Shown here piece after piece: positions 1 through 64,000 of a DNA stretch of 64,000 nt (its first letter is position 1; each line of letters starts with the position of its first letter). The position numbers and the translations under genes are program-made. The notes under the pieces were generated by a model. It was not told the DNA's origin, searched no databases, and was given only the letters and a program-made list of their open reading frames with translations. This DNA is from Candidatus Latescibacterota bacterium (GTDB lineage Bacteria > Latescibacterota > UBA2968 > UBA8231): the NCBI GenBank assembly GCA_965200315.1, contig OZ241362.1:96001-160000 (forward strand). The letters are read 5' to 3'.

Positions 1-779
1 CTGGGGCGGTCGATGGTGAGCGCACCGGATGCGATGCGCAGGGCTTGGTTTTTCTGGTAGAGGTCCAAGCCCATGTGCCCGCCCGCGGAGAGCATACAGG
101 CCGAGGTGATGCTGGCCACCGCGCCACTTTGGAAGCGGAGATTGGTGACAGAAGCGTCGTGGACATCGTAGTTGGGGACGTCTTCCATCAGGCCGGTGCG
201 CGCCATGGCGTGGACGCTTTCCACCTCGCCGAGCAGGTAGCGGGCCAAATCGAAGATGTGCGTGGTTTGTTCGACGATCTGGCCGCCGCTTTCGGCTAGT
301 ACCCGCCACCAAGACACCCCGGGCATGCCGCCGGTCCAAGCGCCAAGGGCAAACCCCACCGGCTCGTCGCCGAGGTATTCGATTGCCTTGGCGGTCGTAT
401 CCATGTAGCGCCAGTGATAGCCTACGGCACTGGTCAGTTTTTGGGCACGGATGGCCGCTGCAACGGCGTGGGCTTGTTCGAGGGAAGTCGCCACGGGTTT
501 TTCGACGAAAATGGGCAAGCCGCGCTCAATGGCCGCCAGCTCAGGCTGGGCGTGAGCAAAAGGCGGCAGGCAGATATAGACCGCGTCGAGTGCTTCGCTG
601 TCGTACAGGGCTTCGTAGTGGCTATAAGCCCTGCCGCCGTACTCGCTGGCCGCGGCGAGCGCCTTTTCTTCGACTACGTCGCAAAAGGCCACCAGCTCGG
701 CCTCGTCGAGCTGGGCGAGGGTGCGCAGGTGATGGTTGGCGATACCGCCAGTGCCGACAAAGCCAATTTTTATCGTCAT
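1..779 (-). CDS. Gfo/Idh/MocA family oxidoreductase (3' end runs off the window)
   Basis: Manual translation from ATG at 779: MTIKIGFVGTGGIA...DAVYICLPPFAH...IFVEKPVA...GGQIVEQTTHIFDL. Shows a Rossmann GxGxxA motif and the EKP motif. Absent from the ORF track because it has no stop codon in the window. Confidence 0.9.
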   Translation of the reverse strand, partial: MTIKIGFVGTGGIANHHLRTLAQLDEAELVAFCDVVEEKALAAASEYGGRAYSHYEALYDSEALDAVYICLPPFAHAQPELAAIERGLPIFVEKPVATSLEQAHAVAAAIRAQKLTSAVGYHWRYMDTTAKAIEYLGDEPVGFALGAWTGGMPGVSWWRVLAESGGQIVEQTTHIFDLARYLLGEVESVHAMARTGLMEDVPNYDVHDASVTNLRFQSGAVASITSACMLSAGGHMGLDLYQKNQALRIASGALTIDRP

Positions 780-834
780 GGAAAATTTGGTTCGTGGTTA
801 GAGGTTTGTTCTTAGAATAATAGACGATACGAAA

Positions 835-1575
835 ATGAATACAACTCAAAAAGGCCAGCTCAGCGACTACAAGGTCCACTACAAGGCCGATGCTGAGGCG
901 ATTGTCGATCCTCAAGCATTGGACCCGCAGCGTCGAGCCTCGGAAGAGCGGCGGCTGGAGACACTCGTGCGCCTCCTCGACTTGCACAGTGGCGAACGCG
1001 TCCTCGACGTCGGGTGTGGATCGGGTTGGCTAGGGGCGCACTGCCATCGTCGGGGGGCCCTAGTCTGCGCTGTGGACATCGGCTGGGTCGGGGTGGCCGG
1101 TGCCAAGGCCCGCTTTGCGGAAGCAGCCTATCAGGTCAGCGATTTGTACTATCTTCCCTTTGCGGCCGAGTGTTTCGACTCGGTAGTGCTTTCCGAAGTA
1201 GTCGAACATCTCGAAGACATTGACGCGGCCCTAGCCGAAGCGCGGCGGGTGTTGCGCCCGAGGGGGCGGCTGGTGGTGAGTGTGCCGTACCGCGAGACCA
1301 TTGTCGAGCACCTGTGTATCCACTGCAATAGACTAACGCCAGCCAACGCGCATCTCCACCGCTTTGATGAGGAGACGCTCGCCGCCTATCTCCAAGGCCA
1401 AGGCTTTGAAATACGCGCGGTGCGGTTGACGACCAACAAACTGCTGGAGTTGGCGGGATTTCCCCGCTTGAGTGCTGGCTGGCCTTATGCAGCTTGGCGC
1501 TTGGCCGACGCGCTCTTAAACAAAATTGTGCCCAAACCGGCCTTCCTTTGCATGTTGGGTATCCGTGACGCCTGA
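835..1575 (+). CDS. Class I SAM-dependent methyltransferase
   Basis: Motif I VLDVGCGSG, plus LPF..ECFDSVV and RVLRPRGRLVV. Confidence 0.88.
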   Translation: MNTTQKGQLSDYKVHYKADAEAIVDPQALDPQRRASEERRLETLVRLLDLHSGERVLDVGCGSGWLGAHCHRRGALVCAVDIGWVGVAGAKARFAEAAYQVSDLYYLPFAAECFDSVVLSEVVEHLEDIDAALAEARRVLRPRGRLVVSVPYRETIVEHLCIHCNRLTPANAHLHRFDEETLAAYLQGQGFEIRAVRLTTNKLLELAGFPRLSAGWPYAAWRLADALLNKIVPKPAFLCMLGIRDA

Positions 1576-1751
1576 GCCGTGGGGAGGGCGAGGAGCCGTC
1601 GCCATTGTGTTCTGACGGCATAGCAAGTCATTCCAGCCGCGTGGCCAGCCATTGCCGGCGATCTGTGCCATAGACGCATCTTGGCTGGGGCCGACAGGGT
1701 TTTATAAAAAATTCAATTATAGGCGGCGCGGTCGCTGTCAAGCTGAGTCCT

Positions 1752-3257
1752 ATGGCTGGACCGAATCGACAGGATAGAGGGGGCCGACTTACGCGCAAGA
1801 TCGGCGTTGTGGCCGCAGGGCGTGCGGCCACAACCGCCAGCATCCTAGCCGTCTATGCGCTGGTCGCCCGCGCTTGGACGCCGGAAGAATGCGGGCTTTT
1901 TGGCGCGGTCTGGCTTGTAGGCAATGCGCTGATCCCGGTGTTTTTGTTTGGGCTGCCTACGAGCTTACTCTACTTCTTTCCCCGGCGGGGCGAGCCGCGC
2001 TTGCTCGTCGGCCAAGTGATGCTGTGCTTGGCTGCGTTGGGTTTGGCACTGGCCGGGAGCCTGTGGTTGTGGGGGGGGCAGTTAGCCGATGTATTGGTGC
2101 AAGCAGCCAGCGATGGCGAGCAGGTTGCCGCGTACCTGCTGTTGTTCTTGCCCTATCTTTTTGCGGCGGTCGCCGCCGGTGGGGCCGAAGCGGCCTTGGT
2201 GGCTGCCGACCGCGAGCACCATTTGGCTTGGCTGCAACTGGCTATGAGTGGCGCATTAGTTGGGGGTGCAGGGGGTGCTCTGGGGCTAGATTGGACGACC
2301 GCGCAGGTGCTTGTGCTGTTTTCTGGGTTGGGCGTGTTGCGCTTGCTCGCCATCTGCTGGCTAGTGCGCTTGGCATTGGCGGATGGGCGATGGTGGGGGA
2401 GGGAAGGGTTCGGTGAGCTGATGCGCTATGCGCGCCCGGTTGGCTTCAACGACGCGATAAACAGCCTCTCGCGCTACGTCGATCGCTTTGTGATCCTACA
2501 CTTTTTCGCGGCCGGCACTTTTGCCGAATACCACTTCGGGGCCATTGAGGTGCCGATTAGTCTGCTGCTGTCGGCGGTGACATCCGTGTTGATCCCAGAG
2601 ATCAGTCGGCTCTTTCAGGCGGACCGGCTCGATGAGATACTGGCGCTGTGGCAGCGTGCGGTTTCGCGTTTGGCCGTGTTGGTGTTGCCGCTGGCGGCCT
2701 TCCTGCTCGCTTTCGCCGGACCGCTGATTGGCTGGCTCTTTCCAGAATACGACCGCTCGGCTTGGGTCTTCCGCATCTATCTATTGGTGCTGCCGCTGCG
2801 CTGTGCCGCGTACAATCCGCTGCTGGTGGGCATGGGCAAGGCCCGCTGGGCGCTGTGGAGTAGCGTGGGGGACTTGTGCTGCAATATCGGCTTGAGCTTG
2901 GCGCTGATTAGCTACTTGCAGGTGGCGCACCCTGAGTGGGCTTTCCTCGGCCCGGCTGTGGCCACCACAGTGGCGACGTACTTGCAGGTGGCTTTCTTGT
3001 TGGCGGCTATTGGCTGGCACTTGCGCTGTGGCTTGCACCAACTCCTGCCGTGGGGCCGCTTACTGCGGATCGGCGTCGGTGTCGGAGCAGCCGCTGTGGT
3101 TTGCCGTTGGGTTAGCGCGGACGTGGGAGGCGACTTTTTGCAGGTATTTGTAGGGGGGATGTGCTTTGTGGTGCTGGTGGCCGGCTTGACTTGGGCCCAC
3201 CCGCAAGACCGGGCGGAACTGGCTCACACTTGGCGGGCGTTGACGCGGATGCGTTAG
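1752..3257 (+). CDS. Wzx/MOP-family oligosaccharide flippase
   Basis: 501 aa with about 12-14 hydrophobic segments. The DRFVI...AEY..G and VLIPEISR motifs are typical of polysaccharide exporters. Confidence 0.75.
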   Translation: MAGPNRQDRGGRLTRKIGVVAAGRAATTASILAVYALVARAWTPEECGLFGAVWLVGNALIPVFLFGLPTSLLYFFPRRGEPRLLVGQVMLCLAALGLALAGSLWLWGGQLADVLVQAASDGEQVAAYLLLFLPYLFAAVAAGGAEAALVAADREHHLAWLQLAMSGALVGGAGGALGLDWTTAQVLVLFSGLGVLRLLAICWLVRLALADGRWWGREGFGELMRYARPVGFNDAINSLSRYVDRFVILHFFAAGTFAEYHFGAIEVPISLLLSAVTSVLIPEISRLFQADRLDEILALWQRAVSRLAVLVLPLAAFLLAFAGPLIGWLFPEYDRSAWVFRIYLLVLPLRCAAYNPLLVGMGKARWALWSSVGDLCCNIGLSLALISYLQVAHPEWAFLGPAVATTVATYLQVAFLLAAIGWHLRCGLHQLLPWGRLLRIGVGVGAAAVVCRWVSADVGGDFLQVFVGGMCFVVLVAGLTWAHPQDRAELAHTWRALTRMR

Positions 3258-3541
3258 TCGCTGAGGAGGGCCTTGGCGATTTCCTCCCACTCTTCGGGTA
3301 GCGACGCCTCGCTATGGGGCTTTTGCGCCCGCCGGTACCAATAGCCGGCGTTGCTTTCGTCGCCTTCGACCCGGTGTAAATAAGCGTGGACCCAAGCCCC
3401 AATGGGGTCGGGCGTTTGCTGGGCTAGCTCGTGGGCTTTGTCCCACTGGTCCTTGGCTTCGTACCAGAGGGCTTGCAGGGCTTGGGAGGTCTCCGGCGGG
3501 GTTTGTTCTTGCAGGCTCAATTTGAAGGCTTTGAGGTCCAT
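3254..3541 (-). CDS. Conserved small helical hypothetical protein
   Basis: 95 aa with the recognisable WDKAHELAQ...WVHAYLHRVEGD..NAGYWY pattern. GAGGGGAG RBS upstream. Confidence 0.75.
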   Translation of the reverse strand: MDLKAFKLSLQEQTPPETSQALQALWYEAKDQWDKAHELAQQTPDPIGAWVHAYLHRVEGDESNAGYWYRRAQKPHSEASLPEEWEEIAKALLSD

Positions 3542-3693
3542 GATGGTCGGCTCCCCTCGTCGTTCGTGTGTGCCCTTAATATAGGCTATCTCAGTGCGCG
3601 CTATCCACTAGGGTGCCCACCTTGCCAAAAAAGTGCGTCGCCCTCTATATTTGGAGGCTTTAACTTGATGCGAAACAAGGAATTGGGCAAAAC

Positions 3694-4986
3694 ATGTCAG
3701 TAGGAATGGGATTGATTGGTTTGGGCACGGTCGGCAGCGGTGTGGTTGAGCTGTTGCAGGATGCGCCCGCGTCGCTGCGGCGGCGCAAGCACGTAGATTT
3801 TGCGTTGCGGCGCGTGGCCGTGCGCGACTTGGACAAGCCGCGCAACCCCGCCATCGCACCGGAATTGTTGACGGCGGACGCCAGCGAGGTCGTAGCCGAC
3901 CCGGAGGTGCAACTAGTGGTGGAACTAACCGGTGCGCCCCCGGCCTTTGAGTGGGTGAGCGAGGCCCTGCGGCAGGGCAAGGATGTGGTGACGGCCAACA
4001 AGGCCCTGCTCGCCGAGCGGGGCGAGGAGCTTTTTGAACTGGCGCTAGCCAATGGAGCGGATTTGATGTTTGAAGCGAGTGTCGCGGCCGGCATCCCCAT
4101 CATCCGCTCGTTGCGCAACGGCTTGGTGGCCAATCGCGTCGAGTCCCTGTACGGCATCCTCAACGGCACCACCAACTACATGCTCACGCGCATGAGTCGC
4201 GGCGCGGGCGACTACGCCGCCGTCCTCAAAGAAGCCCAAGACCAAGGCTACGCCGAGCCAGACCCGACCATGGACGTGAGTGGCATGGACGCCGCGCAAA
4301 AGTTGGCCATCCTCTGCCGCATCGCCTTTCACTGCACGGGCACGGGCCGCGACGTATTTTGCGAGGGCATTGAGCAGATCGAGAGCTGGGACATTGAATA
4401 CGCCCGCGAGTTGGGGTATGCGATCAAGTTGCTGGCTATTGCCAAGCAACAGGACGGGCGCGTCGAGGCCCGGGTGCATCCGGCCATGGTGCCCGAGGAC
4501 GCGCTGTTGGCCAACATCCACGACGAATTCAACGCCATTCAGGTGCAGGGGTCTGCGGTGGGGCCGCAAGTGTTTTCCGGTCGCGGCGCTGGGCGACTGC
4601 CCACGGCGAGCGCGGTGGTGGCGGATATGGTCGAGCTAGTCGAGCGCAAGGCCGCCGGCGCTAGCACTTCCATCGGCGACATGATCTTAGGCGAGGACGC
4701 GGTCTCAGTCGTGCCTATTGAGGCCGTGCAGATGCGCTACTTCATGCGCGTCTTAGTCCGCGATCAGCCCGGAGTGCTCGCGGGGATCGCGCGCATCTTG
4801 GCCGAGGAGCGCATCAGCATTGCCTCAGTCATCCAAAAGGAGCGCGACTTCGAGGGTGGATCGGTGCCGCTGGTGATCGTCACCCACGAGGCGCGCGAAG
4901 CCGCAATGCAGCGAGCGCAGCAGGCCGTGGCCACACTCGATGCCGTGCAAGGGGCGGTCAAGCTCATCCGCATGGAGGATCTCTAG
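3694..4986 (+). CDS. hom: Homoserine dehydrogenase with C-terminal ACT domain
   Basis: GLGTVGSG, VVTANKALLA, FEASVAAGIP, GILNGTTNY, GYAEPDPT and the ACT motif DQPGVLA. Confidence 0.96.
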   Translation: MSVGMGLIGLGTVGSGVVELLQDAPASLRRRKHVDFALRRVAVRDLDKPRNPAIAPELLTADASEVVADPEVQLVVELTGAPPAFEWVSEALRQGKDVVTANKALLAERGEELFELALANGADLMFEASVAAGIPIIRSLRNGLVANRVESLYGILNGTTNYMLTRMSRGAGDYAAVLKEAQDQGYAEPDPTMDVSGMDAAQKLAILCRIAFHCTGTGRDVFCEGIEQIESWDIEYARELGYAIKLLAIAKQQDGRVEARVHPAMVPEDALLANIHDEFNAIQVQGSAVGPQVFSGRGAGRLPTASAVVADMVELVERKAAGASTSIGDMILGEDAVSVVPIEAVQMRYFMRVLVRDQPGVLAGIARILAEERISIASVIQKERDFEGGSVPLVIVTHEAREAAMQRAQQAVATLDAVQGAVKLIRMEDL

Positions 4987-4987
4987 C

Positions 4988-6178
4988 GTGCGCTACGTCG
5001 TGTTAGTGCCCGATGGAGCGGCCGACTATCCACTCGACGAACTGGGCGGGCAGACGCCGTTGGAGGCGGCCGCTACGCCCTGCATGGATCGCTTGGCCCG
5101 CGAGGGGGCCGGGGGATTGGTGCAGATGATTCCCGCCGCGCGGCATCCGGGCAGCGACATCGGCAACCTCGAAATTTTCGGCTACGACAGCCGGGTTCAC
5201 TACACGGGCCGTGCGCCGTTGGAAGCCGCGAGTATGGGCGTCGAGTTGGGCGACGACGAGGTGGCCTTCCGCCTGAACCTGATCTACGCAGAGGGCGACG
5301 TGCTGGTCGATTACAGCGCCGGCCACATCGCTAGCGCAGAAGCCGCCGAGTTGGTAGAGGCCTTGGCCGCCGAACTAGGGGGATCATCTTTGCGCTTCTA
5401 TCCCGGGGTGGGCTATCGCCACTTGCTGGTGTGGGAGCGCGGCCCGGAAGAAGTGACAACCTACCCGCCGCACGACATCATGGGCGAATCCATGGCCGCG
5501 CATGAGCCTACGGGTGAAGGGGCTGAGAAAATCCGCGCCCTCATGGACGCGGCCGGCCCCATTCTCTCAGCCGCGCCAGTCAATGCAGCCCGCTCGGCTC
5601 GCCGGGAGCGGCCGGCCAACGCGATATGGCTTTGGGGCTCCGGGCGGGCGCTGCGGTTGACGCCCTTGTCGGAGCGCTACCGATTGCAAGGCGGCGTCAT
5701 CTCGGCCGTTGACTTGGTGCGCGGAATCGGCAAGAGCGCGGGCTTGGAGGTCATAGACGTGCCCGGTATTACCGGGTATCTCGACACTAACTACGAGGGC
5801 AAGGCCGAATACGCGCTGGCGGCCTTGCAACGCGCCGATTTTGTCTATGTCCACGTCGAGGCCCCGGACGAAGCCGGGCACAACGGCGATCCGCAGGCCA
5901 AGGTGCAGGCCATTGAGGATTTCGACGCCCGCGTCGTCGGCCCGATTTTGGCGGGGCTAGCGTCAATGGGGCCGCATCGGGTGCTACTCACTCCCGACCA
6001 CCGCACACCCATTGTGCGGCGCACCCACAGCCGCGAGCCAGTGCCCTTCGTGCTATGGGGGACGGGGATTGAGGCTGACTCGATGCAAGCTTATGGAGAG
6101 CGGGCGGCCGAGTGGGGCAGTATGCAGGTAGAGCATGGACATGTATTGATGGATTATCTCACGGAGAGGCGCAGGTGA
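4988..6178 (+). CDS. apgM: Cofactor-independent phosphoglycerate mutase family protein (ApgM-like; proposed homoserine kinase subfamily)
   Basis: GTG start 1 nt after the hom stop. Motifs DGAAD.P, TPLEAA, PGSD, HVEAPDEAGH, PDH.TP and THSREPVP. Confidence 0.88.
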   Translation: MRYVVLVPDGAADYPLDELGGQTPLEAAATPCMDRLAREGAGGLVQMIPAARHPGSDIGNLEIFGYDSRVHYTGRAPLEAASMGVELGDDEVAFRLNLIYAEGDVLVDYSAGHIASAEAAELVEALAAELGGSSLRFYPGVGYRHLLVWERGPEEVTTYPPHDIMGESMAAHEPTGEGAEKIRALMDAAGPILSAAPVNAARSARRERPANAIWLWGSGRALRLTPLSERYRLQGGVISAVDLVRGIGKSAGLEVIDVPGITGYLDTNYEGKAEYALAALQRADFVYVHVEAPDEAGHNGDPQAKVQAIEDFDARVVGPILAGLASMGPHRVLLTPDHRTPIVRRTHSREPVPFVLWGTGIEADSMQAYGERAAEWGSMQVEHGHVLMDYLTERRR

Positions 6179-7197
6179 CCGATACGTACAACGTAGCTAT
6201 TATGGGCGCGACTGGTGCCGTAGGACAGGTGCTGTTAGAAATACTCGCCGAGCGCGACTTTCCCATCGGCGAGTTGCGGCTGTTGGCCTCGGCCCGCTCG
6301 GCTGGGCGCGTCGTTTCCTTTGGTGGCCGCTCGATTCAGGTGCAGGAGCTGGGCGAGGATTCCTTTGCCGGCGTGGATATCGTCTTGGCCTCGGCTGGAG
6401 GCAGTTTGAGCAAGCGGTTTAACCCGCATGCGGTGGCTGCGGGCGCGGTGGTCGTTGATAACACGTCGGCCTATCGCATGGCCCCGGACGTGCCGCTGGT
6501 GGTGCCCGAAATTAATCCCGAGGACTTGGCGGCGCATCGCGGCATCATCGCCAATCCAAACTGTTCGACGATCATCATGGATGTGGCGGTCTGGCCGCTC
6601 TATCAGCGGCAGCGGGTCAAGCGCATTGTGGTCTCGACCTATCAGGCCGTCAGTGGCGCAGGGGCGCGAGCCATGCAGGAGTTGGAGACGCAGACGCGAC
6701 AAGTACTCGCCGGGGAAGAGGCTGAGCCGGCTGAATTCCCGCATCCGATCGCCTTTAATTTGTTTTCGCACGATTCGCCTGTCGGGCCGGAGGGGTATTG
6801 CGAAGAAGAGCTGAAAATGGTGCGCGAGACCCGCAAGATGTTCCACGACGACGCGCTACAGATCTCGGCCACGACCATTCGCGTACCCGTGTTGCGGGCG
6901 CATTCCGAGGCGATCAACGTGGAGTTTGCCGAACCCTTTCCTGCGGCTGAGGCCGAGGCTATCTTGGCGCAGGCTGCGGGCGTGCGGATCGTGCATGATC
7001 CTGCGCAGAATTATTTCCCCATGCCGATTGAAGCCTCCGGTTGCGACGAGGTGCTGGTCGGGCGCATTCGCCAGGATATTTCGCGGCCCGACGGCACCGG
7101 GCTAGACTTGTGGGTCAGCGGCGATCAGTTGCGCAAGGGCGCGGCCTTAAACGCCGTGCAAATCGCCGAGGAGCTCATCGTACGCAAGTTGCTGTAG
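6175..7197 (+). CDS. asd: Aspartate-semialdehyde dehydrogenase
   Basis: GATGAVG, IIANPNCST, STYQAVSGAG, RVPVLRAHSE and DQLRKGAALNAVQIAE. The start overlaps the apgM stop (GTGA). Confidence 0.97.
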   Translation: MTDTYNVAIMGATGAVGQVLLEILAERDFPIGELRLLASARSAGRVVSFGGRSIQVQELGEDSFAGVDIVLASAGGSLSKRFNPHAVAAGAVVVDNTSAYRMAPDVPLVVPEINPEDLAAHRGIIANPNCSTIIMDVAVWPLYQRQRVKRIVVSTYQAVSGAGARAMQELETQTRQVLAGEEAEPAEFPHPIAFNLFSHDSPVGPEGYCEEELKMVRETRKMFHDDALQISATTIRVPVLRAHSEAINVEFAEPFPAAEAEAILAQAAGVRIVHDPAQNYFPMPIEASGCDEVLVGRIRQDISRPDGTGLDLWVSGDQLRKGAALNAVQIAEELIVRKLL

Positions 7198-7289
7198 GAC
7201 GTGAAAGATTGGCAATTGCATACCGTCCGCCTATCGCACAGCCCTGTATACAAGCGGCTTTTGCTTGGGTGAAAGGAGCGGATTGAAAC

Positions 7290-8099
7290 ATGGATGTCTT
7301 GAGCAGGGAAGAACTGGATTTCTTTGCCGAACAGGGGTACGTCGTTGCGCGGCAGGTAATTGATCGCGATCAAGCTGAGCGCACCGGGCGGGCGGTGTGG
7401 GCGTTTGCGGGCATGGACCCGGACGATCCTAAAACTTGGTATCCAGAAGATCGGCGCGGCATCATGGTCGAGATTTATCACCACCAGACCATGTGGGACA
7501 ACCGCACGGCCCCGCGAGTCCACCGGGCCTTTAGCCAGATTTGGGGCACGGACAAGCTATGGGTCAGCCACGACCGGGCCAGCATCAGTCCGCCGGTTTT
7601 AGACCCAGATGCGCCCGAGCACAATCTGCATTGGGACGCGACCTTGGATAAGCGTCCTTTGCCTTTTGGCGTGCAGGGTGTGCTCTATCTGAACGACACG
7701 CCGGCCGATCAGGGGGCCTTTATTTGTGTGCCGGGGTTCCACCAGCGTTTAGAGGCATGGCTCGACGAGTTGCCGGAGGGGGCCAACCCCCGCGAGCAAG
7801 ACCTGCTGGCCTTGGGATCGCGGCGCATTGGTGCCGAAGCGGGCGACTTGGTCATCTGGCGCACGGCCCTGCCACACACGGCAAGCGTCAATCGCGGCGA
7901 CAGCCCTCGCGTGGCTCAGTACATCACCATGAGTCCGGCCGGCGACGGCGAAGAAGCGCGGCGGTTGCGCACGGACTTTTGGCAGCGGCGGCTGTCCGGG
8001 CTGGGGCGCTATGCCGAGGAACGCGAGCACTACGAGGAGAAGACGGCTGAGTTGACGAGTGTGGGGCGGAAGTTGGCTGGGGTGGATCTTTGGGGGTGA
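7290..8099 (+). CDS. Phytanoyl-CoA dioxygenase (PhyH) family Fe(II)/2OG dioxygenase
   Basis: FFAEQGYVV, HxD motif (LHWD), GAFICVPGFH, and AGDLVIW...LPH. Confidence 0.88.
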   Translation: MDVLSREELDFFAEQGYVVARQVIDRDQAERTGRAVWAFAGMDPDDPKTWYPEDRRGIMVEIYHHQTMWDNRTAPRVHRAFSQIWGTDKLWVSHDRASISPPVLDPDAPEHNLHWDATLDKRPLPFGVQGVLYLNDTPADQGAFICVPGFHQRLEAWLDELPEGANPREQDLLALGSRRIGAEAGDLVIWRTALPHTASVNRGDSPRVAQYITMSPAGDGEEARRLRTDFWQRRLSGLGRYAEEREHYEEKTAELTSVGRKLAGVDLWG

Positions 8100-8434
8100 G
8101 CGAGGAAAAAGCGCAACTACGACTTGCCGCGGCTTTTTAGCATCAAGGTCATGGCCACTAGGGCCGCAATTAAGCCTTTAGCGATGGCACATAGGTCAAA
8201 AAGAACGATACTCCGATGGCAAGAACGATGATCCATGTTGCTAGACGTAGGCGATGAATAGGTTGGGGCAGGTTGCGCCTGAAGAGGGAAGGAATGCCGT
8301 CAAAAGCTAGGTCTAAGAGAAGGTACATGAGCGTCTCTTAGTGTTCTAGCTGGCGTGTGTGTCTGCTGTGCGTTCTTGCAAGAAGCGGGCCGGGCGATCG
8401 TCGTACCCAACAAAACAGCGATTCAACTATTCCT

Positions 8435-9565
8435 CTAAACGCAGATATGCTCGATGAAGCGAGCGTAGAGATCGACGCTGGTGCGCAATTGGTCGGTTTT
8501 GATCCATTCGTTGGCCGTGTGGGCTTGGGCAATGTCGCCCGGGCCGAGGACGATCATTTGTTTCATCTTCTCGACGAAAGCCATGCCATCGGTGCCGTAG
8601 GCCACTGTGGTGGGTTTGCGGTGACCCGTTAGTTTGAGCGCCGTGCGGACCAGTGGAGCGTCCACTGCTGTGTAGAGCGGCTCACCGCGATGCTTGAGCG
8701 CGAAATCGAGGCCGTGCTTTTGTGCGCTTTTGCGGGTTTGGTCGATCAAATCGTCGACGTCGATGCTAGGCATAGGGCGGTAGTTGAGGGTGCAGATGCT
8801 TTGGGCGGGGGAAATGTTGGTGGCGCGGTTGTGGTCGTTGATGCCGATGCACCACTCGGAATGCGGCGGCGCGAATTCCTCGTTGCGATAGCGGTGTGCG
8901 CTGAGCACTCGGTCGTTGAATCGCTTCATCTCTGCGAGAAAGGGAATCATCTTGAGGTTCGCGTTGATGCCCTTCAAGGTGCTGGTGTGCGCGGGGCGTC
9001 CCTTGGCGGTGACTTGGATGGCGAGCGAGCCTTTGTGGGCGTGGACCACGCGGAGGCTGGTGGGCTCGCAGATGATGCCGCAGCCGGTGCTGGCCTCGGC
9101 AAAGAGCTTGGAATGGGCCGTAACCTTTTGCGCACCGACGCCGTGTACCTCTTCGTCGGCTGTGACGACTATGTAGAGCGGGGCGGTTAAATCGGCGGCC
9201 TTGAAGCGGGCAGCCGCGCAGATCGAAGCGGCAAGGGGGCCTTTCATGTCGCAGGAACCGCGGCCGTAGAGCTTGCCGTTGGCCTCGTAGGGGTCGTAGG
9301 GATCGCGGTGCCAACCGTCGGCGGGATTGGCGGGGACGACGTCGTCGTGGCTCATCAGGGCCAGCCCGCCGTCGCCGCTGCCCAACTTGCCGACGATGGA
9401 GAGCTTGTCCACGCCGGCTGCATCTGTGTAGGGCACCTCTTCTATTTGGAAACCAAGCTGGCCTAAGACCCCGGCTATGTGCTGGGTGACTTCGACGTTG
9501 CTGGTTTGGCTTTCCGAGGGGTAGGCAACCAATGCCTTGGCTAGGTTGACGACGTCGAGTTTCAT
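8435..9565 (-). CDS. M20 family metallo-hydrolase (ArgE/DapE-like)
   Basis: SHDDVVP, LYGRGSCDMKG, ADEE, ICEPT and GPGDIAQAHTANE. Confidence 0.92.
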   Translation of the reverse strand: MKLDVVNLAKALVAYPSESQTSNVEVTQHIAGVLGQLGFQIEEVPYTDAAGVDKLSIVGKLGSGDGGLALMSHDDVVPANPADGWHRDPYDPYEANGKLYGRGSCDMKGPLAASICAAARFKAADLTAPLYIVVTADEEVHGVGAQKVTAHSKLFAEASTGCGIICEPTSLRVVHAHKGSLAIQVTAKGRPAHTSTLKGINANLKMIPFLAEMKRFNDRVLSAHRYRNEEFAPPHSEWCIGINDHNRATNISPAQSICTLNYRPMPSIDVDDLIDQTRKSAQKHGLDFALKHRGEPLYTAVDAPLVRTALKLTGHRKPTTVAYGTDGMAFVEKMKQMIVLGPGDIAQAHTANEWIKTDQLRTSVDLYARFIEHICV

Positions 9566-9678
9566 GGCAGATCTGCTTTCGCCGAGGAGTGATTAGCTCA
9601 AGGTACAAATTTGGTAGTTTGCTATCAAGGGCGTTGACAGCCCAGCCAAAAGGCGGTATGAATAGGCCAGCGAGAAGC

Positions 9679-9716
9679 AACAAAGCGGCCCGCCTCCAAC
9701 GAGAGGAAGCGAGCCG
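9679..9716 (-). terminator. Probable intrinsic terminator downstream of the DUF5069-like gene
   Basis: Minus strand reads CGGCTCGCTTC-loop-GAGGCGGGCCG followed by CTTTGTT. Confidence 0.4.
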
Positions 9717-9740
9717 ATAGACGAGTGGGACGACGGCCTG

Positions 9741-10210
9741 TTAGCTCAGGGCGTCGTGCAGTTCAGTCCAGTCGTCGAGATTGTTGAGGTGACGGCGTCG
9801 AGGATGCTGCCGTCGTCGCTGAGGCCAGCGGCGTCGAGGATGCTGCCGTCGTCGCTGAGGCCAGCGGCGTCGAGGATGCTGGTGCGGGTCTCGTCGTCGT
9901 GGTTGTAGCCGCGGATGGCGGCGTTGGAAGCGTCGATCTCGCTCTGGGGAATGGCGCCGCCGCGCTGGGCCTTGACCCAATTTTCAAATTCAATATAGCT
10001 GGCCTTGTTGTCCTTGACGTAGGCTACGGCCGCGTCGCGGTCGATGCCGAGACCGTCGAGGACCATTTGATCGAAGCCCGCGCCGCATTCCGGGTAATCC
10101 GCAGGCAATTCGCCAGCCGCGCTCAAACGCAGCTTAGACCACAGGCGGGGCAGGTGAATCGCGCCGAGCGGCCCGGCGATATCCGAACTGATATTAGGAA
10201 TAATGGCCAT
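9741..10210 (-). CDS. DUF5069-like protein carrying a 36-bp duplication and a 1-bp frameshift near the 3' end
   Basis: AGGAGG RBS before ATG 10210. Motifs GPLGAIHLPRLWSK and CGAGFDQMVLDGLGID. The natural-looking C-terminus (LNNLDDWTELHDALS*) lies in a shifted frame ending at 9741. Confidence 0.65.
9793..9881. repeat. Perfect 36-bp tandem duplication (2 copies plus a partial third)
   Basis: CGGCGTCGAGGATGCTGCCGTCGTCGCTGAGGCCAG at 9793 and 9829, with a 17-bp partial copy at 9865. Confidence 0.92.
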
Positions 10211-10290
10211 GAAGTTCCTCCTATGGGAAATGGGTTGAATAAGCGGCCTAACAGTACGGTCGCTTAGGCCGGTTGTCAAACGGATAGAAC

Positions 10291-11394
10291 ATGGACAAAA
10301 TACGCTTTGGCGTCATTGGGGCCGCTGGCCGCGGCAGCGGCTTTATCCCCACCCTGCTGACCCATCCCGCCACGGAAGTTACCGCGTTGTGCGACATCCG
10401 CCGAGCGGAGGTGGAACGCCACGCGGCCGAATTGGGAGTCGAACAGGTTTTTACGGACGCAGACGAAATGCTCGGCGTCGGGGGGGTGGACGCGGTCGTG
10501 GTGGGTACGCCCATGCCGTGGCACACCCCCCAAGCTATCGCGGCCTTACAGAGCGACATCCACGTACTCAGCGAGGTGACGGCCGGCGTGTCGGTCGAGG
10601 AGTGCCGCGATTTGACGCGGGTGGCGCGGCGCAGTCGCGCCGTCTATATGATGGCCGAGAACTACGTGTACACCAAGCCCAACACCCTAGTAAAAGCGCT
10701 GGTTGAACGCGGCTTTTTCGGCGAGCTGTACTACGCCGAGGGGGCGTATATCCACGAACTGAAAGAGCTCAACGAAATCACGCCTTGGCGGCGGCGCTGG
10801 CACACGGGCGTCAATGGCTGCACCTATGGTACGCACAGCTTGGGGCCGGTGTTGACGTGGTTTGCCGGGCAGCGGGTGGTATCCGTCTGCGCCGTGGGCA
10901 CTGGGCACCACTACCGCGACCCGCGCGGCGATTTGTACGAAATGGAGGACTCCGTGACCATGATGTGCCGGCTATCGGGCGGCGGGCTGGCGCATATCCG
11001 GGTCGATATGCTCTCGGACCGGCCGCACCAGATGGTCCATTATGCGTTGCAGGGGACCGATGGGGCGTACGAGTCGGCCGACGGCTTTGCGGCAGCGGCC
11101 AAAATCTGGCTGCGTAGCCGCAGTGCGCAGCCGCGCTGGGAGCCTTTGGAAGCCTTGGAGGAGTTTTTGCCTGATTACTGGCAGCGCCCGCCCTCAGAAG
11201 CCCTTGCCGCCGGACACGGCGGCGGCGACTATTGGGAGGTACAGGACTTTGTCGCAGCCATCCGCGGGGAAAAGGAGCCGGCCATTGGCATCGACTTGGC
11301 GATGGACATGACCTTGCCCGGCCTCGTCAGCCAACAGTCGATCGCCCAAGGATCGGCTTGGGTGGCGGTGCCCGATTCGCGCAACTGGACCTAA
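10291..11394 (+). CDS. Gfo/Idh/MocA family oxidoreductase
   Basis: RFGVIGAAGRG, DAVVVGTP..H, VLSEV, YMMAENY, Y.THSLGP and GHGGGD. Confidence 0.9.
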   Translation: MDKIRFGVIGAAGRGSGFIPTLLTHPATEVTALCDIRRAEVERHAAELGVEQVFTDADEMLGVGGVDAVVVGTPMPWHTPQAIAALQSDIHVLSEVTAGVSVEECRDLTRVARRSRAVYMMAENYVYTKPNTLVKALVERGFFGELYYAEGAYIHELKELNEITPWRRRWHTGVNGCTYGTHSLGPVLTWFAGQRVVSVCAVGTGHHYRDPRGDLYEMEDSVTMMCRLSGGGLAHIRVDMLSDRPHQMVHYALQGTDGAYESADGFAAAAKIWLRSRSAQPRWEPLEALEEFLPDYWQRPPSEALAAGHGGGDYWEVQDFVAAIRGEKEPAIGIDLAMDMTLPGLVSQQSIAQGSAWVAVPDSRNWT

Positions 11395-11406
11395 AGGAAC
11401 GAGACC

Positions 11407-12990
11407 ATGTCCAAACCCAAGATCATGTTCTACCACGACGGCCGGCACCCGCTGATCTACATGTACGAGCCGCCGATCCAGCAGGAGGAATACGAGCAAG
11501 GGGTGGACGAGCTGTTGGGCACGCCGGTCGAAGCCATCATGTTTTGCCTCGGCGACGGCCGCACCATGCTGCACGACACCGAGGTGGGGGAGCTGTGGGG
11601 CCACAACGTGAAGCGGTGGCCCCATTTGATTTTTCGCCGCGCCCACCAAAATGCCCGCGACCTAATCCGCAAGGGGCACGACCCGCTGCGCCTGATTTGC
11701 GACCGCGCCCATCAGTACGGCAAACAAGTCTATCCGACGCTGCTGGTGCAGCAGGGCCGCGGGCCGCGGGAAGAGGACGTGCGCTGCTCGGACTTTCGCT
11801 TTGACAACGCCCATCTCGAAATCGGGGCGCAAGACGATGTGCCCGCCGACTATCCCGGCTACACCTGCCTCGACTTCAAGCACCAAGAAGTCCGCGACGA
11901 GCGCTTTGCCCTGATTGCCGAGACCCTAGAAAAGTATCCGGTCGATGGCTTTGAGCTGCAGATGAACTACCAGCCCTACTATTTCCATCCAGCCGAGGTT
12001 GATGCTGGACGCGAGATTATGACCGAGTGGGTGCGCCAGGTGCATCGTGCGGTCAAGCAGAGCGGCAAGCAACGCGAATTGGCCATCCGCATTCCTTATA
12101 GTATTGAGGGGTGCTATGCTGTCGGCATGGACATTAAAGCGTGGTTGCGCGAAGGGCTAGTCGATGTGCTGATCGGTCAGGCGTTTTCCGGCCCCGAGCT
12201 GCTGGACTCGACCATTGATTTCCGGCCCTTGGTTGCCGCGGCCGAAGGCACGGGCTGTCGGGTGCATGCGGCCCTGCAAAGCCACGTGGACTCGGACCGC
12301 TTGGGGGAGGCGACCATTGAAATGGTGCGCGGAGCCGCCTGCAACTACTGGGCGCAGGGCGTCGATGGCCTGTACTTGGCGCACTGGTTTGGGAATTGGC
12401 CGTACCAGGCCTCCTTCTACGAGAAGCTGCGGGAATTGCCCTATCCAGAGGTCATGGCCGCTCGCGACAAAATTTACTACGTTCCAACCGCGACCGGGCG
12501 CTATCCCAATCCCACCACCGAGCCGGGGACGACCATGCAGCTACCGGCCTATTTGCAAAAGGGCCACAAGGCTTCCATCACCCTGTCGGTCAGCGATGAT
12601 CTGCGGCGCTGGGCCAAGGTCGGTCGGGTACACGAAGTATTGCTGCGGGTGCGGGTGATGGGGCACACCGAGCGCGACCAGCTAAAGTTCTATTTCAATG
12701 GCCGGGAGTTGCCCACTAGTCTGTTGCGCAAGATCAATGAAATGTACCGGATGTCGGCTCCGCGCTATCGCACGGGCTCTGGGTATTGGTACGCATTTAG
12801 ATTAGACGCCAAACACTGGCCGAAAGAGGGGAACAACACACTCGCTGTCGAATTGGTGCGGCGGGATGCTCAGGTGCTGCCGGAGATTCTTGTGCGCGAT
12901 GTGGAGTTGGATATAAAATACCTGATGGGACGCCATTATCACCGCGGCCAAGACATAGATCTGGGGCCGAGCGAACCGTCGGGAATATGA
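11407..12990 (+). CDS. Hypothetical glycoside-hydrolase-like (GHL10-type) TIM-barrel protein with C-terminal beta domain
   Basis: DFKHQEVRDERF..I.E.LEKYPVDGFEL, W.REGLVD and GVDGLYL patterns. Apparent paralog of 18189..19757. Confidence 0.6.
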   Translation: MSKPKIMFYHDGRHPLIYMYEPPIQQEEYEQGVDELLGTPVEAIMFCLGDGRTMLHDTEVGELWGHNVKRWPHLIFRRAHQNARDLIRKGHDPLRLICDRAHQYGKQVYPTLLVQQGRGPREEDVRCSDFRFDNAHLEIGAQDDVPADYPGYTCLDFKHQEVRDERFALIAETLEKYPVDGFELQMNYQPYYFHPAEVDAGREIMTEWVRQVHRAVKQSGKQRELAIRIPYSIEGCYAVGMDIKAWLREGLVDVLIGQAFSGPELLDSTIDFRPLVAAAEGTGCRVHAALQSHVDSDRLGEATIEMVRGAACNYWAQGVDGLYLAHWFGNWPYQASFYEKLRELPYPEVMAARDKIYYVPTATGRYPNPTTEPGTTMQLPAYLQKGHKASITLSVSDDLRRWAKVGRVHEVLLRVRVMGHTERDQLKFYFNGRELPTSLLRKINEMYRMSAPRYRTGSGYWYAFRLDAKHWPKEGNNTLAVELVRRDAQVLPEILVRDVELDIKYLMGRHYHRGQDIDLGPSEPSGI

Positions 12991-13008
12991 GTTGATGGAC
13001 GAAAGACG

Positions 13009-13908
13009 ATGAGATTGGATAGGTGCTACAGGGCTGTGCTAGCGGCGTGCGTCGTCTGCTGGTGCAGTGCGGAGCCGATGGCGGCCGGCTACATCCCGAA
13101 TGTGCCCTATTTTCACCAGCACAGCAACCGCATCAACCCCTCTGGCTCCTGCCAAAACACCTGCATCGCTATTGTGCTCAAATACTACGGAGCCGACGAC
13201 ATTACCCCCGACATGATCTCCGCCAAATGGGGCACGTACGTCGCTCAGAGCACTGGGGGTCTCGAAAAGGTTTTCAACGAGGAAGCCGCACTGCGCGGCC
13301 TGAGCGTCCGCGACCAAGCGACCGAAACCGGACTCTTGTGGGAATTGCACGCGCTGTTGGACGCTGGCCGCCCAGTAATCGTCCACGGCGGCTTTTCCGC
13401 GGTCGGGCACCTAATGGTGCTGGTCGGGTACGACGAGCGCTTTTACTACGCGATGGATCCAGCGAGCCAGTGGACTGAGCGGCTCAACGGGGGATTTACC
13501 AACACCGACGATCCGCACATAGGCCGTTATACTCGCTACGGTCGCGATGCGGTAGAAAACGCCATCGTTTCCCGGGGCTTCATCCGCATGCACCAGACGG
13601 TGCTGCAACAACAGTACGGAGTGGTGCCGGAAGCGTTTGCCCTAGCGCAGAATTATCCCAATCCATTTAACAGCACCACTGCCATTGGCTTTGCTCTGCC
13701 GCAAACAGGGGCAATCCGGCTCGCAGTCTTTAACGCACTCGGCCAGCAGGTCGTCGTCTTAGCCGAGAGCACCCATCCGGCCGGCTCATACATGCTGCGC
13801 TGGGATGGAGTAAACGACAGCGGGCGCGCATTGGCTGCGGGCCGGTACTTCTATCGGTTGCAAACCCCTTGGGGCGTACAAACGCGCAAACTACTTTTGT
13901 TAAAATAA
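13009..13908 (+). CDS. Secreted C39-like cysteine peptidase with C-terminal sorting (FlgD-Ig/T9SS-A-like) domain
   Basis: Signal-like N-terminus. NVPYFHQ, GSCQNTC (Cys), [10 protein letters not shown] (His) and MDP (Asp). C-terminus [12 protein letters not shown]...WDG.N..G...AAGRYFYRL...RKLLLLK. Confidence 0.82.
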
Positions 13909-13972
13909 AACTATAGTGGTCGGCGATCAGCGCCCGTTGTCGCTTGGCCGCTATCAAACCGAAAGGAATCCC

Positions 13973-15688
13973 ATGTCCAGAGGTATTCGCAACTTCGCCA
14001 TTTTTGTCGTCGCCCTGCTCGCGTCTTGGATCATAGGTATCAATGTGGCCCCGACGTGGACGGTCGAAAAGATCGAGTTGGACGTGAAAACGGACAGCGA
14101 CGGCATGTATTATATCTACCGAGACAAACCCGCCTATTTCGAGTCCGTGCCCATGGCGCAAGCCCAACTCGACCCGGCTAAAATTGACGGGTCGAGGACG
14201 GCGCCGCCGATCACGGAAGAATTTGTCTCTGTGGCGGAGACCGGCAGCTACTACAAGCTGATAGCCAAGCGGCACTGGAGCTATTGGTCACTGCTGCCGG
14301 CGATAGTGGCTGTGCTGTTGTGCTGGCTGACCAAAGAACCGGTCACCTCGCTGTTGGGCGGCATCATCGCTGGTGCTCTGCTGATGGGCCGCTACGACTT
14401 CACCGGCGACGTGCTGATCCCCTCGTTGGCGACCAAAAGCGCGGCCGGAGTTCTACTGCTCTACTTGTGGCTGTTGGGCGGGCTGATGGGGATATGGTCG
14501 CGCACGGGGGCGGCTCAGGCTTTTGCCGAGTTTATGACCGTGCGCTTTGTGCGCGGCCCCAGAAGCGCCAAGCTGGTCGCTTGGCTGCTCGGGGTCATCT
14601 TTTTCCAAGGCGGCACCGTCAGCACGGTGCTGGTCGGCACTACGGTCAAACCGATTGCCGACAACGAAAAGATCAGCCACGAAGAGCTGGCGTACGTGGT
14701 GGACTCAACGGCCTCGCCGATTGCCTCGCAGCTCGCGTTCAATGCTTGGCCCGGCTACGTGCAGGCGTTCATCTTCGTCTCTGGCGTCGGTTTCTTGGCC
14801 ACAGAAGCCGATCGCATTGCCTTCTTTTTTCAAAGTGTGCCGTTTTGTTTTTACGCCATCTTTGCCGTCTTGGGCACGTTCCTCCTCAGCATTGAAAAAC
14901 CGCTCTTTTTGGGCAAGCAACTCAGAGAGGCGATGAATCGCTCGCGCACGACCGGCCAGCTCGACGCCCCCGGTGCCGATCCCCTGAGCGCCAAGGAACT
15001 GCAAGGGAGCAACGTACCCGAAGGCTACACTCCGCACGTCCTCGAATTCTTCTTGCCGCTGGGTACGCTCATTGCCATTGCCGTTGGCACCTTTATGGTC
15101 AGCGGATCGCCCAATGTGCAGTGGGCTTTTGGCATGGCGCTCTTGTTGGCTGCGGGTATGGCCTTGGCCAAGGGCATGGCGCTCAAAGACCTCATCGGCG
15201 GTTTTCACGACGGCCTCAAGGGCGTGGTGCTCGGCTCGGTGATTTTGCTGCTGGCGATCACCATCGGCGGCATTAGCAAGGAGACGGGCGGCAGCATCTT
15301 TTTGGTCGAACAGCTCGGCGAGGCCATTCCGTATTTCCTCCTGCCGGTCCTGCTTCAGCTTCTGACGATGGTCATTGCCTTTTCCACCGGCACGAGCTGG
15401 GGCACGTATGCGGTGGCTTTCCCGCTGGCCATGCCGCTGGCTTGGGCGGTGGCTGGTGCTAACGGCCTAGCGCATCCAGAGCTTTTTATGACGTTGTGTT
15501 TTGCTGCGGTTATGGACGGCAGCGTGTACGGCGACCAGTGCTCGCCGATTTCGGATACCACCGTGCTTAGCTCCATGTGTACGGGCTGCGACCTGATGGA
15601 CCACGTCAAGACGCAAATTCCCCAAGCGACGATCGCGGCGGGCTTGGCGGCTTTGTGCTGGACCACCGTGGCGTTCTTCACCGCCTAA
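13973..15688 (+). CDS. Na+/H+ antiporter NhaC family transporter
   Basis: [35 protein letters not shown] and [14 protein letters not shown]...[21 protein letters not shown] before ATG 13973. Confidence 0.9.
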
Positions 15689-15709
15689 TTTTTGCACGAT
15701 CGCGGTCTT

Positions 15710-15748
15710 TTCCCCTCCAGTGCCCGGCGTACTGGAGGGGAATTTTTT
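15710..15748 (+). terminator. Rho-independent terminator
   Basis: TTCCCCTCCAGT-loop-ACTGGAGGGGAA (12-bp stem) followed by TTTTTT, 21 nt after the NhaC stop. Confidence 0.85.
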
Positions 15749-15942
15749 GGTGATTCACGGCGTTTAATGCGATAACTCATAAGCGAGCTAACAGAGTTGC
15801 CCGGTGATGGCAAAGCATTCGGTGCTGAGCCTGGTCGAAAGGCCGACAGCACCTGTTGATAGCCGACAAAACTCCCTATCATTTAATAAATGCGAAATGC
15901 GTATTGAGTTGGCATTCTTCTTTAATTTTAGGAGCCCGCGCT

Positions 15943-16944
15943 ATGCCTATCTTTCTCGACTCGACCCCCCTCCGCAACGACCCGCCCGCGCTCCGCGCCC
16001 GCATGCAGCGCGACGGCTATCTCTTCGTGCGTGGCTTGCTGCCCGCCGCCGAACTCGAAGCACTCAGGCTGCGCTTTTTGGCCATTGCCCGCGCCGCTGG
16101 CTGGGTTCAGGCCGACACGCCGCTTGAGGACGCCACCGCCGACCAAGACGGTTTCTGCGTCGAACCGACGCCTGAGTATATGGATGTCTATAGCCGGATG
16201 TACGCGCTGCCCGAATTCCATGCCTTACAGCACCACCCCGCGCTCGTCGGCCTGCTCGAAAAGCTGTTCGACGACCCGGTGTTGCCGCACCCACGCCTCA
16301 TTGGCCGCACCATCTTTCCCAAGCGCGAATCCTTTACCACGCCGCCGCATCAGGACTTCATTCCCATTCAGGGCACGGCCAAAACCTATACGGCTTGGTT
16401 CCCACTCCACGATCTGCCGCCGACGATGGGTGGATTGGAGGTGGCCTCTGGGGCGCATCAGGGGGGAGTTTATAATTTCCAGCCGGCCTTGGGGGCCGGA
16501 GGATTGGCAATTACCGACTCCTTTGAATGGACCGGCGGCCCCTTCGCGCAGGGGGACGTGCTGTTCTTCCACAGCATGACGCCCCATCGCGGCGTCCCCA
16601 ACACCGGCGAACAACTGCGCCTGTCCATTGACGCTCGCTACCAGCGCGTTGCCGACCCCATCGCCCCGGGCAGTCTTCTGCCTCACAGCCAGCCCAACAC
16701 TTGGGAGGCCATCTACGCCGACTGGCCCGACGACCGCTTGCAGTACTACTGGCGTCAGCACGAACTGGACGTGGTTGACTACGACGATAGCTATCACGAA
16801 GAGCGCGACCGCCAAGCCCTAGCGCTGGGTGAGCAAGGCGATCCGCTCGCCGTCTCGGCACTCCAGCGCATCATCGCCCGCGACAAAGAGCCTGCCAAGC
16901 GCCAACGAGCCGCCGAACTACTCGCGGCTATGGAGAAAAAATAG
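15943..16944 (+). CDS. Phytanoyl-CoA dioxygenase (PhyH) family protein
   Basis: RDGYLFVRG, TPPHQD, TAWFPL, GGLEV..G.H and GDVLFFHSMTPH...RLSIDARYQ. AGGAG RBS. Confidence 0.9.
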   Translation: MPIFLDSTPLRNDPPALRARMQRDGYLFVRGLLPAAELEALRLRFLAIARAAGWVQADTPLEDATADQDGFCVEPTPEYMDVYSRMYALPEFHALQHHPALVGLLEKLFDDPVLPHPRLIGRTIFPKRESFTTPPHQDFIPIQGTAKTYTAWFPLHDLPPTMGGLEVASGAHQGGVYNFQPALGAGGLAITDSFEWTGGPFAQGDVLFFHSMTPHRGVPNTGEQLRLSIDARYQRVADPIAPGSLLPHSQPNTWEAIYADWPDDRLQYYWRQHELDVVDYDDSYHEERDRQALALGEQGDPLAVSALQRIIARDKEPAKRQRAAELLAAMEKK

Positions 16945-17122
16945 CGATAGCGTTTTAGGAAGATTCTTTGAGAACGATAGCAAGAGCCGGCGGCCATGGA
17001 CCGTCGGCTCTTGCTGTTTGGTGCGGTACGGGACCTAATTTTTGGTAGCAGCCGGCGTAACACTCCGCGCCGTTATAGGTGTTTAAGTAGTACAGTGGGA
17101 CGCGGACTGGTGCCTAGCCGAA

Positions 17123-17848
17123 TTGGTTTTGACCGAAGGAGAGTTCGCCAAGGTGAGTACCGGCGACTTCCGCGTCCTGACCCCAGAAGACACTAAACTG
17201 CGCGGTGGCTCGGGGCGGAGGATTACCTTGGGACGCCAAATCGAGGTTGCGACCCGCGAGGGCTACACCTTATCGCTGGGGCTGTTGACCAATACGCAGG
17301 ACGAGGCGTTCCGCGGCGTCCAGTTCGCTTGGCTGGTCAACCAGGCGCGCGAGCGGACCGGCAATCAGATCGGCGGGTTGGGCAACTTGGCGCTCAAAGA
17401 GGTCTATGGCTTGCAGGCATCCGTCGTAGGCGTCAACTGGGCGATGGGGCCGTTGCAGGGCGGACAGGTAGGCTTGCTCAACATCGCTTCGCAAGTGCGC
17501 GGTTGGCAGGTGGCGCAAACGACCAACGTCGTTGGCAAAATTCGCGGTTGGCAGGTGGGCGGGGTTACCAATTTCGTCGGCGAGGTCAAGGGCGGTCAGG
17601 TCGGATTATTGAATGTGGCAAGCGAAGTCAAGGGCTGGCAGGTGGGCGTGGTCAACCTCTCTGGCCACATCGAAGGCGGCCTGCCCATCGGGTTGATCAA
17701 CTACTCGCGCAGCGGGCTTTTCAACCTCAGCGCTTGGCGCGACGAAATCGGCTTTACCCTATTCACCCTCGCCTCGGGCTGCCGCTCGTTTTACACCGCT
17801 TTTACCACTGGTTTTACCAACCAAGATCGTTTCAGTTGGAAAGTGTAG
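17123..17848 (+). pseudogene. Probable remnant of a surface protein with G-x-Q-x-G-x-x-N repeats (LA_2272-like)
   Basis: About 15-aa repeats (GGQVGLLNIASQVR, GWQVGGVTNFVGEVK, GWQVGVVN, PIGLINY). No clear start, RBS or signal peptide, and the C-terminus ends abruptly. Confidence 0.55.
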
Positions 17849-17849
17849 T

Positions 17850-18012
17850 GTTCCTATAATGGCTCGTCCATCATTGCCCAACGCTCCCATTTTCTTGAAC
17901 TCGCTGGAAATATCCGCTCCCTCAAAGTTCGGCTGAAATTTTTTCGCTCGCGCCTCTTGTTCCAAGCATTGACGCCTTTGAGGAGCCATTCGATATGCTT
18001 TTGGTTGGCCAT
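17850..18012 (-). pseudogene. Frameshifted and truncated N-terminus of a pentapeptide-repeat-type protein
   Basis: AGAAAGAGG RBS, then ATG 18012: MANQKHIEWLLKGVNAWNKRRERK. The frame shifts near an A6-T3 run into FQPNFEGADISSEF, resembling the 'MAN.EH...L..GV..WN.WR...P.L.GADL' leader of pentapeptide proteins. Confidence 0.55.
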
Positions 18013-18188
18013 GAAATACCTCTTTCTACTATTGTAACCGCTTCTTTATATACACAGATGGGCGAAAGTTTCACCAAGGACGGCAATTCCGGCCTCCGCA
18101 TCGTCAGTAATGCGGAATGATTTGAACGATTCGAGCGGTGGATCATCTCGTGAATACGATTCTGCGTCGGCCTGCGTCGGCCTGCGGA

Positions 18189-19757
18189 TCAGCTTGTGCA
18201 TGCTGGAGGACTGCTATAGCAGATCAATACCTCGACGTCGGTCAGCAGCAAGTCGCAGGCGAGTTGGGGATGGCGTTGCAAGAGGACGACCTCTAGGCGA
18301 TGGCAGCCGCGGGCGGCTTGGTCGGTAGTGAGCGCGAAGCTGTGCCAGGCGGCGGCACTGACATCGGCGATGGGTTGGGAGTCGCCGGCGTGGCAATAGC
18401 TGATATCCGGGTCGGCTAAGACCTCGCCATCCCAACAGCAGCGAACCTCGTCGCCAGCGACCCAATTTTGCAGGCGCAGACGCAGAGTGAGGGTCGCCGG
18501 TGGGGCTGCGCTCAAGTCGTCGGCGAGGTCGAGGTCGAAGTGCGGGCCGGTCTCTCGCATGGTTGGGTAGAGGGGAACGGGTAGGGTGCCGCGCAGCCGG
18601 TCGTGCTGGTACGCGCCGCGCCACTCCCCGGTATGCTGGCGGAAGCGGTGGGTCGCGCTGTATAGCTTGTCTTGGCGGCGCAAGGTCTGGGCCGCGCCCA
18701 CTTGGCTTAGTAACTCGCGCTTTGAATCGCGGTCGGCGTGCCAGTTGAACGCGTATATACCGGTCGCGCCTTGGCCGTGATACTGCATAGCCTTGGCTTT
18801 GGTGCGCATGGTGTGGCGGGCCGGTTCGCCTTCGGGGCCGGCGGTCGGGCCGGGGACGCCGCCGTCGAAACCGGGGTAGAGGGCAATATCGTGGTCGGCG
18901 CAGAGGGCGCGGAAGGTGCTGACCTCAATGGCTGGATCGGTAGCGGCGGCACCGGCCGGGATCAGGATATCGACGAGGTTTTCCCGCACCCAAGTTTCCA
19001 CGTCATAGCCAATGCGGTGACAGCCCTCAATGGAGCCGGCGACGCGGGCCGCTAAGTAAAAAGGGCGGCCGCGCTGCTGGGCTAGTTCGTCGGTCAGTTG
19101 CCGCGCCGCCCGCATGAAGTCGGTGAGGACGTAGCGCAGGCGATAGGCATAGTCGGCCGGGAAGTGAAAGGGGTGGCGTTGCCAGTCGAGCTCGACGCCG
19201 TCCCAGGGGTAGTTTTGGCAGACCTCGCGCAAGTGTTGGAAGCGATTTTCGCGCACTTGGGGAATGGCCATATTCCACGACAGGGCAAACCACTCCTCGG
19301 TATCCTCGCCGAGGAGCCATTCGGGATGGTCCCGGCGTAGTTGGGTCAGTTCGACGTGGTGCAGGGTCTTAAGGTCGCTTAGCTGCGCGCCGTTGAAGTG
19401 ATTGTCGTTCATGCGCAGCGAGGCATAGACATGGAGGTCTAACTCGTGGCCGCGGTCAATGACGGCCTGTTGGGGGTCTTCGCCCCGCTCCAACATGCGG
19501 CGGATGTTTTCGGTGTGCGTGTAGCTCGCGGCGCTTTCATAGCGGCGCTGGTGGGTGTCGCCGAGCAGTTCGAGCGCGTCGCTTGGCCAGCGGGTGGCGT
19601 GTTCGCCCACGCACCAAAATAGGGCACCGACTTGGGTGTCTTCGAGAGGGGCGTACGTCTTGTCGAGAAAGGCGTCCATGGACTGAGGAACGGGCGAGTA
19701 GCCGTGCGGCGCGCCGTCCCAGTTGTAGATGATGCCGTAGTCAGGGGGGCGGGACAT
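18189..19757 (-). CDS. Hypothetical glycoside-hydrolase-like (GHL10-type) TIM-barrel protein
   Basis: IIYNWDG, YASLRMNDNH, RRDHPEWLLG, YPWDGVELDW.RHP, W.RENLVD and GIYAFN. AAAGGAG RBS before ATG 19757. Confidence 0.65.
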   Translation of the reverse strand: MSRPPDYGIIYNWDGAPHGYSPVPQSMDAFLDKTYAPLEDTQVGALFWCVGEHATRWPSDALELLGDTHQRRYESAASYTHTENIRRMLERGEDPQQAVIDRGHELDLHVYASLRMNDNHFNGAQLSDLKTLHHVELTQLRRDHPEWLLGEDTEEWFALSWNMAIPQVRENRFQHLREVCQNYPWDGVELDWQRHPFHFPADYAYRLRYVLTDFMRAARQLTDELAQQRGRPFYLAARVAGSIEGCHRIGYDVETWVRENLVDILIPAGAAATDPAIEVSTFRALCADHDIALYPGFDGGVPGPTAGPEGEPARHTMRTKAKAMQYHGQGATGIYAFNWHADRDSKRELLSQVGAAQTLRRQDKLYSATHRFRQHTGEWRGAYQHDRLRGTLPVPLYPTMRETGPHFDLDLADDLSAAPPATLTLRLRLQNWVAGDEVRCCWDGEVLADPDISYCHAGDSQPIADVSAAAWHSFALTTDQAARGCHRLEVVLLQRHPQLACDLLLTDVEVLICYSSPPACTS

Positions 19758-19824
19758 AGGTCTGCTCCTTTGCAAATTGGGGCCAAAGTACGGAGATTGT
19801 CAGAGGAGGGCAACGGAGGCCAGT

Positions 19825-20040
19825 ATGACCAGAAAGTGGATGCTCTGCATGGCGTTGGTCGGTTGCAGCCTGAGCGATCTCCAAGGGCCGACCGATCTGC
19901 CCAAGGATCCATGGGAGCGCACCGAAGAGCAACGGCTGGAAGCGATTGAGGAAAAATGCAGTGGCCCGCCTTGGGAGCGCGGGTGGCTCTGTCCGCGCGG
20001 CGTGGCCGATGCGGATACAATTAAATCTCAAGAGGGCTAA
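19825..20040 (+). CDS. Small putative lipoprotein
   Basis: GGAGG RBS and the lipobox-like signal MTRKWMLCMALVG/C. 71 aa with a CSGPPWERGWLC motif. Confidence 0.5.
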   Translation: MTRKWMLCMALVGCSLSDLQGPTDLPKDPWERTEEQRLEAIEEKCSGPPWERGWLCPRGVADADTIKSQEG

Positions 20041-20052
20041 GGAGTGCTAAGG

Positions 20053-21207
20053 ATGGAAGACAACATACTACAGGCCGTTGATGAGCAACGCCTAGTTGAT
20101 ACAGCCAAAGAGCTGATTGCGGTGCCCAGCCCGACGCTGGACGCTGGCGCGGTGGCTGATGCGTTAGCGTCCATACTGGCGGCCGAGGGATTTGCCGTGG
20201 AGCGGCCCCAAGCCGCTTGGCCGCAAGCACCGGCCGTGGTCACTCGCTTCGACAGTGGCCAGCCTGGGCGGGTGTTGCAATTCGATGGGCACTTGGACAC
20301 GGTGCATCTACCCTTTGTGCCGCCCAAGGTGGCCGATGGTCAGCTCTATGGGTCGGGGGCGTCCGACATGAAGGGCGGGATCGCCGCTTTCGTCGAGGCG
20401 CTCCGGGCGTTACGGGATGCGGGCGCACTGACCAAGGGGGCGGTCTTGCTTACGGCCCACGATCACCATGAAGCACCTTGGGGAGACCGCCGCCAGCTCT
20501 TGGCCTTGATCCGCGAAGGCTTTGTCGGCGACGGGGTATTGCTGCCGGAGTATCTGGGCGATGCGTTGCCGGTCGCCGGGCGCGGGATGGCCGTGTTTAG
20601 CGTAGAGATCGAGCGCGACGGCGCGCCAGTACACGAGGTACTGCGCCCCGACGGGCTGCCAGACGTGATTGCCGCGGGGGCCGAGGTGGTGTTGCGGCTA
20701 AACGCGCTAAACGAACATCTGCGCGAACAGACCGCACCCTACGTCGGCAGCGACACGCTGTTTATCGGCCGGCTCGAAGGTGGCCAGATCTACAATCAGG
20801 TGCCGGTCCAGTGCCGTGTCGAAGGGACGCGCCGCTGGGTAGCGGCTGGCTCGGGGCCAACCGCGCGCCGCGAAATGGAAGACCTGCTCGCCGAGGTGGC
20901 CGAGGCCAGGGGCACCCGCATCCGGCTCGCCGACTGGAACATGCCCGGCGACGCCTTTGCGATAGATCAAAACAGCCCGCTGGTGGGTGCGTTTCAAGCC
21001 GCGCACGAGCAGGTAACAGGAGCACCGCTGCCTTTGGGAGGCAAGCCCTTCATCGACGACGGCAATGTCTTTATGGCGGCCGGGATTGAGGCTCTAACGC
21101 ACGGTCCCTGTGCTACGGGGGCGCACACAACCGACGAGCAGGTGGCGGTGGCCGAGTTGGTGCGGGTGGCGAAGGTGTATGCGTTGACGGCGCAGGCGTT
21201 TTGCTAA
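20053..21207 (+). CDS. M20 family metallo-hydrolase (ArgE/DapE-like)
   Basis: FDGHLDTV, LYGSGASDMKGG, HDHHE in place of the usual DEE, and GAHTTDE. Confidence 0.9.
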   Translation: MEDNILQAVDEQRLVDTAKELIAVPSPTLDAGAVADALASILAAEGFAVERPQAAWPQAPAVVTRFDSGQPGRVLQFDGHLDTVHLPFVPPKVADGQLYGSGASDMKGGIAAFVEALRALRDAGALTKGAVLLTAHDHHEAPWGDRRQLLALIREGFVGDGVLLPEYLGDALPVAGRGMAVFSVEIERDGAPVHEVLRPDGLPDVIAAGAEVVLRLNALNEHLREQTAPYVGSDTLFIGRLEGGQIYNQVPVQCRVEGTRRWVAAGSGPTARREMEDLLAEVAEARGTRIRLADWNMPGDAFAIDQNSPLVGAFQAAHEQVTGAPLPLGGKPFIDDGNVFMAAGIEALTHGPCATGAHTTDEQVAVAELVRVAKVYALTAQAFC

Positions 21208-22487
21208 CCGGCCTCAAGGGCGCGCGCCGCGGCCGTACCGCGCTCCTCATCGACGAAAAAGAGGCAGGCTCCGCCGGCGACGAAGAGGACGACGATCGAC
21301 AAAATCCCCACCCGCGGGCTGCCGCTCAGCACCCCAATCCAGCCCACGAGCACCGGCCCGATGACTGCGGCGAACTTGCCCAGCATGTTGTAAAAGCCGA
21401 AAAACTCCGCGGCCCGGTCGCGGGGAATGAGCCGGGAGTAGAGCGAGCGGCTCAGAGCTTGTACGCCGCCTTGGACTAAGCCGACGGCGACGGCCAAGGC
21501 GTAAAACTCCCAGACAGCATCTAAAAAGTAGCCCCACACTGTTGCCGCCACATAGACGGCAAGCCCGATGAAAATTCCCCGGCGGGTGCCGATCCGCTCG
21601 CCGAGCCAACCAAAGGCAAGCGCCGCGGGGAAGCCCACAAACTGGGTAATGCCCAAAGCGAGGAGCAGGTCGTCGGTAGCAAGGCCCAACGACAGGCCGT
21701 AGTCGATGGCCATGCGGACGATGGTATCGACGCCGTCGATGTACAGCCAATAGCCGATGAGGAAGATAAAGGTGGTGCGTAGCTGCCGAATGTCGCGGCC
21801 GGTCGCGATGAGCTGCCGATAGCCGGCCGAGACCGCACTCCAGCCGCGGCGGACGCGCATGGGCGGCGATTCCTCGACCCACAAAAACAGCGGCAGCGAA
21901 AAGCCGGCCCACCATACGGCGACCAGCAAAAAGCACACGCGCACCGCCTCGCTGGCATCGGCCAATCCGAAGGTCGTGGGGTGGAGGACCACCACCACAT
22001 TGAGCGCAAAGAGCAAGCCGCCGCCCAGATAGCCGAGGCTGTAGCCGAGTGCCGAGATCGAGTCCGACTTGTCGCGCTCAGCCACTTCCACGAGGAGCGC
22101 ATCGTAAAAGGTGTTGCCCCCGGAGAAGCCGATGGCGGCCAAGACGTAGACCCCCACCGCCAACTCCCACGCGCCTTGGGCGACCCAGTACAGGCACCCG
22201 GTGGCGAGGACGCCCAAGAAGGCGAAGGCAAACAGGAACTTGCGCCGGGTGCCGCCTTGGTCGGCAATAGCCCCCAAGAAGGGCGCTAGCAGTACGACGA
22301 TCAGGCTGCTGAGCGAGTTGGCCAGCCCCAGTTGGAAGGTGCTCTCGGTGACATCGCTGCCGGCGCTCCAGTAGGACTTAAAAAATACCGGGAAGAAGGC
22401 GGCAATGACTGTGGTGGCAAAGGCCGAGTTGGCCCAGTCATACAAGGCCCAGGCGAGGATTGGTTTCTTGGCGTTGGTCGCCGGCAT
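21204..22487 (-). CDS. MFS transporter (UMF1/Atg22-like)
   Basis: WALYDWANSAF, FYDALL, GYSLGYLGG and QALSRSLY...EFFGFY..GK; about 12 TM segments. Confidence 0.92.
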   Translation of the reverse strand: MPATNAKKPILAWALYDWANSAFATTVIAAFFPVFFKSYWSAGSDVTESTFQLGLANSLSSLIVVLLAPFLGAIADQGGTRRKFLFAFAFLGVLATGCLYWVAQGAWELAVGVYVLAAIGFSGGNTFYDALLVEVAERDKSDSISALGYSLGYLGGGLLFALNVVVVLHPTTFGLADASEAVRVCFLLVAVWWAGFSLPLFLWVEESPPMRVRRGWSAVSAGYRQLIATGRDIRQLRTTFIFLIGYWLYIDGVDTIVRMAIDYGLSLGLATDDLLLALGITQFVGFPAALAFGWLGERIGTRRGIFIGLAVYVAATVWGYFLDAVWEFYALAVAVGLVQGGVQALSRSLYSRLIPRDRAAEFFGFYNMLGKFAAVIGPVLVGWIGVLSGSPRVGILSIVVLFVAGGACLFFVDEERGTAAARALEAG

Positions 22488-22649
22488 AATACACACTCCC
22501 ATTCCGCGTGGGGTGCAGTGGGTGTTGGCTAGTTAGTCTCTGAGTGCGTCGATACGCTAAGCGACATATCGCGTATAGGCAAGAGAGCTAGTTGCCGCTA
22601 GGGGCCCTTATGGATAGTGTAGGGAGACCGCTACAAAGGACTATTGCTT

Positions 22650-23693
22650 ATGAACGACGAATGGCTGCGTTTTGACGCAGCGACCAATCCGTATGGACCG
22701 TCGCCCAAGGTGCGGGAGGCGATAGCCGCCTTTGCTCGCACCGGCGACTTTAGTCGCTATAGCGATGAGGAGCGCGCCGAGTCGTTGCGCGCGGACTTGG
22801 CGGCGCATTGGGGGCTTTCGGCCGATCACTTCATAGTGTACAACGGGTCTGGAGAAGCGGTAGTCTGGCTTTTTTTGGCGCATTTGCTGCTAAAGCAACA
22901 GTGCTTGCTCGTTCCGTCTCCGTCGTACGAACGCTTTGTGGCGTTGGGGCAGCGGTGCGCGACCGAAGTGATTGCGGTGCCGCTGCACGAGGAAGACTTT
23001 GCGCTGGTGCCCGAGCGCTTTATCGAGGCCAGTAGGCAGTCGGGGGCGCGGGTGTTGCTGCTGAGCAACCCCAACAACCCCACGGGCAATCTCCTGTGCG
23101 ACGAGCCGGCAATGGCGCATTTGCTCGACGGGTTGCCCAACGGTCTGTGCATTGTCGATGAAGCGTATGCCGACTATGCCGGCCACAGCTTTGTCCCTTG
23201 GGTGCAAGAGCGAGAAAACTTGGTGGTGCTGCGGACCTTTTCCAAAGCCTACGGCATGGCTGGTTTGCGGATCGGCTACGCCATTGGGCCACCCCCCGTT
23301 ATCGCCGCCTTGGGTCAGATGCAGGTTCCTTGGGCGGTCAATGCGCTGTCGCTGGCAGCGGCGCAGACGGCGCTGGCCGACCAAGGCTATTTGCACAAAG
23401 TCGTCGCCCAGATCCGCAGCGATTGCCAAGTGCTCTACGAGGGGCTGAACGAGCGGCCGTGGTTGCGGGCCTATCCGAGCGCGGCGAACTTCTTTTGGGT
23501 GCGCTGCGAGGGGATCGGCCCCAAGCGGCTGTGGGCGGGCTTGGAAAAGCGGCGGATTCGCGCCCGCTGGCGGCAAGACGCGCCCGGCTTTGTGCGGCTT
23601 ACCGCGCTGCGCCCGCAAGACAACGAGCATTTGTTGGCCGCGCTCGATGCGATCGGGCAAGGAGATTGCTATGGAATACCGCAATTTGGGTAA
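22650..23693 (+). CDS. Histidinol-phosphate aminotransferase-like PLP enzyme (class I/II)
   Basis: NPYGPSP, NPNNPTG, VDEAY, RTFSKAYGMAGLRIGY and PSAANF. Confidence 0.88.
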   Translation: MNDEWLRFDAATNPYGPSPKVREAIAAFARTGDFSRYSDEERAESLRADLAAHWGLSADHFIVYNGSGEAVVWLFLAHLLLKQQCLLVPSPSYERFVALGQRCATEVIAVPLHEEDFALVPERFIEASRQSGARVLLLSNPNNPTGNLLCDEPAMAHLLDGLPNGLCIVDEAYADYAGHSFVPWVQERENLVVLRTFSKAYGMAGLRIGYAIGPPPVIAALGQMQVPWAVNALSLAAAQTALADQGYLHKVVAQIRSDCQVLYEGLNERPWLRAYPSAANFFWVRCEGIGPKRLWAGLEKRRIRARWRQDAPGFVRLTALRPQDNEHLLAALDAIGQGDCYGIPQFG

Positions 23694-24651
23694 GGCTGGC
23701 GTCAAGGTGTCCAAGGTGTGCTTGGGGACGGCGTTTCGCGGCCAAGAGGACGAGAGTACCTGCATTGAGGTGGTGCAGCGGGCGATGGACTTAGGCTGCA
23801 ATTTCATCGATACGGCCCTGTATGGTGGGGGACGCTCCGAACAAGTGGTGGGCAAGGCCATCAAGGGGCGGCGCGAGGAAGTGGTGCTGACGACCAAAAT
23901 TTTTGGCACCTTGGGCCATAGCCCCAACCACGTGGGGCTGTCGCGGGTCAATCTGCTGCGGGGCATTGAGGCCTCGCTACAGAGGCTACAGACCGATTAC
24001 GTCGATCTGTATTTGCTGCACTCCCTTGATCCGGTCACACCGCTGGAGGAGACTTTAGGGGCCCTCGACGACATGGTGCGGCAGGGCAAGGTGCGCTACG
24101 TGGGGTGCTCTAATTTTCCGCCGTGGAAGATCGTCGAAGCCCTGTGGATTGCGCAGCGCGAGAGGCTGGCTTCTTTTGCCTGTATCCAGAATCAGTACAA
24201 CCTGCTCAACCGCTGGGAAATGGAGCCCGAGCTGATGCCCCTCTGCCGTCAATTCGGCTTGGGCATTATGACCTACAGCCCGCTGGCCATCGGCCTGCTC
24301 TCCGGCCGCTTCCGCCGCGGGCAAGCACCGCCGCCGGGTACGCCGTGGAGCGCGAGCGAGCTGCGCGGCATGAGTCCGGGCAAATACAATTTTGCCGAGG
24401 CCATGACCGAGCGGGTCGATACCATCGTCCAGACGCTGAGCGATATTGGGGCGCAGCACGGCAAGACCCCGGCGCAGGTGGCGATTGCTTGGATCTTAGA
24501 TCACGACGAGATCAGTGCCCCCATTTTGGGGGCCGACGAGCCGGCGCACGTCGAAGAGATCTTCGCGGGCTTGGATTGGGCCTTGGCACCGGCAGAGCGG
24601 GCTTTGCTGGACGAGGTCTCGGCCGTGCAGGGGCCACAGAAATACGCCTGA
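23671..24651 (+). CDS. Aldo/keto reductase
   Basis: MEYRNLGKAGVKVS, FIDTALYG, SLQRLQTDYVDLYLLH, GKVRYVGCSN and YSPLA.GLL. Confidence 0.95.
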   Translation: MEYRNLGKAGVKVSKVCLGTAFRGQEDESTCIEVVQRAMDLGCNFIDTALYGGGRSEQVVGKAIKGRREEVVLTTKIFGTLGHSPNHVGLSRVNLLRGIEASLQRLQTDYVDLYLLHSLDPVTPLEETLGALDDMVRQGKVRYVGCSNFPPWKIVEALWIAQRERLASFACIQNQYNLLNRWEMEPELMPLCRQFGLGIMTYSPLAIGLLSGRFRRGQAPPPGTPWSASELRGMSPGKYNFAEAMTERVDTIVQTLSDIGAQHGKTPAQVAIAWILDHDEISAPILGADEPAHVEEIFAGLDWALAPAERALLDEVSAVQGPQKYA

Positions 24652-24662
24652 AGGAGGTGTGC

Positions 24663-26210
24663 ATGGGCAAACATTTACTCCCCATTGGAATTCAGACGTT
24701 CCGCAAGATGCGGGAAGGGGACTGCTACTACGTGGATAAGACGGCTTATATCGGTCGCCTGCTCGACGAGGGTACGCACTATTTTCTGTCGCGCCCCCGG
24801 CGCTTTGGCAAGAGCCTGTTCTTGGACACGCTCAAGGAAGTATTCGAGGGCAACGAGCCGCTGTTTGCCGGGCTTGCCATCCACGACCGCTGGGATTGGT
24901 CGGTGCGCCATCCGGTGCTGCGGCTCGACTTCAGCAGCGGCAACTACCAAGGGCCGGACGATTTGCGGAAGGAAGTGGCGGCGCAACTAAACACCTTGGA
25001 GGACGAAGCGGAAGTCGTTCCGCGCGCCGATGAAGCACCCGCCCGCTTCCGCCACTTGATGAGGGTACTGCACGAGCGCGGCGGTCAGCGCGTTGCAGTG
25101 CTGATCGACGAATACGACAAGCCGATTCTCGACGCGCTGGAAGTGCCTGAGGTTGCCCGCGCCAACCGCGACTTTCTGCGCGGCTTGTATTCGACCGTGA
25201 AATTTGCCGACGCCCACATCCACTTCACGTTCATCACCGGTGTGAGCAAATTCTCCAAGGTCAGCCTGTTTTCCGGCCTCAACAACCTCAAGGACATTAC
25301 CCTAGACGCTCGCTACTCGGCTATCTGCGGCTACACCGAGGCCGACTTGGATACCGTGTTCGCGCCGGAACTGCCCGGCTTGGACCGGGATCAGATCCGC
25401 GACTGGTACAACGGCTACCGTTGGCGGGGCGACGAGAGAGTGTACAACCCCTTCGACATCCTGCTACTGTTCGACAGCCGCGAGTTCAAAGCCTATTGGT
25501 TTGAGACCGGGACGCCGACGTTCTTGGTCGAAACGCTGTGCAAACGCCGCGTCAGTTCCCTTGAACTCGGTGAAATGATCGGCAGCGACGCCCTGCTATC
25601 GACCTTTGATGTGGACGACATCGCGACCGAGGCTTTGCTGTTCCAGACCGGCTACCTGACGATCACAGACGCCGAGGATCTGGGCGGCAAGGTGGTCTAT
25701 CGCTTGGGCTATCCCAACCGCGAGGTGCGCCAGAGCCTCAACGAGAGCCTGCTGCGTTACTTGGTGAAAGACTCGACGCGGCAGATGGCCAACAGCGTGC
25801 AACTCTACCGGCTGCTGGAGGCCAACGCCTTCGCTGCGTTGGAGACGCTGTTCCACGCCTTCTTTGCCAGCATTCCCTACGAGTGGTACACCAACAACGA
25901 CATCGCCGGTTACGAGGGCTACTATGCGAGCGTGTTTTACTCCTATTTCGCGGGGCTAGGGCTGGACATCACAGTGGAGGATAGCAGCAGTCACGGCCGC
26001 TTGGACATGGCGGTTTTGTTCAACGGCCACGTCTATCTGTTCGAGTTCAAGGTGGTCGAGCTGGCGTCGGCGGGTGCGGCGCTAGGGCAGTTGAAGGCGC
26101 GTCGGTATGCGGATAAGTATCGCGCCTTGGGGCAGCCTATTCACCTAATCGCCGTGGAGTTTAGCAAGAATGAGCGCAACATCGCGGCGTTTGACGTGGA
26201 ACGCGCCTGA
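24663..26210 (+). CDS. AAA-ATPase-like protein with C-terminal PD-(D/E)XK nuclease domain
   Basis: LPIGIQTF, YYVDKT, Walker A RPRRFGKS, Walker B LIDEYDKP, and nuclease motif GRLDM...LFEFK...Q...RY. AGGAGG RBS before ATG 24663. Confidence 0.92.
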   Translation: MGKHLLPIGIQTFRKMREGDCYYVDKTAYIGRLLDEGTHYFLSRPRRFGKSLFLDTLKEVFEGNEPLFAGLAIHDRWDWSVRHPVLRLDFSSGNYQGPDDLRKEVAAQLNTLEDEAEVVPRADEAPARFRHLMRVLHERGGQRVAVLIDEYDKPILDALEVPEVARANRDFLRGLYSTVKFADAHIHFTFITGVSKFSKVSLFSGLNNLKDITLDARYSAICGYTEADLDTVFAPELPGLDRDQIRDWYNGYRWRGDERVYNPFDILLLFDSREFKAYWFETGTPTFLVETLCKRRVSSLELGEMIGSDALLSTFDVDDIATEALLFQTGYLTITDAEDLGGKVVYRLGYPNREVRQSLNESLLRYLVKDSTRQMANSVQLYRLLEANAFAALETLFHAFFASIPYEWYTNNDIAGYEGYYASVFYSYFAGLGLDITVEDSSSHGRLDMAVLFNGHVYLFEFKVVELASAGAALGQLKARRYADKYRALGQPIHLIAVEFSKNERNIAAFDVERA

Positions 26211-26223
26211 TAAACGAGGATAG

Positions 26224-27165
26224 ATGCTGGACGAACTGTGCAAAATCCGCTATGCCCGCTTCCGCTTGGAGATGACGGCGGTCGGGCGCTTGCGGTTGCC
26301 CCCATACAAGGGTTCGACCTTTCGGGGGGCCTTTGGCCATACCTTCAAGCGGCTGGTTTGCGTCAAGCGGGATCTGGACTGCGCGACCTGCCTGATCTGC
26401 GACCAGTGCGTGTATTACTACGTTTTTGAGACTCCGTTCAGTGGCGCGGGCGACCGCCGGGGATATGCTTTGGCACCGCATCCTTTTGTGATTGAACCGC
26501 CCGAGGAGACGCGGGAAATCTACGAGCCGGGGGCCGAGCTGCGGGTCGGCCTAGTCTTGGTGGGACGCGCCTTAGACTACCTGCCGTACTTTATCTACGC
26601 CTTTGAGGAAGTGGGACGCCGAGGGTTGGGAGCCGGGCGCGGCCAAGCTGCTTTGCAGCGGGTGGTGGCCCTTGGGCGTGAGCCTAGCGACGATAGGTGC
26701 ATCTATCAGGCGGGGGCAGGACAACTCGCGTCGGACTATCCGGTCGGCGTGGGTGCGCCCGACGTGGCGGTTGGAACGCGGCTGCGGCTGCGCTTGTGTA
26801 CGCCGGTCCGTCTCAAGGCCGAGGGGCACTATATTCGTCGGCTCGACTTTCCCCTGCTGGTGCGGGCCTTGTTGCGGCGCGTTTCGGATTTGGCCCGCTT
26901 CCACTGCGGGGCCGAATTGGACTTGGACTACCGGCAGTGGATTGAGTGCGCCGCCGAGGTGCAACAGGTGGCGGCTGGGGTGCGCTGGCACGACTGGGAG
27001 CGGTATTCACAGCGGCAGGAACAGAAAATGAAATTGGGCGGGCTGGTCGGCGATGTGGAGTTTGCTGGCAAGTGGGGTCCGTTTTTGCCGCTGTTGCGGC
27101 TGGGCGCACATTTGCACGTGGGCAAGGGCACGAGTTTTGGGTTGGGACGCTACGAAATTTTGTGA
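26224..27165 (+). CDS. cas6: CRISPR pre-crRNA processing endoribonuclease Cas6
   Basis: GSTFRGAFG, Cys cluster CVKRDLDCATCLICDQCVY, PHPFVIEPP, WHDWERYS..Q..M.LGG, and G-rich loop HVGKGTSFGLGRY. Confidence 0.95.
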   Translation: MLDELCKIRYARFRLEMTAVGRLRLPPYKGSTFRGAFGHTFKRLVCVKRDLDCATCLICDQCVYYYVFETPFSGAGDRRGYALAPHPFVIEPPEETREIYEPGAELRVGLVLVGRALDYLPYFIYAFEEVGRRGLGAGRGQAALQRVVALGREPSDDRCIYQAGAGQLASDYPVGVGAPDVAVGTRLRLRLCTPVRLKAEGHYIRRLDFPLLVRALLRRVSDLARFHCGAELDLDYRQWIECAAEVQQVAAGVRWHDWERYSQRQEQKMKLGGLVGDVEFAGKWGPFLPLLRLGAHLHVGKGTSFGLGRYEIL

Positions 27166-27177
27166 AGGAGATGGTCT

Positions 27178-27714
27178 GTGGTATCCAAAGAAGCGTTAGT
27201 CATCGGTGCCTTGCTATACGATATAGGCAAGTTTGAATTCAGAACCGAGAATCGGCGGGAGCACCACACCACATACGGGGACTTTTTTGTCGATGAGTAT
27301 TTGCGTCGGTTCCGCTGTATGCAGCCGATTTTGGCAGATATCCGGCGGCTGGTCGCACACCACCACGAAAGGGAGTTGGGCGACCCCTTTCTGCGGCAAG
27401 CCGATCATCTGGCAGCAGCCGACCGGCAGGTGGATGGTAACCCCGAAACTTTGCGGGCACTGGTGAGTATTCTGGCCGCCGTGCAGATTGGCAAAGGCGA
27501 TCCGCCCCAGGAAAAGGACGTGCATCGGTACGTGCCGGGGCCGGTGGATTTTGCCGATCCTTTTCCCGAATGCGTACCGGGCGTCGCGGTTGCCGCATGG
27601 CAGCCCAACCGGGAACAGGTGCGGGACGAGCACACCCACGCTTGGGAGCAGTTTTGTGCTATGAAGGTCAGGAAGGTGGACGCCCAAGGCAAGATAACGC
27701 AGGTGGCTCCTTGA
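27178..27714 (+). pseudogene. cas10: Truncated Cas10/Csm1 (HD-domain N-terminus only, HD changed to YD)
   Basis: IGALLYDIGKF...H...G, VAHHH, ADHLAAADR, LVSIL and FP...W..F match the Csm1 N-terminus. The protein ends at 178 aa with no Palm/GGDD domains. Confidence 0.8.
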
Positions 27715-27783
27715 GCGGCTATCATCACCATTGAACGCACCAAGCGCAGGGGTAAATTTTTCCACCTCAACGTAAGGAGATAC

Positions 27784-29529
27784 ATGATGGGGCAGGAGCA
27801 TATTCTATTGACCAGTCTGGGAATGCGATCCCAGGAAACGACGTACCAGTGGGGTGAGGATGAAGCTGCCGCGCCGCTGACGCCCTTGGCATTGGTGAAA
27901 CTTCTCGACCCGTCGCAGCGGCCTAATCGCGTTGTCGCAGTGGTCACGAAAGAGGCCAAGGCTGCAACGTGGGAGACCTTTGAGGCGGGAATTAAGAAGA
28001 CCCTCGGCTTTGAACCCGAAAAGATTTTGATTCCCAACGGCAGCAACAGCGACGAAATCGGTCAAATTCTCGAAAAAGTGGCCCAGCGCATTCCCGAGAA
28101 TGCGAAACTCACGCTCGACGTTACGCAGGGCCTGCGGCATTTTCCATTCATCTTTTACGCCTTGGTGCTCTACCTCAAATCGTTGCGCGGCGTCCAAGTT
28201 CGCGGTGCCTACTACGGCATGCTAGAAGGACCAGGGGTTCCCAAACCCATCATTGACCTGCAGCCCTTGCTTGAATTGCCGGAGTGGTTCCACGCGGTGC
28301 GGATGTTCCGCGATCAAGGGACGACATTGCCCATAGCACAACTGATTCAGCCGTTGGCAGATAGGCTAGCTGGGGAAGCTGGGGAATTGTTCAAGGCCGG
28401 TAACAAGTGCGAGGGGCAACAACGCAGTGCTCAAGCTAAGCAAGTCAAACATGTCATTGGTTGGCTCGAAAAGCGTTCGTTTGCTTATGAGTCTGCTTTG
28501 CCGCTGGAATTGGGAAAGGCCAGTCAGCAGCTCATCGAGCCGATTGGCAAACTGGCCTGCATGGGCATCGCCGGCCTCCCGCCCCTTGCTGCAAGACTGA
28601 CGGATTCCATCGCCAGCGTGGCTAAAAAAGCGGCCTTTGCAGGTGCTGTAAAAGGGGGAGGGGTGTGGAAAACCGGCGTCTGTCTGAATGAAAATGAAGA
28701 GGAATTAGCGCGTCAGGCCCAGATGATTGATTTGTACCTAGAGCGCGACCAACTCCCGCTGGCGGCTGGTTTAATGCGCGAATGGGTGGTCTCTTGGGCC
28801 ATTTGGAAATCGGGGGAGACCAAGTGGTTGGACCCCGCAGTGCGCCAGCAGTATGGGCGCCGCCTCGGTGCTCTTGGTGCCTTTGCCAGAAATTCTGCGA
28901 AATCCAGCATCACGCCGAAACAGAAGGCATTCGGCACCTTCTGGAATCAGTTGACGAATGAGCTACGCAATACTCTGCACCACCATGCCATGCGTGAAGA
29001 AGCACTTGAAAAGCCACCCAAATCCCTTGAGGCGGTGCAGAGCTTTTGGGACCAACTGAAAGCAAACGAGATTGACCTACCAACGTTAGGTGGCGGCGGC
29101 GGTACGCTGCTGCTTTCGTCTCAAGGAACGCGACTAGGCGTGTTGTTCTCGGCGTTAAAGGTCGCTCAACCTGATAGCTGTCTGGTGATCTGTTCGGCCG
29201 AAACCGCAAGCAGTATTTGCGAAGCCGCCCGACATGCAGGCTTTACAAAGCCCATTGATCGGATCGAACTGGCCGACCCGCACGGTGGTTTTGATGAGAT
29301 CAAGGCGGCAGCGAAAAAGGCCCACGATACTCTGCTGAATGCCGACAAGGTCGTCGCCAACGTGACCGGCGGCACGACCCTGATGGGATTGGTTGTGCAA
29401 CGGCTGGCTGAAGAGGCCAAAAAACTGGATCGCCCGGTACGACGCTTTGCCCTCATAGACCGTCGGCTTCCGACCGAGCAGGACAGCGATCCATTTGTAC
29501 AAGGCGATTGCCACTGGATTGACAACTAG
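27784..29529 (+). CDS. csx1: Csx1-type CARF-HEPN ribonuclease fused to a C-terminal second CARF (ring-nuclease-like) domain
   Basis: N-terminal CARF (LLTSLG, LDVTQGLRHFP, AYYGML, IIDLQPLLEL.EW) and HEPN RxxxxH (RNTLHH). A GGGGG linker precedes LLLSSQGT.LGVL...ANVTGGTTLMG. Confidence 0.85.
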   Translation: MMGQEHILLTSLGMRSQETTYQWGEDEAAAPLTPLALVKLLDPSQRPNRVVAVVTKEAKAATWETFEAGIKKTLGFEPEKILIPNGSNSDEIGQILEKVAQRIPENAKLTLDVTQGLRHFPFIFYALVLYLKSLRGVQVRGAYYGMLEGPGVPKPIIDLQPLLELPEWFHAVRMFRDQGTTLPIAQLIQPLADRLAGEAGELFKAGNKCEGQQRSAQAKQVKHVIGWLEKRSFAYESALPLELGKASQQLIEPIGKLACMGIAGLPPLAARLTDSIASVAKKAAFAGAVKGGGVWKTGVCLNENEEELARQAQMIDLYLERDQLPLAAGLMREWVVSWAIWKSGETKWLDPAVRQQYGRRLGALGAFARNSAKSSITPKQKAFGTFWNQLTNELRNTLHHHAMREEALEKPPKSLEAVQSFWDQLKANEIDLPTLGGGGGTLLLSSQGTRLGVLFSALKVAQPDSCLVICSAETASSICEAARHAGFTKPIDRIELADPHGGFDEIKAAAKKAHDTLLNADKVVANVTGGTTLMGLVVQRLAEEAKKLDRPVRRFALIDRRLPTEQDSDPFVQGDCHWIDN

Positions 29530-29652
29530 CAGTGTAGTTGATGTTGTGCTGGGGCAGAAGGAGCTTCCCGGCCGGTCTGATGCAGCGGCTGGGCCGTTGA
29601 GGCTTTTTGCTCTGGCGCATTGAGAGGGCACTTGGGACACAGAGGAGCGCAC

Positions 29653-31551
29653 ATGGACGCGCAGAAAACATTGCACGAGGCACGCCAGCACGTCGCCGCA
29701 GATGAATTCGACCGGGCCGAGAGCTTGTGCGCCGACATCTTGGTGGCCGACCCGGTTTGTGTGCCAGCGCATCAAGTGCTGGCCCGTGCTTGGCTGGGAC
29801 AGCGCGAACTCGACCGAGTGCGCGACCGCCTCGAGTACCGCAGTCAGTTGCCCCACGACGAACACTACGTCGAGTGGGGCCTGATCGCCGAGGAGCTGGA
29901 AGATCTGGAAAAGGCCAGCCAGATCTACGAAGAGCTTTTACAGCGCGAGCCGCAAAATCCCACCGCCCTGTACCACCTCGGGTTGCTCTGTTTAGAACGC
30001 GGCGAGCGGGACCGGGCGGTGGGCCTGTTGCAACGCACCCTGCGGGCGCAGCCAGAACGCGCGGCCGCTGCTTTTGAGCTGGCCCAGTGCTATGCTGAAG
30101 ACGAGTTGTGGGGGCTCGCGGCCGACGCGTACGAGCGCGGTTTAGGGCGCGACCCAGCCAATGAGGACGCCCGCATCGCCCTGAAGGTAGTGAAGGCCCG
30201 GATGCAGGAGTTGGCCCAGTTGCCCAAGAGCGAGACGCCGGTCGGCCATGGCCCGGCCCGGCGCATGCGGGTGTTGTTTGCCGGGCGGGAAAACGTCCAC
30301 GCCCGGCAGTGGATCGACGAAAACGGCCGGGTCGGCTACAGCCCGGTCCACGAGCCCCTTGCCGAGCCCCTGTTGGCCCTGCACTTGCAAGGATCGGCCA
30401 CTTTGGGCGCGTACCCGGTGCGGGCAGACCAGACCGTGCTGTTTGGGGCCGTTGACATAGACGTGCGGAAGAGTGCGCTCGCAAAGGGCGAGGAGGGCGA
30501 GCCGGTAGCAGCCCAACTGCAGGAGATCGTGCAAGCCGATGCCCGGCGGCTCGCCCGGCAGTTTGAGCAGTTGCACTTGCCGGTATATGCAGAAGACAGC
30601 GGCTACAAAGGCGTTCACTTGTGGCTCTTTCTGGCCGAGCCTGTGCCCGCCGCTGCGGTCAAGCGCTTTTTAGAAGCCATCGTCCAGCGGGTCGGCCCTC
30701 CCGCTCCCGAACTCCAGTGGGAGGTTTTTCCCAAGCAAGAACAGGTCACCGCCGATCAGCTCGGCAATCTGATCAAACTACCGCTGGGCATTCACCTGAA
30801 GACCGGACGCCGGTGTTTGTTCACAGACTTGGAAGGACGTATATACAGCGATCAAGAAGATTTTCTTGAGCGCGTCCAACAGGTTGAGCGCCAAGCCTTT
30901 GACCAAGCCGCGTCCCGCTTGGTAGCCCCGCCCGGCCCAGGCGGCGCAACCGGATCGGCTCAAGACCTGCGAGCCGCGTTCCCCGAATACGAGGCCCTCT
31001 TCAAGGGTTGCCCGGTCTTGATTGCCCTGATGGAAAAAGCCGTGAGTACGCACCACCTTACCCACGACGAGCGCTTGGTACTCAAGTGCTTCTTAGGGCA
31101 CTTGGGCGAGGGAGGCCGCCGGCTGATTCACGGCATTGTGGGGCATTGTCTCGATTACTCTGAATCCATTACCCAGCAGCAGATCGAGCGCACCCCGCCC
31201 TCGCCCATTAGCTGCCCCAAAATTCGGCAGCGTCTCCCGGATGTTACTTCCACGGTCAACTGCGCCTGTGTATTTGAGTTGCCCGCCGGAGGCTATCCTT
31301 CCCCGCTGTTGCATCTCGAACCGACCTTTACTGCGGGGCGATCCCACAAAGCCGAGCGCCACGAGGCCCTCGTCGACCAATACGTAAATTTGCGGCGAGA
31401 GCACCAGCGATTGAGCCGCGAGCTAGCAAAGGCGGAAGAGGACCTGCGCTACGCCTTGCATTCGTCGGAACAGGACGAGTTGCGGGCGGGCGGGTGGATT
31501 CTGCGCCGCGACGGGGACGATCGCCTGCGGGTGGAGGTCGACTTGGGATGA
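29653..31551 (+). CDS. CRISPR-associated primase-polymerase (CAPP): TPR repeats + AEP + PriL-CTD-like Cys domain
   Basis: N-terminal TPRs. AEP motifs AVDID, EDSGYKGVHLW, EVFPKQ and GNLIKLPLG. Cys sites GCPV, HCLDY, PISCPKI and NCAC. The stop overlaps the cas1 start (ATGA). Confidence 0.88.
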   Translation: MDAQKTLHEARQHVAADEFDRAESLCADILVADPVCVPAHQVLARAWLGQRELDRVRDRLEYRSQLPHDEHYVEWGLIAEELEDLEKASQIYEELLQREPQNPTALYHLGLLCLERGERDRAVGLLQRTLRAQPERAAAAFELAQCYAEDELWGLAADAYERGLGRDPANEDARIALKVVKARMQELAQLPKSETPVGHGPARRMRVLFAGRENVHARQWIDENGRVGYSPVHEPLAEPLLALHLQGSATLGAYPVRADQTVLFGAVDIDVRKSALAKGEEGEPVAAQLQEIVQADARRLARQFEQLHLPVYAEDSGYKGVHLWLFLAEPVPAAAVKRFLEAIVQRVGPPAPELQWEVFPKQEQVTADQLGNLIKLPLGIHLKTGRRCLFTDLEGRIYSDQEDFLERVQQVERQAFDQAASRLVAPPGPGGATGSAQDLRAAFPEYEALFKGCPVLIALMEKAVSTHHLTHDERLVLKCFLGHLGEGGRRLIHGIVGHCLDYSESITQQQIERTPPSPISCPKIRQRLPDVTSTVNCACVFELPAGGYPSPLLHLEPTFTAGRSHKAERHEALVDQYVNLRREHQRLSRELAKAEEDLRYALHSSEQDELRAGGWILRRDGDDRLRVEVDLG

Positions 31552-32546
31552 TTCTCTACGTGACCGATCAAGGGGCTGGCCTCTACCGCCGCGGGGAGCG
31601 CTTGCAGGTGCGGCGGCGCAAGGAAGTGTTGGCCGATGTGCCGCTCTACGAAGTGGAACAGGTCGTTTTTATGGGGCCAATCGCCCTTTCTACCCCAGCT
31701 ATGGGCGCCTTGCTCGAACGGGGCGTGGACACAGTCTTGCTGAGCACCCACGGCCAGTACCGGGGGCGGCTGGTCGGCCCGGCCCGGGGCAACGTGCTGC
31801 TGCGGCAAAAGCAGTTCAAGCGGTACGAGGACGAGGCGTTTCGTTTGGGCGTGGCCCGGGCAGTGGTGGAGGGCAAGTTGCGCAATATGCGGACGTTGCT
31901 CATGCGCTTGGCCCGGCGGCGCGGGCTGGAGGTAAAGGCCGTGGCCCACTTGCTGCGGCGATCGATTCAGCAGGCGCAGCAGGCCCCGCACGCCGAGGTG
32001 CTGCGCGGCATAGAAGGGGCTGGGACGGCGGCGTATTTCAAGGCGCTGGGCACTTTTTTGCCGGCCGAGCTCCAATTCAAGGGGCGCAACCGACGCCCGC
32101 CCAAAGATCCGGCCAATGCGCTGCTCAGCTTTGGCTACGCCTTGCTGGCCAACAGCGTAGAGGGCGCGATTTACTTGGTGGGGCTCGATCCGTACTTGGG
32201 CTTTTTGCACGTGGTAGATTACGGCCGCCCTTCGCTGGCACTGGACTTGATGGAGGAATTTCGCCCGGTGTTGGTGGATGCGGTGGTCTTGGACTTGGCC
32301 AATCACGGCCAGGTGCAGGGCGACGATTTTGAGCAGCGCGATGGGGGCGTGTTTCTGCGCGGCGATGGGCGCAAGCGGCTGATTGAGGCATACCAGCGGC
32401 GTCTTGAAGATCGGGTTGCTTATCCGGTTGGAGCCGAGCGGGTGGAGCGTATTTCTTACCGGCGTTGCCTCGAATATCAAGTGCGCCGACTGGCTCGGGT
32501 GATCTTGGGCGAGGCGGCTCACTACACAGCTTTTTTGGTGCGCTGA
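31548..32546 (+). CDS. cas1: CRISPR-associated integrase Cas1
   Basis: LYVTDQGA, catalytic GIEG..AAYF, RRPPKDPANALLSFGY, GLDPYLGFLH and LALDLMEEFRP. Confidence 0.98.
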   Translation: MILYVTDQGAGLYRRGERLQVRRRKEVLADVPLYEVEQVVFMGPIALSTPAMGALLERGVDTVLLSTHGQYRGRLVGPARGNVLLRQKQFKRYEDEAFRLGVARAVVEGKLRNMRTLLMRLARRRGLEVKAVAHLLRRSIQQAQQAPHAEVLRGIEGAGTAAYFKALGTFLPAELQFKGRNRRPPKDPANALLSFGYALLANSVEGAIYLVGLDPYLGFLHVVDYGRPSLALDLMEEFRPVLVDAVVLDLANHGQVQGDDFEQRDGGVFLRGDGRKRLIEAYQRRLEDRVAYPVGAERVERISYRRCLEYQVRRLARVILGEAAHYTAFLVR

Positions 32547-32547
32547 G

Positions 32548-32823
32548 ATGTTTGTAGTCGTATGCTTTGACATCAGCTCGGATCGGACTCGTCGGCAGGC
32601 GACTCGGGTGTTGGAAGACTACGGGACGCGGGTGCAGAAGAGCGTTTTCGAGTGTCGCATGGGTGAGCGGCAGTTCGTGGAGCTGCGGTACCGCATGAGT
32701 CAGCTCGATTTGGCGGCAGGCGATCTAGTGCGCTATTATACGTTGTGTCGAGCGTGTCAAGCCAAAGTCGAATTTACCGGCGGTTTGCCTCCGCAGGAGG
32801 AAAGAAGCCATATTATCGTCTGA
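32548..32823 (+). CDS. cas2: CRISPR-associated Cas2
   Basis: VVCFDI..DR.R, YGTRVQKSVFEC and D.VRYYTLC..C. Confidence 0.97.
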   Translation: MFVVVCFDISSDRTRRQATRVLEDYGTRVQKSVFECRMGERQFVELRYRMSQLDLAAGDLVRYYTLCRACQAKVEFTGGLPPQEERSHIIV

Positions 32824-33081
32824 AAACAAAATTTGCGACCCTCGTAAAAAGATGTTCGCCAATATGACAAAATGGTCTTATACTCTTTTAGGCTACAACG
32901 AATTAGGCATGTTACCTAGTCCAATCTTGGGTCGCAAATAGGTAACTACCTGTTCCGCAAGTGGTTAGATGAATACCCTTTCAGCAAGCGGCGCGTTTTT
33001 AGCGGGCAGATGCCTGTCAAAGTGGCGTGCGTCGCAAATGAGGGGCCAACTAAGTGTGGCTCAATAGATTAGAAAGGAGGA
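32824..33081 (+). promoter_or_regulatory. CRISPR leader
   Basis: 258-bp lower-GC non-coding segment between cas2 and the first repeat. Contains three GTCGCAAAT motifs and three IHF-like CAA-N4-TTA motifs. Confidence 0.88.
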
Positions 33082-36000
33082 CACAGAATTTAGGACCCGA
33101 TTTGTAGGGGATTGAAACCCGATGCGGGCCTTTATAACCTCAGGCTTTGCACGCACAGAATTTAGGACCCGATTTGTAGGGGATTGAAACCCAGAACAGG
33201 GTGTCGTGCTTGCGGTTGAACTGTTTCACAGAATTTAGGACCCGATTTGTAGGGGATTGAAACCTCGTCCAGGGCTACCACCCCCTCTTGCTCTTCGTGG
33301 GGCACAGAATTTAGGACCCGATTTGTAGGGGATTGAAACTACGGGGTGCTGCGGAGGTGCTGCTGGAGGTGCTTTGCCACAGAATTTAGGACCCGATTTG
33401 TAGGGGATTGAAACTAAACGCGACGCGAAGGGGCCAACAGCGAGGAACGGCGGCACAGAATTTAGGACCCGATTTGTAGGGGATTGAAACGGCGGAGAAC
33501 GCTACAGCCATGGCGACGATCGCCATGGCACAGAATTTAGGACCCGATTTGTAGGGGATTGAAACTACTCCCTCCAAGAGGCGCTCAACGACCTCCAGCT
33601 CGCCTCACAGAATTTAGGACCCGATTTGTAGGGGATTGAAACCCCTGGCGGGCACCGGCTACGGCCAAGTCGCCGTCCACAGAATTTAGGACCCGATTTG
33701 TAGGGGATTGAAACCACCACCGAGATTAGGAGCTCTCGGACGCGGGTCATTCTGACACAGAATTTAGGACCCGATTTGTAGGGGATTGAAACCCGTAGCC
33801 TCCTTGAGCTCGGCCAAGAGCTTTGGGGATCACAGAATTTAGGACCCGATTTGTAGGGGATTGAAACGATCTGTACCCCCATTCTCTAGCGGGTCCTTCT
33901 AGAGATCCACAGAATTTAGGACCCGATTTGTAGGGGATTGAAACTACGGGTCCAGACCGAGCTTTCATCAACGACGACGCACCACAGAATTTAGGACCCG
34001 ATTTGTAGGGGATTGAAACGAGGGTCAGGTCGGCCAGGCGGGCGGCGGGGGGCAGCGTCACAGAATTTAGGACCCGATTTGTAGGGGATTGAAACCTTCG
34101 TGGTGCTTCGTGGGTGCGGGGATACTGAAAAGTTGCACAGAATTTAGGACCCGATTTGTAGGGGATTGAAACCTAATCGCGGGAGGCGGCCTCTTGGGCC
34201 TCCGGTGGAAACACAGAATTTAGGACCCGATTTGTAGGGGATTGAAACGCATACACAACGACCGCAGCCGCCTCGTCTTCGACCGCACAGAATTTAGGAC
34301 CCGATTTGTAGGGGATTGAAACCACCGCAGTCGGTCATCTGCTGGGCGCTCAGCTCCTGCACAGAATTTAGGACCCGATTTGTAGGGGATTGAAACTGAT
34401 AGGGAGGCCGCAATTGGCCTCTCGGAGGGGGACTCCCTGCAGCACAGAATTTAGGACCCGATTTGTAGGGGATTGAAACACGAAGAAGTTCGCCTGGACG
34501 ATCCCTAGGCGGGCGTCCAGCACAGAATTTAGGACCCGATTTGTAGGGGATTGAAACTACTACTACCGGCCGACCGTCGGCCAGTAGTACGCCGCCACAG
34601 AATTTAGGACCCGATTTGTAGGGGATTGAAACTCGGCCTTCGAGATGGGGATTGTCCAATAATAACACAGAATTTAGGACCCGATTTGTAGGGGATTGAA
34701 ACATGCCCTGCGCCTGGCCGTGCGCCCATACGCGGCCGCTGTGCGTCACAGAATTTAGGACCCGATTTGTAGGGGATTGAAACCTTTCTTTTAGTGTGCA
34801 TGCGCGGCATGCGTTTTCCCACACAGAATTTAGGACCCGATTTGTAGGGGATTGAAACACTTCGGGGAGGGAGGCTTTTTGCCACCCCTCCTCCGGTACA
34901 CAGAATTTAGGACCCGATTTGTAGGGGATTGAAACCCGTCACCAACGGCGGCGGTTACTACAGGTATTTCCGTCTCACAGAATTTAGGACCCGATTTGTA
35001 GGGGATTGAAACGATGAGAATGGCCCCGGCGACGGGGGCTGCCAGCGCACAGAATTTAGGACCCGATTTGTAGGGGATTGAAACGCGGCGGGGGTGGAGC
35101 TGGCCCTCGCGGGCCCACCGGCACAGAATTTAGGACCCGATTTGTAGGGGATTGAAACCTACTTTCTCCGGCAGACATACGAGTAGCGAAACTACACAGA
35201 ATTTAGGACCCGATTTGTAGGGGATTGAAACTCGTGGTAGGCATCGCCGGGCCCAGAATCCCGGCGCACCACAGAATTTAGGACCCGATTTGTAGGGGAT
35301 TGAAACTAGCAGGATGAGATAGTCGGAGTACGGCTGATCATATACCACAGAATTTAGGACCCGATTTGTAGGGGATTGAAACCACCATACTGGGCCGGGG
35401 ATGGCCCGCCCGTAGCCGGCGCACAGAATTTAGGACCCGATTTGTAGGGGATTGAAACGAACATACCAGGGCGACCAAGTGAATCGGCAGAGTGCCGACA
35501 CAGAATTTAGGACCCGATTTGTAGGGGATTGAAACTTCTCCAGGGCCGTGTCGAACGTCTTGGGCGTGCCGCAGTAGCACAGAATTTAGGACCCGATTTG
35601 TAGGGGATTGAAACGGGGGGATAACCATCTCGAGATGGAGGTAGCGCCCCCCCTGGGCGCATACCTCCACAGAATTTAGGACCCGATTTGTAGGGGATTG
35701 AAACTCGTAAGCGAGGAGACATTAAGTGGAGTTTTCACTCTCCACAGAATTTAGGACCCGATTTGTAGGGGATTGAAACGTCGAGGAACATCACACCACG
35801 CTCCCCCTTACCGGGGACACAGAATTTAGGACCCGATTTGTAGGGGATTGAAACCCCCTCCCCTTTACTTACTTCTCCTCGTCGGCAGCCGAAGCACAGA
35901 ATTTAGGACCCGATTTGTAGGGGATTGAAACGTGAAAAGCTTCGGCCATTCGGCCGACTGAAAATATAACACAGAATTTAGGACCCGATTTGTAGGGGAT

Positions 36001-39000
36001 TGAAACCGGCATACCCCTCTTAACGCAAGGAGAGACAACATGAGCATCACACAGAATTTAGGACCCGATTTGTAGGGGATTGAAACCGGCGGTCGCGCTC
36101 CGCCATCCGATTCATCTCCTCAGCCCAACACAGAATTTAGGACCCGATTTGTAGGGGATTGAAACGCTTTCTTTATCTCATCCTCTATAAAGCTGGCGGA
36201 CTTACGTCACAGAATTTAGGACCCGATTTGTAGGGGATTGAAACGTCTGCCATTCGCGCAAGAAGGCGGTTTTGAGCTCCCCACAGAATTTAGGACCCGA
36301 TTTGTAGGGGATTGAAACTAGCCGTTCTTGCTCCAATAGTAGGGCGGTATTATCGCGCACAGAATTTAGGACCCGATTTGTAGGGGATTGAAACCCCCGA
36401 TGAGGCCGCCAATGATTAGGGAAAGTACTGCTACACAGAATTTAGGACCCGATTTGTAGGGGATTGAAACATACAAAAATGTTCATCACTCATGCTCCTA
36501 TTAGGAGGGCACAGAATTTAGGACCCGATTTGTAGGGGATTGAAACGTTAGCTACGTCGATGGTCTCGTCGAGGGCTGCGTGGAGCACAGAATTTAGGAC
36601 CCGATTTGTAGGGGATTGAAACATAACATGCACTGGCCCATCAATGGGATTGATGCACCAGCACAGAATTTAGGACCCGATTTGTAGGGGATTGAAACGT
36701 ATCCCGTGCCGATGGCCCCGGGGAATATGGCCCAGCACAGAATTTAGGACCCGATTTGTAGGGGATTGAAACTCGGCTGCCGAGAAACGTTCCGTCCAGT
36801 CCTCAAAGGAACACAGAATTTAGGACCCGATTTGTAGGGGATTGAAACTAGGCGGAGCGGGGGTGGAGCTGGCCCTCGCGGGCCCACCACAGAATTTAGG
36901 ACCCGATTTGTAGGGGATTGAAACATGAAGCTGGCCCTCGCGGGCCCACTTCGTTCCCCAGCACAGAATTTAGGACCCGATTTGTAGGGGATTGAAACCA
37001 AAGGAATCGGCGGTTTCGGTAAAACGAGTTTTTTCGGCACAGAATTTAGGACCCGATTTGTAGGGGATTGAAACTTACTCCTCCTCCAGCGGATCGCCGT
37101 CCTTATCTGCGCACAGAATTTAGGACCCGATTTGTAGGGGATTGAAACTTCCGTCAGCGTTACTGTCAGCGTGTACAAAGCCGATGCCACAGAATTTAGG
37201 ACCCGATTTGTAGGGGATTGAAACCGGGAGCGCCGGCTCGAAGAGACGCTGGCTATCGCGGACACAGAATTTAGGACCCGATTTGTAGGGGATTGAAACG
37301 TGAGGAGGACCGCGCCCGACTCGTCGAAGCCGGAGGTCACAGAATTTAGGACCCGATTTGTAGGGGATTGAAACTCGAAGGCATCTACCGCGTCGACATG
37401 GTGGCGTCGGAGGGGCACAGAATTTAGGACCCGATTTGTAGGGGATTGAAACCTATGGGGTCCGTGTCCGGGACCTCGCCCGGGGTGAAGTGGCACAGAA
37501 TTTAGGACCCGATTTGTAGGGGATTGAAACCCCTTAATCCCCCAGCCACTACCCTAACGAAAGTATCCTCACAGAATTTAGGACCCGATTTGTAGGGGAT
37601 TGAAACTCTACGAGGGTGTCGATGGTTGCTTGTGGCACGTCCGCCACAGAATTTAGGACCCGATTTGTAGGGGATTGAAACTTTAAGTACTCGTCTTGCT
37701 CCGGAGTATCGGCCGCAAGGCACAGAATTTAGGACCCGATTTGTAGGGGATTGAAACAAGCAGGATTCGAGGCCGACGTCGCGGCCTCCCGGGGGTCACA
37801 GAATTTAGGACCCGATTTGTAGGGGATTGAAACTCGACTTCGCTTCTGTGTTCACGCCGCTGCCGGCGCACAGAATTTAGGACCCGATTTGTAGGGGATT
37901 GAAACGTTGCTCCAGGTGTTTAATCCGAAGATCGGTGCTCATTTCACAGAATTTAGGACCCGATTTGTAGGGGATTGAAACATGAATCCGATAGTTTCTG
38001 CTGAAGCCACTTACCGCTCCACAGAATTTAGGACCCGATTTGTAGGGGATTGAAACTCACATAGGAGCCTACTCATGACCACCGCCCTCACCGTACACAG
38101 AATTTAGGACCCGATTTGTAGGGGATTGAAACGTAGGTACGCCGCCACGCTGCGACGGCGTCCTTGTGCTGCACAGAATTTAGGACCCGATTTGTAGGGG
38201 ATTGAAACGTAGGTACGCCGCCACGCTGCGACGGCGTCCTTGTGCTGCACAGAATTTAGGACCCGATTTGTAGGGGATTGAAACGCTTTGGCGGCGGCCG
38301 CGTAGCGCCTCGCCGCCTCGCCCCACAGAATTTAGGACCCGATTTGTAGGGGATTGAAACTAACCACCTTGAGCACCTCCGTAAACGTCTCGGCGTCACA
38401 GAATTTAGGACCCGATTTGTAGGGGATTGAAACCTACCTGCACATCCTTCATCTTGCCAGGGTAAGAGGGTATATCACAGAATTTAGGACCCGATTTGTA
38501 GGGGATTGAAACTACTCGCTGGCGATCTGGCGCGCCGTCTTGGCCCATTCCGGCACAGAATTTAGGACCCGATTTGTAGGGGATTGAAACTCATGGTTCA
38601 ATCCTCTCGGTTGGGGGTGGGGCGGTTGCACAGAATTTAGGACCCGATTTGTAGGGGATTGAAACTTGGGTAGCGACCCACGCGACGTAGCACTCGCTCA
38701 GCACAGAATTTAGGACCCGATTTGTAGGGGATTGAAACCGCGGTCAAGCGCCGCTTCGGCTTTCGCTACCCTGCGACGCCACAGAATTTAGGACCCGATT
38801 TGTAGGGGATTGAAACCGAAATCCCCCACGCCGACCGTCGAACCGACGGCGGCTCACAGAATTTAGGACCCGATTTGTAGGGGATTGAAACATAGGCCAA
38901 GCCCCCACATTGGCCGCACTCCTGCATCACAGAATTTAGGACCCGATTTGTAGGGGATTGAAACAGGTGGTCGATCTGCAACTCTTGGAGTTGCTCTTTA

Positions 39001-42000
39001 GTCCACAGAATTTAGGACCCGATTTGTAGGGGATTGAAACTTAGGGCTAAAGTATTGTGCTGCAACGAGTTACGCGGGTCACAGAATTTAGGACCCGATT
39101 TGTAGGGGATTGAAACTGGCACGTTGCCCACGCTGGTGGCTCCTGTGCCGTCCACACAGAATTTAGGACCCGATTTGTAGGGGATTGAAACTTGCAGCAC
39201 AGACCCTTACAAGCCACAAAAAAAAGTTTCACAGAATTTAGGACCCGATTTGTAGGGGATTGAAACGTGAATGGTCTAGCCAGTCTGCAGATACTAGCCT
39301 GGACACAGAATTTAGGACCCGATTTGTAGGGGATTGAAACTTTTTTGGAGAAAAACCGTTTGCACATTATCGCGCGCCGCACAGAATTTAGGACCCGATT
39401 TGTAGGGGATTGAAACGATGCGTGCGTTAGCGGTTGCTGCAACCATTTACCGCTCACAGAATTTAGGACCCGATTTGTAGGGGATTGAAACGCGTGCGTA
39501 CGCGCGCGCGTTATGTACCTAGTACCTAGGCACAGAATTTAGGACCCGATTTGTAGGGGATTGAAACGATAGCCGGTAGCTCTTCGGACATCGCGCTTTC
39601 CTTCACAGAATTTAGGACCCGATTTGTAGGGGATTGAAACCCGTAGCGGGCTACCCCCTCTTCGTCGACTACGACATAGCACAGAATTTAGGACCCGATT
39701 TGTAGGGGATTGAAACATAGACGAACCCTTGTCTTTGTGCTCCTTGACCTTCTCCACAGAATTTAGGACCCGATTTGTAGGGGATTGAAACGAGGATGTT
39801 GTCCACCATCCCCGGAGTGGCGCCCTCCGGCACAGAATTTAGGACCCGATTTGTAGGGGATTGAAACGTGAAGATGAGCTAGTGCTTCGTCGTAAGGGTA
39901 TCTTCGCACAGAATTTAGGACCCGATTTGTAGGGGATTGAAACAACAAACCCTCAAGACGATTGCAGACTTTGTAATCCGACCACAGAATTTAGGACCCG
40001 ATTTGTAGGGGATTGAAACAACATGAACTACCCACTCGGCAAACCACGCTGCCTTCATCACAGAATTTAGGACCCGATTTGTAGGGGATTGAAACCCCGC
40101 AGGTGTACCATGACGCTGTCCAACGTCCTCGGGCACAGAATTTAGGACCCGATTTGTAGGGGATTGAAACCACATCCACCTGCACCGTAGGCGACGCTTT
40201 CGTCAGTTCCACAGAATTTAGGACCCGATTTGTAGGGGATTGAAACTCGTCGACCGTGATCGGACACCGAATGATGTAGTTAGCCTCACAGAATTTAGGA
40301 CCCGATTTGTAGGGGATTGAAACTGCAAAAGCACACGGCGATTGCTGGTACCGTGCGGTATACACAGAATTTAGGACCCGATTTGTAGGGGATTGAAACA
40401 TCGGACCCCGTCAACGAGACGAAGATACCCTTACGACACAGAATTTAGGACCCGATTTGTAGGGGATTGAAACCAGCACCTTCTGGCGGACGGCGCCCCA
40501 GGGGCGCGTCTTACCACAGAATTTAGGACCCGATTTGTAGGGGATTGAAACTAGTGCTTCTTGGGCCCGATTAATCGGGGTATTCTTGCGCACAGAATTT
40601 AGGACCCGATTTGTAGGGGATTGAAACCGTCGCTGGCCCCGCTCGTCGGCATCCCGACGACAGCACAGAATTTAGGACCCGATTTGTAGGGGATTGAAAC
40701 TGGCCTACGGGCCACGTTTGCGGCGATTGGTCCGCTCCTCACAGAATTTAGGACCCGATTTGTAGGGGATTGAAACCTAAGGTTGTGGTTGCGCTCGGGC
40801 TTCGGACCGAGCCACAGAATTTAGGACCCGATTTGTAGGGGATTGAAACTCCTCGGCGTCGGTGTAGGCCAAGACCGACCTCCACTGGCCACAGAATTTA
40901 GGACCCGATTTGTAGGGGATTGAAACTATGGGAGCGTCGGGTCAAACTCGTCAAGCTGCGACATGGCCACAGAATTTAGGACCCGATTTGTAGGGGATTG
41001 AAACATCTGTCGGTGGCAGCCGTATCAACCACGGACCACGCGCACAGAATTTAGGACCCGATTTGTAGGGGATTGAAACGACTTACGCGCCATACGGGCC
41101 GGGGAAATAGACCTAGGCACAGAATTTAGGACCCGATTTGTAGGGGATTGAAACCCATATAGTCCGGGGCGAGCGATGCGATCCTGAATGCTGCACAGAA
41201 TTTAGGACCCGATTTGTAGGGGATTGAAACAGTACGGCGACGTCTACAAGACCAGCATACCCCACGTGCCACAGAATTTAGGACCCGATTTGTAGGGGAT
41301 TGAAACTAGCGGCCGCGGCTGGCAGCCGCTTACGCGGTATTCGGCGCACAGAATTTAGGACCCGATTTGTAGGGGATTGAAACTCAAAGGCACTCCAAGC
41401 CAGCCACGCATACGGATCACTGCACAGAATTTAGGACCCGATTTGTAGGGGATTGAAACCTGATTGCTACGGTCCAAAGACGTTATCAGTTCATCCAGCG
41501 CACAGAATTTAGGACCCGATTTGTAGGGGATTGAAACCCAATTCTTCCTCCATTTTGGCGCGCCGGGTCTCGCCACACAGAATTTAGGACCCGATTTGTA
41601 GGGGATTGAAACTGCTGATGCGCCCCAAGAAAGGGGAGGAGGCGCCCACGCCCGGCACAGAATTTAGGACCCGATTTGTAGGGGATTGAAACTGGACGAC
41701 CTGACCCTCCTCGAGGGGGCGCTCGGTGCCGCCACAGAATTTAGGACCCGATTTGTAGGGGATTGAAACGCCGAACAGATCAATGAGATCGTCTTGCTTG
41801 GGGCTGGCACAGAATTTAGGACCCGATTTGTAGGGGATTGAAACTCTGTTCAGTTCTGCATTAGCCGCTTCCCACTCTTTGTCACAGAATTTAGGACCCG
41901 ATTTGTAGGGGATTGAAACCTACCAATTTACTCATTCTCCGAAAAAGCGCAATACTTTTTCACAGAATTTAGGACCCGATTTGTAGGGGATTGAAACGAG

Positions 42001-45000
42001 ATATGACGCTTGCGCTTGGCTTCGTCCTGGCACAGAATTTAGGACCCGATTTGTAGGGGATTGAAACTCTTGCGGATTGGCGCGGGCGTCAAGACGGGCG
42101 TCAAGACACAGAATTTAGGACCCGATTTGTAGGGGATTGAAACCGATTGCGAGATTACGGTATTCTTCGCAATCCGGAGTTCACAGAATTTAGGACCCGA
42201 TTTGTAGGGGATTGAAACGGAGAAGATCACGGCGCTGAGTTCATCTTGGTGGTAGTGTCACAGAATTTAGGACCCGATTTGTAGGGGATTGAAACTCACG
42301 CGCTTGCTGATGGAGCTTGTGGAGATGCTGCACTCACAGAATTTAGGACCCGATTTGTAGGGGATTGAAACGAATCTGGAGCTTGCGCTTGCGCGCCATC
42401 GGCTTGCGCCACAGAATTTAGGACCCGATTTGTAGGGGATTGAAACTGTGGTGAACTGCTTTTGAACTGCTGCGCTCCCTTGCGCCACAGAATTTAGGAC
42501 CCGATTTGTAGGGGATTGAAACCATATACGATATACGCGCGTATGTGCGTGTGCACGTGCGTCACAGAATTTAGGACCCGATTTGTAGGGGATTGAAACT
42601 GGAGGCCGGCGACCTGTTTGACGGCCATCACACCGGCGCACAGAATTTAGGACCCGATTTGTAGGGGATTGAAACTTCCTAGTAAGTTTGAGCCCGTCAA
42701 TCTCTACCTCGGACACAGAATTTAGGACCCGATTTGTAGGGGATTGAAACCTTACTGAGGTAGTTTCGGGCGACCTCGGCCAGCTTCCACAGAATTTAGG
42801 ACCCGATTTGTAGGGGATTGAAACGCACGATTCGCGTGCGCACGCGCGATATGTACCTAGGATCACAGAATTTAGGACCCGATTTGTAGGGGATTGAAAC
42901 ACCCGGTAGCTGCTCATAGTACCTCGTCCTTACCCTACACAGAATTTAGGACCCGATTTGTAGGGGATTGAAACTTGGCAGCGTGCCACTCGTCATTAGC
43001 CGCTACTACTGCACAGAATTTAGGACCCGATTTGTAGGGGATTGAAACTCAATGCAGATGGAGAGATGGCAGGTGGGGACACAGAATTTAGGACCCGATT
43101 TGTAGGGGATTGAAACGCTAGTTCTGCATGCAAGTTCAGTATCCGATTAGTCATTCACAGAATTTAGGACCCGATTTGTAGGGGATTGAAACGTCCTTCT
43201 CGTGGCGAGGTTGCACGGCCATCTCGAAGACACAGAATTTAGGACCCGATTTGTAGGGGATTGAAACGATCGCCCTTGTCGCCCTTGTCGCCCTTGGGTC
43301 CGCGTCACAGAATTTAGGACCCGATTTGTAGGGGATTGAAACCCTACTGCTGCCATAAGGATGATTTTGACTTCCCCGACACAGAATTTAGGACCCGATT
43401 TGTAGGGGATTGAAACTGATTGAGCTGCCGATTGGCAGCGTGCCACTCTTTGTCACAGAATTTAGGACCCGATTTGTAGGGGATTGAAACATCCAGGCGA
43501 GCTTGTTCTAGTTCTGCGAGCAACATCAGCACAGAATTTAGGACCCGATTTGTAGGGGATTGAAACCTGATGTAACCATCCCTCTTTATCCCGATAGCGC
43601 TGGGCACAGAATTTAGGACCCGATTTGTAGGGGATTGAAACTGCCCGCTCGCTGCCCGTCACGTTGTTCCTTCGGGCGGCACAGAATTTAGGACCCGATT
43701 TGTAGGGGATTGAAACCCAAGGAGATTGAGGATGGAGACCCATTTGCAGAAGATGCGCACAGAATTTAGGACCCGATTTGTAGGGGATTGAAACGCGCTT
43801 CGTACTGCTCTCTTCTCGTCACTTTCAATCTCCTCACAGAATTTAGGACCCGATTTGTAGGGGATTGAAACCACTCACGACGGGCGTCGGCAGCGGCTTC
43901 ACGCAGCCGCCACAGAATTTAGGACCCGATTTGTAGGGGATTGAAACTACTGACTTGCGAGCTGGCGGGCCGTCTTGGCCCATTCCCACAGAATTTAGGA
44001 CCCGATTTGTAGGGGATTGAAACATATTGTCGAAAGAGATCATTTTGGTTCCTCCTGCGCTCACAGAATTTAGGACCCGATTTGTAGGGGATTGAAACTG
44101 ATAATCCGATCATTGAGCTTTTTCAGGTTCTCTTGCACAGAATTTAGGACCCGATTTGTAGGGGATTGAAACCCATAGGTCTGTACGGTTCGCTCGATCA
44201 GTCTTTGATGCACAGAATTTAGGACCCGATTTGTAGGGGATTGAAACTCGCGTCATACTGTTCTTTCAACTTCGCTACCTGCGTCACAGAATTTAGGACC
44301 CGATTTGTAGGGGATTGAAACTCATAGCATTGAGCTTTTTCAGGTTCTCTTGTTGCCGGACACAGAATTTAGGACCCGATTTGTAGGGGATTGAAACCCT
44401 GCAACTTCGCGCTATTGCGTTCTCGCATTACGTTACACAGAATTTAGGACCCGATTTGTAGGGGATTGAAACTGATACGACGAGCCCGAGTTGTTCGCGC
44501 AGGAGTTTCACCTCACAGAATTTAGGACCCGATTTGTAGGGGATTGAAACCTTCGGGGTCCCGCCGGACCCCCAGCGAGATTTCCTTCGCACAGAATTTA
44601 GGACCCGATTTGTAGGGGATTGAAACGCGTCATAGGCCGCGTCAACGGCTTGTGCTGCGTCTCACAGAATTTAGGACCCGATTTGTAGGGGATTGAAACT
44701 TGAAAGTCATTTCCTCATCTCCTGATAGTGTGAACTGCCACAGAATTTAGGACCCGATTTGTAGGGGATTGAAACTACGTAAATTCAAACTCCTTCATTT
44801 GATCTCCTCAAGGGACACAGAATTTAGGACCCGATTTGTAGGGGATTGAAACTGAGCAGCGCCCGGCGCGCGCTTTCAAGCTGGCACGCTTCACAGAATT
44901 TAGGACCCGATTTGTAGGGGATTGAAACTTCTGCGTAGCTTACCGATAGCTTTTGATTCAGCCATCACAGAATTTAGGACCCGATTTGTAGGGGATTGAA

Positions 45001-48000
45001 ACTCGGGATCCTCTTACCACCGGTACCACCCGTTTGACTTGGCACAGAATTTAGGACCCGATTTGTAGGGGATTGAAACAAGAATAGCTCCCTACCCATC
45101 ACCTAGGCGATTACTTCGGCACAGAATTTAGGACCCGATTTGTAGGGGATTGAAACGCCCGCGATCCCCTCTATCGCCCTTGTCGCCCTTGTCGCACAGA
45201 ATTTAGGACCCGATTTGTAGGGGATTGAAACGTAATGCCTTCTCGGCACTGAGGGCGGCCGCTGGCCGTCACAGAATTTAGGACCCGATTTGTAGGGGAT
45301 TGAAACTCAAGCCCTCCCCGTGGCCCTCCGCCTCGCCTTTCTGAACACAGAATTTAGGACCCGATTTGTAGGGGATTGAAACTTGTCGAATACTAATCAC
45401 ATAGGAGCCTACTCATGACCACCACAGAATTTAGGACCCGATTTGTAGGGGATTGAAACTTACAGGTACGAACAAAGTCATCTATATGCTCCATGAGGCA
45501 CAGAATTTAGGACCCGATTTGTAGGGGATTGAAACGTATCTCCTGCGCTCTATGTGCTGAAATAAGGTTCATCACAGAATTTAGGACCCGATTTGTAGGG
45601 GATTGAAACATACTCTCCGTAAGTCATAATGCCCCTCCTGCGCTTTCGCGCGGCACAGAATTTAGGACCCGATTTGTAGGGGATTGAAACTTGTTAGTTG
45701 CAAGTTGCGAGAAGCGCGTTGCGCGCTTCACAGAATTTAGGACCCGATTTGTAGGGGATTGAAACCACCGGGCCGCCATACGCCTCGACCCCACGATCGT
45801 GCGCCACAGAATTTAGGACCCGATTTGTAGGGGATTGAAACCCCAGTTCCCGGAGGATTGAATCCACCATCCCCGGCCACAGAATTTAGGACCCGATTTG
45901 TAGGGGATTGAAACCATGGACCGTGCCGCGCGCCACGTCGGCGAGCCAGAAAGCACAGAATTTAGGACCCGATTTGTAGGGGATTGAAACTAGTTCTGCG
46001 AGCAACATTAGGGTTCTTCTTTCGTTATGCACAGAATTTAGGACCCGATTTGTAGGGGATTGAAACTTCTTTCGTTATGCGCCCGCGAGCGCGTGATACC
46101 GCTTCACAGAATTTAGGACCCGATTTGTAGGGGATTGAAACTTATAAAGCTCCCACGCCCAATCTTCGAAAGATCGGATTAACACAGAATTTAGGACCCG
46201 ATTTGTAGGGGATTGAAACGGGAAGGATCTTCATCCCACCACCAGCTACCGAAGTCCACAGAATTTAGGACCCGATTTGTAGGGGATTGAAACTCGGGCG
46301 TCAAGCGTTCAAAGGTCTGATTCTCCAGCGGCACAGAATTTAGGACCCGATTTGTAGGGGATTGAAACTGCGATAAAGACGCGCCGGATCATTGCCGAGC
46401 TTGAAGACACAGAATTTAGGACCCGATTTGTAGGGGATTGAAACACTTCTCTTTCGCTTGCCATATCGCGTATGAATCCGATAGCCACAGAATTTAGGAC
46501 CCGATTTGTAGGGGATTGAAACATGCCGTTCTGCTCTAGCTGGGCGCGGGCGTGGTCCAGCGCACAGAATTTAGGACCCGATTTGTAGGGGATTGAAACT
46601 TGCTACTAGGCGCGGCGGCGGCGCACCCGTTCAACGACACAGAATTTAGGACCCGATTTGTAGGGGATTGAAACCCCAGCGCGCAAATGCGGCGCGGTAT
46701 TCCGCATAGAGCTTCACAGAATTTAGGACCCGATTTGTAGGGGATTGAAACGTTCTCGCGCCGTAGGCGCGCCGTGAGGATGGCCGTCACCACAGAATTT
46801 AGGACCCGATTTGTAGGGGATTGAAACCCCAGCGCGCAAATGCGGCGCGGTATTCCGCATAGAGCTTCACAGAATTTAGGACCCGATTTGTAGGGGATTG
46901 AAACGTTCTCGCGCCGTAGGCGCGCCGTGAGGATGGCCGTCACCACAGAATTTAGGACCCGATTTGTAGGGGATTGAAACCCGAAGATGCGGCTTGGTGG
47001 GCGGCGATCAGCTCTAGGAGCACAGAATTTAGGACCCGATTTGTAGGGGATTGAAACTCAGCGCTTCGCGCGCCCTCGACAACTCGGATTCAGCGCACAG
47101 AATTTAGGACCCGATTTGTAGGGGATTGAAACCTTTCGTTATGCGCCTATCGGCGCGTGATTGATACCGCTTCACAGAATTTAGGACCCGATTTGTAGGG
47201 GATTGAAACCCGATTGGAAGAAAAGTTCAATCTCTACTTTCTTCATCCACAGAATTTAGGACCCGATTTGTAGGGGATTGAAACGAAAGAAACAGTTAGT
47301 TTCTGCTGAAGCCATTTGCCGGACCACAGAATTTAGGACCCGATTTGTAGGGGATTGAAACTCGAAGGCGCGGCGCCGCATCGCGTCGTCGTCGCCGGCG
47401 CACAGAATTTAGGACCCGATTTGTAGGGGATTGAAACTTCGATGCGCTCGCGCCATAGGCGCACCTCCTCCTCCGCACAGAATTTAGGACCCGATTTGTA
47501 GGGGATTGAAACTCTTGCCTGCCGAGCACGACCGCTTGATCCACTCTCCGCACAGAATTTAGGACCCGATTTGTAGGGGATTGAAACTCGCGTTCTCCCA
47601 TACCTCGTATGCGTGCCTATATGCGCGACACAGAATTTAGGACCCGATTTGTAGGGGATTGAAACTAGACTCCTTCCTTTTCTTTAGCTTTGAGAGTACC
47701 TCACCACAGAATTTAGGACCCGATTTGTAGGGGATTGAAACTTAGTGGTTGTGAGAGCCACTTACCGCTCCAGCCTTCACCACAGAATTTAGGACCCGAT
47801 TTGTAGGGGATTGAAACTGCTCTAGCAATGTCACTTTAGTTCCCTCTCTTTGTTTGCCACAGAATTTAGGACCCGATTTGTAGGGGATTGAAACCGTAAT
47901 CGCCTATCTGAGGTGCTACAAGCGTCCTATGACCACAGAATTTAGGACCCGATTTGTAGGGGATTGAAACCTGTAATGGCCTATTTGGCCGTTAAGTGGA

Positions 48001-51000
48001 TGCCTTGGGCACAGAATTTAGGACCCGATTTGTAGGGGATTGAAACTGGATCTGCGCTCGGCCGAGAGCTTGCAAGCATCCTCAAACACAGAATTTAGGA
48101 CCCGATTTGTAGGGGATTGAAACCACTTGAAAACCACCCAATAGGAGACTGATATGAGCATCACAGAATTTAGGACCCGATTTGTAGGGGATTGAAACCC
48201 ATGACGGCATGGACGCCGCCAAGGCCGTTGACGGCGACACAGAATTTAGGACCCGATTTGTAGGGGATTGAAACAGGTAGACCAGCTTGACCAGCGCCAG
48301 CGGCGTCAGCTCCTCACAGAATTTAGGACCCGATTTGTAGGGGATTGAAACCCAATGAGGCCGCCGATTAGTAGACATACTAATGCTTTCCACAGAATTT
48401 AGGACCCGATTTGTAGGGGATTGAAACTTAAATCGCCGAAGCCCTCGCCAGCGAGGGTGATGCTTCACAGAATTTAGGACCCGATTTGTAGGGGATTGAA
48501 ACCCGGTCGTCTGATGCCATATCCACAGGCTGCGGTTCTCACAGAATTTAGGACCCGATTTGTAGGGGATTGAAACGCCCGATGAGCAGGCTGACGCCGG
48601 CGGTCGCTAGGACACAGAATTTAGGACCCGATTTGTAGGGGATTGAAACCGGACGGCGCCAAGGTGATCGCCGGTGATGGCGTAGCCACACAGAATTTAG
48701 GACCCGATTTGTAGGGGATTGAAACCGTCGACCGCACTACGATATCGAGGCATCGTCGTCGCTGCACAGAATTTAGGACCCGATTTGTAGGGGATTGAAA
48801 CCCAAGGACCCCTACCAGATACGGTCGGCCTATACGATGGGCCACAGAATTTAGGACCCGATTTGTAGGGGATTGAAACAGCGCTATTCGCGCCGGGTCG
48901 GCCGCATCCAGATGCGCACAGAATTTAGGACCCGATTTGTAGGGGATTGAAACCCAAGGCACTTCTTCGCACGCAAGCGGTACACAAGCGCGACACAGAA
49001 TTTAGGACCCGATTTGTAGGGGATTGAAACCACCGTGACGCCTGCCCCCGGTGGTGTAATTATCGGCGGCACAGAATTTAGGACCCGATTTGTAGGGGAT
49101 TGAAACGATATACTAACGTCTCATGCGGCTGCGGCTATGACGGGCACAGAATTTAGGACCCGATTTGTAGGGGATTGAAACCCCGAAAGGCTTCGCGGAT
49201 CCGCCGAGCGGAGTTACGCTCACAGAATTTAGGACCCGATTTGTAGGGGATTGAAACGCAAGCCAAGGACCCGCGCCAGATGGCGGCGGCCTATATGACA
49301 CAGAATTTAGGACCCGATTTGTAGGGGATTGAAACTTAGACTAATAAAGAGTTTCATTTCGTTATCCTTAGAGCACAGAATTTAGGACCCGATTTGTAGG
49401 GGATTGAAACTACATCCCGAGCGAGGCATGCCTCTTCTACCCGACCCACAGAATTTAGGACCCGATTTGTAGGGGATTGAAACTTGCGTATGCCCCCGTC
49501 TAGACTATTGCCCGTCCCTGTCCCACAGAATTTAGGACCCGATTTGTAGGGGATTGAAACTCAGCCGCTGCTCTTGGTGCTGGTCTACGCCTTCCTCCGC
49601 CACAGAATTTAGGACCCGATTTGTAGGGGATTGAAACCCCGTTCCCTTCCCCTTCGAGCACGATGCTCTCAGGGGCACAGAATTTAGGACCCGATTTGTA
49701 GGGGATTGAAACTCGCCACGATGGCGACAGCCGCGATGACCGTCCATGCGCACAGAATTTAGGACCCGATTTGTAGGGGATTGAAACGAAACCGTTTGGG
49801 GTCTCCTTCCACTCCGTCTCCCCCGGCACAGAATTTAGGACCCGATTTGTAGGGGATTGAAACATTAGGGCTTTTTGTCCAAGCGTCTTCGCCCGGCATG
49901 CGGCACAGAATTTAGGACCCGATTTGTAGGGGATTGAAACGAGGGCCTCACCACCGAGCCCCTCAAAGGCCTCAAGCACCACAGAATTTAGGACCCGATT
50001 TGTAGGGGATTGAAACTATTACTCCCTCGGCGAGGCGGGTTTCTGCGGGAAATTCCACAGAATTTAGGACCCGATTTGTAGGGGATTGAAACGCGGCAGC
50101 AGCAGCCTTCTTGGCGGCCTTTTTTGCTTCTCACAGAATTTAGGACCCGATTTGTAGGGGATTGAAACCGCCGAACTCTTTCTGGAACCCCTCGGTGAGG
50201 AGGGCACAGAATTTAGGACCCGATTTGTAGGGGATTGAAACACCAGGCCATCAACGGCTGCACGCAGGCACTCCAGCACCTTCACAGAATTTAGGACCCG
50301 ATTTGTAGGGGATTGAAACTTCAGCCCCACTATATCGTACGGATACTGGATCGCATACCACAGAATTTAGGACCCGATTTGTAGGGGATTGAAACGAGGT
50401 TGAAGACACGACGACCGCGGGGCGGCCGTCGAGGCACAGAATTTAGGACCCGATTTGTAGGGGATTGAAACCCCAGCGCGCGCAGCTTATGGGCTACCGT
50501 GCCGTAGGACACAGAATTTAGGACCCGATTTGTAGGGGATTGAAACATATCTGGCCGGGCTGGACGAAGCAGGCCGTCTGCCGCCCACAGAATTTAGGAC
50601 CCGATTTGTAGGGGATTGAAACATGGGGACTTGGTGTATCATGGGCATACTTCAATCCTCCACAGAATTTAGGACCCGATTTGTAGGGGATTGAAACTAG
50701 CTGGTGTGTGCGCTGGAGGGCTTGCCCCATATCGCGCACAGAATTTAGGACCCGATTTGTAGGGGATTGAAACGTACATTTCATCTCCGTCTCCTTTTTT
50801 GGAGTGGGAGCCACAGAATTTAGGACCCGATTTGTAGGGGATTGAAACGCGGAGCATCTCGTCGTGATACCGACGGATGCGGTCGCGCACAGAATTTAGG
50901 ACCCGATTTGTAGGGGATTGAAACATAGCGACGTCATACTCTTATCCTCAGCTGGCCACGGCACACAGAATTTAGGACCCGATTTGTAGGGGATTGAAAC

Positions 51001-51678
51001 GTGGTCGGCTCCCGCTCCGGCGGGGCCTCCAGGTGGAGCTCCACAGAATTTAGGACCCGATTTGTAGGGGATTGAAACGTACTGCCCCACCTCGAACGCC
51101 GGCACCGCATCCACCTCCACAGAATTTAGGACCCGATTTGTAGGGGATTGAAACGTTAGCTTCTCGTAATCCTCTGCAATATCGTAATAGCGCGCAGAAT
51201 TTAGGACCCGATTTGTAGGGGATTGAAACACAAGTTACGCCATTCTATCTTCAGCGAGACTCGTCGCAGAATTTAGGACCCGATTTGTAGGGGATTGAAA
51301 CACATAGGGATTAGTACATCCTCTCAGTAGGGAGTAGGTCGCAGAATTTAGGACCCGATTTGTAGGGGATTGAAACGCCCCAGAAGCGAACACGCCACTC
51401 GCCCGCCGCATAGACGCAGAATTTAGGACCCGATTTGTAGGGGATTGAAACGGGTGGGTATTCCGTTCTCCTGCAATTCGGCGCGGGCGCGGCGCAGAAT
51501 TTAGGACCCGATTTGTAGGGGATTGAAACATCCTGCGACGTGGTCGGCCAAGGCCTGCGCTTCCTGCGCAGAATTTAGGACCCGATTTGTAGGGGATTGA
51601 AACCCTTGACGATGTGCTGCTCTTTGCTGCTCATAGTTCAACGCAGAATTTAGGACCCGATTTGTAGGGGATTGAAAC
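33082..51678 (+). CRISPR. CRISPR array with a 37-bp repeat, about 245-250 units (estimated from a ~75-bp mean period)
   Basis: Repeat CACAGAATTTAGGACCCGATTTGTAGGGGATTGAAAC ends in the ATTGAAAC handle. Spacers are about 33-44 nt. The last 7 repeats carry a CGCAG variant. Confidence 0.99.
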
Positions 51679-51700
51679 CACCGACGCCGAGCAAACGCCC

Positions 51701-52426
51701 ATGCGCCTGTGCGACTTTCCCATCCTGACCTTCGACACCTACGGAACTCTCATTGACTGGGAGACGGGTATCTGGCAAGCGCTGCAACCGCTCTGCTCGC
51801 GCTTGGCCGATCCGCCAGACCGCGAAGCGGCCCTTGTGGCCTTCGCGCAGGTGGAATCCGCTTGCCAAGCAGCCCATCCCGACCTGCTCTACGCCGATCT
51901 GTTGGCCGCTACCCACCGCACGCTGGCCCGGAATTGGGGCCGTGAACCCGACGATGCCGAAAGCGTCCGCTTCGGTCAGTCGGTTGGGGACTGGCCGGCC
52001 TTTGTCGATGCGGCCGCATCGCTCGCCTATCTGAAGCGCCACCACCGGCTGATTACCCTCACCAATTGCGACCGCGCTAGCTACGAGGGCAGCTCCGCCC
52101 GCCTCGGCGATCCTTGGGACGCTATCTGTACGGCCGAAGAAATCGGATCGTACAAACCGGCACTGGCCAACTTTGAATTCCTGCTCGCCCAAGTGGCTGC
52201 GGACTTTGGCCGGGGGGCCGAAAGCATCCTGCATATCGCGCAGAGCCTCTTCCACGACCACGTGCCGGCTAAGGCCATCGGCCTGACGACGGCATGGATC
52301 GACCGGCGGGCCGGGCGCGGTGGAGGCGCGACCGCACCGACATCGGAGGCAGTGGAACCAGATTTCCGTTTCAAAAGCATGGCGGAACTAGTCGCCCAAC
52401 ACCGCGCTGAACGGGCCGAGGCGTGA
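51701..52426 (+). CDS. HAD-superfamily hydrolase (haloacid dehalogenase type II-like)
   Basis: LTFDTYGTLIDWE, LTNCD, IGSYKP and HIAQSLFHDHVPA. Confidence 0.92.
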   Translation: MRLCDFPILTFDTYGTLIDWETGIWQALQPLCSRLADPPDREAALVAFAQVESACQAAHPDLLYADLLAATHRTLARNWGREPDDAESVRFGQSVGDWPAFVDAAASLAYLKRHHRLITLTNCDRASYEGSSARLGDPWDAICTAEEIGSYKPALANFEFLLAQVAADFGRGAESILHIAQSLFHDHVPAKAIGLTTAWIDRRAGRGGGATAPTSEAVEPDFRFKSMAELVAQHRAERAEA

Positions 52427-52537
52427 TACCGCAGTGTGGACGACAGCGGAATGTGCTGCTAATTTCTGTAAGCCGTATATTCGCGGCGTACTGACCGCCG
52501 CTACGACGTCCGCGCCAAGAAAAGGAGGACGAGTAAC

Positions 52538-52807
52538 ATGAAACGCACCAAGGAGCAACTCGAAATCGAACTGGCGAAAGTCGAAATTCCCGAATGCCTC
52601 TCACGAGTAGAGGAGACGGTCACCGAAAGCTACATGAACAGCGCGGGAATGCTCCGCATGTCTATTGAGGACCTGCTCCGACAGCACGCCAAAATTATGG
52701 CCCTGACCTACAAGTCAGGCGACAAAGCGGCCCTGAACAACGCCCTCAATGACATGGGAGACAGCATAGTCTCGTTGCGTAAAATACTGGTCGAAAACTG
52801 CGGCTGA
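52538..52807 (+). CDS. Hypothetical 89-aa helical protein
   Basis: Strong AAGGAGG RBS and amphipathic-helix composition. No recognised motif. Confidence 0.55.
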   Translation: MKRTKEQLEIELAKVEIPECLSRVEETVTESYMNSAGMLRMSIEDLLRQHAKIMALTYKSGDKAALNNALNDMGDSIVSLRKILVENCG

Positions 52808-52877
52808 GAACGTCCCCGCCCAGTTCGGCCACTCGCCGTCCGGCATTCCAACACTGCCGGAAAATTAGTAGAAATCC

Positions 52878-53639
52878 ATGAGCACACCCCTCCACGGTCG
52901 CATCGCCTTAGTAACCGGTGCAGCGGGCGGTATCGGCCAAGCGATATGCCGGGCCTTGGCCGCCGAAGGCGCGACAGTCGCCCTGCATTACCGCACGCAG
53001 AAGGAGGCTGCCCACGCGCTCGCCGCTGAGCTGGATGGGGCTACCTTTGAAGCCGATATAACCGAGGCGGACGCCGCGCAGGCGCTGGTTGAGCGCGTGG
53101 CTGGGGCATTGGGTGGGTTGGATATTTTGGTCAATAACGCCGGCATCACTATCGGCGGGCAGTTCGTGGCCGATATGGAGTTGGCGGATTGGCACCGCGT
53201 GCTCGATGTCAACCTCAATAGCGTCCTCTACATGTGCAAGGCTGCCCTGCCGCTGATGAGGGCGGGCGGCGGCGGCGCGGTCGTCAACATGGCCTCGAAT
53301 GTGGTCAACACCCTGCCAGGCGGGGCGGCCGCGTATGCAACCACCAAGGCGGGGGTCGTGGCCTTGACCAAGGTGCTGTCGAAAGAGGAAGCTGAGCACG
53401 GCATCCGCGTCAATGTGGTGTCGCCGGGGATCATCGACGCGGGGATGGGACGCGGGGCACTGGCGCGGCGGACTCCCCAGGTGCAGGCGCAATTTCTCAG
53501 CAGTATTCCCATGCGCCGGGCCGGCGGGCCGGAAGAGGTGGCCGCGGCCGTGGTTTTTCTCGCGTCACCGGCGGCCAGCTACGTGACAGGGCAGCACGTA
53601 AGCGTCAACGGTGGCGACCGCACTGAGTCCTACCAGTAG
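52878..53639 (+). CDS. SDR family oxidoreductase (FabG-like)
   Basis: TGAAGGIG, LVNNAG, YxxxK (YATTK), IRVNVVSPG and YVTGQ. Confidence 0.95.
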   Translation: MSTPLHGRIALVTGAAGGIGQAICRALAAEGATVALHYRTQKEAAHALAAELDGATFEADITEADAAQALVERVAGALGGLDILVNNAGITIGGQFVADMELADWHRVLDVNLNSVLYMCKAALPLMRAGGGGAVVNMASNVVNTLPGGAAAYATTKAGVVALTKVLSKEEAEHGIRVNVVSPGIIDAGMGRGALARRTPQVQAQFLSSIPMRRAGGPEEVAAAVVFLASPAASYVTGQHVSVNGGDRTESYQ

Positions 53640-53793
53640 GAGCTTAGCCTACCTGCATGTCCCCAGCCGCCCCAATTTGTGATAGACACCCGAACTAACA
53701 GTAACTATATTAGATTATTAACATTTATGAACCTAGTGCCCCGTTGCAGTACGGGCGGCGGTGCGTCCAAACGTCGAAACGATCTTACTTGAA

Positions 53794-55806
53794 ATGAAGT
53801 ACTTGCTTACTGGCGGCGGCACGGGTGGCCACGTATATCCGGCCTTGGCCATTGCCAACGAAATTCGACAGTCGCGAGCAGACGCCGAATTCCTCTACGT
53901 GGGCCATCGCGACAAGCTGGAGGCTTGGGTCGTGCCCGAGCAGGGATACCCCATCCGCTTTGTCCGTGCCCTTCCCTTCCCGCGTACGCGCTCCCTTGTG
54001 CTCCTGTTGCGATTCGCCATCGCGCTCGCGATCGGAGTCGTCCAAGGGGCATTTATTCTCCTGCGCTACCGACCGCAAATTATTATCAGCACGGGTGGCT
54101 TTGTCAGTGCGCCGACCCTCTTCGCGCATGGTGTGCTGGCGAAGGTCGGCCTTTCTCGCGCCCGTGTCTTTCTCTACGAGCCGAATGCTTACCCTGGGCT
54201 TCTGAACCAAATTACCGGGCGGCTGGCGCAGCGCATCGGCGTGGCGTTTGAGCAGGCGGGCCGCTGGTTCGACGCGGAGCGGGTGGCCGTGGTCGGCTAT
54301 CCGGTGCGCCGCTCTTTTTTGCAGCTCGACCGGCCGGCCGCGCGGGAAAAGTTGGGTATTGACCAAGGCCGCAAGGTCGTGCTCGCCTTTGGCGGGTCGG
54401 GAGGAGCTAAGGCCATCAACGAGGCCGTGCTCAAAGCCTTGCCCCGCTGGCATGCGGCCGGGCTGGTGGTCATCCACGTCACGGGGCGCTACAAGGGGCC
54501 GGATTACGACGCGGTGGCCGAGACCGAGGCCGCCTTAGCCGCGCTGGGAATGGAGGGCGAATGCGATTGGTATCGACGCCTCGATTACGCGGATCAGATC
54601 GCCGAACTGGTTGCAGCGGCCGATTTGGTCATTTGCCGGGCCGGTGCAGGGACCCTCACCGAGATGGCGGTTAGTGGGACGCCCACGTTGATTGTGCCAC
54701 TGCCGACAGCGGCCGAAGATCACCAGGCCCTGAATGCGCGGGAGATGGAGCGGATAGGGGCCGCGCAAGTGCTCTATCAGGAGGCGTTTTGGGACAACGC
54801 CGCTATTTATAGTGGACTAGACAGCGAGGAGTTGGCGCAGCAAGTGATCGCGTTGTGCGCCGACGAGGAGCGGTTGCAGGCCATGAGCGCGGCCGCCAAG
54901 ACCATCCCCAAGGCCAACAGCCTCGAACTGATCGCGGCAGAGCTGAACGGGCTCATCGCCGGGCAGAGGCCACCAGTGCTGCGCTTGGAGTTGCCCCCGG
55001 CCAAAAGCGGCTTGCCGACCGCCCCCAACGCCTTGCTGCGCTGGGTGCAAACGCGGGTTAAAGAGGTAGGCGGTGTGGAGGCGATGGAGTGCGGCGAACT
55101 GGCCTATCTGCGCTATCAAGCCGACCGCCTGCTCGCGTCTGAGGGTTGGTGCGAAATCCCGCTGGGGCGGCGCAATGTGGGCATCAAGCTCGTTGCGGTA
55201 TTGCGCTACCAAGAGCGGCTGCCGTTGCTGCTGGGCATCCTCACCGACCGCACCCCGACCGGATGGACGCGCCGTTTTTGCGGCGGCGACTTCCGCCACG
55301 GAGGCATTATACGCCGCAATGTGGTCGAATACGGTCTGCGCGGCTTGGGAGCGACCGACGCGCAGACCCGGGCCGCGTTGCTCAACGCGCTGGAGGAGGA
55401 TCCCTACTTTGAGGTGCGGGCGTGGTCGGCGCAGGCTTTCGGGGAGATGTTTACAGCCGATGACGAGATCGAAAATGCACTCTGCGCGGCTCTCGACGAT
55501 AGTGCGCCAGAAGTGGTCGTCCAAGCCCTGAGTGCTCTGGGGAAAATAAGCCATAATCCCGACCTGTTAGGGCGGCTGCGCCGCTTCTACCTACACCCGA
55601 ACTGGCAGTTCCGCGAGCAGGTCGTGCTGGTGCTGATCGAGTTTTTGCAGCGCGGCGTCTTGGAGCCGGCGCAATTGGAGCGCGATCTCGACCAAGTCTT
55701 AATCTCAATGCCTTATTTTGAGCCGGAGTTCACCCTCGGTGCGCACCTGCGCGAATTGGCCAAGCGCGTACACGCTAGCTTGCCACTGGCGGCTTCGCAG
55801 CGATGA
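53794..55806 (+). CDS. murG: MurG-like GT28 glycosyltransferase with a long C-terminal HEAT-repeat-like extension
   Basis: GGGTGGHVYPALA, TGGFVS.P, EPNAYPG, GYPVR, GGSGGA..IN, RAGAGT..E and DHQ..NA. About 270 extra residues include EDPYFEVR, DDSAPEVV and HPNWQFR motifs. Confidence 0.85.
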   Translation: MKYLLTGGGTGGHVYPALAIANEIRQSRADAEFLYVGHRDKLEAWVVPEQGYPIRFVRALPFPRTRSLVLLLRFAIALAIGVVQGAFILLRYRPQIIISTGGFVSAPTLFAHGVLAKVGLSRARVFLYEPNAYPGLLNQITGRLAQRIGVAFEQAGRWFDAERVAVVGYPVRRSFLQLDRPAAREKLGIDQGRKVVLAFGGSGGAKAINEAVLKALPRWHAAGLVVIHVTGRYKGPDYDAVAETEAALAALGMEGECDWYRRLDYADQIAELVAAADLVICRAGAGTLTEMAVSGTPTLIVPLPTAAEDHQALNAREMERIGAAQVLYQEAFWDNAAIYSGLDSEELAQQVIALCADEERLQAMSAAAKTIPKANSLELIAAELNGLIAGQRPPVLRLELPPAKSGLPTAPNALLRWVQTRVKEVGGVEAMECGELAYLRYQADRLLASEGWCEIPLGRRNVGIKLVAVLRYQERLPLLLGILTDRTPTGWTRRFCGGDFRHGGIIRRNVVEYGLRGLGATDAQTRAALLNALEEDPYFEVRAWSAQAFGEMFTADDEIENALCAALDDSAPEVVVQALSALGKISHNPDLLGRLRRFYLHPNWQFREQVVLVLIEFLQRGVLEPAQLERDLDQVLISMPYFEPEFTLGAHLRELAKRVHASLPLAASQR

Positions 55807-56909
55807 TCTACTACCTTGGGCTCTACCTGCAAGATGCTGTCGAGGTCCTGTCGTTTTTGCGCTTGGTCGATTCGATCAGCTTTCGCGCACTCTGCGGTGC
55901 GATCACTTCGTTGATCCTCACCATCCTCTGTGGCGGGCGGGTCATTCTCTACTTCTACAGCCGGGGGCACCGCGACATGCCCCGCGACTACCTCAACTCC
56001 GAGGCCGTCAGCAATCAAGCTAAAACCTACGGCGGCGTCCTGATAGTCTCCGCAATTTTGCTCAGCATCGGCCTGTGGTGCAAGCTGCACAGCTTCTTCG
56101 TTCTGTGCTGCGTGGGGGCGATTGGTTGGTTTGCCGCGCTCGGCTGGATTGACGACTTCCTCAAGGTGCGCTATCGCTCTAGCGATCGCGGGCTGTCTGA
56201 GAAGGCCAAGTTGACGCTGCAAGTAGCCTTTGGGCTGGCGTTTGGCACCCTGTACATCACCCAAGCCCTCCCAGCGGAATCGGCTGGCTTGGCGACCCAG
56301 CTTTATGTGCCCTTTTTCAAAAATCCGCTCCTCGACCTTTCGTGGGGCTATGTGCTTTTTATCGCTTTCACGGTGACGGCCATTTCCAACTCGGTCAATC
56401 TCGCCGACGGGATCGACGGATTGGCCATTGTGCCGACTTCTTTTGTCGTGGCGGTCTTTGGGGTGTTCGCCTATGTATCCAGCCACGCCGAGATCTCGGC
56501 GTTTCTGATCTTTCCCTTTATGCCGGGCGTGGGGGAAGTCGCCGTGATCTGCTCCATTGTCTTTGGGGCCTGTCTCGGCTTTTTGTGGTTCAATTCCTAT
56601 CCGGCCAACGTCATCATGGGCGATACCGGCTCCATGGCGCTGGGCGGCTTGTTGGGCACGGTCGCCGTTTTGGTCAAACAGGAATTCCTCTTTTTAATCG
56701 TCGGGGGGATCTTCGTCGGCGAGACGCTGTCGGTGCTAATCCAGGAAAAGATCGGCATCCGCTGGCTGGGGCGGCGCTTTTTTACCCGCTCGCCGATTCA
56801 CCACCACTATCAACAGCGCGGCTTGGCCGACACCAAGATCGTCATTCGCTTCTGGATCGTGGCCGGCATCTTGGCACTGTGCGGCTTAGCGACGCTCAAA
56901 ATCCGCTAA
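55803..56909 (+). CDS. mraY: Phospho-N-acetylmuramoyl-pentapeptide transferase MraY (divergent)
   Basis: GWIDDFLK, NSVNLADGIDGL, GFLWFN.YPA..IMGDTGSMALG, SPIHHHY and KIVIRFWI...TLKIR. Confidence 0.92.
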   Translation: MIYYLGLYLQDAVEVLSFLRLVDSISFRALCGAITSLILTILCGGRVILYFYSRGHRDMPRDYLNSEAVSNQAKTYGGVLIVSAILLSIGLWCKLHSFFVLCCVGAIGWFAALGWIDDFLKVRYRSSDRGLSEKAKLTLQVAFGLAFGTLYITQALPAESAGLATQLYVPFFKNPLLDLSWGYVLFIAFTVTAISNSVNLADGIDGLAIVPTSFVVAVFGVFAYVSSHAEISAFLIFPFMPGVGEVAVICSIVFGACLGFLWFNSYPANVIMGDTGSMALGGLLGTVAVLVKQEFLFLIVGGIFVGETLSVLIQEKIGIRWLGRRFFTRSPIHHHYQQRGLADTKIVIRFWIVAGILALCGLATLKIR

Positions 56910-56914
56910 TTTAG

Positions 56915-56974
56915 TTGGGAATTGGGAATTGGGAATTGGGAATTGGGGTGGAGTAATTCTCAATTCTCAATTCT
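56915..56974. repeat. Heptamer tandem repeats arranged as an inverted repeat between convergent genes
   Basis: (TTGGGAA)x4 followed by about three AATTCTC units, which can pair with each other. Confidence 0.8.
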
Positions 56975-57443
56975 ATAGATAGAGGCCATAGGCGCAGAGA
57001 AGGACGATGGCTGCGCCTAGCAGGAGGGCCGCGGACGTGGGAAGCGGCACAGGCTGGCGCTGGCTCTCGTGCTGATAGCGGCGGTACTCGGCTGCCAAGA
57101 TGCGGTAGCCGGAAACGAGCGCGGCGATGAGGCCGGCGATGAAGCAGGTAATGACTACCGTATCGGTCGAGAATGCGCGGGCGATGCTAGCGGCATAGGA
57201 ACCAACGTTGAGCAGCAGGCCGTACCGCTTCGTCAGCAGGCCGTAGAGTACGAGCCCCACGCAAAACGAGCCGACGACCAGCGCCGCGAAGATCGCCAGC
57301 CAGTCGCGCGCCTCAGAGAGCGCTAAGAGGCCCGTGCCAATGAGCAGGTGGAGCCACATCCCGACATAGGCGTAGAAGAAGGACGTGCGTTTAAACGGCG
57401 TGTGCCCCATTAGATAGTGGGCAAAAGCAGTGAACTTAGGCAT
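56973..57443 (-). CDS. Hypothetical membrane protein (about 5 TM segments)
   Basis: 156 aa with multiple hydrophobic segments. Fills the gap between mraY and recG. Confidence 0.65.
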   Translation of the reverse strand: MPKFTAFAHYLMGHTPFKRTSFFYAYVGMWLHLLIGTGLLALSEARDWLAIFAALVVGSFCVGLVLYGLLTKRYGLLLNVGSYAASIARAFSTDTVVITCFIAGLIAALVSGYRILAAEYRRYQHESQRQPVPLPTSAALLLGAAIVLLCAYGLYL

Positions 57444-57499
57444 GGCAATATGCGGCCAAAGATAGGCCGCCGCCCGGTCGCGTCAACGCATGGCCAACC

Positions 57500-59503
57500 A
57501 TGGAAATTCTGTCCATCCCCATTGAAAAAGTCAAAGGCGTAGGGGCCAAACGTGCGTCCGTGCTCAGAGAGGTAGAGATTTTGACGCTGGGCGATTTGTT
57601 GTACTACCTGCCGCGCCGCTATCTCGACCGTACGCAGATTTTGCCCATGGCCCGCACGCCAATCGGCCAAGAGGTGACCCTCATCGGCCAAGTGCGCCAG
57701 ACGCGCTTCATCCCCGGGCCGCGGCCTCGCTTCGTGATGGTGGTTGCCGACGAGACCGACGATATCACCTGCACCTTTTTTCAAGGGGGGCGCTACTTGC
57801 AGCGCCACTTTGCCGTCGGCGACGAGCTAGCTATAAGCGGCAAGGTCGATCTGTTCCAAGGGCGGCGGCAGATGGTCCATCCCGAATACGAATTCCTACT
57901 CGGAGCGGAGCGGCTCCACACGGGCGTAGTTGTCCCGCTCTATACGACTAGTGCCGATATGAAGGAGCGCGGCCTGCGCAGTCGGGGGTTCCGCCGCTTG
58001 ATAAGCGAGGCTCTAGACGCCTTTGCCGAGCGGATCGAAGACGATTTGCCCGCAGCCTTGCGGCAGCGCTTGGGCCTTGCAGAGTTGGGCACTAGTCTGC
58101 GCCAAGTGCATTTTCCCGCCAGCCTTGCCGAAGCGGAGCGCGCACGGCAGCGCTTGGCTTTTGGCGAGCTTTTTGCCTTCCAACTGCGCTTGGCGCGGCG
58201 GCGCAAAAAAAACCGCGCGCAGGCCGACGGCATTGCCTTTGCGCCCAGCGCGAAACTGGTGCCGGCTCTGTGGGATTCGCTGTCGTTTGCCCCCACGCGC
58301 GCCCAACGCCGGGTCGTCGCCGAGATCGCCGCGCAGATGCAGCGCCCCCAAGGTATGAATCGCCTCGTCCAAGGCGACGTTGGCTCGGGCAAGACCTTGG
58401 TGGGTTTGTGCGCGATGCTGACGGCTGTGGAGAACGGCTACCAGTCAGCAATGATGGCCCCGACCGAGATCCTCGCCGAGCAGCACTTTTTTACCATCCA
58501 AGCACTCGTCGCGCCGCTCGGCCTGACAGTAGTTTTCCTCAAGGGCGGCCAGCGCAAGGCGCTCCGGCAGGAGCTGTTGACGGCCATTGAAAGCGGCGCG
58601 GCCCACATTGTGGTGGGCACCCACGCGCTGATTCAGGAGCAGGTGCAGTTTGCCCGCTTGGGGCTGGCGGTCATCGACGAGCAGCATCGCTTTGGGGTCG
58701 TGCAGCGCGGCGCGCTCTACAAGAAGGGTGCCAAGCCCGATTTGCTCGTGATGACGGCCACGCCCATCCCGCGGACCTTGGCCCTGACTCTGTACGGCGA
58801 GCTAGACGTGTCGGTCATCGACGAGCTGCCTCCTGGGCGCAAGCCGATCCGCACGGCCCTGCGCGGCAACGAGCGCCGCGAGGCGATCTTTGAGTTTGCC
58901 GGCGATCAGGTGCGCCAAGGGCGGCAAGTGTACGTGGTGTACCCGCTGATCGAAGAGTCGGAAAAGGCCGATTACAAATCCGCGGTCGAAGCCTACGACG
59001 AACTGCGCCACGGCCCGTTGGCCGACTTTGCCGTGGCCTTGCTGCACGGGCGCATGGCAGCCGAAGAAAAAGCCGCGGTCATGGAGGATTTTAAGCAAAA
59101 CCGGGTCCAAGTCTTGGTCTGCACCACCGTCGTCGAGGTCGGGGTGGATGTGCCCAATGCCACGGTTATGATCATCGAACACGCCGAGCGCTTTGGCTTG
59201 GCGCAGTTGCACCAGTTGCGCGGCCGCGTGGGGCGCGGTGGCGAGCAGTCGTTTTGCATCCTCATCAGCTATGCCCACGCCGGGGCCGAGCTGGCGGATT
59301 CGCGCGAGCGGCTCCAGACCATGGCGCGCACCCAAGACGGCTTTGAGATCGCGGAAAAGGATTTGCAACTGCGCGGCCCGGGCGAGTTCTTCGGTGTGCG
59401 CCAGGCCGGGATGCCCACATTTAAGGCGGCGGACTTGGTCGCCGACGGGGACTTGCTGCAAAGCGCACGCCAAGAAGCCATGCGGATTGTAGATAGCGAA
59501 TAG
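57500..59503 (+). CDS. recG: ATP-dependent DNA helicase RecG
   Basis: QGDVGSGKT, MAPTEILAEQH, DEQHRFGV.QR, MTATPIPRTL, ERFGLAQLHQLRGRVGRG and DLQLRGPGE. Confidence 0.98.
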   Translation: MEILSIPIEKVKGVGAKRASVLREVEILTLGDLLYYLPRRYLDRTQILPMARTPIGQEVTLIGQVRQTRFIPGPRPRFVMVVADETDDITCTFFQGGRYLQRHFAVGDELAISGKVDLFQGRRQMVHPEYEFLLGAERLHTGVVVPLYTTSADMKERGLRSRGFRRLISEALDAFAERIEDDLPAALRQRLGLAELGTSLRQVHFPASLAEAERARQRLAFGELFAFQLRLARRRKKNRAQADGIAFAPSAKLVPALWDSLSFAPTRAQRRVVAEIAAQMQRPQGMNRLVQGDVGSGKTLVGLCAMLTAVENGYQSAMMAPTEILAEQHFFTIQALVAPLGLTVVFLKGGQRKALRQELLTAIESGAAHIVVGTHALIQEQVQFARLGLAVIDEQHRFGVVQRGALYKKGAKPDLLVMTATPIPRTLALTLYGELDVSVIDELPPGRKPIRTALRGNERREAIFEFAGDQVRQGRQVYVVYPLIEESEKADYKSAVEAYDELRHGPLADFAVALLHGRMAAEEKAAVMEDFKQNRVQVLVCTTVVEVGVDVPNATVMIIEHAERFGLAQLHQLRGRVGRGGEQSFCILISYAHAGAELADSRERLQTMARTQDGFEIAEKDLQLRGPGEFFGVRQAGMPTFKAADLVADGDLLQSARQEAMRIVDSE

Positions 59504-59511
59504 GAAGTGCC

Positions 59512-60642
59512 ATGAAAAATGAAAGCCTCATTCCGCCCGCGGATTTTGTCGGGATCGACGCGGTAACCCATCTCTGCACCGGGGGCGAAGCTCCTTGGCT
59601 AAAAGGGCAGAGCGCGGTGTACTCGGAATTTGCCCAGTGCAAAAGCGGCGGCGACCGCGGGCGCAGCGCCATCTACGCCCGTGGTGCCCGCTGCCGCCAG
59701 CGCATGGGGCAATTGTGGGAGGTTGCGGCCGAGCGGATCGCCTTTATGCCTTCGGCCGCTGAGGGCATGGCTTGGTTGGCGCGGGGCTTGGACTGGCGGC
59801 CGGGCGACAACGTGGTCACCACCAACTTGGAGTTCCCCTCGGTGGCGTACAATTGGCGCAACGTGCGCGAGCAAGGGGTTGAGCTGCGGCTGGTGTCGCA
59901 CTGCGACTGGTTGGTGCGGGAGGAAGATCTGTTGGCGGCAGTTGATGAGCGCACTCGGGTCTTGGCCGTGAGTCAAGTCAGCTTCTACACGGGACAAAAC
60001 CTCGACATAGAGCAGCTTGCAGCCGGGCTTGCTGGGCGCGACGTGCTCTTGGCGGTCGATGCGACGCACGCCGCAGGTGCAGTCGCCGTACCGGCGGCGT
60101 GTACCGACTTGTGCGTCAGTTCGTGCTACAAGTGGCTTCTGGCGACCCACGGGGTTGCGCCGTGTTATCTGAGCCAACGGGCCGAGGCGCAAGTGCGCTC
60201 TACGGCTTTTGGCTGGCGCAACTTGGCGGTGTGGCCGGCGCAAGGGGCTGAGCGCGCTCCAGATGCCGACGAAAAGCCGATGCCCGACAAAATGGAGCCG
60301 GGCAATCCGGCTATGGTAGCGGTGCTCTATCTCGACTACGCTTTGGGGCGGCTGTTGGACGTGGGGATTGAGCGGATAGAGGATCACAACCGCGACTTGT
60401 CCGAACAAATCAGCGCCGGACTGGAGCGTCTCGGGCGGCAGGTCATTTCGCCTAGTGTACGGTCGCAACGCTCGGGCAATACCTGTTTTGCGGACGACGA
60501 CGCGCACGGGCTGTGTGAGGCTCTCGCCGATCGGGGGGTGCTGGTGTGGGGGGAATACGGCCGGATGCGGGTCTCCGGGCATTTGTACAACAATAGCGAC
60601 GATGTGGAGCGTTTTTTGGCGGTCTTGGGCGAGTTGGTGTAG
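59512..60642 (+). CDS. Class V PLP-dependent aminotransferase / cysteine-desulfurase-like protein
   Basis: NLEFPSV, VSQVSFYTG, VDATHAAG, SSCYKWL and RVSGHLYN..DDV. Confidence 0.9.
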   Translation: MKNESLIPPADFVGIDAVTHLCTGGEAPWLKGQSAVYSEFAQCKSGGDRGRSAIYARGARCRQRMGQLWEVAAERIAFMPSAAEGMAWLARGLDWRPGDNVVTTNLEFPSVAYNWRNVREQGVELRLVSHCDWLVREEDLLAAVDERTRVLAVSQVSFYTGQNLDIEQLAAGLAGRDVLLAVDATHAAGAVAVPAACTDLCVSSCYKWLLATHGVAPCYLSQRAEAQVRSTAFGWRNLAVWPAQGAERAPDADEKPMPDKMEPGNPAMVAVLYLDYALGRLLDVGIERIEDHNRDLSEQISAGLERLGRQVISPSVRSQRSGNTCFADDDAHGLCEALADRGVLVWGEYGRMRVSGHLYNNSDDVERFLAVLGELV

Positions 60643-60820
60643 GGAGACGAGGCATAGTATAGCAGCCCTGAATGACTTGAACGACTCGAGATATGGACCG
60701 CAGAGGGGACTGAGTACCAATCATTCTAAACCAGAGCCGCGAATTTTCGGAGCGTCTCCCCGAGTACGGCCTAATTGACGACAGCGAGTTGCGGTTGGTG
60801 ATTTGGGCGGCCTAGCCCCA

Positions 60821-62173
60821 TCAATTGCCAAAAAACTCTTCGTAGAGCGAGCGCACGGCTGCGGGAATATCTGCGGCCGCAATCCCGAACATCATGCTGA
60901 CCTCGCTCGACCCCTGATTGATCATCTCTATGTTGACGCTGGCGCGAGCAAAGGCACGGCAGGCACGGGAGGCCAAGCCAATGGTGTGGTGCATGCCCTC
61001 GCCGACGACCATCGCCAAGGCGAGACCGCGGGCGACCGACAGCTCATCTACTGCTAGCTCGGTGCGAATGCGGCGCAGAACCCGCTCTTCGGCCGCGTGG
61101 TTGAAATACGACTCGCGCACGATCACTGACATGTTGTCAATGCCCGAAGGGGTGTGCTCAAAGGAGATCCCCTCGTCCTCAAAAATGGTCAGCAAGCGGC
61201 GGCCAAAGCCCACTTCGCGGTTCATCAGGTACTTGCTGATGTATATGCTGCAAAACCCGTCGGTGGCGGCGATGCCGACGACCGGGCGGTCGCCGATCGC
61301 GCGCTCAGGGACGATGCGGGTGCCGGGTGCCTGCGGATTGTTGGTGTTTTTGACGACGACCGGGATGCCAGCGTGAAACACGGGTTCGAGGGCCTCGTCG
61401 TGAAACACGGAAAACCCCGCGTAGGACAGCTCGCGCATCTCGCGGTAGGTAATCTCGCCGACGGCGACCGGGTCGGCCACGAGCTCGGGATTGGCCGCAA
61501 AGACCGAATCGACGTCCGTGAAGTTTTCGTACACGGTCGCATCGACCGCCGCGGCGAGGATCGCGCCGGTTATATCCGAGCCGCCGCGCGAGAAAGTGAC
61601 GACGCGGCCGCTGGACGAATAGCCGAAAAAACCGGGGAAAATGGTGATGCCCGGGCGGTCTTTGAGCTGGCGCAGCTTGCCGTAGGACGCCTGCAAGACG
61701 CGGGCGTTGCCCGGCTCTTCCGAGAGGATTAGGCCGCCCTCGCCTGGGTCGAGATAGTGGGCTTCGGCCCCGCTGTGGCGCAGGTATTCGGCGACGAGGC
61801 GGGCGCAGTTGTCCTCGCCGCCGGCCTTCATGGCGTCCGCATAGAGTGCTTCGTCGCTCGGGCTCATAGCCAGCCGCCGCTCAAAGTCGGCGACAATGGG
61901 CGCGAGCGCAGTGTCTGGCAAGCCGAGGTCGCCGATGATGGCGGCATAGCGGTCGATGACGTGCGCGAGTGCAGTGCGGCCTTCTTGGTTGGTTAGCTGG
62001 GTGCGGACTACCTCGATGAGGAGGTCGGTTACTTTGGTGCCTTCCCGGTTGCGCTTGCCCGGAGCCGAAACCACCACGAGCCGCCGTGCTGGATCGGCGG
62101 TGACAATGGCGCAGATTTTCTTTATTTGCTCGGCTGACGCGAGAGACGAGCCGCCGAATTTAGCTACTTTCAT
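60821..62173 (-). CDS. lysC: Aspartate kinase (AK III-like, two ACT domains)
   Basis: KVAKFGGSS, VVSAPGK, TFSRGGSDITG, YENFTDVD, TYREMRELSYAGF and INQGSSE. Confidence 0.96.
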   Translation of the reverse strand: MKVAKFGGSSLASAEQIKKICAIVTADPARRLVVVSAPGKRNREGTKVTDLLIEVVRTQLTNQEGRTALAHVIDRYAAIIGDLGLPDTALAPIVADFERRLAMSPSDEALYADAMKAGGEDNCARLVAEYLRHSGAEAHYLDPGEGGLILSEEPGNARVLQASYGKLRQLKDRPGITIFPGFFGYSSSGRVVTFSRGGSDITGAILAAAVDATVYENFTDVDSVFAANPELVADPVAVGEITYREMRELSYAGFSVFHDEALEPVFHAGIPVVVKNTNNPQAPGTRIVPERAIGDRPVVGIAATDGFCSIYISKYLMNREVGFGRRLLTIFEDEGISFEHTPSGIDNMSVIVRESYFNHAAEERVLRRIRTELAVDELSVARGLALAMVVGEGMHHTIGLASRACRAFARASVNIEMINQGSSEVSMMFGIAAADIPAAVRSLYEEFFGN

Positions 62174-62335
62174 TGGATTCCTTTGCTAATACAGGTTTAC
62201 ATCATTAAAAAATGCACGGATCGCCGTTTTTTCAAATTTGTCTTGCAGGTGCGTTGTAGTTAGTTTATAAGGCTTATCAATTATTACTAAACGATAACAT
62301 TCATTCTGCCAAAATATCCCACGCGAAGGCCCACT

Positions 62336-63307
62336 ATGAAAGCAGTGTGTTTCCACCAGTGCGGCGGCCCTGAGGTCCTCACCTATGAGGAGGTGCCCAC
62401 GCCCACGCCCGAGCCGGGCGAAGTCGTCGTCGAGATCAAGGCCATCGGTCTAAATTACATAGACACCTATCACCGCGAAGGGCTGTACCCAGTCGATTTG
62501 CCCTGCATTCCCGGCATGGAAGCCGCCGGAGTAGTAGCGCGCGTCGGCGAGGGCGTGGAAGGCGTGCAAGTGGGCGACCGCGTGGCCTATGCTGGGGTGA
62601 TGGGGTCGTATGCCGCAGAAGCGGCTGTGCCCGCCGACCGCTTGGTCCCTCTGCCTGATTCCGCTTCCTTTCAGGAGGGAGCCGCCGCTTTGCTCCAAGG
62701 CATGACGGCGCATTACCTCGCACATGGGTCCTATCGGCTGGGCCGCGAAGACGCGGCTCTGATCCACGCCGGGGCTGGCGGCGTGGGGCTGCTCTTGATT
62801 CAGATGGCCAAGCGGTGTGGGGCGCGGGTGTTGACCACGGTCTCCACCCAAGAAAAGGAGCAACTTGTGAGGGGTGCCGGAGCCGATGAGGTCATTCGCT
62901 ATACCGAGCGCGACTTTGAGCAGGCCGTCATGGCACTCACCGACGGGCGCGGAGTCGATGTGGTGTACGATTCGGTCGGTCAGGCGACCTTTGACAAGAG
63001 CTTAAACGTGCTCAGGCCCTTGGGCTACTTGGTGTTGTTCGGGCAGTCGAGCGGCCCGGTCCCGCCCTTTGATCCCGGTATCCTCAGCGCCAAGGGGTCG
63101 CTTTTTTTGACGCGGCCAACTATGCTGCACTACATCCAGACCCGCGAGGCACTATTGGAACGCGCTGGCGCAGTGTTGGAATGGATCGCCAGCGGCGAAT
63201 TGGCGCTGCACATCAGCGAGCAGTTTGCCCTGTCGGACGCGGCGGCAGCGCACCGCGCCTTACAGGGGCGCAAGACGACCGGCAAGGTCGTCCTAATACC
63301 AGAGTGA
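62336..63307 (+). CDS. qor: NADPH:quinone oxidoreductase (zeta-crystallin/MDR family)
   Basis: GLNYID...G.YP, LQGMTAHYL, HAGAGGVG, VYDSVG, KGSLFLTRP and RKTTGK. Confidence 0.95.
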   Translation: MKAVCFHQCGGPEVLTYEEVPTPTPEPGEVVVEIKAIGLNYIDTYHREGLYPVDLPCIPGMEAAGVVARVGEGVEGVQVGDRVAYAGVMGSYAAEAAVPADRLVPLPDSASFQEGAAALLQGMTAHYLAHGSYRLGREDAALIHAGAGGVGLLLIQMAKRCGARVLTTVSTQEKEQLVRGAGADEVIRYTERDFEQAVMALTDGRGVDVVYDSVGQATFDKSLNVLRPLGYLVLFGQSSGPVPPFDPGILSAKGSLFLTRPTMLHYIQTREALLERAGAVLEWIASGELALHISEQFALSDAAAAHRALQGRKTTGKVVLIPE

Positions 63308-63327
63308 AGTAGCCAAGGAGACAGGCG

Positions 63328-64000
63328 ATGACAGAGGCAGATTCCAAAGACGAACTAACCCCGGCCGCAGACCCCGCTGAACAAGGCGAAAATTTTGCTC
63401 AGATGCTCGATGCTGAAGGAGCACCACCGGCGCCGACCACTAGTGAGGTCTCAGTCGGCGACGAGGTCAGCGGCGTGATCGTCAAAGTCGAGGATGAGAA
63501 CAGCTTTGTCGAGTACGGCAGTCGGGACGAGGCCATAATCCGCACCAGCGAGCTCAAAGGCCCCGATGGGGAGTTGCGCTACAAGGTCGGCGACCCGATT
63601 CGGGCCTTTGTCGTGGCTGCTGGGGACGAAGTCCTGCTCAGCCGCGGCTTGAGTCGCCAAGACGTCCAGGCCGACTTGCTCTACCAAGCATACAAGGCCG
63701 GGCTGCCCATCGAAGGCCGAGTTGACGCGGTCAACAAGGGGGGATTGGGCGTGACCATTGAGGGCGATGTGCGCGGTTTTTGCCCGATCTCACAGGTCGA
63801 TACCCAGTACGTGGAAAACGCCGAGGAGTACCGCGGCCGGACCTTGACCTTTAAAATTATCGAGTTCCGCCACCAAGGCCGCGTGATCGTCCTGTCGCGT
63901 CGGGCCTTACTCGAAGCCGAGCAGCACAAGGCCGCCGGCTTGGTGCGCAGCCAGCTAAAGAAGGATGCGCAACTGGCCGGCAAGGTAACGCGGCTGGAGT
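63328..64000 (+). CDS. rpsA: 30S ribosomal protein S1 or S1-domain paralog (runs off the window)
   Basis: AAGGAG RBS. Manual translation gives ENFAQML...VGDEVSGVIV...IEGRV..VNKGGL.V.I...RGFCPISQVD...LTFKIIE...IVLSRRALL. Confidence 0.8.
   Translation, partial: MTEADSKDELTPAADPAEQGENFAQMLDAEGAPPAPTTSEVSVGDEVSGVIVKVEDENSFVEYGSRDEAIIRTSELKGPDGELRYKVGDPIRAFVVAAGDEVLLSRGLSRQDVQADLLYQAYKAGLPIEGRVDAVNKGGLGVTIEGDVRGFCPISQVDTQYVENAEEYRGRTLTFKIIEFRHQGRVIVLSRRALLEAEQHKAAGLVRSQLKKDAQLAGKVTRLE

Follow-up and report, generated by a model that had tools for sequence, protein, structure and literature searches.

The CRISPR locus described here is a type III-A locus whose effector genes were lost in one in-frame deletion of ~5.8 kb, as comparison with intact sister operons shows. 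Its processing, adaptation and array module probably (we estimate a probability of about 0.6) still serves, in trans, type III-B (Cmr) effectors encoded elsewhere in the same genome. The locus is part of a 64,000-nt stretch of DNA (referred to as the window) from a 5.36-Mb genome assembled in one contig, is flanked on both sides by housekeeping genes, and consists of cas6, a 178-aa Cas10 fragment (the stub), a Csx1-family CARF-HEPN-CARF gene, CAPP, cas1, cas2 and an array of 246 repeats (Table 1). An initial annotation, made from the sequence alone, had placed all of these elements correctly, and its statement that the window contains no csm or cmr genes holds, as the stub is the only such match there in genome-wide searches with TIGR02578 and PF03787 and in tblastn searches with 10 Csm proteins of two sister genomes.

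Table 1. Features of the disarmed type III-A locus and the gene directly upstream (window coordinates)
Feature	Position	Strand	Support
AAA-ATPase_like + PD-(D/E)XK (PDDEXK_9) protein, 695 aa	24123..26210	+	PF09820 E=3.3e-63; PF08011 E=1.5e-20
cas6, 313 aa, intact	26224..27165	+	PF10040 E=4.2e-21; PADLOC PDLC01477 E=1.6e-109, residues 7-312
cas10/csm1 remnant, codons 1-161, HD domain only	27178..27660	+	TIGR02578 positions 2-146/753
csm5 remnant, last 17 codons + stop, fused in frame to cas10 remnant	27661..27714	+	sister Csm5 C-termini
Csx1/Csm6-family CARF-HEPN-CARF protein, 581 aa, intact	27784..29529	+	PADLOC PDLC01840 E=1.1e-135, residues 4-580
CAPP, TPR-type primase-polymerase	29620..31551	+	NF040561 358.3 bits; PF22548 AEP; TPR families
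cas1	31494..32546	+	PF01867 E=2e-100; dN/dS 0.10 vs G022
cas2	32548..32823	+	PF09827 E=1.1e-18; dN/dS 0.08 vs G022
leader, 258 bp, 45% GC	32824..33081	+	between cas2 and first repeat; variant repeats at opposite array end
CRISPR array, 246 repeats of 37 nt + 245 spacers	33082..51678	+	genome's only array with this repeat

A single deletion removed the Csm effector genes

The canonical III-A loci of five congeners (G019, G043, G001, G022 and G046) contain orthologs of cas6, of the Cas10 N-terminus, of the csx1-family gene and of CAPP-cas1-cas2, and share with the window a repeat family ending in CCCGATTTxTAGGGGATTGAAAC. Unlike these loci, the window lacks the Cas10 Palm domains, csm2, csm3, csm4 and most of csm5. 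In G019, where cas10-csm2-csm3-csm4-csm5 precede the counterpart ortholog of the 581-aa gene, nucleotide homology ends at window position 27659 and restarts at 27661, with 5,839 nt skipped, and G043, whose III-A locus occupies the same chromosomal site, is syntenic from window position 22000 to exactly 27659, beyond which lies a full csm operon. Across the deletion, codon 161 of cas10 is joined to the final 17 csm5 codons, which leaves a 178-aa fusion ORF open; csm2, csm3 and csm4 are lost entirely, as are most of cas10 and all but the end of csm5. The last 17 residues of the stub, MKVRKVDAQGKITQVAP, correspond to the Csm5 C-terminus in three of the four sister loci tested (17/17 residues in G019, 15/17 in G001 and 15/17 in G022), and in these three genomes the matching Csm5 ends are located 5,825-5,852 nt downstream of the cas10 breakpoint. 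No IS element is found at the junction.

The stub ORF (27178-27714) matches the Pfam HD family and reaches 45.9 bits against TIGR02578, for which the cut-off is 170. Over residues 1-162 it shares 72-74% identity with the N-termini of Cas10 frames of 789-803 aa in congeners G022, G001 and G019, and 48-50% with frames of 794-826 aa in two genomes of another family; a homolog search returned any match in 11 of 41 genomes. The ORF stops after 161 Cas10 codons, and no full-length Cas10/Csm1 with Palm domains and GGDD is found at the locus. Orthologs of Csm2-5 are absent genome-wide in tblastn searches with the G019 and G043 proteins, which return weak Csm3-to-Cmr4 matches and a single match to the Cmr-A operon by the C-terminal portion of G043 Csm5, and all six PF03787 RAMP matches of the genome fall within the two Cmr loci described below. 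Since orthology and synteny with intact loci establish descent from a Csm locus, and the Cas10 Palm domains and Csm2-5 are missing, the locus is classed as a III-A remnant and not as a working III-A system.

The dN/dS of the stub against its sisters (0.15-0.18) is hardly raised over that between sisters (0.11-0.15), which supports a recently disarmed system; because the sisters stand at dS ~1, the timing of the deletion is bounded only loosely. The Cas10(HD)-Csm5(tail) fusion ORF is most likely inert. Its reading frame is open from a GTG start codon with an AGGAG motif 8 nt upstream, its dN/dS is low, and the Cmr2 of Cmr-B (612 aa) has no HD domain, so it might be taken for an HD protein that functions on its own, such as a split Cas10 subunit complementing this HD-less Cmr2. 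This is extremely unlikely, since the same segment is the N-terminus of a full-length Cas10 in five of five strongly matching relatives, the 17 Csm5 residues at its end are the signature of an accidental in-frame deletion, and the stub alone has Tyr in place of the catalytic His of its HD motif (ALLYDIGK, against ALLHDIGK in 5/5 full-length homologues); a low dN/dS is also to be expected if the deletion is recent.

The junction is bridged by contigs of two separate studies. A 3,105-nt contig from run X1 spans 26587-29667 with 2 differences and a 2,529-nt contig from run X3 spans 27139-29667 with none; both cross 27660 and no indels are listed for either. Contigs from RNA libraries are not proof of transcription. 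Loss of the csm genes by mis-assembly or by collapse of a strain mixture could be suspected from a variant strain in run X3, which has a different sequence after 27168, and from zero depth over 27271-29547 in run X9; depth at the junction is only ~2 in run X8. The variant strain and the zero depth indicate a population that is heterogeneous at exactly this spot, with other strains carrying a different sequence between cas6 and CAPP, whereas the two bridging contigs, the exact in-frame codon fusion at the junction and the single-contig genome leave an artefact with hardly any probability. Of the options raised in the initial annotation, recent disarming is the one supported, by the single deletion that the intact csm operons of the sister genomes reveal and by the hardly raised dN/dS of the stub.

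The array and the Cmr operons elsewhere in the genome

The array is 18,597 bp long with spacers of 31-53 nt, and its repeats, for which a 3-bp inner stem is predicted, end in ATTGAAAC; 239 of the 246 are identical, and a single A-to-G change marks the seven distal-end copies. Cas6 (84% amino acid identity and dN/dS 0.14-0.17 against G001 and G019) is predicted to cleave this transcript, consistent with its family match and with a type III-style repeat that has a short hairpin and an 8-nt 3' tag, ATTGAAAC.

The term effector-less, which the initial annotation applied to the locus, does not extend to the genome, which encodes two complete type III-B operons. Cmr-A (~582-602 kb) consists of cmr2, cmr3, cmr4, cmr5, a cmr6-cmr1 fusion, a CARF protein, cas1, array A and cas6, and its 872-aa Cmr2 has both HD and GGDD. 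Cmr-B (~3.005-3.012 Mb) contains cmr1 to cmr6, csx16 and a csx1-like gene, with neither array, cas6 nor cas1 in the operon; its 612-aa Cmr2 has GGDD and no HD, so the GGDD cyclase motif is kept in both Cmr2 proteins. The last 24 nt of the window repeat agree with those of array A at 22 positions, including the ATTGAAAC tag, compared with 5 of 13 in the 5' part, and with those of an array in genome G042, located 3.9 kb upstream of the Cmr-B ortholog operon, at 23 positions. Complete effector clusters with a compatible repeat tag are therefore present elsewhere in the genome. Cmr-A does not depend on the window array, having its own array and its own Cas6 (34% identical to the window Cas6, over ~100 residues only). 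The divergence of the two Cas6 proteins and of the 5' parts of the repeats, and the self-sufficiency of Cmr-A, count against use of the window array in trans. In G043 a Csm system with an array stands alongside a syntenic, array-less Cmr-B, suggesting that array sharing may be ancestral.

In the model that we favour, the array transcript would be cut by Cas6 into crRNAs with the 8-nt ATTGAAAC tag, which would be loaded in trans into Cmr complexes, above all the array-less Cmr-B, whose Cmr2 GGDD Palm domains, like those of Cmr-A, would produce cOA and activate the orphaned Csx1-like RNase. All parts required for producing and renewing crRNAs survive, namely cas6, the 246-repeat array with its leader, and CAPP-cas1-cas2, as does the putatively cOA-responsive Csx1-family RNase; spacer uptake would continue. 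That the locus feeds an effector encoded elsewhere, as had been suggested, gains from the two GGDD-bearing operons, one of them without array, cas6 or cas1, and such use is plausible; the complete cognate operon that was also envisaged is not found, as no Csm genes occur elsewhere in the genome, and complete III-B operons with a compatible tag take its place, so that the arrangement is an ordinary case of several systems, degraded or split, in one genome.

A possible but rather unlikely alternative is a decaying relic, in which the crRNAs have been unused since the deletion and the module, too young to have decayed, is being lost. The cognate Csm effector is gone, with no Csm genes elsewhere in the genome; the His-to-Tyr change in the stub and the dN/dS of 0.43 of the csx1-like gene hint at relaxed selection; and the cas6-CAPP cassette differs in other strains, so that the window form may be a transient variant. 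Against this, cas6, CAPP, cas1 and cas2 have dN/dS values of 0.08-0.17 and the repeats are almost uniform, Cmr-B, lacking an array and cas6, needs a crRNA source, and its G042 ortholog adjoins the array with the 23/24 agreement.

Copies of the same repeat family number 14-67 per congener genome, and 55-67 repeat-pattern copies occur in each of the five with III-A loci, against 246 repeats in the window array. Acquisition independent of an effector, in which spacers are still gained without interference, would explain an array ~4x longer than those of congeners and the tolerance of three perfect self-derived spacers, and corresponds to the record-only module of the initial annotation. It is nevertheless very unlikely, as the genome has two Cmr effectors with a compatible tag, the self-matching spacers are all mRNA-sense, an orientation harmless for an RNA-targeting system where random orientation would be expected without interference, and internal duplications (sp67=sp68; sp180/181=sp182/183) attribute part of the array length to recombination; no evidence times the expansion to after the deletion. 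The orientation statistics, which also speak for the model of use in trans, rest on small numbers (3/3 for self spacers, p=0.125; 5/5, p ~0.03, for five window spacers that overlap spacers of array A in 7 pairs at E<1e-5, in the same orientation throughout), and both patterns could predate the deletion.

A bolder reading, which we regard as doubtful, sees the post-Csm module as a stand-alone memory hub for the two unlinked Cmr complexes, with ~4x array growth and a hot spot of effector swapping. If it were true, Cmr-B would already have lacked an array of its own when the lineage parted from G043, the approximately fourfold, genus-unique expansion would reflect altered or unrestrained CAPP-driven acquisition after effector loss, and the cas6-CAPP cassette would be a hot spot at which strains swap or drop effector modules.

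Relation to known systems

In Thermus thermophilus, crRNAs are common to the Csm and Cmr complexes. The type III-B system of Marinomonas draws on type I-F crRNAs (Silas et al. 2017, PMC5576922, as cited in PMC7145637), and the repeats of distant arrays are often compatible with cas clusters encoded in trans (Bernheim et al. 2019, PMC7145637). The window array resembles such distant arrays in having no neighbouring effector and a repeat compatible with remote effector clusters. In contrast to them, it keeps cas6 and a full adaptation module, its missing effector is traceable to one deletion, and its use in trans is inferred.

Deletions in type III-A loci of the Mycobacterium tuberculosis complex reportedly arise through IS elements and take out array segments as well, whereas at the window locus the array and the adaptation genes are untouched and the junction has no IS. 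In both cases a natural III-A locus has lost some of its cas/csm genes by deletion, strains with partially deleted loci being described for that complex (PMC5310062).

Distant arrays, shared crRNAs and cas operons in decay have all been described, and the locus leaves current understanding unchanged; it is not upheld as the window's best candidate for unusual biology, the arrangement being known and of modest interest. It is a cleanly resolved natural case of type III disarming, in which the effector was lost in one deletion with memory and adaptation intact and other type III effectors of the same genome can plausibly take over. It may also offer a natural test bed for the use of crRNAs from Csm-type arrays by Cmr complexes, for cOA cross-talk to a Csx1-family RNase without its own Cas10, and for CAPP-dependent adaptation.

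Ancillary nuclease, CAPP and the upstream gene

The 581-aa protein matches the PADLOC CARF_HEPN_CARF model over its full length and scores 78.9 bits against TIGR02221 (cut-off 76.25), so that csx1 is an acceptable label; a PDB sequence search returns weak CRISPR-associated matches only (E=0.007). With CARF and HEPN domains and an R-x4-H motif at residue 395 (RNTLHHH; RNALHHH in G019) that conforms to the R-x4-6-H pattern, it is a predicted ancillary RNase of the Csx1/Csm6 type, and it is 71-72% identical to its G019 ortholog, which is located after csm5. Its dN/dS, higher than that of its neighbours in one comparison, may indicate relaxed constraint.

CAPP exceeds the NF040561 cut-off of 200 bits, matches PF22548 (AEP) at E=1.4e-42 in addition to TPR families, and is 80% identical to its G022 ortholog (dN/dS 0.12). 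It is an ORF of its own, unfused to cas1, and its true start is probably the ATG at 29654. With TPR and AEP Prim-Pol directly upstream of cas1 and cas2 in a type III context, the arrangement is that of the CAPP_A (CAPP-TPR) operons, such as the Marinitoga piezophila CAPP-Cas1-Cas2 operon, described by Zabrady et al. 2021 (PMC8211822). As a difference from these operons, no Argonaute neighbour is seen at the window locus, and the CAPP activity is here predicted.

Directly upstream of cas6 lies the gene for the 695-aa ATPase/PDDEXK_9 protein, for which PADLOC returns no matches and which is regarded here as a neighbour, not as a confirmed part of the system; in G001 and G043 this gene is likewise collinear with cas6.

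A Csm operon removed by one in-frame deletion

The locus is a type III-A CRISPR system that was disarmed by one recent in-frame deletion. All of the genes named in the initial annotation were confirmed, as was the array, and its description of the locus is accurate (Table). The locus is flanked on both sides by housekeeping genes, in a genome that consists of a single contig of 5,359,245 bp. The 178-aa ORF covers only positions 2–146 of the 753 in the Cas10/Csm1 model and scores 45.9 bits, below the cut-off of 170. The 581-aa csx1-family protein scores above the TIGR02221 cut-off and carries the R-x4-H motif as RNTLHHH, and a PDB sequence search with it returned weak matches only (E=0.007–0.011). 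The CRISPR-associated primase-polymerase (CAPP), which likely starts at the ATG at 29654, fits the CAPP-TPR type described in PMC8211822. Directly 5' of cas6 is a gene for a 695-aa AAA-ATPase_like and PDDEXK_9 protein (24123–26210), a linkage kept in the congeners G001 and G043; this protein had no match in the defence-system library.

Table. Features of the window locus (window positions) and of the two type III-B operons (genome positions)
Feature	Position	Strand	Assignment or content
cas6, 313 aa	26224–27165	+	PF10040; PADLOC Cas6, E=1.6e-109
178-aa ORF	27178–27714	+	TIGR02578 (Cas10/Csm1), partial match; Pfam HD domain
581-aa gene	27784–29529	+	PADLOC CARF_HEPN_CARF, full length, E=1.1e-135
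CAPP, TPR-type	29620–31551	+	NF040561, 358 bits (cut-off 200)
cas1	31494–32546	+	family match
cas2	32548–32823	+	family match
Leader, 258 bp		+	on cas2 side of array
CRISPR array	33082–51678	+	246 repeats of 37 nt ending ATTGAAAC; 245 spacers of 31–53 nt
Cmr-A operon	about 582–602 kb		cmr2, cmr3, cmr4, cmr5, cmr6-cmr1 fusion, cas1, array, cas6
Cmr-B operon	about 3.005–3.012 Mb		cmr1, cmr2, cmr3, cmr4, cmr5, cmr6, csx16, Csx1-family gene

The comparison with sister genomes proposed in the initial annotation recovered intact csm loci and showed the gap to be one deletion. Used as a query against 41 genomes, the 178-aa protein found a match in 11; its residues 1–162 are 72–74% identical to the starts of 789–803-aa frames in three congeners (G022, G001 and G019), and 48–50% identical to the starts of 826-aa and 794-aa frames in two genomes from a different family (G032 and G025, respectively). 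In G019 the gene order is cas6, an IS4 transposase with small ORFs, cas10 (799 aa, TIGR02578 562 bits), csm2, csm3, csm4, csm5 and the ortholog of the 581-aa gene. Aligned to G019, the window keeps its nucleotide homology up to 27659 within cas10 and regains it at 27661, a point 53 nt ahead of the csm5 stop, with 5,839 nt skipped. At the protein level the junction reads ...AWEQFCA followed by MKVRKVDAQGKITQVAP and the stop, and this 17-residue tail is the Csm5 C-terminus (17/17 identical in G019, 15/17 in both G001 and G022), its counterparts in the three sisters lying 5,825–5,852 nt past the cas10 breakpoint. The Csm5 C-terminus differs from the tail in the fourth sister locus tested, that of G043, which is syntenic with the window through the upstream housekeeping genes and cas6 into cas10; the alignment stops exactly at 27659, beyond which G043 has a complete csm operon followed by cas1, cas2 and an array. 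A single in-frame deletion is thus shown to have removed Cas10 from about residue 162 onwards, including all Palm/cyclase domains, together with csm2, csm3, csm4 and the whole of csm5 except its last 17 codons. A microhomology of 3–4 nt is possible at the junction and no more is visible, the sisters being too divergent (~25%) for a firmer statement.

Two further observations concern this region in the genus. In G001 (fetched stretch L023, 3823–6143) and G019 (L025, 16342–19190), 2.3–2.9 kb lie between cas6 and cas10 that are absent from the window and G043; the G019 insert includes the IS4 transposase, and a small segment from the 3' end of cas6 is seemingly duplicated on either side of the sister insert, as judged from overlapping alignments. 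In the congener G046, an isolated Cas10 N-terminal fragment (G046:C13:4770457–4770816; Csm1 model positions 3–118; a 124-aa frame with one TGA) lies ~6 kb 5' of a full-length Csm1, and with the window stub it indicates that Cas10 HD remnants recur in the genus.

An assembly artefact is unlikely. The stretch 26900–28400 is present in seven listed sequencing runs from two studies, of which four were compared with the window. A 3,105-nt contig of run X1, an RNA library from what may be the source study, spans 26587–29667 with two differences, and a 2,529-nt contig of X3, from the second study, spans 27139–29667 with none; both bridge the junction, where no indels or joints are listed. Depth at the junction in run X8 is ~2x. 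Metatranscriptome contigs carrying the locus were not taken as evidence of transcription, since such libraries may contain DNA. At 27168, three bases past the cas6 stop, loose ends leave the window sequence in X3 (one contig) and X9 (three reads), one enters at 29638, just 5' of CAPP, in X1, and X9 has zero depth in nine bins across 27271–29547 while cas6 and CAPP-cas1-cas2 are covered; the cas6–CAPP segment is thus a cassette that varies within the population. The exact Cas10–Csm5 fusion junction and the strain-level polymorphism of the cassette are both reusable.

Cmr effectors elsewhere in the genome and a shared repeat

The initial annotation called the locus effector-less, which holds for the window, where there is none besides the stub, but not for the genome: whole-genome TIGR02578 and PF03787 searches and family scans revealed two complete type III-B operons, Cmr-A and Cmr-B (Table). 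Whole-genome searches found no Csm protein encoded outside the window locus. Cmr2 of Cmr-A (872 aa) has an N-terminal HD domain and SGGDD, and the operon is accompanied by a 234-aa member of a PADLOC candidate family, a CARF/ring-nuclease-like protein, the second cas6 of the genome and an array (array A) of about 108–110 repeats (592785–601234). Cmr2 of Cmr-B (612 aa) has AGGDD and no HD domain, and its Csx1-family protein (397 aa) carries RNAMAH. No array, cas6 or cas1 occurs within the 20 kb examined at Cmr-B, and none of the genome's arrays, three Cas6 matches and four Cas1 matches lies near it.

The cmr6-cmr1 fusion of Cmr-A is one 776-aa ORF (11885–14215 of L010, the stretch G000:C1:575001–595000), the C-terminal part of which aligns over 110 aa, at 55% identity, with the C-terminal extension of G043 Csm5 (672 aa). 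Further arrays lie at 1–838, 7732–8175, 3780242–3782181 and 4186939–4188001 of the same contig, with Cas1 genes both at 3.779 Mb and spanning the contig ends (fragment 5359050–5359241) and the third Cas6 at 4.195 Mb, so that the organism has at least five CRISPR loci.

The window repeat and that of array A agree at 22 of their last 24 nt, the 8-nt tag ATTGAAAC among them, and at only 5 of the 5' 13 nt. Arrays of this repeat family (at least 14 copies) occur in 9 of the 31 genus genomes, the window's own counted, whereas full-length Csm1 occurs in only five; the family thus occurs with non-Csm effectors as well. Cmr2-B orthologs are found in 3/31 (G042, G043 and the window's genome). In G042 an array is found 3.9 kb upstream of a Cmr-B-type operon, and its repeat agrees with the window's at 23 of the last 24 nt. 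The interval holds a group II intron reverse transcriptase/maturase (L036, a stretch of G042:C107, 1892–3592) and a CARF gene. G043 has Cmr-B at the syntenic site, where the 20 kb fetched contain no array built on the shared repeat core (the sole repeat pattern searched), and an intact Csm locus with its array at the site syntenic to the window. This combination in G043 suggests that one array may have been shared by Csm and Cmr-B already before the deletion.

We consider it most likely, with a probability of roughly 60%, that the locus still serves the co-resident Cmr effectors, especially the array-less Cmr-B, by making crRNAs and taking up spacers. In this reading, cOA from the Cmr2 cyclases could switch on the Csx1-family RNase of the locus. 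The arrangement belongs to known kinds, namely degraded cas operons, distant arrays and crRNA sharing: according to PMC7145637, the repeats of distant arrays often fit cas clusters located in trans, and in Marinomonas a III-B system uses I-F crRNAs. It offers a natural setting in which to test Csm-to-Cmr cross-talk through crRNA and cOA. The record-only acquisition module entertained in the initial annotation is judged unlikely.

Age and state of the remaining genes

By the Nei-Gojobori method, the 161 Cas10 codons of the stub give dN/dS of 0.15–0.18 against three sisters, barely above the 0.11–0.15 among the sisters themselves; most of the divergence thus arose under constraint, so that on a scale of dS ~1 the deletion is young. 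Values are 0.14–0.17 for cas6, 0.12 for CAPP, 0.10 for cas1, 0.08 for cas2 and 0.43, in a single comparison, for the csx1-family gene. The main rival to a module serving Cmr is a young relic that is used by nothing, to which we give a distinctly minor share of the probability. The HD motif of the stub is ALLYDIGK where 5/5 full-length homologues have ALLHDIGK, and this His-to-Tyr change fits a remnant released from selection.

A functional HD stub is likewise unlikely. That the ORF is still open is explained by the in-frame nature of the deletion. As a conserved stand-alone (split-Cas10) subunit for the HD-less Cmr2 of Cmr-B it was rejected on three grounds, in that the segment is the N-terminus of a full-length Cas10 in 5/5 strong relatives, the end of the ORF is made of Csm5 residues, and the catalytic His is replaced by Tyr.

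Array and spacer content

With 246 repeats, the array is ~4x the size of the repeat-family counts in congeners (14–67). The repeats are identical in 239 cases and the seven most distal have one A-to-G change in common, which is consistent with a leader on the cas2 side. Spacers 67 and 68 are adjacent and identical (38133–38247) and the block of spacers 180/181 recurs as 182/183 (46675–46943); these copies arose by recombination as unit duplications and do not represent fresh acquisitions.

When the whole array was compared with a phage collection by megablast, nine records matched, all to one spacer (43268–43305), which contains a 9-nt tandem repeat of collagen-like Gly-X-Y coding; its 30–37-nt matches to tail-fibre, minor-tail and collagen-like genes of Gordonia and Mycobacterium phages are probably a low-complexity resemblance. 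An exact IMG/VR scan with spacers 32 and 1 (2 of the 245) gave no matches for either.

Three spacers (37225–37262, 40628–40663 and 48880–48916) match the genome perfectly, at 477096–477133, 4657264–4657299 and 213121–213157, in ordinary metabolic or transport genes (an AP_endonuc_2 TIM-barrel protein, an Fe-alcohol dehydrogenase and a TonB-dependent receptor). All three crRNAs would be in mRNA sense and unable to pair with the mRNA, a pattern that would be expected from selection by an RNA-targeting effector, though p is only 0.125 for 3/3. Autoimmunity as the driver of effector loss was rejected, the self-matching spacers being mRNA-sense in ordinary genes, with no self-targeting pressure evident. 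Overlaps with spacers of array A involve five window spacers (seven pairs, E<1e-5) and are in the same orientation in every case; the 3.78-Mb array gives two overlaps, both in opposite orientation.
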